Source: Eledone cirrhosa
Taxonomy: Eukaryota
Assembly: GCA_964016885.1 (NCBI GenBank)
Contig: OZ024742.1
Location: forward strand, 371,256,001 to 371,320,000
Length of the DNA stretch: 64,000 nucleotides
Direction of reading: 5' to 3'
Both the position numbers and the translations under genes were made by a program. The notes beneath the pieces were generated by a model. The model had not been told where the DNA came from. It ran no database searches and saw only the letters and a program-made list of their open reading frames with translations. Below, piece by piece: positions 1-64,000 of the stretch (position 1 is the first letter of the stretch; every line of letters begins with the position of its first letter).

Positions 1-3000
1 CAGCCGTTCCTGTGATCAAACAAGTGGAACAGTTTCATGAACCAGCTGTTCCTGTGATCAAACAAGTGGAACAGTTTCATGAACCAGCTGTTCCTGTAAT
101 CAAACAAGTGGAACAGTTTCATGAACAGTTGTTCCTGTAATCAAACAAGTGGAACAGTTTCATGAACCAGCTGTTCTTGTAATCAAACAAGCATAACAGT
201 TTCATGAACCAGTTGTTTCTGTGATCAAACAAGCAGAACAGTTTCATGAACCAGTTGTATCTGTGATCAAACAAGTAGAACAGTTTCATGAACCAGCTGT
301 ATCTGTGATCAAACAAGTAGAACAGTTTCATGAACCAGTTACTGTGATCAAACAAGTAGAACAGTTTCATGAACCAGCTGTATCTGTGATCAAACAAGTG
401 GAACAGTTTCATGAACCAGTTGTTTCTGTGATCAAACAAGTGGAACAGTTTCATGAACCAGTTGTTTCTGTGATCAAACAAGTGGAACAGTTTCATGAAC
501 CAGTTGTTTCTGTGATCAAACAAGTGGAACAGTTTCATGAACCAGCTGTTCCTGTGATCAAACAAGTGGAACAGTTTCATGAACCAGCTGTTCCTGTGAT
601 CAAACAAGTGGAACAGTTTCATGAACCAGCTGTTCCTGTAATCAAACAAGTGGAACAGTTTCATGAACCAGCTGTTCCTGTAATCAAACAAGTGGAACAG
701 TTTCATGAACAGTTGTTCCTGTAATCAAACAAGTGGAACAGTTTCATGAACCAGCTGTTCTTGTAATCAAACAAGTGGAACAGTTTCATGAACCAGCTGT
801 TCTTGTAATCAAACAAGTGGAACAGTTTCATGAACCAGCTGTTCTTGTAATCAAACAAGTAGAACAGTTTCATGAACCAGTTGTTTCCGTGATCAAACAA
901 GTAGAACAGTTTCATGAACCAGTTGTTTCTGTGATCAAACAAGTAGAACAGTTTCATGAACCAGTTGTTTCTGTGATCAAACAAGTAGAACAGTTTCATG
1001 AACCAGTTGTTTCTGTGATCAAACAAGTAGAACAGTTTCATGAACCAGTTGTTTCTGTGATCAAACAAGTAGAACAGTTTCATGAACCAGTTGTTTCTGT
1101 GATCAAACAAGTGGAACAGTTTCATGAACCAGCTGTTCCTGTGATCAAACAAGTGGAACAGTTTCATGAACCAGCTGTTCCTGTAATCAAACAAGTGGAA
1201 CAGTTTCATGAACCAGCTGTTCTTGTAATCAAACAAGTATAACAGTTTCATGAACCAGTTGTTAATGTGATCAAACAAGTAGAACAGTTTCATGAACCAG
1301 CTGTTTCTGTGATCAAACAAGTGGAACAGTTTCATGAACCAGTTGTTTCTCTGATCAAACAAGTGGAACAGTTTCATGAACCAGTTGTTCCTGTGATCAA
1401 ACAAGTGGAACAGTTTCATGAACCAGCTGTTCCTGTAATCAAACAAGTGGAACAGTTTCATGAACCAGCTGTTCCTGTAATCAAACAAGTGGAACAGTTT
1501 CATGAACCAGCTGTATCTGTGATCAAACAACTGGAACAGTTTCATAAACCAGTTGTTTCTGTGATCAAACAAGTAGAACAGTTTCATAAACCAGTTGTTT
1601 CTGTGATCAAACAAGTGGCACAGTTTCATAAATCAATTGTTTCTGTGATCAAACAAGTGGAACAGTTTCATGAACCAGTTGTTTCTGTGATCAAACAAGT
1701 GGAACAGTTTCATGAACCAGTTGTTACTGTGATCAAACAAGTGGAACAGTTTCATAAACCAGTTGTTTCTGTGATCAAACAAGTGGAACAGTTTCATGAA
1801 CCAGCTGTTCCTGTAATCAAACAAGTGGAACAGTTTCATGAACCAGCTGTTCCTGTAATCAAACAAGTGGAACAGTTTCATGAACAGTTGTTCCTGTAAT
1901 CAAACAAGTGGAACAGTTTCATGAACCAGCTGTTCTTGTAATCAAACAAGCATAACAGTTTCATGAACCAGTTGTTTCTGTGATCAAACAAGCAGAACAG
2001 TTTCATGAACCAGTTGTTTCCGTGATCAAACAAGTAGAACAGTTTCATGAACCAGTTGTTTCTGTGATCAAACAAGTAGAACAGTTTCATGAACCAGTTG
2101 TTTCTGTGATCAAAGAAGTAGAACAGTTTCATGAACCAGTTGTTTCTGTGATCAAACAAGTAGAACAGTTTCATGAACCAGTTGTTTCTGTGATCAAGCA
2201 AGTGGAACAGTTTCATGAACCAGCTGTTCCTGTGATCAAACAAGTGGAACAGTTTCATGAACCAGCTGTTCCTGTAATCAAACAAGTGGAACAGTTTCAT
2301 GAACCAGCTGTTCTTGTAATCAAACAAGTATAACAGTTTCATGAACCAGTTGTTAATGTGATCAAACAAGTAGAACAGTTTCATGAACCAGTTGTTCCTG
2401 TGATCAAACAAGTGGAACAGTTTCATGAACAAGCTGTATCTGTGATCAAACAAGTGGAACAGTTTCATGAACCAGCTGTTACTGTGATCAAACAAGTGGA
2501 ACAGTTTCATGAACCAGTTGTTTCTGTGATCAAACAAGTGGAACAGTTTCATGAACCAGTTGTTCCTGTGATCAAACAAGTGGAACAGTTTCATGAACAA
2601 GCTGTATCTGTGATCAAACAAGTGGAACAGTTTCATGAACCAGCTGTTACTGTGATCAAACAAGTGGAACAGTTTCATGAACCAGTTGTTTCTGTGATCA
2701 AACAAGTGGAACAGTTTCATGAACCAGCTGTTCCTGTAATCAAACAAGTAGAACAGTTTCATGAACCAGTTGTTTCTGTGATCAAACAAGTGGAACAGTT
2801 TCATGAACCAGTTGTTTCTGTGATCAAACAAGTGGAACAGTTTCATGAACCAGCTGTTCCTGTGATCAAACAAGTAGAACAGTTTCATGAACCAGCCGTT
2901 CCTGTGATCAAACAAGTGGAACAGTTTCATGAACCAGCTGTTCCTGTAATCAAACAAGTGGAACAGTTTCATGAACCAGCTGTTCCTGTAATCAAACAAG

Positions 3001-6000
3001 TGGAACAGTTTCATGAACCAGCTGTATCTGTGATCAAACAACTGGAACAGTTTTATAAACCAGTTGTTTCTGTGATCAAACAAGTAGAACAGTTTCATAA
3101 ACCAGTTGTTCCTGTGATCAAACAAGTGGCACAGTTTCATGAACCAGTTGTTACTGTGATCAAACAAGTGGAACAGTTTCATGAACCAGTTGTTACTGTG
3201 ATCAAACAAGTAGAACAGTTTCATGAACCAGTTGTTTCTGTGATCAAACAAGTAGAACAGTTTCATGAACCAGTTGTTTCTGTGATCAAACAAGTAGAAC
3301 AGTTTCATGAACCAGTTGTTACTGTGATCAAACAAGTGGAACAGTTTCATGAACCAGTTGTTACTGTGATCAAACAAGTAGAACAGTTTCATGAACCAGT
3401 TGTTTCTGTGATCAAACAAGTAGAACAGTTTCATGAACCAGTTGTTTCCGTGATCAAACAAGTAGAACAGTTTCATGAACCAGTTGTTTCTGTGATCAAA
3501 CAAGTAGAACAGTTTCATGAACCAGTTGTTTCTGTGATCAAACAAGTAGAACAGTTTCATGAACCAGTTGTTTCTGTGATCAAACAAGTGGAACAGTTTC
3601 ATGAACCAGCTGTTCCTGTGATCAAACAAGTGGAACAGTTTCATGAACCAGCTGTTCCTGTAATCAAACAGGTGGAACAGTTTCATGAACCAGCTGTTCT
3701 TGTAATCAAACAAGTATAACAGTTTCATGAACCAGTTGTTAATGTGATCAAACAAGTAGAACAGTTTCATGAACCAGTTGTTTCTCTGATCAAACAAGTG
3801 GAACAGTTTCATGAACCAGCTATATTCTGTGATCAAACAAGTGGAACAGTTTCATGAACCAGCTGTATCTGTGATCAAACAAGTGGAACAGTTTCATGAA
3901 CAAGCTGTTACTGTGATCAAACAAGTGGAACAGTTTCATGAACCAGTTGTTTCTGTGATCAAACAAGTGGAACAGTTTCATGAACGAGTTGTTCCTGTGA
4001 TCAAACAAGTGGAACAGTTTCATGAACCAGCTGTATTCTGTGATCAAACAAGTGGAACAGTTTCATGAACCAGCTGTATCTGTGAGCAAACAAGTGGAAC
4101 AGTTTCATGAACAAGCTGTTACTGTGATCAAACAAGTGGAACAGTTTCATGAACCAGTTGTTTCTGTGATCAAACAAGTGGAACAGTTTCATGAACCAGT
4201 TGTTCTTGTGATCAAACAAGTGGAACAGTTTCATGAACCAGCTGTATCTGTGATCAAACAAGTGGAACAGTTTCATGAACCAGTTGTTTCTGTGATCAAA
4301 CAAGTGGAACAGTTTCATGAACCAGTTGTTTCTGTGATCAAACAAGTGGAACAGTTTCATGAACCAGTTGTTTCTGTGATCAAACAAGTGGAACAGTTTC
4401 ATGAACCAGTTGTTTCTGTGATCAAACAAGTGGAACAGTTTCATGAACCAGTTGTTTCTGTGATCAAACAAGTGGAACAGTTTCATGAACCAGTTGTTTC
4501 TGTGATCAAACAAGTGGAACAGTTTCATGAACCAGTTGTTTCTGTGATCAAACAAGTGGAACAGTTTCATGAACCAGCTGTTCCTGTAATCAAACAAGTA
4601 AACAGTTTCATGCACCAGTTGTTTCTGTTTTCAAATAAGTGGAACAGTTTCATGAACCAGTCGTTACTGTGATCAAACAAGTGGAACATTTCATGAACCA
4701 GCTGTTCCTGTAATCAAACAAGTGGAACAGTTTCATGAACCAGTTGTTTCTGTGATCAAACAAGTAGAACAGTTTCATGAACCAGTTGTTTCCGTGATCA
4801 AACAAGTGGAACAGTTTCATGAACCAGTTGTTTCTGTGATCAAACAGGTGGAACAGTTTCATGAACCAGTTGTTTCTGTGATCAAACAGGTGGAACAGTT
4901 TCATAAACCAGTTGTTTCTGTGATCAAACAAGTGGAACAGTTTCATGAACCAGTTGTATCTGTGATCAAACAAGTATAACAGTTTCATGTACCAGTTGTT
5001 TCTGTGATCAAACAAGTGGAACAGTTTCATGAACCAGTTGTTACTATGATCAAACAAGTAGAACAGTTTCATGAACCAGTTGTTTCTGTGATCAAACTAG
5101 TGGAACAGTTTCATGAACCAGTTGTTTCTGTGATCAAACAAGTGGAACAGTTTCATGAACCAGTTGTTTCTGTGATCAAACAAGTAGAACAGTTTCATGA
5201 ACCAGCTGTTACTGTGATCAAACAAGTAGAACAGTTTCATGAACCAGTTACTGTGATCAAACAAGTAGAACAGTTTCATGAACCAGTTGTTTCTGTGATC
5301 AAACAAGTGGGACAGTTTCATGAACCAGTTGTTTCTGTGATCAAACAGGTGGGACAGTTTCATGAACCAGCTGTTCCTGTAATCAAACAAGTGGAACAGT
5401 TTCATGAACCAGTTGTTTCTGTGATCAAACAAGTGGAACAGTTTCATGAACCAGCTGTTCCTGTAATCAAACAAGTGGAACAGTTTCATGAACCAGTTGT
5501 TCCTGTAATCAAACAAGTGGAACAGTTTCATGAACCAGCTGTTCTTGTAATCAAACAAGCATAACAGTTTCATGAACCAGTTGTTTCTGTGATCAAACAA
5601 GTAGAACAGTTTCATGAACCAGTTGTTTCTGTGATCAAACAAGTAGAACAGTTTCATGAACCAGTTGTTTCTGTGATCAAACAAGTGGAACAGTTTCATG
5701 AACCAGCTGTTCCTGTAATCAAACAAGTGGAACAGTTTCATGAACAGTTGTTCCTGTAATCAAACAAGTGGAACAGTTTCATGAACCAGCTGTTCTTGTA
5801 ATCAAACAAGCATAACAGTTTCATGAACCAGTTGTTTCTGTGATCAAACAAGTAGAACAGTTTCATGAACCAGTTGTTTCTGTGATCAAACAAGTAGAAC
5901 AGTTTCATGAACCAGTTGTTTCTGTGATCAAACAAGTAGAACAGTTTCATGAACCAGTTGTTTCTGTGATCAAACAAGTGGAACAGTTTCATGAACCAGC

Positions 6001-9000
6001 TGTTCCTGTGATCAAATAAGTGGAACAGTTTCATGAACCAGCTGTTCTTGTAATCAAACAAGTGGAACAGTTTCATGAACCAGCTGTTCTTGTAATCAAA
6101 CAAGTAGAACAGTTTCATGAACCAGTTGTTTCCGTGATCAAACAAGTAGAACAGTTTCACGAACCAGTTGTTTCTGTGATCAAACAAGTAGAACAGTTTC
6201 ATGAACCAGTTGTTTCTGTGATCAAACAAGTAGAACAGTTTCATGAACCAGTTGTTTCTGTGATCAAACAAGTGGAACAGTTTCATGAACCAGCTGTTCC
6301 TGTGATCAAACAAGTGGAACAGTTTCATGAACCAGCTGTTCCTGTAATCAAACAAGTGGAACAGTTTCATGAAACAGCTGTTCTTGTAATCAAACAAGTA
6401 TAACAGTTTCATGAACGAGTTGTTAATGTGATCAAACAAGTGGAACAGTTTCATGAACCAGTTGTTTCTCTGATCAAACAAGTGGAACAGTTTCATGAAC
6501 CAGTTGTTTCTCTGATCAAACAAGTGGAACAGTTTCATGAACCAGTTGTTCCTGTGATCAAACAAGTGGAACAGTTTCATGAACCAGTTATTCCTGTGAT
6601 CAAACAAGTGGAACAGTTTCATGAACCAGTTATTCCTGTGATCAAACAAGTGGAACAGTTTCATGAACCAGTTGTTTCTGTGATCAAACAAGTGGAACAG
6701 TTTCATGAACCAGTTGTTCCTGTGATCAAACAAGTGGAACAGTTTCATGAACCAGCTGTTCCTGTAATCAAACAAGTGGAACAGTTTCATGAACCAGCTG
6801 TTCCTGTAATCAAACAAGTGGAACAGTTTCATGAACCAGCTGTATCTGTGATCAAACAACTGGAACAGTTTCATAAACCAGTTGTTTCTGTGATCAAACA
6901 AGTAGAACAGTTTCATAAACCAGTTGTTTCTGTGATCAAACAAGTGGCACAGTTTCATAAATCAATTGTTTCTGTGATCAAACAAGTGGAACAGTTTCAT
7001 GAACCAGTTGTTTCTGTGATCAAACAAGTGGAACAGTTTCATGAACCAGCTGTATCTGTGATCAAACAAGTGGAACAGTTTCATGAACCAGTTGTTACTG
7101 TGATCAAACAAGTAGAACAGTTTCATGAACCAGCTGTATCTGTGATCAAACAAGTAGAACAGTTTCATGAACCAGCTGTATCTGTGATCAAACAAGTAGA
7201 ACAGTTTCATGAACCAGTTACTGTGATCAAACAAGTAGAACAGTTTCATGAACCAGCTGTATCTGTGATCAAACAAGTGGAACAGTTTCATGAACCAGTT
7301 GTTTCTGTGATCAAACAAGTGGAACAGTTTCATGAACCAGTTGTTTCTGTGATCAAACAAGTGGAACAGTTTCATGAACCAGTTGTTTCTGTGATCAAAC
7401 AAGTGGAACAGTTTCATGAACCAGTTGTTTCTGTGATCAAACAAGTGGAACAGTTTCATGAACCAGCTGTTCCTGTGATCAAACAAGTGTAACAGTTTCA
7501 TGAACCAGCCGTTCCTGTGATCAAACAAGTGGAACAGTTTCATGAACCAGCTGTTCCTGTAATCAAACAAGTGGAACAGTTTCATGAACCAGCTGTTCCT
7601 GTAATCAAACAAGTGGAACAGTTTCATGAACAGTTGTTCCTGTAATCAAACAAGTGGAACAGTTTCATGAACCAGCTGTTCTTGTAATCAAACAAGTGGA
7701 ACAGTTTCATGAACCAGCTGTTCTTGTAATCAAACAAGTGGAACAGTTTCATGAACCAGCTGTTCTTGTAATCAAACAAGTAGAACAGTTTCATGAACCA
7801 GTTGTTTCCGTGATCAAACAAGTAGAACAGTTTCATGAACCAGTTGTTTCTGTGATCAAACAAGTAGAACAGTTTCATGAACCAGTTGTTTCTGTGATCA
7901 AACAAGTAGAACAGTTTCATGAACCAGTTGTTTCTGTGATCAAACAAGTAGAACAGTTTCATGAACCAGTTGTTTCTGTGATCAAACAAGTGGAACAGTT
8001 TCATGAACCAGCTGTTCCTGTGATCAAACAAGTGGAACAGTTTCATGAACCAGCTGTTCCTGTAATCAAACAAGTGGAACAGTTTCATGAACCAGCTGTT
8101 CTTGTAATCAAACAAGTATAACAGTTTCATGAACCAGTTGTTAATGTGATCAAACAAGTAGAACAGTTTCATGAACCAGCTGTTTCTGTGATCAAACAAG
8201 TGGAACAGTTTCATGAACCAGTTGTTTCTCTGATCAAACAAGTGGAACAGTTTCATGAACCAGTTGTTCCTGTGATCAAACAAGTGGAACAGTTTCATGA
8301 ACCAGCTGTTCCTGTAATCAAACAAGTGGAACAGTTTCATGAACCAGCTGTTCCTGTAATCAAACAAGTGGAACAGTTTCATGAACCAGCTGTATCTGTG
8401 ATCAAACAACTGGAACAGTTTCATAAACCAGTTGTTTCTGTGATCAAACAAGTAGAACAGTTTCATAAACCAGTTGTTTCTGTGATCAAACAAGTGGCAC
8501 AGTTTCATAAATCAATTGTTTCTGTGATCAAACAAGTGGAACAGTTTCATGAACCAGTTGTTTCTGTGATCAAACAAGTGGAACAGTTTCATGAACCAGT
8601 TGTTACTGTGATCAAACAAGTGGAACAGTTTCATAAACCAGTTGTTTCTGTGATCAAACAAGTGGAACAGTTTCATGAACCAGCTGTTCCTGTGATCAAA
8701 CAAGTGGAACAGTTTCATGAACCAGCTGTTCCTGTGATCAAACAAGTGGAACAGTTTCATGAACCAGCTGTTCCTGTAATCAAACAAGTGGAACAGTTTC
8801 ATGAACAGTTGTTCCTGTAATCAAACAAGTGGAACAGTTTCATGAACCAGCTGTTCTTGTAATCAAACAAGCATAACAGTTTCATGAACCAGTTGTTTCT
8901 GTGATCAAACAAGCAGAACAGTTTCATGAACCAGTTGTATCTGTGATCAAACAAGTAGAACAGTTTCATGAACCAGCTGTATCTGTGATCAAACAAGTAG

Positions 9001-12000
9001 AACAGTTTCATGAACCAGTTACTGTGATCAAACAAGTAGAACAGTTTCATGAACCAGCTGTATCTGTGATCAAACAAGTGGAACAGTTTCATGAACCAGT
9101 TGTTTCTGTGATCAAACAAGTGGAACAGTTTCATGAACCAGTTGTTTCTGTGATCAAACAAGTGGAACAGTTTCATGAACCAGTTGTTTCTGTGATCAAA
9201 CAAGTGGAACAGTTTCATGAACCAGCTGTTCCTGTGATCAAACAAGTGGAACAGTTTCATGAACCAGCTGTTCCTGTGATCAAACAAGTGGAACAGTTTC
9301 ATGAACCAGCTGTTCCTGTAATCAAACAAGTGGAACAGTTTCATGAACCAGCTGTTCCTGTAATCAAACAAGTGGAACAGTTTCATGAACAGTTGTTCCT
9401 GTAATCAAACAAGTGGAACAGTTTCATGAACCAGCTGTTCTTGTAATCAAACAAGTGGAACAGTTTCATGAACCAGCTGTTCTTGTAATCAAACAAGTGG
9501 AACAGTTTCATGAACCAGCTGTTCTTGTAATCAAACAAGTAGAACAGTTTCATGAACCAGTTGTTTCCGTGATCAAACAAGTAGAACAGTTTCATGAACC
9601 AGTTGTTTCTGTGATCAAACAAGTAGAACAGTTTCATGAACCAGTTGTTTCTGTGATCAAACAAGTAGAACAGTTTCATGAACCAGTTGTTTCTGTGATC
9701 AAACAAGTAGAACAGTTTCATGAACCAGTTGTTTCTGTGATCAAACAAGTAGAACAGTTTCATGAACCAGTTGTTTCTGTGATCAAACAAGTGGAACAGT
9801 TTCATGAACCAGCTGTTCCTGTGATCAAACAAGTGGAACAGTTTCATGAACCAGCTGTTCCTGTAATCAAACAAGTGGAACAGTTTCATGAACCAGCTGT
9901 TCTTGTAATCAAACAAGTATAACAGTTTCATGAACCAGTTGTTAATGTGATCAAACAAGTAGAACAGTTTCATGAACCAGCTGTTTCTGTGATCAAACAA
10001 GTGGAACAGTTTCATGAACCAGTTGTTTCTCTGATCAAACAAGTGGAACAGTTTCATGAACCAGTTGTTCCTGTGATCAAACAAGTGGAACAGTTTCATG
10101 AACCAGCTGTTCCTGTAATCAAACAAGTGGAACAGTTTCATGAACCAGCTGTTCCTGTAATCAAACAAGTGGAACAGTTTCATGAACCAGCTGTATCTGT
10201 GATCAAACAACTGGAACAGTTTCATAAACCAGTTGTTTCTGTGATCAAACAAGTAGAACAGTTTCATAAACCAGTTGTTTCTGTGATCAAACAAGTGGCA
10301 CAGTTTCATAAATCAATTGTTTCTGTGATCAAACAAGTGGAACAGTTTCATGAACCAGTTGTTTCTGTGATCAAACAAGTGGAACAGTTTCATGAACCAG
10401 TTGTTACTGTGATCAAACAAGTGGAACAGTTTCATAAACCAGTTGTTTCTGTGATCAAACAAGTGGAACAGTTTCATGAACCAGCTGTTCCTGTAATCAA
10501 ACAAGTGGAACAGTTTCATGAACCAGCTGTTCCTGTAATCAAACAAGTGGAACAGTTTCATGAACAGTTGTTCCTGTAATCAAACAAGTGGAACAGTTTC
10601 ATGAACCAGCTGTTCTTGTAATCAAACAAGCATAACAGTTTCATGAACCAGTTGTTTCTGTGATCAAACAAGCAGAACAGTTTCATGAACCAGTTGTTTC
10701 CGTGATCAAACAAGTAGAACAGTTTCATGAACCAGTTGTTTCTGTGATCAAACAAGTAGAACAGTTTCATGAACCAGTTGTTTCTGTGATCAAAGAAGTA
10801 GAACAGTTTCATGAACCAGTTGTTTCTGTGATCAAACAAGTAGAACAGTTTCATGAACCAGTTGTTTCTGTGATCAAGCAAGTGGAACAGTTTCATGAAC
10901 CAGCTGTTCCTGTGATCAAACAAGTGGAACAGTTTCATGAACCAGCTGTTCCTGTAATCAAACAAGTGGAACAGTTTCATGAACCAGCTGTTCTTGTAAT
11001 CAAACAAGTATAACAGTTTCATGAACCAGTTGTTAATGTGATCAAACAAGTAGAACAGTTTCATGAACCAGTTGTTCCTGTGATCAAACAAGTGGAACAG
11101 TTTCATGAACAAGCTGTATCTGTGATCAAACAAGTGGAACAGTTTCATGAACCAGCTGTTACTGTGATCAAACAAGTGGAACAGTTTCATGAACCAGTTG
11201 TTTCTGTGATCAAACAAGTGGAACAGTTTCATGAACCAGTTGTTCCTGTGATCAAACAAGTGGAACAGTTTCATGAACAAGCTGTATCTGTGATCAAACA
11301 AGTGGAACAGTTTCATGAACCAGCTGTTACTGTGATCAAACAAGTGGAACAGTTTCATGAACCAGTTGTTTCTGTGATCAAACAAGTGGAACAGTTTCAT
11401 GAACCAGCTGTTCCTGTAATCAAACAAGTAGAACAGTTTCATGAACCAGTTGTTTCTGTGATCAAACAAGTGGAACAGTTTCATGAACCAGTTGTTTCTG
11501 TGATCAAACAAGTGGAACAGTTTCATGAACCAGCTGTTCCTGTGATCAAACAAGTAGAACAGTTTCATGAACCAGCCGTTCCTGTGATCAAACAAGTGGA
11601 ACAGTTTCATGAACCAGCTGTTCCTGTAATCAAACAAGTGGAACAGTTTCATGAACCAGCTGTTCCTGTAATCAAACAAGTGGAACAGTTTCATGAACCA
11701 GCTGTATCTGTGATCAAACAACTGGAACAGTTTTATAAACCAGTTGTTTCTGTGATCAAACAAGTAGAACAGTTTCATAAACCAGTTGTTCCTGTGATCA
11801 AACAAGTGGCACAGTTTCATGAACCAGTTGTTACTGTGATCAAACAAGTGGAACAGTTTCATGAACCAGTTGTTACTGTGATCAAACAAGTAGAACAGTT
11901 TCATGAACCAGTTGTTTCTGTGATCAAACAAGTAGAACAGTTTCATGAACCAGTTGTTTCTGTGATCAAACAAGTAGAACAGTTTCATGAACCAGTTGTT

Positions 12001-15000
12001 ACTGTGATCAAACAAGTGGAACAGTTTCATGAACCAGTTGTTACTGTGATCAAACAAGTAGAACAGTTTCATGAACCAGTTGTTTCTGTGATCAAACAAG
12101 TAGAACAGTTTCATGAACCAGTTGTTTCCGTGATCAAACAAGTAGAACAGTTTCATGAACCAGTTGTTTCTGTGATCAAACAAGTAGAACAGTTTCATGA
12201 ACCAGTTGTTTCTGTGATCAAACAAGTAGAACAGTTTCATGAACCAGTTGTTTCTGTGATCAAACAAGTGGAACAGTTTCATGAACCAGCTGTTCCTGTG
12301 ATCAAACAAGTGGAACAGTTTCATGAACCAGCTGTTCCTGTAATCAAACAGGTGGAACAGTTTCATGAACCAGCTGTTCTTGTAATCAAACAAGTATAAC
12401 AGTTTCATGAACCAGTTGTTAATGTGATCAAACAAGTAGAACAGTTTCATGAACCAGTTGTTTCTCTGATCAAACAAGTGGAACAGTTTCATGAACCAGC
12501 TATATTCTGTGATCAAACAAGTGGAACAGTTTCATGAACCAGCTGTATCTGTGATCAAACAAGTGGAACAGTTTCATGAACAAGCTGTTACTGTGATCAA
12601 ACAAGTGGAACAGTTTCATGAACCAGTTGTTTCTGTGATCAAACAAGTGGAACAGTTTCATGAACGAGTTGTTCCTGTGATCAAACAAGTGGAACAGTTT
12701 CATGAACCAGCTGTATTCTGTGATCAAACAAGTGGAACAGTTTCATGAACCAGCTGTATCTGTGAGCAAACAAGTGGAACAGTTTCATGAACAAGCTGTT
12801 ACTGTGATCAAACAAGTGGAACAGTTTCATGAACCAGTTGTTTCTGTGATCAAACAAGTGGAACAGTTTCATGAACCAGTTGTTCTTGTGATCAAACAAG
12901 TGGAACAGTTTCATGAACCAGCTGTATCTGTGATCAAACAAGTGGAACAGTTTCATGAACCAGTTGTTTCTGTGATCAAACAAGTGGAACAGTTTCATGA
13001 ACCAGTTGTTTCTGTGATCAAACAAGTGGAACAGTTTCATGAACCAGTTGTTTCTGTGATCAAACAAGTGGAACAGTTTCATGAACCAGTTGTTTCTGTG
13101 ATCAAACAAGTGGAACAGTTTCATGAACCAGTTGTTTCTGTGATCAAACAAGTGGAACAGTTTCATGAACCAGTTGTTTCTGTGATCAAACAAGTGGAAC
13201 AGTTTCATGAACCAGTTGTTTCTGTGATCAAACAAGTGGAACAGTTTCATGAACCAGCTGTTCCTGTAATCAAACAAGTAAACAGTTTCATGCACCAGTT
13301 GTTTCTGTTTTCAAATAAGTGGAACAGTTTCATGAACCAGTCGTTACTGTGATCAAACAAGTGGAACATTTCATGAACCAGCTGTTCCTGTAATCAAACA
13401 AGTGGAACAGTTTCATGAACCAGTTGTTTCTGTGATCAAACAAGTAGAACAGTTTCATGAACCAGTTGTTTCCGTGATCAAACAAGTGGAACAGTTTCAT
13501 GAACCAGTTGTTTCTGTGATCAAACAGGTGGAACAGTTTCATGAACCAGTTGTTTCTGTGATCAAACAGGTGGAACAGTTTCATAAACCAGTTGTTTCTG
13601 TGATCAAACAAGTGGAACAGTTTCATGAACCAGTTGTATCTGTGATCAAACAAGTATAACAGTTTCATGTACCAGTTGTTTCTGTGATCAAACAAGTGGA
13701 ACAGTTTCATGAACCAGTTGTTACTATGATCAAACAAGTAGAACAGTTTCATGAACCAGTTGTTTCTGTGATCAAACTAGTGGAACAGTTTCATGAACCA
13801 GTTGTTTCTGTGATCAAACAAGTGGAACAGTTTCATGAACCAGTTGTTTCTGTGATCAAACAAGTAGAACAGTTTCATGAACCAGCTGTTACTGTGATCA
13901 AACAAGTAGAACAGTTTCATGAACCAGTTACTGTGATCAAACAAGTAGAACAGTTTCATGAACCAGTTGTTTCTGTGATCAAACAAGTGGGACAGTTTCA
14001 TGAACCAGTTGTTTCTGTGATCAAACAGGTGGGACAGTTTCATGAACCAGCTGTTCCTGTAATCAAACAAGTGGAACAGTTTCATGAACCAGTTGTTTCT
14101 GTGATCAAACAAGTGGAACAGTTTCATGAACCAGCTGTTCCTGTAATCAAACAAGTGGAACAGTTTCATGAACCAGTTGTTCCTGTAATCAAACAAGTGG
14201 AACAGTTTCATGAACCAGCTGTTCTTGTAATCAAACAAGCATAACAGTTTCATGAACCAGTTGTTTCTGTGATCAAACAAGTAGAACAGTTTCATGAACC
14301 AGTTGTTTCTGTGATCAAACAAGTAGAACAGTTTCATGAACCAGTTGTTTCTGTGATCAAACAAGTGGAACAGTTTCATGAACCAGCTGTTCCTGTAATC
14401 AAACAAGTGGAACAGTTTCATGAACAGTTGTTCCTGTAATCAAACAAGTGGAACAGTTTCATGAACCAGCTGTTCTTGTAATCAAACAAGCATAACAGTT
14501 TCATGAACCAGTTGTTTCTGTGATCAAACAAGTAGAACAGTTTCATGAACCAGTTGTTTCTGTGATCAAACAAGTAGAACAGTTTCATGAACCAGTTGTT
14601 TCTGTGATCAAACAAGTAGAACAGTTTCATGAACCAGTTGTTTCTGTGATCAAACAAGTGGAACAGTTTCATGAACCAGCTGTTCCTGTGATCAAATAAG
14701 TGGAACAGTTTCATGAACCAGCTGTTCCTGTAATCAAACAAGTGGAACAGTTTCATGAACCAGCTGTTCTTGTAATCAAACAAGTATAACAGTTTCATGA
14801 ACCAGTTGTTAATGTGATCAAACAAGTAGAACAGTTTCATGAACCAGTTGTTTCTGTGATCAAACAAGTGGAACAGTTTCATGAACCAGTTGTTTCTGTG
14901 ATCAAACAAGTGGAACAGTTTCATGAACCAGCTGTATTCTGTGATCAAACAAGTGGAAGAGTTTCATGAACCAGTTGTTTCTGTGATCAAACAAGTGGAA

Positions 15001-18000
15001 CAGTTTCATGAACAAGCTGTATCTGTGATCAAACAAGTGGAACAGTTTCATGAACCAGCTGTTACTGTGATCAAACAAGTGGAACAGTTTCATGAACCAG
15101 TTGTTTCTGTGATCAAACAAGTGGAACAGTTTCATGAACCAGTTGTTTCTATGATCAAACAAGTGGAACAGTTTCATGAACCAGCTGTATCTGTGATCAA
15201 ACAAGTGGAACAGTTTCATGAACAAGCTGTTACTGTGATCAAACAAGTGGAACAGTTTCATGAACCAGGTGTATCTGTGATCAAACAAGTGGAACAGTTT
15301 CATGAACCAGCTGTATCTGTGATCAAACAAGTGGAACAGTTTCATGAACCAGTTGTTCCTGTGATCAAACAAGTGGAACAGTTTCATGAACCAGTTGTTC
15401 CTGTGATCAAACAAGTGGAACAGTTTCATGAACCAGTTGTTTCTGTGATCAAACAAGTGGAACAGTTTCATGAACCAGTTGTTCCTGTGATCAAACAAGT
15501 GGCACAGTTTCATGAACCAGTTGTTCCTGTGATCAAACAAGTGGAACAGTTTCATGAACCAGTTGTTTCTGTGATCAAACAAGTGGAACAGTTTCATGAA
15601 CCAGCTGTATTCTGTGATCAAACAAGTGGAACAGTTTCATGAACCAGCTGTATCTGTGATCAAACAAGTGGAACAGTTTCATGAACCAGTTGTTCCTGTG
15701 ATCAAACAAGTGGAACAGTTTCATGAACCAGTTGTTACTGTGATCAAACAAGTGGAACAGTTTCATGAACCAGTTGTTCCTGTGATCAAACAAGTGGAAC
15801 AGTTTCATGAACCAGTTATTCCTGTGATCAAACAAGTGGAACAGTTTCATGAACCAGTTGTTCCTGTGATCAAACAAGTGGAACAGTTTCATGAACCAGT
15901 TGTTCCTGTGATCAAACAAGTGGAACAGTTTCATGAACCAGTTGTTCCTGTGATCAAACAAGTGGAACAGTTTCATGAACCAGTTGTTTCTGTGGTCAAA
16001 CAAGTGGAACAGTTTCATGAACCAGCTGTATTCTGTGATCAAACAAGTGGAACAGTTTCATGAACCAGCTGTATTCTGTGATCAAACAAGTGGAACAGTT
16101 TCATGAACCAGCTGTATCTGTGATCAAACAAGTGGAACAGTTTCATGAACCAGTTGTTCCTGTGATCAAACAAGTGGAACAGTTTCATGAACCAGTTGTT
16201 CCTGTGATCAAACAAGTGGAACAGTTTCATGAACCAGTTGTTTCTGTGATCAAACAAGTGGAACAGTTTCATGAACCAGTTGTTTCTGTGATCAAACAAG
16301 TGGAACAGTTTCATGAACCGGTTGTTTCTGTGATCAAACAAGTGGAACAGTTTCATGAACCAGCTGTATCTGTGATCAAACAAGTGGAACAGTTTCATGA
16401 ACCAGTTGTTCCTGTGATCAAACAAGTGGAACAGTTTCATGAACCAGTTGTTACTGTGATCAAACAAGTGGAACAGTTTCATGAACCAGTTGTTCCTGTG
16501 ATCAAACAAGTGGAACAGTTTCATGAACCAGTTGTTCCTGTGATCAAACAAGTGGAACAGTTTCATGAACCAGTTGTTCCTGTGATCAAACAAGTGGAAC
16601 AGTTTCATGAACCAGTTGTTTCTGTGATCAAACAAGTGGAACAGTTTCATGAACCAGTTGTTCCTGTGATCAAACAAGTGGCACAGTTTCATGAACCAGT
16701 TGTTCCTGTGATCAAACAAGTGGAACAGTTTCATGAACCAGTTGTTTCTGTGATCAAACAAGTGGAACAGTTTCATGAACCAGCTGTATTCTGTGATCAA
16801 ACAAGTGGAACAGTTTCATGAACCAGCTGTATCTGTGATCAAACAAGTGGAACAGTTTCATGAACCAGTTGTTCCTGTGATCAAACAAGTGGAACAGTTT
16901 CATGAACCAGCTGTATCTGTGATCAAACAAGTGGAACAGTTTCATGAACCAGTTGTTCCTGTGATCAAACAAGTGGAACAGTTTCATGAACCAGTTGTTC
17001 CTGTGATCAAACAAGTGGAACAGTTTCATGAACCAGTTGTTTCTGTGATCAAACAAGTGGAACAGTTTCATGAACCAGTTGTTTCTGTGATCAAACAAGT
17101 GGAACAGTTTCATGAACCAGTTGTTTCTGTGATCAAACAAGTGGAACAGTTTCATGAACCAGCTGTATCTGTGATCAAACAAGTGGAACAGTTTCATGAA
17201 CCAGTTGTTCCTGTGATCAAACAAGTGGAACAGTTTCATGAACCAGTTGTTACTGTGATCAAACAAGTGGAACAGTTTCATGAACCAGTTGTTACTGTGA
17301 TCAAACAAGTGGAACAGTTTCATGAACCAGTTGTTCCTGTGATCAAACAAGTGGAACAGTTTCATGAACCAGTTGTTTCTGTGATCAAACAAGTGGAACA
17401 GTTTCATGAACCAGCTGTATTCTGTGATCAAACAAGTGGAACAGTTTCATGAACCAGTTGTTCCTGTGATCAAACAAGTGGAACAGTTTCATGAACCAGC
17501 TGTATCTGTGATCAAACAAGTGGAACAGTTTCATGAACCAGTTGTTTCTGTGATCAAACAAGTGGAACAGTTTCATGAACCAGTTGTTTCTGTGATCAAA
17601 CAAGTGGAACAGTTTCATGAACCAGTTGTTTCTGTGATCAAACAAGTGGAACAGTTTCATGAACCAGTTGTTTCTGTGATCAAACAAGTAGAACAGTTTC
17701 ATGAACCAGTTGTTTTTGTGATCAAACAAGTGGAACAGTTTCATGAACCGGTTGTTTCTGTGATCAAACAAGTGGAACAGTTTCATGAACCAGCTGTTCC
17801 TGTAATCAAACAAGTATAACAGTTTCATGCACTAGTTGTTTCTGTTTTCAAATAAGTGGAACAGTTTCATGAACCAGTTGTTACTGTGATCAAACAAGTG
17901 GAACAGTTTCATGAACCAGCTGTTCCTGTAATCAAACAAGTGGAACAGTTTCATGAACCTGTTGTTTCTGTGATCAAACAAGTAGAACAGTTTCATGAAC

Positions 18001-21000
18001 CAGTTGTTTCTGTGATCAAACAAGTGGAACAGTTTCATGAACCAGTTGTTTCTGTGATCAAACAAGTGGAACAGTTTCATAAACCAGTTGTTTCTGTGAT
18101 CAAACAAGTGGAACAGTTTCATGAACCAGTTGTATCTGTGATCAAACAAGTATAACAGTTTCATGAACCAGTTGTTAATGTGATCAAACAAGTAGAACAG
18201 TTTCATGAACCAGCTGTTTCTGTGATCAAACAAGTGGAACAGTTTCATGAACCAGTTGTTTCTCTGATCAAACAAGTGGAACAGTTTCATGAACCAGTTG
18301 TTCCTGTGATCAAACATGTGGAACAGTTTCATGAACCAGCTGTATTCTGTGATCAAACAAGTGGAAGAGTTTCATGAACCAGCTGTATCTGTGATCAAAC
18401 AAGTGGAACAGTTTCATGAACAAGCTGTATCTGTGATCAAACAAGTGGAACAGTTTCATGAACCAGCTGTTACTGTGATCAAACAAGTGGAACAGTTTCA
18501 TGAACCAGTTGTTTCTGTGATCAAACAAGTAGAACAGTTTCATGAACCAGTTGTTTCTGTGATCAAACAAGTGGAACAGTTTCATAAACCAGTTGTTTCT
18601 GTGATCAAACAAGTAGAACAGTTTCATGAACCAGCTGTTCCTGTAATCAAACAAGTGGAACAGTTTCTTGAACCAGCTGTTCCTGTAATCAAACAAGTGG
18701 AACAGTTTCATGAACCAGCTGTTCCTGTAATCAAACAAGTGGAACAGTTTCATGAACCAGCTGTATCTGTGATCAAACAACTGGAACAGTTTCATAAACC
18801 AGTTGTTTCTGTGATCAAACAAGTAGAACAGTTTCATAAACCAGTTGTTTCTGTGATCAAACAAGTGGCACAGTTTCATAAACCAATTGTTTCTGTGATC
18901 AAACAAGTGGAACAGTTTCATGAACCAGCTGTATCTGTGATCAAACAAGTATTACAGTTTCATGAACCAGTTGTTTCTGTGATCAAACAAGTGGAACAGT
19001 TTCATGAACCAGTTGTTACTGTGATCAAACAAGTGGAACAGTTTCATAAACCAGTTGTTTCTGTGATCAAACAAGTGGAACAGTTTCATGAACCAGCTGT
19101 ATCTGTGATCAAACAAGTAAAACAGTTTCATGAACCAGTTGTTTCTGTGATCAAACAAGTGGAACAGTTTCATGAACCAGTTGTTACTGTGATCAAACAA
19201 GTAGAACAGTTTCATGAACCAGTTGTTTCCGTGATCAAACAAGTAGAACAGTTTCATGAACCAGTTGTTTCTGTGATCAAACAAGTAGAACAGTTTCATG
19301 AACCAGTTGTTTCTGTGATCAAACAAGTAGAACAGTTTCATGAACCAGTTGTTTCTGTGATCAAACAAGTGGAACAGTTTCATGAACCAGCTGTTCCTGT
19401 GATCAAACAAGTGGAACAGTTTCATGAACCAGCTGTTCCTGTAATCAAACAAGTGGAACAGTTTCATGAACCAGCTGTTCTTGTAATCAAACAAGTATAA
19501 CAGTTTCATGAACCAGTTGTTAATGTGATCAAACAAGTAGAACAGTTTCATGAACCAGCTGTTTCTGTGATCAAACAAGTGGAACAGTTTCATGAACCAG
19601 TTGTTTCTGTGATCAAACAAGTGGAACAGTTTCATGAACCAGTTGTTTCTGTGATCAAACAAGTAGAACAGTTTCATGAACCAGCTGTTCCTGTAATCAA
19701 ACAAGTGGAACAGTTTCTTGAACCAGCTGTTCCTGTAATCAAACAAGTGGAACAGTTTCATGAACCAGCTGTTCCTGTAATCAAACAAGTGGAACAGTTT
19801 CATGAACCAGCTGTATCTGTGATCAAACAACTGGAACAGTTTCATAAACCAGTTGTTTCTGTGATCAAACAAGTAGAACAGTTTCATAAACCAGTTGTTT
19901 CTGTGATCAAACAAGTGGCACAGTTTCATAAACCAATTGTTTCTGTGATCAAACAAGTGGAACAGTTTCATGAACCAGCTGTATCTGTGATCAAACAAGT
20001 ATTACAGTTTCATGAACCAGTTGTTTCTGTGATCAAACAAGTGGAACAGTTTCATGAACCAGTTGTTACTGTGATCAAACAAGTGGAACAGTTTCATAAA
20101 CCAGTTGTTTCTGTGATCAAACAAGTGGAACAGTTTCATGAACCAGCTGTATCTGTGATCAAACAAGTAAAACAGTTTCATGAACCAGTTGTTTCTGTGA
20201 TCAAACAAGTGGAACAGTTTCATGAACCAGTTGTTACTGTGATCAAACAAGTAGAACAGTTTCATGAACCAGTTGTTTCCGTGATCAAACAAGTAGAACA
20301 GTTTCATGAACCAGTTGTTTCTGTGATCAAACAAGTAGAACAGTTTCATGAACCAGTTGTTTCTGTGATCAAACAAGTAGAACAGTTTCATGAACCAGTT
20401 GTTTCTGTGATCAAACAAGTGGAACAGTTTCATGAACCAGCTGTTCCTGTGATCAAACAAGTGGAACAGTTTCATGAACCAGCTGTTCCTGTAATCAAAC
20501 AAGTGGAACAGTTTCATGAACCAGCTGTTCTTGTAATCAAACAAGTATAACAGTTTCATGAACCAGTTGTTAATGTGATCAAACAAGTAGAACAGTTTCA
20601 TGAACCAGCTGTTTCTGTGATCAAACAAGTGGAACAGTTTCATGAACCAGTTGTTTCTGTGATCAAACAAGTGGAACAGTTTCATGAACCAGTTGTTTCT
20701 GTGATCAAACAAGTAGAACAGTTTCATGAACCAGCTGTTCCTGTGATCAAACAAGTAGAACAGTTTCACGAACCAGTTGTTTCTCTGATCAAACAAGTGG
20801 AACAGTTTCATGAACCAGCTGTTCCTGTGATCAAACAAGTGGAACAGTTTCATGAACCAGCCGTTCCTGTGATCAAACAAGTGGAACAGTTTCATGAACC
20901 AGTTGTTTCTGTGATCAAACAAGTGGAACAGTTTCATGAACCAGTTGTTTCTGTCATCAAACAAGTGGAACAGTTTCATGAACCAGCTGTTCCTGTGATC

Positions 21001-22107
21001 AAACAAGTGGAACAGTTTCATGAACAAGCTGTTACTGTGATCAAACAAGTGGAACAGTTTCATGAACCAGTTGTTTCTGTGATCAAACAAGTGGAACAGT
21101 TTCATGAACCAGTTGTTCCTGTGATCAAACAAGTGGAACAGTTTCATGAACCAGTTGTTCCTGTGATCAAACAAGTGGAACAGTTTCATGAACCAGTTGT
21201 TTCTGTGATCAAACAAGTGGAACAGTTTCATGAACAAGCTGTTACTGTGATCAAACAAGTGGAACAGTTTCATGAACCAGTTGTTTCTGTGATCAAACAA
21301 GTGGAACAGTTTCATGAACCAGCCGTTCCTGTGATCAAACAAGTGGAACAGTTTCATGAACCAGCTGTTACTGTTATCAAACAAGTGGAACAGTTTCATG
21401 AACCAGTTGTTTCTGTGATCAAACAAGTGGAACAGTTTCATGAACCAGTTGTTTCTGTGATCAAACAAGTGGAACAGTTTCATGAACCAGCTGTTCCTGT
21501 GATCAAACAAGTGGAACAGTTTCATGAACAAGCTGTTACTGTGATCAAACAAGTGGAACAGTTTCATGAACCAGTTGTTTCTGTGATCAAACAAGTGGAA
21601 CAGTTTCATGAACCAGTTGTTCCTGTGATCAAACAAGTGGAACAGTTTCATGAACCAGTTGTTCCTGTGATCAAACAAGTGGAACAGTTTCATGAACCAG
21701 TTGTTTCTGTGATCAAACAAGTGGAACAGTTTCATGAACAAGCTGTTACTGTGATCAAACAAGTGGAACAGTTTCATGAACCAGTTGTTTCTGTGATCAA
21801 ACAAGTGGAACAGTTTCATGAACCAGCCGTTCCTGTGATCAAACAAGTGGAACAGTTTCATGAACCAGCTGTTACTGTTATCAAACAAGTGGAACAGTTT
21901 CATGAACCAGTTGTTTCTGTGATCAAACAAGTGGAACAGATTCATGAACCAGTTGTTACTGTGATCAAACAAGTGGAACAGTTTCATGAACCAGCTGTAT
22001 CTGTGATCAAACAAGTAGAACAGTTTCATGAACCAGCTGTATCTTTGATCAAACAAGTAGAACACTTTCATGAACCAGCTGTTTCTGTGATCAAACAAGT
22101 GGAACAA
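1..22107. repeat. 42-bp tandem satellite (consensus CATGAACCAGTTGTTTCTGTGATCAAACAAGTGGAACAGTTT), about 525 copies, runs off the left edge; most likely intronic to TOR
   Basis: Period is read directly. Variation is concentrated in the GYTGTWYC segment, with occasional 39-, 41- and 43-bp units. The array ends abruptly at ...gtggaacaatcattg. The next exon downstream is an internal TOR exon. Confidence 0.97.
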
Positions 22108-22156
22108 TCATTGTAAAAACTAACAGAGGTCCATCTCTGTTATAAAACTTCTTTAA

Positions 22157-22736
22157 TCCTTTAGTATTTATATAACTCTGGAGTATTTATATTATCATGG
22201 AGGCACATGGCTTAGTGGTTAGAGCATTGGCCTTGCAATCGAAAGGTTGTGAGTTCTATTCTCAGACTGGGTGATGCTTTGTTTCCTTGAGCAAGACACT
22301 TTATTTCACATTGCTCCAGTTTACTCAGCTGTAGAAATGAGATGATAGGGACTGGGGTCCCTAGCATTCCACTGCAAAGTGGTCGTGTAGGTGCTACAAC
22401 AAAAAAGCACCCAGTACTCAATGTAAATGAGGTTGGAGTTAGGAAGGGCATCCAGCTGTAGAAATCAAGCCAGAATCAGTTCCCGTCCCACCCTTGCAAG
22501 CAGGGAAAAGTGGACGTAAAATGAAATGATGAAAATGATGATGAAATGATGATTACTCTATATTTACTATTGAATTTTCATGATTATCTCCCATAATATT
22601 GAATCTATGAGATTTTGATATATATTATTTTGAGAACAATACCTTAACATCAGTATGAGTGGCCGGTTACAGCCAGTTTGAACAGAAAGAGGTGAGAGAA
22701 TTCTGGACGGATATAGTCGGTTTAAATGCTAAAGGG
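22157..22736. mobile_element. Non-autonomous piggyBac-type MITE interrupted by a SINE
   Basis: Ends are TTAA-TCCTTTAGTATTTA and TAAATGCTAAAGGG-TCAA. The body matches the uninterrupted copy at 36228-36442. Confidence 0.75.
22195..22552 (+). mobile_element. tRNA-derived SINE-like element with (GAT)n tail
   Basis: tRNA-like head (ggcttagtggttagagca...gtgagttctattc) and a gatgatgatga tail. The 3' part recurs elsewhere in the window, e.g. 36930-37175. Confidence 0.65.
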
Positions 22737-22772
22737 TCAATTCAGTGAAATATTACTATTATTCTTCAACAG

Positions 22773-22856
22773 GTATTGATTCCTAAGTTAAAAGAACCTG
22801 ATCCCCACCCTGGTGTCACAATCAGTGTATTAGCTGCCATTGGAGAACAAGCTGAG
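22773..22856 (+). CDS. MTOR: TOR kinase exon (first in window): VLIPKLKEPDPHPGVTISVLAAIGEQAE
   Basis: cag|GTA...GAG|gtaag, 84 nt, phase 0/0. Matches the mTOR HEAT region as I recall it (LILKLKDPDPDPNPGVINNVLATIGELAQ). Confidence 0.92.
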
Positions 22857-23325
22857 GTAAGGAAAATATTTTGGGTTTAAATAAATATTCAAGTAGATTT
22901 ATCATTCTTTTTTCATACTTTTCTTTCTTTTTTATCTCTTATCTCTCTCTTTCTATTCTTGCTCTTATATTTCTTTGTCTTTTTCTCCCCCTCCACTCTC
23001 ATTAAGACATCATTCAAAATACTTTGTGGTATTCCGGTCTTTACATCATATGTTCACATCTGACTTTGGCCAACTTGGTTGATTTCATTTGTTTGTCCAG
23101 TTTAACACCACTAGCTGACCTTTCAGTGTCTTTAGTAGAGTCCAATCTGTTGCAAGAGTTTTGGCCAGGTCTCCAGCTTGAGGATACTTTCTTCCTGCCA
23201 ATCTCATAGGCCCTAAAAAGGGGTCACATGCATCGATCTTTCCTTCCTGACTAGTAAAAAAAAGAAGAAAAAAGAGACCATTTTTTACACTTATTTTCCT
23301 ATGCTTACATAGATTTTCTTTGTTA

Positions 23326-23508
23326 TATAAGGGGGTGCTGAAAAATTCCTGGCTTTGGGTAAAATACAGGAGGATGAGTTAATTATTCAACATATTCCCT
23401 GCTCAGATTCACACACTTATTACAGTGGTTCTACCTCCCCTGTAAAGGTAACAGCTCTACACTTTTGCAATACACTTAAAGCCAGGAACTTTTCAGCATC
23501 ACCTTATA
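23326..23508. mobile_element. Mariner-like MITE
   Basis: About 30-bp terminal inverted repeats (taagggggtgctgaaaaattcctggcttt / aaagccaggaacttttcagcatcacctta) flanked by TA. Confidence 0.7.
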
Positions 23509-23549
23509 CAGTGTGTTATTACCAAGCCATTAAATACTGATTGAGATTA

Positions 23550-23900
23550 ATCATCATCAGCTTCATGCTTACACATGGCCTAGTTCTGTCCAGTACAATC
23601 TCACCCTCTCCACTTTCCTGTGTCATCTCTCTGGTTTTTTACCACTTAACAAGTCTTCCTTAGTCTTTCTCTCCCGTTGCTTCCTTCCACTTGGAACTCT
23701 TCACACTTCTTATGATATGTCATCCATGTACATCACATGTCTATACCAGCGCAGCCGTCTCCAGCATGCTACATCTGATTCCTCTTCTACCTAGTTTTTT
23801 TTCTCAGCTCATCAGTACTTCATCGTTCATGTACACTAATATTACACATCCAACAAAGCATGCTCAGTTCATTTCTCTCCTGTCTTCATATATCCTCTAC
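23550..23900 (-). mobile_element. Decayed RTE-type LINE 3' fragment, continuous with the 32-bp satellite
   Basis: The minus strand reads VNVEDI*RQERNELSMLCWMCNISVHER*STDELRKK/LGRRGIRCSMLE..RLRWYRHVMYMDD. This is collinear with the LINE ORF at 40543-41430 (AEDIRRLERNEACMLRWMCNSNIREQLSINELRKKLEIRGIRCCLLERRLRWYGHVMRMKDD). Confidence 0.88.
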
Positions 23901-26900
23901 ATTGACAACCCCCATCTTCATATATCCTCTACATTGACAGCCCATGTCTTCATATATCCTCTACATTGACAACCCCCCGTCTTCATATATCCTCTACATT
24001 GACAACCCCCGTCTTCATATATCCTCTACATTGACAGCCCATGTCTTCATATAACCTCTACATTGACAGCCCCCATCTTCATATATCCTCTACATTGACA
24101 GCCCCCATCTTCATATATCCTCTACATTGACAGCCCCCATCTTCATATATCCTCTACATTGACAGCCCCCATCTTCATATATCCTCTACATTGACAGCCC
24201 CCGTCTTCATATATCCTCTACATTGACAGCCCCCATCTTCATATATCCTCTACATTGAGAGCCCATGTCTTCATATAACCTCTACATTGACAGCCCCCAT
24301 CTTCATATATCCTCTACATTGACAGCCCCCATCTTCATATATCCTCTACATTGACAGCCCCCATCTTCATATATCCTCTACATTGACAGCCCCCATCTTC
24401 ATATATCCTCTACATTGACAGCCCCCATCTTCATATATCCTCTACATTGAGAGCCCCCATCTTCATATATCCTCTACATTGACAGCCCCCATCTTCATAT
24501 ATCCTCTACATTGACAGCCCCCGTCTTCATATATCCTCTACATTGACAGCCCCCATCTTCATATATCCTCTACATTGACAGCCCCCATCTTCATATATCC
24601 TCTACATTGAGAGCCCCCATCTTCATATATCCTCTACATTGACAGCCCCCATCTTCATATATCCTCTACATTGACAGCCCCCGTCTTCATATATCCTCTA
24701 CATTGACAGCCCCCGTCTTCATATATCCTCTACATTGACAGCCCCCGTCTTCATATATCCTCTACATTGACAGCCCCCATCTTCATATATCCTCTACATT
24801 GACAGCCCCCGTCTTCATATATCCTCTACATTGACAGCCCCCATCTTCATATATCCTCTACATTGAGAGCCCATGTCTTCATATAACCTCTACATTGACA
24901 ACCCCCATCTTCATATATCCTCTACATTGACAGCCCCCCGTCTTCATAAATCCTCTACATTGACAGCCCCCGTCTTCATAAATCCTTTACATTGACAGCC
25001 CCCGTCTTCATAAATCCTTTACATTGACAGCCCCCGTCTTCATATATCCTCTACATTGACAGCCCCCGTCTTCATAAATCCTCTACATTGAGAGCCCATG
25101 TCTTCATATATCCTCTACATTGACAGCCCCCATCTTCATATATCCTCTACATTGAGAGCCCATGTCTTCATATAACCTCTACATTGACAGCCCCCATCTT
25201 CATATATCCTCTACATTGACAGCCCCCATCTTCATATATCCTCTACATTGACAGCCCCCATCTTCATATATCCTCTACATTGACAGCCCCCATCTTCATA
25301 TATCCTCTACATTGACAGCCCCCGTCTTCATATATCCTCTACATTGAGAGCCCCCATCTTCATATATCCTCTACATTGACAGCCCCCATCTTCATATATC
25401 CTCTACATTGACAGCCCCCGTCTTCATATATCCTCTACATTGACAGCCCCCGTCTTCATATATCCTCTACATTGACAGCCCCCGTCTTCATATATCCTCT
25501 ACATTGACAGCCCCCATCTTCATATATCCTCTACATTGACAGCCCCCGTCTTCATATATCCTCTACATTGACAGCCCCCATCTTCATATATCCTCTACAT
25601 TGAGAGCCCATGTCTTCATATAACCTCTACATTGACAACCCCCATCTTCATATATCCTCTACATTGACAGCCCCCCGTCTTCATAAATCCTCTACATTGA
25701 CAGCCCCCGTCTTCATAAATCCTTTACATTGACAGCCCCCGTCTTCATAAATCCTTTACATTGACAGCCCCCGTCTTCATATATCCTCTACATTGACAGC
25801 CCCCGTCTTCATAAATCCTCTACATTGACAGCCCCCGTCTTCATATATCCTCTACATTGACAGCCCCCATCTTCATATATCCTCTACATTGACAGCCCCC
25901 GTCTTCATATATCCTCTACATTGACAGCCCCCGTCTTCATATATCCTCTACATTGACAGCCCCCATCTTCATATATCCTCTACATTGACAGCCCCCATCT
26001 TCATATATCCTCTACATTGACAGCCCCCGTCTTCATAAATCCTCTACATTGACAGCCCCCGTCTTCATATATCCTCTACATTCACAGCCCCTGTCTCCCT
26101 ATATCCTCTACATTGACAGCCCCTGTCTCCCTATATCCTCTACATTGACAGCCTCCATCTTCATATATCCTCTACATTCACAGCCCCTGTCTTCATATAT
26201 CCTCTACATTGACAGCCCCCGTCTTCATATATCCTCTACATTGACGGCCCCCATCTTCATATATCCTCTACATTCACAGCCCCCATCTTCATATATTCTC
26301 TAAATTCACAGCCCCCCATCTTCATATAGCCTCTACATTGACAGCCGCCATCTTCATATATCCTCTATATTGACAGCCCCTGTCTTCATATATCCTCTAC
26401 ATTGACAGCCTCCATCTTCATATATCCTCTACATTGACAGCCCCCGTCTTCATATATCCTCTACATTGACAGCCCCCGTCTTATATCCTCTACATTGACA
26501 GACCCTGTCTTCATATATCCTCTACATTGACAGCCCCCGTCTTCATATATCCTCTACATTGACGGCTCCCATCTTCATATATCCTCTACATTGACAGCCC
26601 CCATCTTCATATATCCTCTAAATCACAGACCCTGTCTTCATATATCCTCTACATTCACAGCCCCCATCTTCATATAGCCTCTACATTGACAGCCCCCATC
26701 TTCATATATCCTCTATATTGACAGCCCCTGTCTTCATATATCCTCTACATTGTCAGCCCCCTTCTTCATATATCCTCTAAATCACAGCCCCTGTCTTCAT
26801 ATATCCTCTACATTGACAGCCCCAATCTTCATATATCCTCCAAATTCACAGGCCCCATCTTCATATATCCTCTATATTGACAGCCCCTGTCTTCATATAT

Positions 26901-27232
26901 CCTCTACATTGACAGCCCCCATCTTCATATATCCTCTAAATCACAGCCCCATCTTCATATATCCTCTACATTGACAGCCCATGTCTTCATATATCCTCTA
27001 CATTGACAGCCCCCATCTTCATATATCCTCTACATTGACAGCCCCCATCTTCATATATCCTCTACATTGACAGCCCCCATCTTCATATATCCTCTACATT
27101 GACAGCCCCCATCTTCATATATCCTCTACATTGACAGCCCCCATCTTCATATATCCTCTACATTGACAGCTCCCATCTTCATATATCCTCTACATTGACA
27201 GCCCCCATCTTCATATATCCTCTACATTGACA
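23881..27232. repeat. 32-bp tandem satellite (CTTCATATATCCTCTACATTGACAGCCCCCRT), about 105 copies, LINE-derived
   Basis: Period is read directly. An internal block is repeated at a 737-bp offset (marker tgagagcccatgtcttcatataacctctacattgacaacc at 24864 and 25601). Confidence 0.96.
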
Positions 27233-27315
27233 GGCCTTGTCTCATATTGTTCTTGAATGTTAATGAACAAAATATGTATTTTTAAATGCTATTTCTTTTT
27301 TAAAATCTATTTTAG

Positions 27316-27408
27316 GTTAGTGGTTTGGAGATGAGGAAATGGGTTGATGAATTACTGCCTATTATTCTGAATACCTTACAGGATCTCACATCTGTTGAGA
27401 AAAGAGAA
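27316..27408 (+). CDS. MTOR: TOR exon: VSGLEMRKWVDELLPIILNTLQDLTSVEKRE
   Basis: tag|GTT...GAA|gtaaat, 93 nt. Contains the mTOR motif VSGLEMRKWVDEL. Confidence 0.93.
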
Positions 27409-27469
27409 GTAAATATAGATTTATTTTCATATGATGTCTTCTCTTCTCTTCTTTTTCACCCTCTTATCA

Positions 27470-27850
27470 CTGACAGGGTCATGTTGACAGTCCTTAAACA
27501 CTCCTTCCAGTGAGTTCCGTCAGAAGCAACTGTCTCCAACTAATCCAGCTGGATACCCAAGTGAGACCAGCCAAGCTCATGGATGTTATCCAACCATCTT
27601 GCTCAGTATCTACCCCTGGATCTCCTGTTGGTTTTGCCCATAAAATCTGTCCAGTGATTCTTTCCCGAGACATTCTAACCACATGTCCATTGTATCGCAG
27701 CTGTGATCTCTCAATTCGGAGTTGTGGCTCTAGCTGGAGTGACTCTGATCTCCAAGTTATGGACTCTATTAAGTAACGTTACTCCAAAGACCTTTCGGGG
27801 AAATCCCATTTCGGCTGCTTGTATTTGCGATCATATTCTTTCAGTCATCA
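27470..27850 (-). mobile_element. Decayed LINE (RTE-like) 3' ORF remnant
   Basis: The minus strand reads ...GHVVRMSRERITGQILWAKPTG..., resembling an RTE C-terminus. A related copy lies at 29370-29670. Confidence 0.6.
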
Positions 27851-28045
27851 TTTGATGTCATGTTATGAAATTTCCCATTATCAGGCAGCAAATTTGTTAG
27901 AGCATCATATTAAATACCTTGGAGTATTTTTCTGCCTCTCTCCCTCTCTCTCAGTTCAAATCACACTGAATTCAACATTGCCGTTCATCCTTTTAGTGGA
28001 AATGTTTGTTGTGAAAATTTGCAGCATGAGAGAAGACTTTCGTTT

Positions 28046-28255
28046 TTAATGTGATGCAGTCACAATGTTGTTAAATTTCGAGCATTATAAGTAAAGACTT
28101 AAATATTTAATGTGATGCAGTTACAGTGCTGTTAAATTTCGAGCAGTATAAGTAAAGACTTAAATATTTAATGTGATGCAGTTACAGTGCTGTTAAATTT
28201 CGAGCAGTATAAGTAAAGACTTAAATATTTAATGTGATGCAGTTACAGTGCTGTT
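28046..28255. repeat. 61-bp tandem repeat, about 3.4 copies
   Basis: aatgtgatgcag recurs at 28048, 28109, 28170 and 28231. Confidence 0.9.
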
Positions 28256-28350
28256 TTGTATCTTTCAAGAATATCTTCCAAATGCAATTTCATGTGGTAC
28301 ATGACTTTTATAAATTAACAAATTAACTTAAAATGTTCTTTCTATTTCAG

Positions 28351-28485
28351 GTTTCTCTCTGGACTTTAGGACAGTTGATTGAGAGCACTGGGTATGTTGT
28401 AGAGCCTTACCAAAAATATCCTGCTCTGCTTGGAATTCTTCTTAATTTCATGAAAACTGAACAGACACACAGTGTCAGACGGGAG
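28351..28485 (+). CDS. MTOR: TOR exon: VSLWTLGQLIESTGYVVEPYQKYPALLGILLNFMKTEQTHSVRRE
   Basis: cag|GTT...GAG|gttagt, 135 nt. Contains the conserved TOR motif LWTLGQL..STGYVVEPY.KYP. Confidence 0.95.
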
Positions 28486-29369
28486 GTTAGTTAAACTGTA
28501 AATTAATATTTCAATTATTTTTCTCTCTTCTTTGAACATCACAGGAAAGATTGCTCAAAGTGTTTATTTGGGATATAGGAAATGAAATACAATGTTATTT
28601 ATTAAGTCAAGCGGCAAGATTCCAGATCTTATTCGCTTAACGAGTGGGGTGGAGCACATCAAATCAGACCAAGGAAACAGTCTTGCTCAAGGACATAATG
28701 CATCGCCCAGTCCAGAAATCAAACTCACAACCTCTTGATTGCAAATCCAATTCTCTAACCACTCAGCCACGCACCTCCATAGTGTTATTGCCATGATAAA
28801 ATGCACTCAGTGGGCTCCTTAAAGTAATTGGTGTTAGGAAAGACATTCAGCTGTAGAAGCCATGCCAAATGGGTAGAGAGGGCTGTTAAGCTATGTCAAG
28901 GACGTAACTTCCCTAGTGCTGCTGCCATGATAAAATGCTTCCAGTACACTCAGTAAAGTGGTAGGGTTTATAAGGGCATCCAGCTGTAGAAACCCTGTCA
29001 AAAGGGTCTTGAAGATTATTCAGGCATGTCAAAGACAACTTCCCTAGAGTTGATGCCTTGATAGAATGTAGCAAATACACTTTATAAAATGGTTGGTGTT
29101 AGAAACAGATGCAAATCATAGAAACCATCCCCAAACTGGAATGTATTGAATAAAACATGGTCCCTCCAACCCATCTAGGACAACAGTAGCCTGAAGTACT
29201 GGCCTAGTTTGGAAAACTGGCATTAAACAATAATGTTGATCACATAAATAAAAGACATCCTTAATGGGGTAACCCATTATAATATACCACCAGTTGCAGA
29301 AAATCAATGTTTTGGCTGTAATGTATAATTGCTAATTGTTGTTGTTGTTGTTCTTTGCCCACTTATTCC

Positions 29370-29670
29370 TGAGAGGATTGTGGGGGGTAGTCCTCAAACA
29401 CTCCTTCCAACTGGTCCTATCAGAAGCAACCGTCTCTGATCTGTCGGGATCCCCAAGCGAGACCAGCCAATCTTATGGATGTTTTCCAAACATCTTGCTT
29501 GGAGTCTACCCCTGGGTTTCCTGTTGGTTGGTTTTTGCCTGTAAAATCTGTCCAGCTATTCTTTCCTGAGACATTCTAACCACATGCCCATAGTCCCAGA
29601 GCTGTGATCTCTCAATTCGGAGAAGTAGCTGCTCTACTTGGGGTGACTCTCTCATCTCTGAGCTAGGTTT
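29370..29670 (-). mobile_element. Second decayed LINE 3' remnant, homologous to 27470-27850
   Basis: Shares aaacactccttcca...gacattctaaccacatg...gctgtgatctctcaattcgga with the upstream copy. Confidence 0.6.
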
Positions 29671-29714
29671 GATGCCGAGTGCTAATTGTTCATTTTCTTA
29701 ATTTTTATTTACAG

Positions 29715-29877
29715 GTTGTGCGTGTGCTGGGTATCTTGGGAGCATTGGATCCTCATAAAAACAAACTAAATGTGAGTCGAATGAAAGAAGAGTCTGGGTT
29801 GACGCTTGGTGGAGCATCAATAGACTCATTTGTGATTAACAAGTCTTCTAGTGATTCACAAACATCGATTCCTCTTG
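29715..29877 (+). CDS. MTOR: TOR exon: VVRVLGILGALDPHKNKLNV...QTSIPL
   Basis: cag|GTT...CTTG|gtgag, 163 nt, phase 0/1. Contains the RVLG.LGALDP motif. Confidence 0.93.
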
Positions 29878-30119
29878 GTGAGAAGCTTTTATTCTTTTTT
29901 TATTCTTTTACTGGTTTAAGTCTCTAGACCACAGCCATGTTGTTATAAACATCAGTTTACAATAATGTTAAAGTACCGGTCAAGTATTGGGGTCCATTTA
30001 ACCAACTTTTCTCTCCCCTAAAATTGCTGGCCCTGTGTTATAAACATCAGTTTACAATAATGTTAATTCCTCATCTCATAATTCTGTCAGTTGATAATTC
30101 TGATTTGGTTTCTTTGTAG

Positions 30120-30373
30120 CTGACTATAGTACCAATGAACTACTAGTAATGATGGGTGCCCCAACCTCCTTAGAAGACTTCTATCCTGCTGTCGTTGTGT
30201 CGGCACTGATGAGGATAATGCGTAAAGGCTGCTTTAGTTCGGACCACTCCTTACTCATCCAGTCCATTTCCTTCATTTTTAAAAGTCTTGGCTCCAGAAA
30301 TGTCCCTTATTTTGACCAGATTGTTAATGCATATGTGACAGTCACACGGAAAGCTGAAGTTAATGTGAAAGAG
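30120..30373 (+). CDS. MTOR: TOR exon: ADYSTNELLVMMGAPTSLEDFYPAVVVSALMRI...FIFKSLG...EVNVKE
   Basis: tag|CTGAC...GAG|gtatg, 254 nt, phase 1/0. Contains the FYPAV and FIFKSLG motifs. Confidence 0.93.
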
Positions 30374-31058
30374 GTATGTTATTCTGTTTCATATCATCAT
30401 CATCATCATCATTGCACGTCTGTTTTCTTTGCTACCAAGCTGTAATGCTATGACAATCAGCATCATTAAGTACCTAGTTTTCCTTGTTCTGTGGGTTAGC
30501 TGGATCATGTTCTGGGGTTAGGGCAGATCAGATGACCATGTCCTACATATATGTTCTATTCTAGCATGGTTTTTGTGGTTAGATACTTTTTTTAATGACA
30601 ATAACTTTTTAAATTCATCATTGAAGGTTTTACCAGTGTGCCACAACCCTTTGTGATTTTTACAAAGCAACAAACAACCATTTTTATTCTGAAGATGTAG
30701 CTATAAATTGAAATATTAATTGAAAACAAAAAACAATTTATATTTTAATAATCTAGTGTAATTTTCTGTTATTGTATATACTTGTGTATAAGCCAACTCA
30801 TACTTTATGCTTGAGAACTGGGCAAAAATCAAAACCTTGTGTATAAGCTAAGGTGGCTAACCAACATATGTTTAGATGCTATGGCTTTCTCTTGGGGGTC
30901 TTGTCCTACACTTATTCACTATAGTCTAGTTTCTACTTAATGTAACTGATGATAGGAACTAGACTATAGTGAATATCTTGCTTGTAAAAATCACACATTT
31001 ATATGAAAAATGTTTGCTCCCTCAGTACTTAACACCACCTAAACAAACTGTTGTGTGT

Positions 31059-31521
31059 ATCATCATCATCAAGGTTTAGCGTCCGTGTTCCACGCTTGCA
31101 TGGGTTTGGACGGGGGTTTTCCCACTTGAGGCAAGAGTGGTTGTCTTGCTCGCATAGGACTGTCTGGCGGGTTTTCTACAGCTGGATGCCCTTCCTAACA
31201 CCAACCACATTTACAGTGTGGGTCTGGGAGGTTTTTACCGTGTTGCCTACACGGCCACATTACAGCGTGAACTGTGTTTTTTTTGTTGTGACACCTACAC
31301 GATCTCATTTTGTTTCGGCCTGGATGTTGTGGTACCAACATAACTTTACATCGAAAGGGGTGGGGGTGGTGGGACGGGGTGTGTTTTGATAGAGATGCCC
31401 ACTGACTGTAGTAGGTTTTACTTTGTATTTAGGTAAGGCGGGTCTTCTCTATTACTGAGTACCGCCAAAGATCGCAGTCCAGTGACATTGTCTTGGAGAG
31501 GTGTAAGCATGTGAGGTCGGA

Positions 31522-31525
<4 letters not shown>
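31059..31525 (-). mobile_element. Short 3'-end copy of the RTE LINE at 40126-42400
   Basis: Nearly identical to 40135-40603 (3' UTR plus the last codons), with a (TCA)n tail. Confidence 0.85.

Positions 31526-31568
<43 letters not shown>
31524..31568. repeat. (TA)n microsatellite
   Basis: Seen directly. Confidence 0.95.
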
Positions 31569-31570
<2 letters not shown>

Positions 31571-31776
31571 CATCGTTTAACATCTATTTTCCAGTGTGTG
31601 TGTAGAGAGAGAGGGGGGTGTATGAATTATGACTGCAATGCCAAGCAGTTTTGGCTGAAACCGCTAGCCACACGTTCTGGATTTTACCTATCTCTATAAC
31701 CACTCTGCATCCTCCCATGTATTGAGTACTTCCATGATCAGTGGTCTCCCCGATCTCAACGCTGCAGACTAAATAT

Positions 31777-32430
31777 ACAGTGTGGCACAGATAAACCTAG
31801 TTTTTATGTGGCAACAGCACCGTGAGTCGTGGTATAGCGAGGTTTCGAGAACGGCATTAGAAATTAAAACACCTCAGCTGTATGGCCATTAATGCACGAG
31901 ATGTCTTCAGAATATGATTGTCGAACTGCTGGCATATTGGGCCTCAAATAAGGACAATTTCAGGCCAGAACACAAAACTCACAAGAAGTGCTCTGGTGCC
32001 ACCAGGATACCAGAGTTTATTGCCGATGCCTCCATCTTGGTGCCAACAGTTACATGAGGTTCCTGAACGAGCACGTCAAGCATTGGATGGACAGGTTGGT
32101 TAATGGGAGGCCCTATGTCTTTCAACAGGACTCTGCCCACACCCACAAAGCCATAACCATCCAATGCCTGGCTCTTCGCCAATGTGCTGTACCACTGGTC
32201 ACCCAACTTATGCTCTCCCCATCGCCAGACTGTAATCTTCCCAACTATTTTGTGTGGGATATCATGGAGAGAGAGGTGAAGAGCAGGCCATACAATACCA
32301 AGGAGGCTCTCAAGGCAACCATCAGGTACGCCATGTACAGGGACACTGTCACCAAGGCCTGCTCCAGGTTCCAGTCCTGCCTGGAGAAAGTGGTGGCTGC
32401 TGATAGTATTTTGAATGCATATTTATAATG
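31777..32430 (+). mobile_element. Decayed Tc1/mariner superfamily transposase fragment (DD37D/maT-like)
   Basis: ORF 31988-32428 contains YVFQQDSAHTHKA and SPDCNLPNYFVW. There are 37 residues between the QQD aspartate and the position of the last catalytic residue, which is mutated to N here. Confidence 0.75.
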
Positions 32431-33139
32431 GAAGGTTTAAATTTAAATATAAACTCTTCAAAAACAAAAATGTCTATATCATAGAGCCAGGTTTCAGGCA
32501 GTTTAACATCAAAAGGATTAAAACCTCTTTTTGTGAGATAATTTGTTTCTGGTTTGGTTCTCCGTGTTCTGAGTTTAAATCTTGATGAAGTCAACTTTCT
32601 TTCATCTTTGTGAAGTTAATAAATGAAATACCAGTTCAGTACTAGTTGATTCTTCCTCTCGCTCTCTTTCTCTGGAAGAAATCAGCTGTATTCAGGCTTG
32701 AGAGGGAGAGATTCTGCCAGGTTTAAAATGCCCAAGGCATGCTGTATATCACTATGGCATTCCTACAATACCATGGGCCCATGGTGTGGAAACTTATTTA
32801 ACCCTTTTCTCACTATATTTCTAATAGAAAGCATTGCCTATAATTTTAAAATAATTCTGAAAATAATCAAGAATTTGCAGGAATTTAGTAACATAACTTT
32901 CTTATTAATCTGTTTTTTGGGGGTTTTTTTATATAAATGTTTTTACATAAAATTATGATGGAAGAGTTTTAAATAAATATAAACACTTTAAAATAAACAG
33001 TCTTGTATTGGAGAACCAGGAGCAGTTTCAGGCAGTTTTGTATCAAGAGTCGTTTCTTTTATTTTTGTATGTATGTTTTGTTTTTTTATATAAGTTATAT
33101 GTTAACTAAATCACCTTTTGTTTAAATTACCTTCAACAG

Positions 33140-33226
33140 TTCATGTTCCAACAACTTGGGTTTTTGGTCACCTTTGCCAAGCAACATGTCCGCAACTTTC
33201 TGGGAGATATTTTCCAACTAATTAAG
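33140..33226 (+). CDS. MTOR: TOR exon: FMFQQLGFLVTFAKQHVRNFLGDIFQLIK
   Basis: cag|TTC...AAG|gtaag, 87 nt. Contains the F.FQQLG motif. Confidence 0.92.
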
Positions 33227-34139
33227 GTAAGTTATTGAGGATGTTTGACCTACAATCATAATGTTGAGGGTTCGATTTCTTCTTGGACTTGATGGTACAT
33301 TATGTTCTTTAGCAAAATATTTTATTTCACGTTGCTCCTTCTGCCAGGAGTTGGAAACAGTAGATAGTATCAACAATGGAAAGACCAATGGAAACATTGT
33401 TTCCTTTGTCCAATCTGATGATTAGCTCCTTTCCTTTTTATTGTTAATATCAGAAGCAGTAGTAGTTGCTTTTTAGCCATGGGTTACTCCTCATTGAACA
33501 AGTCTATAATCATAGCTACCATTTCTAGCAGATAGTCTAAGTGGTAATTGTTGTTAATGTCAAAGTAGTGATAGAGAACTCCTTCAACCAAATTAAGTGT
33601 ACTTTCACCATGAGAACCAGGACCAGTAGGTTCCTATATCCACAACTGGACCCAATCTAAAAGTTAGACCCATTGTCTCCAGATTAGACAAACTTTTCTA
33701 TAAAATCTCCTGGTTTCTAAACTTTTCAAACCCCTACTCTACACCATCCCCAGACAGCTCTAATGAAGTTAACCACAGACTGATATCTCAACCCACTACA
33801 CATAACAGAATAGCTACCTCTACATATAGAACTGTTTTGGGCTAGGTTTCTATAGCTGGATGCCCTTCCTAATGCCAATCACATTTACAGTGTGTGCTAG
33901 GTGCTTTTTGTTGTGACTCCTACACTACCACTTTACAGTGTGGGCTGGGTACTTTTTGTCGTGACACCAACATAACTTTACAGTGTAAGGGTGGTGTGGG
34001 CAGAGGTGGGTGGGTGAATGTTGGGGCATAGGAGGTGTGTGGAAGTGGGGTATAGTGGTTAAGAAGTTCCTACTAGATGTATGTTTGAGTCTATGGGAAG
34101 GTGTCTTTATTATATATTTTTTCTTTTTCTTTTTAACAG

Positions 34140-34420
34140 GAAAATTGGACGATGAAAAGCCAGGATCAGAATATCTATCTTTCATTGTTAGAACAATTAG
34201 TACATGCTGTTGGTTCTGAAGTAAAACCTCATCTACCACAAATTGTACCTCAAATCTTACGTATACTAATGTACGATACCAGTAAACAAAGGGAATATAC
34301 TTTACAACTTCTTGAAGTACTCCAGTTATTTGGTTCCAGTTTGGATGACTGCCTTCATGTACTTTTGCCCTACATCATTAAATTGTTTGACTCCAACGAT
34401 GTTCCAATCAATGTCCGCAA
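34140..34420 (+). CDS. MTOR: TOR exon: ENWTMKSQDQNIYLSLLEQLV...LDDCLHVLLPYIIKLFDSNDVPINVR
   Basis: cag|GAA...CGCAA|gtaag, 281 nt, phase 0/2. Contains the LDD.LH.LLP.I.KLFD motif. Confidence 0.93.
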
Positions 34421-35593
34421 GTAAGTTAGCTTCATCGTTACATTTAAATTGTGTGGAACCATGTTGCTGGTTTGAGAGCTGATGTGGGTGAAGATGTGTA
34501 TCTAGACTTATACATCACATTTCTTTGTTTACTTCCAGTCATTTCTATGTACCAGCATGCTTCTCCTGGTCCTCCTCCCCTCAATCTTTTCTATATTTCA
34601 TCTACCTGTCACCCACCTTGTCATTATCTCTCTCTGTTTACCACTGGCTGCTGGTCTCTATCCTCTGAGGCATTTTTGCCCATAGCTCTCTTTGACAGCA
34701 GCTGTTTTAATGGCTGTTCTCGTGATGAGTTTTCTCATTTTTATATTTATTCAAATACACGCTTCGTCTCGATCAGAGACAGTTTTTTCATCTATATATA
34801 TTTGTTACAATATGACCAAAAGAGAGAAATAGAACCAGAACAAGATCTACTACACGGGTCTTCCAAATTCTAGCTGACAATTACTGCAGGTAATGCTGCT
34901 TCAATGATGATGCTTGTATTTTTCATAAATATGGTCACAAATGAGTTAAACGAGACAGGCATGGCTGAGTGGTCAAAAAGTTCACTTTGCAATCATCAGG
35001 TACCAGTTTTGATCTTGATGTATTGCATCTTAAGTGTTTTGACCTTAACCTTGAGTTGATTGAAGTCTTGAGAGTAAAATTCAGCCCAGGTTTTCCACTG
35101 TCATCTTCTTCTACAGCTTCCTTCCACTGAGATTGCTTGGTATTTCTTCCTCCAATGGGCATCATCCATATGTATCATATCTCCATACCAATGCAATCCT
35201 CTCTCATGCACTCATCCTAAGGTTAGTTTTTCTCTCAGCGCCTGTGTTTTGTCTTTTATTCCCACAAACATTACCCATACTCATCTAGCACAGCTTGCTT
35301 TATTTTAGCCCAGTCCTCTACTGTTGAACAACCTTTATTTTAATTTTCAACAACTTACAATAAAGGTTTGTAATAAAGAAGTTCGAAGCAGCAAATTGGC
35401 AGTCGTTAGGATGTTGGATAGCTTCGCAATATTCATGTCAGACCTCAGCATTCTGAGTTCAAATCCTGCTGAAGTCAACTTTGCTTTCATCCTTGATAAA
35501 GTACCAGTCTAGTACTGGGGTTCATTTCTCACTCTATCATTCTCTTTCTCTCTCTCTCCCTTTCTCATCCTTTGTCTCTCCCTCTCTCTCTCT

Positions 35594-35596
<3 letters not shown>

Positions 35597-35660
<64 letters not shown>
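35597..35660. repeat. (CA)n microsatellite preceded by a CT-rich tract
   Basis: Seen directly. Confidence 0.95.
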
Positions 35661-35662
<2 letters not shown>

Positions 35663-35841
35663 CACACACAGCTGTTTTCAGACCTATAAAGGGGTAAGTT
35701 CCATCATGTTCCAAAAGCCCAAGACATGCTGTGTATCAAGTTACCACTGCTGCCTATACAACTCCATCAAGGGTTCACAACCCCGCAAAAAATAAGTTTG
35801 ATATTAGGGTAACACTAATGCTATTGTTTTTTTCCTTTCAG

Positions 35842-36097
35842 AATGGCTTTAGAAACTGTTGATGTCTTCACTGAAGATTTGGACATGACAGATTTTGCAT
35901 CTCGCCTGGTTCATTCTTTTGTGCGTACCATTGACTCCACCCCAGATCTAATACCTACCACAATGGACACTATGTGTTCTATGATGCTTCAACTAGGACA
36001 GAAATTCCTCCTATTTGTACCCATGGTTAGCAAGACAGTGGTTCGCCATAAGATTGTCCATCAAAGATTTGAAGTTATTCTCACCAAGATCACCAAA
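35842..36097 (+). CDS. MTOR: TOR exon: (K)MALETVDVFTEDLDMTDFASRLVHSFVRTID...ILTKITK
   Basis: cag|AATG...AAA|gtaac, 256 nt, phase 2/0. Contains the ALETVD and D.ASR..H motifs. Confidence 0.93.
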
Positions 36098-36227
36098 GTA
36101 ACTTTTAACTTATATCTTCTTTTCCTTCTTTTTCTTCACTTTTCCTTACTTTTTTCTTTTTTTTTTTCTTTCACTTTTTCATTTTTCTTTTCTTTCTACT
36201 TTTTTATTCTTTCTTTTGAATATTTAA

Positions 36228-36442
36228 CCCTTCAGCATTTACATTACTCTATATTTACTATTGTATTTTCATGGTAAACACTTTTTTTCACATAATCATC
36301 TCACATAATATCAATCTATGAGATTTTAATATTTATTTTGAGAAGAATACCTTAACATAAGTATGAGTAGCCATTTACAGCCAGTTTGAACAGAAAGAGG
36401 TGAGAATTCTGGACGGATATAGTCGGTTTGAATGCTAAAGGG
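36228..36442. mobile_element. 215-bp non-autonomous piggyBac-type MITE
   Basis: TTAA-CCCTTCAGCATTT ... GAATGCTAAAGGG-TTAA. The TIR matches the element at 46363-47836. Confidence 0.85.
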
Positions 36443-36520
36443 TTAAATGAAGCTGTATTAGTTGGTAATGTTGTCCTGAAATTATCTGATCATTCTGATA
36501 AAATAATTTGTGTTTTTCAG

Positions 36521-36658
36521 GGTGGCCTAGGTGATGAAGCTCCTGAAGGGCTGTTAACCAGGCGACGACAGAGGAAGAGGAAAGATTCAAACGCTGAAAA
36601 TACTTCTGAGTTACCAATGAGCAAAAAGTTACATGTATTTTTTACCAACTTACAGAAG
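36521..36658 (+). CDS. MTOR: TOR exon: GGLGDEAPEGLLTRRRQRKRK...KKLHVFFTNLQK
   Basis: cag|GGT...AAG|gtaag, 138 nt. Contains the KKLHV...NLQK motif. Confidence 0.9.
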
Positions 36659-37202
36659 GTAAGATCATCTGTGTACTGTTGAGGTTTTTGGCTTTTGTTG
36701 CAGCAAACAAAGTGGATGTGGATCTATGTTATCATTGCCATTTTCTATGCTTGCATGTTTTAAGGCAGGACAAGTCAGATGACTTTCATATGTTATGTGG
36801 TTTCTCTCTCTCTCCCCCATATGTTCCATTCTGGCATGGTTTCTACATCCGGATGCCCTTCCTAATGCCAACCACTTCAGTGTGTAGCAGATGTTTTATC
36901 GAGGTGTGTTTAACTTTTAACATGCTGAACAAAAAGCACCCAGCCCACACTGTAAATGTGGTTGGTGTTAGGGAGGGCATCCAGCCATAGAAACCAAGCT
37001 CCCAGTACACACTGTAAATGTGGTTGGTGTTAAGGAGGGCATCCAGCCATAGAAACCAAGCCAGAAACAGTTTGGTAAGAACAAAACACGGTCATCCGAT
37101 CTTGCCTGTCTCACAATGGGATAGCTAATCTAACTGATGCTAGCATGGAAAATGGATGTTAAACAGTGATGATAATCCAAATGTTTACAGTGTCTTTGTT
37201 AA

Positions 37203-39726
37203 CCCTTTTGTTACCAAGCCGCTCAAAACCACCCGTACTCACACATTCATATTTAAATGAGAATATCAGAGCAAATCTCGTTAGTACATTCGTTAAAACA
37301 CGTGATTATACTACGTAAACAATTGAGCTACACTTTCGGATAAATATCAACGTGTTATTTTAATTCTGTGAATTTTGGGAGATTTTTTTTCCAAATTTGT
37401 TCCTGTTGTATTTTGAAAATGTTTAATTCTGACAAAAAATGGATACCAATTTCATTCAGTCAAGCAGCGAGTCAGAATTCGAAGGATTTTCTACTGAAGA
37501 CCTTGAAAAATCTAACTCTATAACTGTAAAAAAAAAAAGCACATAGTATTTGATAAGGAATCCGATGTTTCATTTTCCGAAAGTGAAAGCAGTGAATCCG
37601 AGAGCTTCGATGACAGCGATAAAGAAAATGTGATAATGAATTGGCACCTGAATGGAGTAAAAATTTAAAAACTGTTTCTTTCAGTGATTTTTATGAAGAA
37701 ACTGGACCAAGTCACAGTCTATCCCAGGAGAGCAAAGCTTTAGACTATTTCCTTTTACTTTTTCCTATGAGCTTGTTTGAAATTATTACGGCGGAAACAA
37801 ACCGTTACGCTGAAAGTAAACAAAGTGAAAAAAAGGATAGTTTGTGGTTTCTCACAAGCTTAAATGAAATTAGGGCTTATTTTGCCATAAATATTATTAT
37901 GGGCATTAGAAAGCTACCCAGAATTACAAATTACTGGAGTAGCGATGAACCCTTCGGAGACGAATATGTCTCAAGTATAATGACGAAGACACGGTTTTTA
38001 AAATTGACGCAGTATTTACATGTAAGAGACACGAGCAGTACACCAGTACGTGGAGAACCAAACTATGATCCCTTATTTAAAATAAGACCCCTCATTGATT
38101 GTGTTCAAAACACACATAAAACAGTTTACAAACCAGGGAGATATTTATCTATCGATGAGGGTATGGTGGGCTATAAAGGCTGAGTGCGTTTTCGACAATA
38201 TATGCCAGGAAAGCCCACAAAATGGGGGATGAAAGTTTGGAAGATTTGCGAATCGAATACTGGGTACTGCTCTGGATTTGAATTTTATACTGGCAAAAGA
38301 GACAATTATGTAAGTCAGCATGGCCTAGGGTATGATGTGGTTTGGAATTTATCACTTTCATACCATAACCAGGGCCGTATATTATTTTTTGACCGGTTTT
38401 TCAGTTCGGTCAAACTTGCGGAGAATTTAGATACTGTGGCAACACATACATGTGCTACAGTGATCGCTAATAGAAAAGGACTGCCGTTGGATATAAAAAA
38501 AGCAAAATTAAAAAAAAAAGGTGAAATAATTCAACGGCAGAAAGGAAATTTGCTAGCGACCACATACAGAGATTAGAGGCAGATCAATTTTCTGTCTACC
38601 TGTGCACGGCCACATGTGGATGAAAATGGCACCCCATTTGTGAATCTCGATTACAACAGGTACATGGGTGGTGTAGATCGGATGAATCAGATGATGTCTT
38701 ATTATCCAGTTGGCAGATCGGGGAATAAATGGTGGCGATACCTGGTTTGGTATATAGTAAATATGAGTATTACTAATGCGTTTATACTATATACCAAATC
38801 GGGACCGGCTCGAAAGCGATGTGACCATCTGCAGTTCTAAGCAGATATAGCAACACAATTAAGAGCTGGTTATTCCTCAAAAAAAATAACTGTAGGGAGA
38901 AAAACCAAAGCCTGCCAGAGAGATATCCCTCTGAATTCAGCCGATCTCCATAAATTAGAAAAAAATCAAGGGTCGCAAAAGGCAGTGTCGTGAATGCTTT
39001 TTCAAAAAAGGAAAGCTCCTAGTGGAAGGTCTGTTGAAACAACTTTCCAATGTGCATTCTGCAAGGTTGCATTATGTAGAGCAGGGTGCTTTACAAGTTT
39101 TCATGATAGGAATATTGTTTGATTTGTATATATGTGATTTTATTTTATTAATATTTTCATATTTACTTCGTTTTTATTTTTCTTTGTGTAATTTTAATTT
39201 ACCTGTAAGGTGAATGACGAGTTTTGATTAATTTCTTTTGTAAATCATTATTGTATATTTCTGCATATCTATGTATGTGGGAGAGCTTATTTAATCTAGT
39301 TGATGGTGTGTGTGTATTTTGTTTTCTAGTTTTCTTCAGACAAATTCCAGTCTTTCGTTTTATTTATACCTTTATGGTACACCTGTCTTTTGTGTGTTTA
39401 AATTCACCTGATAAATCCAGTAATGTGCACAACTCTTCTATAGTAAAATTTTGTTGTATACCCAATTGAATATTAGCTAATAACCCATTTTCTATAGCAA
39501 TGTTTGAACAAAATTTAAATAATTTCATATTTTGTTGAATTTACCTGTAATTAGAGTCACTTTGAGACAAAAATTATGGAATAGAATTGGTTGAGAACCT
39601 TTCGTTAAATTTTCTTCAAAAAATCACATTAATATGTTGATAAATAAAAAAAGTTAGAGTTGTTTAATGAAACATAAATTTATGATTGTTATAAATTAAT
39701 TGGTTAGAAATATGGTAACGAAAGGG
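37203..39726 (+). mobile_element. Full-length piggyBac DNA transposon (decayed)
   Basis: TTAA target sites at 37199-37202 and 39727-39730. 14-bp TIRs CCCTTTTGTTACCA / TGGTAACGAAAGGG with one mismatch. Contains a transposase. Confidence 0.93.
37439..39125 (+). pseudogene. piggyBac (PGBD4-like) transposase pseudogene
   Basis: Acidic N-terminus from ATG 37439. Catalytic motifs SIDEGMVGYKG, FFDRFFSS and YNRYMGGVD, plus a C-terminal Cys cluster (QCAFCKVALCRAGC). In-frame stops end ORFs at 38183, 38576 and 38840, and there are frameshifts in A-runs. Confidence 0.88.
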
Positions 39727-40125
39727 TTAAACAGATTGTGAAAATTTGCAGTAAATTTTTTAATGTGATGCCATCAGTGTTGTTCTATATTTTTCAAGAA
39801 TGTGGTTTCATGTGGTACAGGACATTAACTCTTAACATCCTGTAATACATGAAACCGCTAGACATTCTTGTAAAGTACTTTTATTAAAAATTAAAATCTT
39901 TAGTTTACTGCAAATTTTCAGTGATCTGTCCACTAGTAAAGACACCTCAAACATTTTAATTAATAAACCTGTTTCAAAATATTTTCTGCTAAATCATTAC
40001 AGGTTGCTAAGAGTTATTACTGCAAATTTTCACAACGATCAGTCCACTAGTAAAGTTCTTAGAAACATTTGAATTGACAAACCTGTTTTAGACATTTTCT
40101 GGATGCTAAGAGTTAATGTAAACAA

Positions 40126-42400
40126 TCATCATCATCATCATCATCAACGTTTAACGTCCGTGTTCCACGCTTGCATGGGTTTGGACGGGGGTTTTCCCAC
40201 TTGAGGCAAGAGTGATTGTCTTGCTCGCATAGGACTGTCTGGCGGGTTTTCTACAGCTGGATGCCCTTCCTAACACCAACCACATTTACAGTGTGGGTCT
40301 GGGAGGTTTTTACCGTGTTGCCTACACGGCCACATTACAGCGTGGACTGTGTGTTTTTTGTCGTGACACCTACACGATCTCATTTGTTTCAACCAGGATG
40401 TTGTGGCACCAACATAACTTTACATTGAAAGGGGCGGTGGGGGTGGTGGGACGGGGGTGTGTTTTGTTAGAGATGCCTACTGACTGTAGTAGGTTTTACT
40501 TTGTATTTAGGTAAGGCGGGTCTTCTCTATTACTGAGTACCGTCAAAGGTCTCGGTCCAGTGACATTGTCTTGGAGAGGTGTAAGCGTGTGAGGTCGGAA
40601 TTTATCATGTCGTCCCAGGTTTTTCTGGGTCTGCCTACTCCGTGGCTACCGTCTATCTTTATTGCCCTGCACTTTGTTATACAGCTGTCGTCTTTCATGC
40701 GCATCACGTGACCATACCAACGTAGCCTTCTCTCGAGTAAACAACATCTGATCCCTCTTATTTCTAATTTTTTCCTTAGTTCGTTTATGCTTAGCTGTTC
40801 ACGTATATTACTATTACACATCCAGCGGAGCATGCAAGCTTCGTTCCTCTCTAGTCTGCGTATATCCTCTGCACACAATGCCCAGGTCTCACTGCCATGC
40901 AACATTGCTGTTCGTATGCAGGCATCATATAACCTGCCTTTCATTTTTAGGGAGAACCCTTTAGCGGCTAATAGTGGTATAAGCTCTCTGAACTTTTTCC
41001 ATCCAGTTCTGACTCTAGCTACTGTACTTTCAGAGCACCCTCCCCCACTGCTGATTTTGTCACCCAGGTAACGGAAGCTGTCCACTATTTCTATAGAACC
41101 CTCTGCGCAATTGAAAGAGCTAATATTTTGTGGGCACTTGCTGCTACTTATTGCACCAGAGCACCGGCCACATGTAAAATCTATGTTCTTAGTTAGCTTA
41201 CCTGTGATCCCACTACATCTTTTATGCACCCATACTTTGCATTTGGGACATAAAATGGAGTTTCTACCTACGCCTTTCCTACACACTGAGCATGGCCATT
41301 TCCTGGAAGGGACCGCCGCCTTATTTTCTTTCCTACAAACTAGAACTTTAGTCTTAGCCAGGTTAATTTTAAGGCCTTTTGATTCTAGGCCGTGCTTCCA
41401 TGTTTGGAATTTCTTCTCTAGCTCGGTCATTCATTCAGCTATGAGCGTTAGATCATCTGCGTATAGGAGTTCCCATGGGCAGCCGGTCTTGAACTCCTCT
41501 GTTATAGTCTGAAGGGCAATAATAACTAGTAGGGGGCTAAGAACAGAGCCCTGATGGACACCAACTTTTACGCTAAACTCTTCACTATATTCGTTGTTAA
41601 TTCTAACCTTGCTGACCGTTTCTTTATACATGGCTTGTATAGCTCTCACAAGCCATTCGTCAACACCTAGTTTTCTAAGAGCCCACCAGATAATGGAACG
41701 GGGGGACTCTGTCGAAGGCTTTCTCCAAGTCAACAAAAGCTAAGTATAGGGGTTTACTTTTAGCTAGGTACTTCTCCTGTAGTTGTCGTACAATGAAAAG
41801 AGCGTCTGTGGTACTTTTGCCTGACACAAACCCGAACTGGATTTCATCTAGATCAATTCTCTCTCTGATTAGTTGCGCTATTACTTTTTCCGTGACCTTC
41901 ATGACCTGGTCGATTAATTTAATGCCTCTATAGTTACACCTATCTAGGGCATCTCCTTCACCCTTGTAACAGTTAATGATGATGCTGCTATGCCAGTCCT
42001 TCGGAACAACCCCATTCTGTATGACTTGGTTTACTATCCGGGTGACCATGGTGTGTCCCACCGTTCCAGAGGCTTTCAGCATCTCAGCAACTATTTCCGA
42101 AGGCCCAGCCGCCTTACCCGTCTTCATATCTTTGATTGCCTTACTTATTATACTACCTTCGACTAACACTGCTGGTCCCTCTATTGGGTCGATGTGGGGG
42201 AGACTGTCTTTCTCCCATTTGTTCTCCTCATTTAGAAGCCTTTCGTAGTGACACTTCCAAGCTACCTTCTTATCAGCGTCAGTGATGGCAAGTATGCCAT
42301 CATCATTAAGTACACACTTCTCCCCGACAATATCACGGTTTTCCTTGACACATTGCCTGGCAATCCTGAACACCTCACGTTTTTGGTCCTCACAAGAGGA
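40126..42400 (-). mobile_element. 5'-truncated RTE-type LINE (reverse transcriptase ORF disrupted)
   Basis: RT motifs NYRGIKL, QFGF, AFVDLEKAFDRVP, GVHQGSVLSPLL and LLYADDL, followed by a Cys-rich insert and RLRWYGHV. Frameshift near 41700, stop at 41431-41433, and a (TGA)n tail (tcatcatca on +) at about 40126-40145. Confidence 0.93.
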
Positions 42401-42464
42401 AAATAATTGAAATTAATTATGAAAAAGTGATTTTAGTTGACAGTAATGAGTTTTTCTAATTCAG

Positions 42465-42607
42465 GTCCTCACACCAGCTCGACGGGTTTCTAAAGAAGAC
42501 TGGAATGAGTGGCTGCGACAGTTAAATATTGAGCTCTTAAAGGAATCCCCAGTGCCATCATTACGTTCATGTTGGGCTCTGGCTCAAGTACACAACCAGC
42601 TAGCAAG
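42465..42607 (+). CDS. MTOR: TOR exon: VLTPARRVSKEDWNEWLRQLNIELLKESPVPSLRSCWALAQVHNQLA(R)
   Basis: cag|GTC...AG|gtaag, 143 nt, phase 0/2. Contains the RVSK.DW.EWLR and SLRSCWALAQ motifs. Confidence 0.95.
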
Positions 42608-43212
42608 GTAAGCTTTGTATTTTGTTAATGTTGTTAGGACTCACACCTGTGCTGGTGTAGTTGTATCTAATAAGAAGTTTCAAGGGGCTCAGTTATATCA
42701 CGTATGTATGGACATAATTCCGATGCTCTCATTCTGACCACCACCCTTTCTATCATGTTAGTATTTTATATTTTCTGTCATGACAAAACCCTTTAGTATT
42801 TACATTACTCTATATTTACTTTTGTATTTTCACGGTAAAGGCTTTGTCGCATGATATTGAATCTGAGATTTTGATGATGTTATTTATTTTGAAAAATTAA
42901 TAGGGTGGGGGTATTATTTGGGATCTGAGAGTATGTATAAATCATTTATTTCATTTGTCCTGTGTCATAAGAGGTGATTAGGACATTTGGTCATAAAACA
43001 TTGCCTCAGCAAGGACTGCGGGATTATGATAGGTCTATGATGGGGCCTACTTGAGATCATTTATTTCATTATGAAATCTATTTTGTTGTTTTAATAAATT
43101 AGGGGGGGGGGGGGGTAATGTGGGGGTTCTTATTTATTTTTGTTTTATAGTATTTATACCAATGAGATTTTAAGTCTTTCTTTTTCTCTCTCCATCACTG
43201 TTCCAATGGTAG

Positions 43213-43375
43213 AGATTTGTTAAACCCAGCCTTTGTATCCTGTTGGACGAACCTGAATGAAAGCCAGCAGGATGAACTAGTGCAGTGTCTGGAGAATGCA
43301 CTAAATTCTCAGGAGATACCAGAAGTCACACAAACACTTCTGAATTTAGCTGAATTTGTTGAACACTGTGATAAG
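43213..43375 (+). CDS. MTOR: TOR exon: [23 protein letters not shown]...[15 protein letters not shown]
   Basis: tag|AGAT...AAG|gtttg, 163 nt, phase 2/0. Contains the AFVSCW and LLNLAEF motifs. Confidence 0.95.
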
Positions 43376-43431
43376 GTTTGTTCTCATGATTTTTACAGTT
43401 TCACTCTCTTCCACCAACATTTTACATTTAA

Positions 43432-43953
43432 CCCTTTAGATAGTAAAATGCCTGAAACTGATCCTGGTTCTATGATACTAAGTTGTTTATTTTAAAGTGT
43501 TTATAAGTTGTAATAGTTTGCTTGAAGCATTGTGGAATCTCAAACTGAAATGTGTGAATGTGTGTTTAGGAAGCTGTACAATACAAGTGGGTTAGATTAC
43601 CAAGATAATAAGTCAGAAGGGAATTGAGAAAGGATGTAAAACTGGAAGAAGGAAAATAAAAGTGGAAGAATAACTAAAAGTTACCATAGCAATTTAATAT
43701 TAAATTGCTATGGTAACTTTTTACCTTCGCAATCTAACCCACTAGCATTGTACAGCTTTCTAAACGCACATGCCCACTGTAAAGTGTTTATATTTATCTT
43801 AAAACTTTCCGTCATAAATTTGTCTTTTAAACATCAGTTTAATAATGAGAAATTTACTTATGTTAACTAAACCCTTCCAAATTCTTCATTAGATACAAAA
43901 TGATTTGAAGATCCTAGGCAATGTCAATCATTAGAAATATGGTAACAAAAGGG
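43432..43953. mobile_element. piggyBac-type MITE carrying a nested fold-back insert
   Basis: TTAA-CCCTTTAGATAG ... GGTAACAAAAGGG-TTAA. The right end matches the TIR of the piggyBac at 37203-39726. Confidence 0.65.
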
Positions 43954-44027
43954 TTAAACTGTTAAGGCTATTATTGTCTTGTCTTATTTATTATCGTAAT
44001 TTGTTTACATTAATATATGTTGTATAG

Positions 44028-44161
44028 GGTCCACTACCACTGGAACTGAAAGTCCTGTCTCAACGAGCCATGCGCTGTCGAGCCTATGCAAAAGCATTGC
44101 ACTACAAAGAGGATGAATTCCATCGAGCTCAGACGCGAGACACCCTTGAAGCCCTCATCAG
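44028..44161 (+). CDS. MTOR: TOR exon: GPLPLELKVLSQRAMRCRAYAKALHYKEDEF...LEALI(S)
   Basis: tag|GGT...AG|gtaac, 134 nt, phase 0/2. Contains the hallmark CRAYAKALHYKE motif. Confidence 0.97.
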
Positions 44162-45045
44162 GTAACTTCAGCATACTTCTTTAATTCTTAATGTCCTGTA
44201 CCATATGAAACTGCATTAGCAAAACATTCTTGAAAAATGTAAAAGAGTGCCTGGCTTTCTGTGTTGGTCTGGGTTAAATTGGAAAGATAAGTTATGGTAC
44301 ACCCTGGCTTTCTATGTTAACATACAATGGATGGTGGAAGGGTGTAACGGGGGAACTAAGGTGAAGATTGATGCAGGGAAATTAAGAATATGTTGACAGG
44401 GACCTAAGGTGAAGGTTGATATGGAGCAATAGAGAGTATGTTGATAGGGACCTAAATGTTGTTCCACCGGTTCTAAGGTAGGGATAAGATCAACATAACC
44501 TTTTCTCCCATCACCCCTCATTTGTCTCCATTTTATCTCTAAGGCTGATATGACAGTTGTTAGAGCAAAGGACTAAACACCTTGTAATATTTCTTCCAGC
44601 TTTTTAAACTTTGAGTTCAAATCCCATCAAGGTCAACTTTACCTTATATCTTTTTAGGGGTCGAACCAGTCCAGTGCATTGGCATTTGTTCTGGCTCTTT
44701 GCATTCTGAGTTCAAATCCCTCTGACCTACTGGGGTGGTAGACTTAATTTGTCACCCAGTTAAATGCCACCATCTCACCTTTGGGTTGTAAGCATTCTGT
44801 GGTTTGAGGATGTCTCCCACCTGAAAAGGGTCATGGGCACTGCCCTTCTCTCCCTGACTAAATAGTAAAAAACAAACTCTCCCACTTCATTTACTTCATG
44901 TCCACTACATCCAGTAGTGAAATTCCACCTCCACCACAACTATAATCTAAAGAGCCAAGTTGATTAACCCTTTCATTCCTATATTTCTAATGAAAAACTG
45001 CCTATGGATTTCAAATTGCTTTTCAATTTGTTGAGATTAGTAATA

Positions 45046-45561
45046 TGAGGGGACTTCAAAAAGTTTGTTGAAAAAGTACATAGCTAAAAATCATATGCAG
45101 GGATTTTGATCTCGATGCACAAGTATGTTCTTGTACTAACGTGTCATAACATGTTCTAATATGAACCCTTAAATGCATGTTGCAACGTGATGCTGCTAGT
45201 CAGAAGTCAGTACCCACACGAGCAACATGACCTCTATCAAAACATCAAATACTTGGTGAAGCTAGGGTAGAAGAGCAGCCAAATCATTGATGTTCTCCAA
45301 CAGGTTTATGGGGACAATGCCCCAAAGAAATCAACAACCTACAAATGGATAAGTTGTTTTAGAAGTGGAAGAGATGAGGTTGAAGATGTAAAAAAAGCTG
45401 CTTTGACATGGTTTAAATTACACAGATGGAATTAAAGGCTGGTATCAATGTTTGCAGAAGTGTATTGACCTAGATGGAGCATATGTTGAAAAAATAAACA
45501 TAACTTAAAACTGTTTTTTCCAACTGTCCTTTTCCCACGAACATTTTTGAACCACCCCCCG
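45046..45561 (+). mobile_element. Internally deleted mariner element
   Basis: Imperfect TIRs (tgaggggacttcaaaaagtt / acatttttgaaccaccccccg) with TA flanks. An HTH remnant (IIDVLQQVYGDNAPKKSTTYKWISCFRSGR) is joined to a C-terminal remnant (QKCIDLDGAYVEK). Confidence 0.78.
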
Positions 45562-45684
45562 TATAACTTTCTCATTATTGAGCTGGTGTATGGAACATAA
45601 CTTAACACAAGCTCCCTACATAATTTAATCTGTTCTGTTGAAACTAGAATAGTTCATATGTTCCTTGTCTTTCGACTATTTCAG

Positions 45685-45763
45685 CATCAACAATAAACTA
45701 CAACAACATGAAGCAGCAGCTGGAGTTCTGGAATATGCTCGGAAGAACCGTCTTGCAGATTTG
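45685..45763 (+). CDS. MTOR: TOR exon: INNKLQQHEAAAGVLEYARKNRLADL
   Basis: cag|CATC...TTG|gtcagt, 79 nt, phase 2/0. Contains the SINNKLQQ.EAA.GVLEYA motif. Confidence 0.95.
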
Positions 45764-46362
45764 GTCAGTATTTTAGTTTTTCCTATTGGCTGGTTGTTCT
45801 TATCCCCCACCCCTCGTGCCTCCACCGTCCCTCCGCCACCCCTCTCGTTCCCTACCATCCCTCTCGGCCCCACCATCCTCATCACCCCCATCAACCCCCT
45901 CTCACCCCACCCCTTCATTAGTTGTAGTCTGGTGAGATAGTTTATGGTTTCCTTCTTGTAAGAGTTTAAGTTGTAGGAATTATTGTTTATATATCTTCAT
46001 ATCATCTTCTCATCATCATCATCATCATCATCATTCCCTACCAGCAAGGGTTATAAATATATTGTATTTCAAGATGGCTGGCTAACAATGTGCTTTCTCT
46101 CCTTTCTACTGCTTCCTCCTCCCTTGTTTTATTTTTGTTCTTGTCTGTCTTCCTTTTAAACTTCTCTTTCTCAAATATCCTTTCTCCTCTCTTCCGATGA
46201 AGGACTGGCATCTGAAATATAAAGATTCTCTTTCAACTACATCAAGCATTAACCTAACATATCATCATTGCATTCTATTGTTCTCTTCTGTTATTTTCCT
46301 TTAACTTACATTATAAAAACTGCTACGCCTGCGCCATGGAAATAGTTTTAGAGTTGTTTTAA

Positions 46363-47836
46363 CCCTTTAGCATTCACATTGAATTGTCAAATGTCATGTT
46401 CATCTATTCGCATTATTTTCACTTAATTATACTCAAGAGGGTTATCAATTTTATTTGTTTGCACATAGAAAATTAAAGTAATTACAGACTTGAAATTTTG
46501 TCAGTAGATATTTAAATAACTATAATTTACAATTATATATTTTTACCTGATTTTTTTTTTTTTTTGTTAAATTTGACTTTTATGGGCAGGTGAAATTAAT
46601 TAACAGGTGTAAAAGTAATAACTTTATGGATAAACACACAAATTTAAATTTTATCTGCCTTATCTGTTAGATTTGTTGCAAAAAAATCCAATAATGACCT
46701 AGATGCTGATTTCCATCAATTCTAGCAGTTTTCCGAACAGGTGAATTAATTAAAAATGCAGGTGTAATCAGTACAAGGTTTTAGTCTTTCTCTACATTCC
46801 AGGCAAATATTTTCATTGAAAAAACTGTATAAAACCTTTTCACCGGTCAAAATAATATTGGCAATGTACTCTGTAAATGTACGGTGTAAAATTACGTAAC
46901 AGAAAGTTCCCAATATATAAGTTTATACACACTTTTAAATTTTTCTGACAATATTTCAATTAATGGTCGTACTTTGTACAGTGGGTCGTAATTCGATTCA
47001 TTTCTACCAGGGGCATTTGAAGTATCAACCAGATGCAAATACTGGTTTAATTTAATGAATCTCGTTTTTGCCATAATACTAGATATATAAGGGTCACCAA
47101 ACCTTATATCAGTACTACAATAATTCCACAGTCGTGGAAATTGTTTAATACCAAACATAATATTTATGGTAAAAAACGCTTACATTTCGGCAGAATCTGT
47201 CGGACGCCATAACAGATCGGGTTTTCCGATATTAGAAATTTGTTGTTGTGCATAGCGATTTGCCACAACTTCGAAGAAAGTTTGTGGTAAAAATTAAAAA
47301 TAATAATCCAGTGCTTTAGCATCGGGTGGTAATGTGTGTTGTGGTCCAATATTTTCAGTAAAATCCGAAACATGTATCGATGTTGTTTCTTTCAACCACG
47401 TTGTTGTTTTTTCAATGGTGTCAGTCAAATCTTCTCTTTCACTTTCAAAGTAACTATCATCATTATCAGATATATCAGAAATAAATATATCTGATTCGTT
47501 TGAAGATAAATCAGATATTATCTTCTGTTTCTTTTTGATCTCGAATGTCGTCGGACGTAAAACCTTCAAATTCGTTGTCGCTACTTTCGGAAGCCATGTT
47601 ACACTTTCAACGTTAAAAACACGTGTTATCGCAAGTTCTTTAACTATACTAAGAGTTAATTTTCGCGCGTAAGGGCTTTATCTCGCAGTAATCTCGAATT
47701 GACGAGATTTCGATGATGTCAATGTTTATTTTTAGAAGGAAATCTCCGTGTGGTATTAAATGTCGGTTTTTGTCGCTTTGAATAAATGAAAGGGGATATA
47801 ATCTTGTCGGTTTTTGTCGCTTTGAATGCTAAAGGG
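46363..47836 (-). mobile_element. Internally deleted piggyBac element (second family)
   Basis: Perfect 14-bp TIRs CCCTTTAGCATTCA / TGAATGCTAAAGGG with TTAA on both sides. The minus strand carries only the N-terminal part of a transposase (KALDYYF, RFIKLNQYLH, YDPLYKVRPLI). A subterminal direct repeat lies at 47761 and 47805. Confidence 0.9.
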
Positions 47837-47861
47837 TTAAATCTCTGATTTTCTGCTTCAG

Positions 47862-47998
47862 ATCGAGGAAACTTGGTATGAGAAACTGCATGAATGGGAG
47901 AAGGCTTTGAAGGCCTACGAGAAGAAACAGGAAACTCATCCTGATGACAAGAATTGCATTCTGGGAAGAATGCGTTGTCTGGAAGCTTTAGCAGAATG
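47862..47998 (+). CDS. MTOR: TOR exon: IEETWYEKLHEWEKALKAYEKKQE...LGRMRCLEALAE(W)
   Basis: cag|ATC...TG|gtatg, 137 nt, phase 0/2. Contains the TWYEKLHEWE and LGRMRCLEAL motifs. Confidence 0.96.
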
Positions 47999-48249
47999 GT
48001 ATGTTAATATTTCAGTAATGAAATGCCTGTTTGTCTATCCGTCTACGTCTCTACATCTCTCTCTGTCTCGCTACATATGAAATGTTACTATACTAGACCA
48101 ATGTCCTATATAGGTTGTCATGTTGAGACAATTCAGGCCAGGTGACCATGACTTGCTCATACGGATCTGTATTTTGTCTTGGTTTCTATAGCTCAATGTC
48201 CTTCCTAACGCCAACCACGTTAGTGTATCTTTGTACCTAATTAGTCATC

Positions 48250-48655
48250 TTCCCCTCTCCTCAAATTACTGGCTTTGTACCTAGATAAACTTCCCCTACC
48301 CTCAAATTACTGGCCCTATACCTAGATAAACTTCCCCTACCCTCAAATTACTGGCTTTGTACTTAGATAAACTTCCCCTTCCCTCAAATTACTGGCCTTG
48401 TACCTAGATAAACTTCCCCTACCCTCAAATTACTGGCCTTGTACCTAGATAAACTTCCCCTACCCTCAAATTACTGGCCTTGTACCTAGATAAACTTCCC
48501 CTACCCTCAAATTACTGGCCTTGTACCTAGATAAACTTCCCCTTCCCTCAAATTACTGGCTTTGTACCTAGATAAACTTCCCCTCCCCTCTGGCTTTGTA
48601 CTTAGATAAACTTCCCCTCTCCTCAAATTACTGGCCTTGTACCTAGATTAGAAAT
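48250..48655. repeat. 41-bp tandem repeat (AAACTTCCCCTACCCTCAAATTACTGGCCTTGTACCTAGAT), about 10 copies, derived from a SINE 3' end
   Basis: Period of 41 is read directly. The unit resembles the SINE tails at 53391-53430 and 53801-53850. Confidence 0.88.
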
Positions 48656-48729
48656 CATTGTTATAGATAAACTAATATTTCTGATGTTTTCTGGTGTCCA
48701 CATGATATAATGTGTTTCTTGTTGTGCAG

Positions 48730-48830
48730 GGGTTCTCTCAACCAACTTGCTAGTGATACATGGTGTATAGCAAATGATGAATTACGAACTAAGATGGCTC
48801 AGTTAGCCACAGCAGCTGCGTGGGGTCTAG
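48730..48830 (+). CDS. MTOR: TOR exon: GSLNQLASDTWCIANDELRTKMAQLATAAAWGL
   Basis: cag|GGGT...CTAG|gtttg, 101 nt, phase 2/1. Contains the AAAWGL motif. Confidence 0.93.
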
Positions 48831-49089
48831 GTTTGTTGCACCTTTCTTTAACATCCTCCTCCCCACTGTATGGTGTATAATAATGTAGAGGTGTGTATTG
48901 GATGTATTTTATTGATACCAGCACTAAAGGGTTGTCGCCCTTAGTAAGATGGAAGAGTCTTCTCTACCGTATATATTGTCTCCACTTTTTTATTTGTTTT
49001 CATTTTGAGTTTTCTTTCTTTTATATTATTGAATATTTTAATCACATCCTGCTCATTATCTTCAATAAATTCTGTACATTTGTTAACAG

Positions 49090-49205
49090 GGGACTGGAAC
49101 AGTATGGAAGACTACCTAACATTCATCCCACGAAACACTTATGAAAACTTCTTCTATAGAGCCGTCTTTTCTGTTCACAATGAGAACTACTCCCAAGCTT
49201 TTCAG
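49090..49205 (+). CDS. MTOR: TOR exon: (G)DWNSMEDYLTFIPRNTYENFFYRAVFSVHNENYSQAFQ
   Basis: cag|GGGAC...CAG|gtaac, 116 nt, phase 1/0. Contains the W.SME.Y...IPR.T and FYRAV motifs. Confidence 0.93.
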
Positions 49206-49208
49206 GTA

Positions 49209-51479
49209 ACTACTAAAGTCACTATATGTACCACATTTACTACTAAAGTCACTATATGTGCCACATTTATTACTAAAGTCACTATACCTACCACATTTAC
49301 TACTAAAGTCACTATATGTACCACATTTACTACTAAAGTCACTATATGTACCACATTTACTACTAAAGTCACTATATGTACCACATTCACTACTAAAGTC
49401 ACTATATGTACCACATTTACTACTAAAGTCACTATATGTACCACATTCACTACTAAAGTCACTATATGTACCACATTCACTACTAAAGTCACTATATGTA
49501 CCACATTCACTACTAAAGTCACTATATGTACCACATTCACTACTAAAGTCACTATATGTACCACATTTACTACTAAAGTCACTATATATACCACATTCAC
49601 TACTAAAGTCACTCTATGTACCACATTCACTACTAAAGTCACTATATGTACCACATTTACTACTAAAGTCACTATATGTACCACATTTACTACTAAAGTC
49701 ACTATATATACCACATTCACTACTAAAGTCACTATATGTACCACATTCACTACTAAAGTCACTATATGTACCACATTCACTACTAAAGTCACTATATGTA
49801 CCACATTCACTACTAAAGTCACTATATGTACCACATTCACTACTAAAGTCACTATATATACCACATTCACTACTAAAGTCACTATATGTACCACATTCAC
49901 TACTAAAGTCACTATATCTGCCACATTTACTACTAAAGTCACTATATATACCACATTCACTACTAAAGTCACTGTCCCACATTCACTACTAAAGTCACTA
50001 TATGTACCACATTTACTACTAAAGTCACTCTATGTCCCACATTCACTACTAAAGTCACTATACCTACCACATTTACTACTAAAGTCACTATATCTGCCAC
50101 ATTCACTACTAAAGTCACTATATGTACCACATTCACTACTAAAGTCACTATATCTGCCACATTCACTACTAAAGTCACTATATGTACCACATTCACTACT
50201 AAAGTCACTATGTACCACATTTACTACTAAAGTCACTATATGTACCACATTCACTACTAAAGTCACTATATGTACCACATTCACTACTAAAGTCACTATA
50301 TGTACCACATTCACTACTAAAGTCACTATATCTGCCACATTTACTACTAAAGTCACTATATGTACCACATTCACTACTAAAGTCACTATATGTACCACAT
50401 TCACTACTAAAGTCACTATATGTACCACATTTACTACTAAAGTCACTCTATGTACCACATTCACTACTAAAGTCACTATGTACCACATTCACTACTAAAG
50501 TCACTATATGTACCACATTTACTACTAAAGTCACTGTCCCACATTCACTACTAAAGTCACTATATGTACCACATTCACTACTAAAGTCACTATATCTGCC
50601 ACATTTACTACTAAAGTCACTATATATACCACATTCACTACTAAAGTCACTATATGTACCACATTTACTACTAAAGTCACTATATGTACCACATTTACTA
50701 CTAAAGTCACTATGTACCACATTCACTACTAAAGTCACTATATGTACTACATTTAGTACTAAAGTCACTATATGTGCCACATTCACTACTAAAGTCACTA
50801 TATGTACCACATTCACTACTAAAGTCACTATGTACCACATTTACTACTAAAGTCACTATATGTACCACATTCACTACTAAAGTCACTATATGTACCACAT
50901 TCACTACTAAAGTCACTATATGTACCACATTCACTACTAAAGTCACTATATGTACCACATTCACTACTAAAGTCACTATATGTACCACATTCACTACTAA
51001 AGTCACTATATGTACCACATTCACTACTAAAGTCACTATATGTACCACATTCACTACTAAAGTCACTATATGTACTACATTTACTACTAAAGTCACTATA
51101 TGTACCACATTCACTACTAAAGTCACTATATGTACCACATTCACTACTAAAGTCACTATGTACCACATTCACTACTAATGTCACTATGTACCACATTTAC
51201 TACTAAAGTCACTATATGTACCACATTTACTACTAAAGTCACTATATATACCACATTCACTACTAAAGTCACTATATGTACCACATTTATTACTAAAGTC
51301 ACTATATGTACCACATTTACTACTAAAGTCACTATATGTACCACATTCACTACTAAAGTCACTATGTACCACATTCACTACTAAAGTCACTATGTACCAC
51401 ATTTACTACTAAAGTCACTATATGTACCACATTTACTACTAAAGTCACTATATGTACCACATTCACTACTAAAGTCATT
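49209..51479. repeat. 30-bp tandem satellite (ACTACTAAAGTCACTATATGTACCACATTY), about 76 copies, with 28- and 25-bp variants
   Basis: Period is read directly. It starts within the splice donor context of the preceding exon. Confidence 0.96.
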
Positions 51480-51642
51480 AGTTTCTTATATACATCAGAA
51501 ACTCACAAGCTATACTTTATGTATTATGTACATTTGTTATTCTTGTGTATACTCAAATATACAAATACACATACACACTGTGTTCTTGAGCAAGATACTT
51601 CATTTCTTTATGATGTCATTATATATTTCTATTTTTGCTCAG

Positions 51643-51720
51643 TTTATTGACAAAGCCCGGGATATTTTAGACACAGAGTTAACAGCAATGGCAGGAGAAA
51701 GTTATGCAAGAGCATATGGA
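51643..51720 (+). CDS. MTOR: TOR exon: FIDKARDILDTELTAMAGESYARAYG
   Basis: cag|TTT...GGA|gtaag, 78 nt. FAT-domain motif ELTAMAGESY.RAYG. Confidence 0.96.
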
Positions 51721-52470
51721 GTAAGTTGTTTTTACAAATTATTTTACAAAATGTACTTTCCTTTGTTGTTTTACATTTATCTTTTGTTGAAATTTACTTC
51801 TACAACTGGACAACTGGAAAGAATAGCTGATACAGACATGTCATGTATATGGATGATGATTGTTGGTGAAGTAGTACCATTCTCCATGTCTTGTTAGTGA
51901 AATTTGGTTGATGAAAGCCCATCCAGTCTTATTATATATTGTATCTTGTTGTTGCGGCTTGAGAATGATATTAAGGATACACACGTCTGTAGAACACAGC
52001 TATGGTATTGTGTGAACCTGACCTGTAACTCCTGAGTCGTAGGTGCACCATATTCATATAGTGTTTCTTGGAGCATTTTTAAACCTGGCGAAGCTCATCT
52101 CCTTCTCCAGGCCTGAATACAGCAGTTTTCTTCCAGAGACGGATAGAGGAAGAGAAAGGAAGTGAGAAAGAGAGACGGGGCAAGAATCGCCTCCAGTATT
52201 TGACTGGTACTTTTTTAATTCACCAGTTAGACAATCAGTTGATTGAATGACTGAATGTTCATCAAAGCTGACAGAAGATCCATCATGGCACACTGGGGAA
52301 AAACAGTAGACCCACCATGGCACAAAGCTTTTCACTAGGTCCTTTTTAATGAAAACGCTTGGGGAAGCCCCTATAGGATGCAACCTCGTGGGGTGGGGTC
52401 CAGTTAAACTTACATAAATGTGAACTGTAAATTTTTCATTTTTAAAGAAGTGAATATTTGTGTGTTGTAG

Positions 52471-52578
52471 CCAATGGTAAATGCTCAAATGTTATCTGAA
52501 CTGGAGGAAGTAATTCAATACAAACTGATACCAGAACGGAGAGATGTCATAAAACAGATGTGGTGGGACAGATTACAG
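52471..52578 (+). CDS. MTOR: TOR exon: PMVNAQMLSELEEVIQYKLIPERRDVIKQMWWDRLQ
   Basis: tag|CCA...CAG|gtaat, 108 nt. Contains the MLSELEEVIQYKL motif. Confidence 0.96.
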
Positions 52579-53009
52579 GTAATTATAAAGCATTGTTAAT
52601 TACTCTTCTCTAATTAACAGGTTTTTAATTTCATTGGTTTTATATATTAAAAAAGGTTAACACACCTGAGGTTAAATTCCCAGAGGTTTCACATGATTGA
52701 TTTTTTTTTTTTTTTTTTTTTTAATATTAGTAATGTGAGGAATAATGAAGAGTGAGTCCCCAGTATGTCAGAGAGGAGTGGACAGGAGAGGCCTAGAGTG
52801 GACATATTATTGTGGGCAGGACAGGGGCAGTGTGGAGTGGACATATTGTGGGCAGGAGAGGTGTGGAGTGGAGTGAACAGGAGCAATATGAAATAGTGTT
52901 TTGCTCAAGGACACAACACTCTGCCTGTTCCAGGTATTGAACTCACATTACGTTTATGAACCCAGTATCCTAACCACTATACCACATGCCTTCACATGTT
53001 ATAGAACAT

Positions 53010-53855
53010 TATTGTAAAAGATGGCGGGGGATTGGCAGTATCGGTAGAGGGTCGGACGGATGCCATGCTTTCCAGCATAGTTATGTCCCTTTACGATCTG
53101 AGTTCAAATCCCGTCGAGGTTGACTTTGCCTTTCATCCTTACGGGGTCGATAAAATAAAGTACTAGTAATGCACTGGGTAATTGCTGGCCTTGTGCCTAA
53201 AGTAGAAACAATTATTGTAAAAAGATGGAGGGGTGGGGGACAGAAAGCTTCTAGATTTAGGTTTAATATTGTTGTATTTATTCCAGATCTATACATTCTG
53301 AGTTCAAATCCTGTCAGTGTCAACTTTACCCTTCATCTTTTTGAGTTCCATAAAATAAAGTACCAGTTATTTACTGAGGTCCATATATTTGACTTCCCCT
53401 TCCTCTAACTTGCTGGCCTTGTGCCAATATTAAAAAGAATTAAGGCAATGAATTGGTAAAGTTATTAGAAGGCTGACAAATTGCAGTATTTGTTCTGGCT
53501 TTTTACATTTTGAGTTCAAATCCCACCAAGATTAGCTTTGCCTTTCAGGGTCAATAAATAAAAGTACCAGTAACACACTGGGGTTGATTTAATTGACTTT
53601 CCCATTGCCCACAAACTGTTGTCCTTGTGCCTAAGTCAGAAACCAGGACAGTGGATTAGCAGTATCAGTAGAGTATCAGACAACCAGCTTTACGGCATAG
53701 TTTACGGCCCTGAGTTCAAAACCCCGAGGTTAGCTTTGCCTTTCATCCTTACGAGATCAATAAAATAAAGCACCAATAATGCATTAGGGTCAATTTAATT
53801 GACTTTTCCTCCCCCAAAATTGTTGGCCTTCTGACTAAATCAGAAACCATTATTA
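53010..53855 (+). mobile_element. Cluster of about 4 head-to-tail tRNA-type SINE copies
   Basis: The B-box-like tgagttcaaa followed by ...ttgcctttcatcc...taaaataaagtacca...ctggccttgtgcc recurs near 53099, 53299, 53511 and 53711. Confidence 0.7.
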
Positions 53856-53881
53856 CTATCATTGTTATAAATATTTTACAG

Positions 53882-54007
53882 GGATGTCAGAGGGTTGTTG
53901 AAGACTGGCAGAAAATCATACAAGTTCGATCATTGGTAATTAGTCCTCTTGAAGGAGTGAAGACTTGGTTGAAATATGCTAGTCTATGTCGGAAGAGTGG
54001 CCGGCTG
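53882..54007 (+). CDS. MTOR: TOR exon (last in window): GCQRVVEDWQKIIQVRSLVISPLEGVKTWLKYASLCRKSGRL
   Basis: cag|GGA...CTG|gtaag, 126 nt. Contains the GCQR.VEDWQKI and TWLKYASLC.KSGRL motifs. Confidence 0.96.
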
Positions 54008-54494
54008 GTAAGTTAAAACTTTTCTTTCTTAAACATTTTGTTGCCATATTTCTAATAGCCTATTTTTATTTCAAATAATTTTCAAAAATAACCAAGAATT
54101 TGGAGAGATTTATTATAACTTTCTCATCATTGAGCTAGTGTTTTGACTATAACTTAACAAGGCTATTACATAAATTTATAATGGAAAACTGGAGATAAAT
54201 ATAAACCATATTCACACTGCCTGTGCTTTTCAAATCATTTTGAAAATCAAGAATTTGAAGAAATTTACTAATATAACTAAATTTTCTCATTATTAAGCTG
54301 GTGTTTGGAACATAACTTAACAAAGGTTCTTACATAAAATTATGATGGACACACACACATAATCATCATCGTCGTAGTCCTGTCCATTTTTCCATGCTTT
54401 TAAAGGTTAGACTGATCTCTTTCAACACATCTCACTACTTGCACTCATTTGTCCTTTTGTGAGGTTCAGCTTGCTGAGATCAACTTTCACCACT

Positions 54495-54615
54495 TTTATA
54501 GGTTTGGGGGACTACTACCTCTTTTGACTACACACAGTAGATTGTATGATGCCTGTGTGAGAAGTGTGATGTTACATGGTAGTGAGATATCGGTAGTGAA
54601 TATAGACGATATGTT
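54495..54615 (+). mobile_element. RTE-type LINE ORF remnant seeding the downstream satellite
   Basis: Reads FYRFGGLLPLLTTHSRLYDACVRSVMLHGSEISVVNIDDML, compared with the LINE ORF WKKFRELIPLLAAKGFSLKMKGRLYDACIRTAMLHGSETWALCAEDI. Confidence 0.88.
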
Positions 54616-57600
54616 ATGTTACATGGTAGTGAGATATCGGTGGTGAATATAGACGATATGTTATGTTACATGGTAGTGAATATAGACGATATGTTATGTT
54701 ACATGGTAGTGAGATATTGGTAGTGAATGTAGAGGTTATGTTATGTTACATGGTAGTGAGACATGGGTGGTGAATGTAGAGGTTATGTTACATGGTAGTG
54801 AGACATGGGTGGTGAATGTAGAGGTTATGTTACATGGTAGTGTGACATGGGTGGTGAATATAGACGATATGTTACGTTACATGGTGGTGAATGTGGAGGT
54901 TATGTTACATGGTAGTGAATGTAGAGGTTATGTTACATGGTAGTGAATGTAGAGGTTATGTTACATGGACAGTGAATGTAGAGGTTGTTACATGGTAGTG
55001 AGACATGGGTGGTGAATGTAGAGGTTATGTTACATGGTAGTGAGACATGGGTGGTGAATGTAGAGGTTATGTTACATAGTAGTGAATGTAGAGGTTATGT
55101 TTCATGGTAGTGAGACACGGACAGTGAATGTAGAGGTTATGTTACATGGTAGTGAGACATGGGTGGTGAATGTAGAGGTTATGTTACATGGTAGTGAATG
55201 TAGAGGTTGTTACATGGTAGTGAGACATGGGTGGTGAATGTAGAGGTTATGTTACATGGTAGTGAGACATGGGTGGTGAATGTAGAGGTTATGTTACATA
55301 GTAGTGAATGTAGAGGTTATGTTACATGGTAGTGAGACATGGACAGTGAATGTAGAGGTTATGTTACATGGTAGTGAGATATGGGTAGTGAATGTAGAGG
55401 TTATGTTACATGGTAGTGAGACATGGGTGGTGAATGTAGAGGTTATGTTACATAGTAGTGAATGTAGAGGTTATGTTACATGGTAGTGAGACATGGGTGG
55501 TGAATGTAGTGGTTATGTTACATGGTAGTGAGACATGGGTGGTGAATGTAGAGGTTATGTTACATGGTAGTGAGACATGGGTGGTGAATGTAGAGGTTAT
55601 GTTACATGGTAGTGAATATAGAGGTTATGTTACATGGTAGTGAGACATGGACAGTGAATGTAGAGGTTATGTTACATGGTAGTGAATGTAGAGGTTATGT
55701 TACATGGTAGTGAGATATGGGTAGTGAATGTAGAGGTTATGTTACATGGTAGTGAGATATGGGGAGTGAATGTAGAGGTTATGTTACATGGTGGTGAGAC
55801 ATGGGTGGTAAATGTAGAGGTTATGTTACATGGTAGTGAGACATGGGTGGTGAATGTAGAGGTTATGTTACATGGTAGTGAGACATGCGTATTGAATGTA
55901 GAGATTATGTTACATGGTAGTGAGACATGGGTGGTGAATGTAGAGGTTATGTTACATGGTAGTGAATGTAGAGGTTGTTACATGGTAGTGAATGTAGAGG
56001 TTATGTTACATGGCTGGTGAATGTAGAGGTTATGTTACATGGTAGTGAGACATGGGTGGTGAATGTAGAGGTTATGTTACATGGTAGTGAGACATGGGTG
56101 GTGAATGTAGAGGTTATGTTACATAGTAGTGAATGTAGAGGTTATGTTACATGGTAGTGAGACATGGACGGTGAATGTAGAGGTTATGTTACATGGTAGT
56201 GAGATATGGGTAGTGAATGTAGAGGTTATGTTACATGGTAGTGAGACATGGGTGGTGAATGTAGAGGTTATGTTACATAGTAGTGAATGTAGAGGTTATG
56301 TTACATGGTAGTGAGACATGGGTGGTGAATGTAGTGGTTATGTTACATGGTAGTGAGACATGGGTGGTGAATGTAGAGGTTATGTTACATGGTAGTGAAT
56401 GTAGAGGTTATGTTACATGGTAGTGAATGTAGAGGTTATGTTACATGGCTGGTGAATGTAGAGGTTATGTTACATGGTAGTGAGACATGGGTAGTGAATG
56501 TAGAGGTAATGTTATATGGTAGTGAGACATGGGTGGTGAATGTAGAGGTTATGTTACATGGTAGTGACACATGGGTAGTGAATGTAGAGGTTATGTTACA
56601 TGGTAGTGAGACATGGCTGGTGAATGTAGAGGTTATGTTACATGGTAGTGAATGTAGAGGTTATGTTACATGGTAATGAGACATGGGTGGTGAATGTAGA
56701 GGTTATGTTACATGGTAGTGAGATATGGGTGGTGAATGTAGAGGTTATGTTACATGGTAGTGTGACATTGGTGGTGAATGTAGAGGTTATGTTACATGGT
56801 AGTGAGACATGGGTAGTGAATGTAGAGGTTTTGTTACAAGGTAGTGAGACATGGGTGGTGAATGTAGAGGTTATGTTACATGGTAGTGAGACATGGGTGG
56901 TGAATGTAGAGGTTATGTTACATGGTAGTGTGACATAGGTGGTGAATGTAGAGGTTATGTTACATGGTAGTGAGACATGGACAGTGAATGTAGAGGTTAT
57001 GTTACATGGGTAGTGAATGTAGAGGTTGTTACATGGGTGGTGAATGTAGAGGTTATGTTACATGGTAATGAGACATCGGTAGTGACTGTAGAGGTTATGT
57101 TACATGGGTGGTGAATGTAGAGGTTATGTTACATGTTAGTGAGACATGGGTGGTGAATGTAGAGGTTATGTTACATGGTAGTGAATGTAGAGGTTATGTT
57201 ACATGGTAGTGAGACATGGGTGGTGAATGTAGAGGTTATGTTACATGGTAGTGAGACATGGGTGGTGAATGTAGAGGTTATGTTACATGGTAGTGAGACA
57301 TGGGTAGCGAATGTAGAGTTTATGTTACAAGGTAGTGAGACATGGGTAGTGAATGTAGAGGTTATGTTACATGGTAGTGAAATCTGGGTGGTGAATGTAG
57401 AGGTTATGTTACATGCTAATGAGACATGGACAGTGAATGTAGAGGTTATGTTACATGGACAGTGAATGTAGAGGTTATGTTACATGGTAGTGAGACATGG
57501 GTAGTGAATGTAGAGGTTATGTTACATGGTAGTGAGACATGGGTGGTGAATGTAGAGGTTATGTTACATGGTAGTGAGACATGGACAGTGAATGTAGAGG

Positions 57601-60600
57601 TTATGTTACATGGGTAGTGAATGTAGAGGTTGTTACATGGGTGGTGAATGTAGAGGTTATGTTACATGGTAATGAGACATCGGTAGTGACTGTAGAGGTT
57701 ATGTTACATGGGTGGTGAATGTAGAGGTTATGTTACATGGTAGTGAATGTAGAGGTTATGTTACATGGTAATGAGACATGGGTAGTGAATGTAGAGGTTA
57801 TGTTACATGGTAGTGAGACATGGGTATAGAATGTAGAGGTTATGTTACATGGTAGTGAGACATGGGTGGTGAATGTAGAGGTTATGTTACATGGGTGGTG
57901 AATGTAGAGGTTATGTTACATGGTAGTGAGACATGGACAGTGAATGTAGAGGTTATGTTACATGGTAGTGAGTCATGGGTGATGAATGTAGAGGTTATGT
58001 TACATGGTAGTGAGACATGGGTAGTGAATGTAGAGGTTATGGTGCATGGTAGTGAGACATGGGTCGTGAATGTAGAGGTTATGTTACATGGTAGTGAGAC
58101 ATGGGTGGTGAATGTAGAGGTTATGTTACATGGTAGTGAGACATGGACAGTGAATGTAGAGGTTATGTTACATGGTAGTGAGATATGGGTAGTGAATGTA
58201 GAGGTTATGTTACATGGTAGTGAGACATGGACAGTGAATGTAGAGGTTATGTTACATGGTAGTGAGGCATGGGTAGTGAATGTAGAGGTTATGTTACAAG
58301 GTAGTGAGACATGCGTAGTGAATGTCGAGGTTATGTTACATGGTAATGAGACATGGGTAGTGAATGTAGAGGTTATGTTACATGGTAGTGAGACATGGGT
58401 AGTGAATGTAGAGGTTATGTTACATGGTAGTGAATGTAGAGGTTCTGTTACATGGCTGGTGAATGTAGAGGTTATGTTACATGGTAGTGAGACATGGGTG
58501 GTGAATGTAGAGGTTATGTTATATGGTAGTGAGACATGGGTGGTGAATGTAGAGGTTATGTTACATGGTAGTGACACATGGGTAGTGAATGTAGAGGTTA
58601 TGTTACATGGTAGTGAGACATGGGTGGTGAATGTAGAGGTTATGTTACATGGTAGTGAGATATGGGTGGTGAATGTAGAGGTTATGTTACATGGTAGTGT
58701 GACATAGGTGGTGAATGTAGAGGTTATGTTACATGGTAGTGTGACATAGGTGGTGAATGTAGAGGTTATGTTACAAGGTAGTGAGACATGGGTGGTGAAT
58801 GCAGAGGTTATGTTACATGGTAGTGAGACATGGACAGTGAATGTAGAGGTTATGTTACATGGGTAGTGAATGTAGAGGTTGTTACATGGGTGGTGAATGT
58901 AGAGGTTATGTTACATGGTAATGAGGCATCGGTAGTGAATGTAGAGGTTATGTTACATGGGTGGTGAATGTAGAGGTTATGTTACATGGTAGTGAATGTA
59001 GAGGTTATGTTACATGGTAATGAGACATGGGTAGTGAATGTAGAGGTTATGTTACATGGTAGTGAGACATGGGTATAGAATGTAGAGGTTATGTTACATG
59101 GTAGTGAGACATGGGTGGTGAATGTAGAGGTTATGTTACATGTTAGTGAGACATGGGTGGTGAATGTAAAGGTTATGTTACATGGTAGTGAGACATGGGT
59201 GGTGAATGTAGAGGTTATGTTACATGGTAGTGATACATGGCTGGTGAATGTAGAGGTTATGTTACATGGTAGTGAGACATGTGGTGAATGTAGAGGTTAT
59301 GTTACATGGTAGTGAGACATGGGTGGTGAATGTAGAGGTTATGTTACATGGTAGTGAGACATGGGTGGTGAATGTAGAGGTTATGTTACATGGTAGTGAC
59401 ACATGGGTAGTGAATGTAGAGGTTATGTTACATGGGTGGTGAATGTAGAGGTTATGTTACATGGTAATGAGACGTGGGTAGTGAATGTAGAGGTTATGTT
59501 ACATGGTAGTGAATGTAGAGGTTGTTACATGATAGTGAGACATGGGTGGTGAATGTAGAGGTTATGTTACATAGTAGTGAGACATGGGTAGTGAATGTAG
59601 AGGTTATGTTACATGGTAGTGAGACATGGGTGGTGAATGTAGAGGTTATGTTACATAGTAGTGAATGTAGAGGTTATGTTACATGGTAGTGAGACATGGA
59701 CAGTGAATGTAGAGGTTATGTTACATGGTAGTGAGATATGGGTAGTGAATGTAGAGGTTATGTTACATGGTAGTGAGACATGGACAGTGAATGTAGAGGT
59801 TATGTTACATGGTAGTGAGACATGGACAGTGAATGTAGAGGTTATGTTACATTGTAGTGAGACATGGGTAGTGAATGTAGAGGTTGTTACATGGTAGTGA
59901 GACATGGGTGGTGAATTTAGAGGTTATGTTACATGGTAGTGAATGTAGAGGTTATGTTACATGGTAGTGAGACATGGGTGGTGAATGTAGAGGTTATGTT
60001 ACATGGTAGTGAGACATGGGTGGTGAATGTAGAGGTTATGTTACGTGGTAGTGAGACATGGGTAGCGAATGTAGAGTTTATGTTACAAGGTAGTGAGACA
60101 TGGGTAGTGAATGTAGAGGTTATGTTACATGGTAGTGAAATCTGGGTGGTGAATGTAGAGGTTATGTTACATGCTAATGAGACATGGACAGTGAATGTAG
60201 AGGTTATGTTACATGGACAGTGAATGTAGAGGTTATGTTACATTGTAGTGAGACATGGGTAGTGAATGTAGAGGTTATGTTACATGGTAGTGAGACATGG
60301 GTAGTGAATGTAGAGGTTATGTTACATGGTAGTGAGACATGGGTGGTGAATGTAGAGGTTATGTTACATGGTAGTGAATATAGAGGTTATGTTACATGGT
60401 AGTGAAATCTGGGTGGTGAATGTAGAGGTTATGTTACATGCTAATGAGACATGGACAGTGAATGTAGAGGTTATGTTACATGGTAGTGAGATATGGGTAG
60501 TGAATGTAGAGGTTATGTTACATGGTAGTGAGACATGGACAGTGAATGTAGAGGTTATGTTACATGGTAGTGAGTCATGGGTGGTGAATGTAGAGGTTAT

Positions 60601-63600
60601 GTTACATGGTAGTGAGACATGGGTGGTGAATGTAGAGGTTATGTTACATGGTAGTGAGACATGGGTGGTGAATGTAGAGGTTATGTTACATGGTAGTGAA
60701 TATAGAGGTTATGTTACATGGTAGTGAGGCATGGACAGTGAATGTAGAGGTTATGTTACATGGTAGTGAGATATGGGTAGTGAATGTAGAGGTTATGTTA
60801 CATGGTAGTGAGATATGGGTAGTGAATGTAGAGGTTATGTTACATGGTAGTGAGATATGGGTAGTGAATGTAGAGGTTATGTTACATGGTGGTGAGACAT
60901 GGGTGGTAAATGTAGAGGTTATGTTACACGGTAGTGAGACATGGGTGGTGAATGTAGAGGTTATGTTACATGGTAGTGAATGTAGAGGTTATGTTACATG
61001 GCTGGTGAATGTAGAGGTTATGTTACATGGTAGTGAGACATGGGTGGTGAATGTAGAGGTTATGTTATATGGTAGTGAGACATGGGTGGTGAATGTAGAG
61101 GTTATGTTACATGGTAGTGACACATGGGTAGTGAATGTAGAGGTTATGTTACATGGTAGTGAGACATGGGTGGTGAATGTAGAGGTTATGTTACATGGTA
61201 GTGAATGTAGAGGTTATGTTACATGGCTGGTGAATGTAGAGGTTATGTTACATGGTAGTGAGACATGGGTGGTGAATGTAGAGGTTATGTTATATGGTAG
61301 TGAGACATGGCTGGTGAATGTAGAGGTTATGTTACATGGTAGTGACACATGGCTAGTGAATGTAGAGGTTATGTTACATGGTAGTGAATGTAGAGGTTAT
61401 GTTACATGGGTGGTGAATGTAAAGGTTATGTTACATGGTATTGAGATATGGGTGGTGAATGTAGAGGTTATGTTACATGGTAGTGTGACATAGGTGGTGA
61501 ATGTAGAGGTTATGTTACATGGTAGTGTGACATAGGTGGTGAATGTAGAGGTTATGTTACAAGGTAGTGAGACATGGGTGGTGAATGCAGAGGTTATGTT
61601 ACATGGTAGTGAGACATGGACAGTGAATGTAGAGGTTATGTTACATGGGTAGTGAATGTAGAGGTTGTTACATGGGTGGTGAATGTAGAGGTTATGTTAC
61701 ATGGTAATGAGACATCGGTAGTGAATGTAGAGGTTATGTTACATGGGTGGTGAATGTAGAGGTTATGTTACATGGGTAGTGAATGTAGAGGTTATGTTAC
61801 ATGGTAATGAGACATGGGTATAGAATGTAGAGGTTATGTTACATGGTAGTGAGACATGGGTGGTGAATGTAGAGGTTATGTTACATGGGTGGTGAATGTA
61901 GAGGTTATGTTACATGGTAGTGAGATATGGGTGGTGAATGTAGAGGTTATGTTATATGGTAGTGAGACATGGGTAGTGAATGTAGAGGTTATGTTACATC
62001 GTAGTGAGACATGGGAGGTGAATGTAGAGGTTATGTTATATGGTAGTGAGACATGGGTAGTGAATGTAGAGGTTATGTTACATGGTAGTGAGACATGGGT
62101 GGTGAATGTAGAGGTTATGTTACATGGTAATGAGACATGGGTAGTGAATGTAGAGGTTATGTTACATGGTAGTGAGACATGGGTGGTGAATGTAGAGGTT
62201 ATGTTACATGGTAGTGAGACATGGGTGGTGAATGTAAAGGTTATGTTACATGGTAGTGAGACATGGGTGGTGAATGTAGAGGTTATGTTACATGGCTGGT
62301 GAATGTAGAGGTTATGTTACATGGTAGTGACACATGTGTGGTGAATGTAGAGGTTATGTTACATGGGTGGTGAATGTAGAGGTTATGTTACATGGTAGTG
62401 AGACATGGGTGGTGAATGTAGAGGTTATGTTACATGGCTGGTGAATGTAGAGGTTATGTTACATGGTAGTGACACATGTGTGGTGAATGTAGAGGTTATG
62501 TTACATGGGTGGTGAATGTAGAGGTTATGTTACATGGTAGTGAGACATGGGTGGTGAATGTAGAGGTTATGTTACATGGTAGTGACACATGGGTAGTGAA
62601 TGTAGAGGTTATGTTACATGGGTGGTGAATGTAGAGGTTATGTTACATGGTAATGAGACATGGGTAGTGAATGTAGAGGTTATGTTACATGGTAGTGAAT
62701 GTAGACGTTATGTTACATGGTAGTGAGACATGGCTGGTGAATGTAGAGGTTATGTTACATGGTAGTGACACATGTGTGGTGAATGTAGAGGTTATGTTAC
62801 ATGGTAGTGAGACATGGGTGGTGAATGTAGAGGTTATGTTACATGGTAGTGAGACATGGGTGGTGAATGTAAAGGTTATGTTACATGGTAGTGAGACATG
62901 GGTGGTGAATGTAGAGGTTATGTTACATGGCTGGTGAATGTAGAGGTTATGTTACATGGTAGTGAGACATGGGTGGTGAATGTAGAGGTTATGTTACATG
63001 GTAGTGAGACATGGGTAGCGAATGTAGAGTTTATGTTACAAGGTAGTGAGACATGGGTAGTGAATGTAGAGGTTATGTTACATGGTAGTGAAATCTGGGT
63101 GGTGAATGTAGAGGTTATGTTACATGCTAATGAGACATGGACACTGAATGTAGAGGTTATGTTACATTGTAGTGAGACATGGGTAGTGAATGTAGAGGTT
63201 ATGTTACATGGTAGTGAATGTAGAGGTTATGTTACATGCTAATGAGACATGGACACTGAATGTAGAGGTTATGTTACATGGTAGTGAGATATGGGTGGTG
63301 AATGTAGAGGTTATGTTACATGGTAGTGTGACATAGGTGGTGAATGTAGAGGTTATGTTACATGGTAGTGTGACATAGGTGGTGAATGTAGAGGTTATGT
63401 TACAAGGTAGTGAGACATGGGTGGTGAATGCAGAGGTTATGTTACATGGTAGTGAATGTAGAGGTTATGTTACATGGGTAGTGAATGTAGAGGTTGTTAC
63501 ATGGGTGGTGAATGTAGAGGTTATGTTACATGGTAATGAGACATCGGTAGTGAATGTAGAGGTTATGTTACATGGGTGGTGAATGTAGAGGTTATGTTAC

Positions 63601-64000
63601 ATGGTAGTGAATGTAGAGGTTATGTTACATGGTAATGAGACATGGGTATAGAATGTAGAGGTTATGTTACATGGTAGTGAGACATGGGTGGTGAATGTAG
63701 AGGTTATGTTACATGGGTGGTGAATGTAGAGGTTATGTTACATGGTAGTGAGATATGGGTGGTGAATGTAGAGGTTATGTTATATGGTAGTGAGACATGG
63801 GTAGTGAATGTAGAGGTTATGTTACATGGTAGTGAGACATGGGAGGTGAATGTAGAGGTTATGTTATATGGTAGTGAGACATGGGTAGTGAATGTAGAGG
63901 TTATGTTACATGGTAGTGAGACATGGGTGGTGAATGTAGAGGTTATGTTACATGGTAATGAGACATGGGTAGTGAATGTAGAGGTTATGTTACATGGTAG
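54557..64000. repeat. 42-bp tandem satellite (GTTATGTTACATGGTAGTGAGACATGGGTGGTGAATGTAGAG) mixed with 28/29-bp deletion units; LINE-derived; runs off the right edge
   Basis: Period is read directly. The unit translates as VMLHGSETWVVNVE. Confidence 0.96.

Follow-up and report, generated by a model that had tools for sequence, protein, structure and literature searches.

Tandem arrays grown from one short ORF segment of an old LINE family cluster near contig ends and may pass their junction between LINE copies

We analysed a 64,000-nucleotide stretch of the Eledone cirrhosa genome (hereafter the window; G000:C3:371,256,001-371,320,000), which belongs to a 3.0-Gb assembly and lies on a contig of 379 Mb, 7.6 Mb short of its end. 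The host gene is mTOR, and the exons read in the sequence place both LINE-derived arrays of the window in what would be mTOR introns; no function is implied for mTOR, only larger introns. The features concerned are, in window coordinates:

23550..23882, minus strand: 3' part of a 5'-truncated old LINE copy of subfamily 'C' (RQERNE...RLRWY...), with a (TGA)n tail near 23550; nhmmer placement
23883..27244, minus strand: 32-bp tandem array at the 5' end of the 'C' LINE copy, its unit being the ETWAVNVEDI*R segment
34140..34418, plus strand: mTOR exon (host gene), from PDB sequence matches to mTOR, E 1e-24
40121..42400, minus strand: unexpanded LINE copy of the younger subfamily 'A', with the end of the reverse transcriptase (RT), a PHD finger and a single HGSETW segment near 40850-40935; sequence comparison
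54361..54497, minus strand: inverted 3' end of a further LINE fragment, directly adjoining the LINE copy that hosts the 42-bp array; read from sequence
54500..54564, plus strand: upstream LINE flank of the second array (GLLPLLTT...RLYDACVRS); sequence comparison
54565..64000, plus strand, continuing to G000:C3:371,332,984: second tandem array, with 47-bp units first, then 42-bp (and 28/29/40-bp) units; TRF

Both arrays grew from the same 30-50 bases of an old LINE family's ORF (the hot segment), and the arrays of this kind consist of head-to-tail units homologous to the LINE segment and are, at the loci examined, flanked by LINE sequence on at least one side. The long ORF of a natural copy (L028) carries a reverse transcriptase domain (PF00078, E 9e-20) as well as a PHD finger. 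The copies examined are 5'-truncated, and full-length relatives of 1,040-1,110 aa carry PF03372 and PF00078, many with PHD finger PF00628 in addition; the named relative of highest identity is an RT protein from Octopus bimaculoides (59% identical across 77% of the query). The copies have (GAT)n tails and variable 5' ends. A 3' microsatellite tail combined with 5' truncation is typical of RTE-clade LINEs, and we take the family to be RTE-like from its motifs. In 6 of 29 older copies (L052-L080) the 5' end falls at the hot segment to within ~12 bases, an observation that is only suggestive given the imprecision of alignment ends.

TRF called the 32-bp array at 23883-27233, with 104.8 copies, 93% matches and a length of 3.35 kb, and its junction, read from the sequence, lies at an AGACA microhomology at offset 32. 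As a preliminary description of the window had stated, this minus-strand array runs into LINE coding sequence, RQERNE...RRLRWY following directly; the 32-bp unit quoted there is not the typical one, being a minority variant found in 8 of 102 units, with the commonest forms accounting for 42 and 27 units. The 32-bp junction was found at no other site in the genome searches made, and looks like a private origin of the window array.

The second array, called by TRF from 54565 to the window end, is directly preceded by RLYDACVRSVMLHGSE. The upstream LINE flank reported earlier is thus present, but the downstream flank is kept too: the array ends at G000:C3:371,332,984, where the LINE resumes, giving ~22.4 kb overall, and the host LINE continues beyond it to its own (GAT)n tail. 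Twin priming was rejected as the origin of the inverted fragment before the array, since the host LINE has its own tail. The 42-bp period first assigned to the array describes 408 of 580 units, yet the array starts with 47-bp units and also contains 28-, 29- and 40-bp units. It is a member of the older ('C') 47-bp class, and transfer of a junction into it is suggested, less clearly than at other loci.

The two arrays have similar cores, the two 27-mers matching at 23 of 27 positions as originally noted, and the view that they are separate amplification events is borne out: their junctions differ, and of 259 downstream sites 87 (34%) are unlike between the two hosts, so that neither array was derived from the other. 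Nor do the two window arrays have in common the breakpoints or diagnostic mutations by which one could be recognised as a transposed derivative of the other. An unexpanded relative, RLYDACIRTAMLHGSETWALCAEDIRRL near 40850-40935, is present as reported, but it belongs to a different, younger subfamily and is not the parent; this subfamily 'A' copy (40121..42400) matches an unrelated copy at 96.6%, versus 71% for the flank of the 32-bp array.

The window holds further tandem arrays, of which the first 42-bp array and the 30-, 41- and 61-bp arrays gave no match to the LINE references. The former, at 6-22106 (starting at L047:6680; ~25 kb, 94% matches), is distinct from the 42-bp LINE array and gave one weak dispersed match in a random genome sample. 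A 30-bp array of 76 copies (49209-51477) starts just where an mTOR intron does, at its 5' splice site. The 41-bp array of 10 copies at 48249-48648 matches a dispersed repeat present in several random loci, which means that other TE families also seed arrays in the window. Inserts in mTOR introns at 37200-39730 and 31600-32430 are presumably DNA-transposon-like (piggyBac-like and Tc1/mariner-like by motifs).

Across the genome, the hot segment is tandem at no fewer than 54 loci (40 on contigs C1-C3 and 14 elsewhere), ranging from 2 units to ~127 kb (on C16), a count that is a lower bound because exact patterns were used and that includes several loci that are near-copies of each other. LINE copies with arrays thus occur across the genome, in keeping with the earlier proposal. 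The excess was assessed by searching for pairs of one 12-mer 20-62 bases apart and counting loci among the matches listed. The hot motif gave at least 11 LINE-type loci on C1-C3 (one further locus was dropped), compared with 1, 2, 0, 3 and 0 loci for five fully comparable control motifs, and a sixth control gave at least 2 loci on C1 versus 4 for the hot motif. One control motif equals the hot motif in single-word frequency (6 and 6 in 1.02 Mb of random sequence), and LINE coverage is flat, at 15-18 copies per position, in a random sample of 102 x 10 kb that served for normalising only. In subfamily D2, once six loci of an unrelated 48-49-bp repeat had been set aside, the hot motif was left with 18 loci, or 16 if three near-copies are merged, versus 0, 1 and 1 for controls, with motif frequencies among 27 single copies of 7/27 for the hot motif and 18/27, 17/27 and 7/27 for the controls; array origins are non-uniform along the LINE, in agreement with the earlier claim.

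When copies were chosen only by their flank, most proved to have a single unit: 0 of 29 were tandem in one set, and in a second set 1 of the 18 copies covering the unit was tandem, in addition to one array across the 5' junction. The abundant young subfamily showed no array among the matches listed in the paired-12-mer hot-motif search. Arrays inside LINE copies originate from further ORF positions as well, at 3-9 loci per control motif in complete genome-wide counts. Besides the six loci of the 48-49-bp repeat, a 49-bp array at C1:236 Mb and an array at C2:265.5 Mb were dropped as not LINE-derived.

Several further arrays were observed along the way. The WYGH segment, considered as a second hotspot, had 1,227 matches, but its two C1 arrays are of one origin; among the matches listed, WYGH-segment arrays with other periods occur on C2 and C10, and the segment is possibly a weaker seeding site. 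A 51-bp unit from the RPRKTW segment occurs at four loci with the same breakpoint (G000:C5:131.8 and 132.2, C22:21.6 and C23:11.9 Mb), and may be a second spreading junction. At G000:C1:5.82 Mb (L033:2797-5000) a 47-bp array is followed immediately by a 24-bp array (at least 92 copies) from the next LINE segment, RRLERNE, and at G000:C19:26.5 Mb (L228:1-1424) a 32-bp array joins 11 hot-segment bases to flanking sequence at the LINE 5' junction. A 98-bp unit that starts just upstream of the hot segment constitutes a second recurrent junction, with 10 loci, several of them paired within a few Mb (G000:C2:395.5, 395.97, 398.6, 402.9 and 27.6 Mb; C1:303.9 and 305.0; C11:19.7; C26:6.3 and 7.1). An unrelated 48-49-bp tandem family clusters distally (G000:C2:410.0-414.1 Mb and C3:360.69 Mb).

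Most of the array excess is due to one 47-bp junction. The preliminary description had attributed a seeding hotspot to internal microhomologies, and of this the positional excess is real, but the microhomology at offset 47 is 4-5 bp long, with 7-9 bp ones elsewhere, and other ORF positions seed too. The TGCGA direct repeat that bounds the unit at offset 47 is not exceptional along the ORF. As causes of the 47-bp excess, we rejected microhomology length, on this comparison; hairpin or loop energy, for which offset 47 ranks 29th of 143 (junction hairpin) and 15th (loop); and RNA fold, as the segment folds at -15 to -17 kcal/mol per 60 nt, similar to other stretches.

Fresh seeding at every locus, without common breakpoints or diagnostic mutations, had also been proposed, and this fails for the main 47-bp class, in which one junction with derived letters is common to ~30 loci. 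For 24 independent 'D' loci, the majority unit of the arrays agrees with the majority of single copies except at three junction sites, where the arrays carry G in 21/24 loci (versus 0/18 singles), A in 17/24 (versus 2/19 singles) and, at a CpG site, T in all 24. First units of arrays usually keep the single-copy letters. In D2 hosts neither of the sequences that meet at the join has the junction G, which is already present in all four 2-unit copies seen (L261, L262, L266 and L277). A C at the junction CpG site occurred in 4 matches genome-wide versus 601 for T-type junctions, the 601-match pattern, unlike the other hot-motif pair searches, excluding the CA form; the same CpG at the unit's right end, counted by eye in 34 C1 copies, reads TG in 15, CA in 11 and CG in 8. 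The junction contains a 7-bp inverted repeat that pairs better with two of the three letters than without them, which makes templated convergence possible. Since the three letters are common across 'D' loci, the junctions of most D-type arrays either go back to a common ancestor or have converged.

Hosts of the 47-bp class span three subfamilies, and one clade for ten hosts across subfamilies was rejected (p-AU 3e-59), ruling out a single master for all 47-bp arrays. Within D2, where the tree is star-like and power is low, one clade of array hosts was not rejected (p-AU 0.17 and 0.14); the D2 flank alignment contains no fixed array-host marker in 472 columns, and the array label is unclustered on the D2 tree (13 changes versus 14.1 shuffled). 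Array-majority units differ at 1-4 of 47 positions between most 'D' loci, and the flanks differ by 20-28%. The body of the unit largely follows its host, both in subfamily and in host-private letters, so that a conversion reading needs short tracts or later homogenisation.

Chromosomal location discriminates between inheritance and transfer better than the trees do. The loci with the 47-bp junction on C1-C3 all lie within 32 Mb of a contig end (17/17), a definition of distal whose cut was set post hoc and which uses contig ends as a proxy for chromosome ends; for D2 copies picked by a once-per-copy marker on C1-C2, the figure is 10/93. When marker-picked copies were read directly, 6/11 distal copies were tandem versus 0/13 interstitial ones (p 0.003), four of the six carrying the 47-bp junction and two the 98-bp junction only. 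Copies with at most 4 units were distal in 9/10 cases, compared with 11/94 marker matches. Complex tandem repeats overall are distally richer (37% versus 8% of sampled bases, p 0.011), and the exceptions that lie interstitially are nine loci of 'C' type on C2-C3, a 2-unit copy at C1:59 Mb and a number of the 98-bp junctions.

Array hosts less than 7 Mb apart share tracts of 96-99% identity, two of which end inside the LINE. The hosts at C2:395.97 and C2:402.89 Mb match at 193/200 positions from the last unit on and at ~72% thereafter, with differing outside flanks, and the hosts at C1:5.14, 5.81 and 6.43 Mb match at 97-99.5%; the sequence outside these elements is unrelated, and in one pair the match falls off within the LINE. 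For two 38-bp arrays, at C1:0.56 and 6.96 Mb, identity is ~94% up to the tail. Among 3,655 copy pairs compared, the top 4 (116-120/120) are array-array pairs less than 8 Mb apart, each at one contig end and together forming two clusters, where pairs that close make up 40/820 of array-array pairs; none of the single-single pairs among the 3,655 exceeded 113/120. The tract evidence thus comprises two clusters, the clearest of which carries the 98-bp junction, and C1:5.14 and 5.81 Mb share sequence exactly to the tail, a pattern that retrotransposition gives too.

We favour a model in which rare slippage junctions spread among distal LINE copies by ectopic gene conversion and then expand locally, and assign it a probability of roughly 0.55. 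Arrays are embedded in LINE copies, their loci are in excess, junction letters are common, the bias is distal and nearby hosts have near-identical tracts; from these observations we infer three steps. Microhomology of 4-6 bp would occasionally give a tandem duplication in one LINE copy, producing 32-, 29-, 47-, 66- and 98-bp junctions over the hot segment and other junctions elsewhere. In distal regions, break repair templated by a nearby LINE copy would then carry the junction into a single-unit copy. Unequal exchange and slippage would finally expand the array from 2 units to more than 20 kb, and deletions between internal ACATGG, ATGT and GATG repeats would yield 42-, 40-, 34- and 29-bp derivatives. 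The junction is common to hosts that do not form one clade (across subfamilies, not within D2) and tracts end inside the LINE, as would be expected of spread by interlocus gene conversion. A broader version, to which we give about even odds, treats the LINE family as a genome-wide network of landing pads, through which conversion would pass the junction until about half of the distal copies are tandem, without further retrotransposition or independent seeding; one ORF position would in this way give rise to a dispersed satellite family of 2 units to more than 100 kb.

The arrays might instead have arisen independently by slippage in place, mainly in high-recombination distal regions, with a quasi-palindromic junction templating its own letter convergence. 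Several distinct junctions do cover the segment (47, 32, 29, 66, 98 and 61 bp), the junction letters form A:T pairs in 'C' arrays but G:C pairs in 'D' arrays, and four units of one array (L128) reach 7/7 pairs; moreover, plain and derived junctions coexist in arrays, the plain one often 5'-most, and host-private letters run through whole arrays. We nevertheless judge this account unlikely, because microhomology and hairpin energy do not single out the 47-bp junction, the T is fixed even in the 7/24 loci that have G as its partner, for which C would be the better match, and three 2-unit copies have 0/8 private changes common to both units. The array-free state of the abundant young subfamily among the matches listed also argues against it, and the conversion-like tracts are left unexplained.

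Distinctly less probable is the retrotransposition in trans of one or a few source elements bearing a 47-bp duplication, the arrays being inherited seeds, much as has been proposed for LTR12 (PMC3389668). One step would then account for the common junction and for the difference between first unit and junction, and the small divergence of 'D' units relative to their flanks, the single clade not rejected within D2 and the locus at C1:5.14 Mb, which resembles a 5'-truncated new insertion, are all compatible with it. The same junction in hosts of different subfamilies, the lack of a fixed flank marker in the D2 alignment, tracts that end inside the LINE and the distal location of copies with few units speak against such an origin, from which a distal bias is not expected. 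RT stutter at a hot site during insertion, laying down several units at once, would fit the 5' ends that coincide with the array start in 11/21 array hosts versus 3/19 array-less copies (p 0.022), as well as units that lie nearer the subfamily majority than the flanks do; however, it predicts neither dependence on chromosomal position nor common derived letters, most 'D' hosts keep upstream LINE and the RNA fold at the segment is not exceptional, and we regard it as very improbable.

These loci bear on how minisatellites and satellites are born and reach new loci, as dozens of stages of one event, from 2 units to ~127 kb, can be seen here, and the marker letters and datable LINE scaffold let independent origin, inheritance and interlocus transfer be told apart directly. 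They also counsel caution, in that a single spreading junction can look like a 'hotspot' on a TE consensus, and that exchange of sequence between TE copies close to chromosome ends blurs their dating. In the literature listings searched, we found neither a description of this repeat nor a junction said to spread among LINE copies, nor LINE copies treated as landing pads.

Octopus RTE LINEs, including RTE-2_OV, have been described (PMC9115989, in whose main text the word 'tandem' is absent); like the full-length relatives of the present family, RTE-2_OV is an endonuclease-RT LINE, with one ORF and a zinc finger. Minisatellites derived from TEs and concentrated in certain regions of the element are known from AluS and LTR12 (Ahmed and Liang 2012, PMC3389668, which cites Jurka and Gentles for Alu); that study reports no genomic hotspots, attributes the LTR12 hotspots to inheritance by transposition and could account for only 6% of TE-derived repeats. 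In both systems tandem repeats are born in TE copies, with short direct repeats at their bounds, clustered consensus positions and more units in older copies; in contrast to AluS and LTR12, one exact ORF junction with common derived letters dominates here, arrays reach tens of kb and the distal bias is strong. Satellites derived from LINE ORF2, namely PROsat, Pvc 20 and chicken HinfI/CR1, likewise have monomers homologous to a LINE coding region, and the review that treats them states that a preference for specific TE portions lacks conclusive evidence (PMC9659126). Each of these is a single family; in the present genome, by contrast, one ORF position is strongly overrepresented, and the array hosts keep their LINE flanks. 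The Rsp-like repeats that entered 1.688 clusters in Drosophila are proposed to have moved by way of interlocus gene conversion or through eccDNA (Sproul et al. 2020, PMC7403614). There, too, a rare microhomology junction is common to loci and is proposed to enter pre-existing homologous sites, but the landing pads in that case are another satellite on the X, while in the present case LINE copies with one unit would play that part, and the seed comes from the same LINE.
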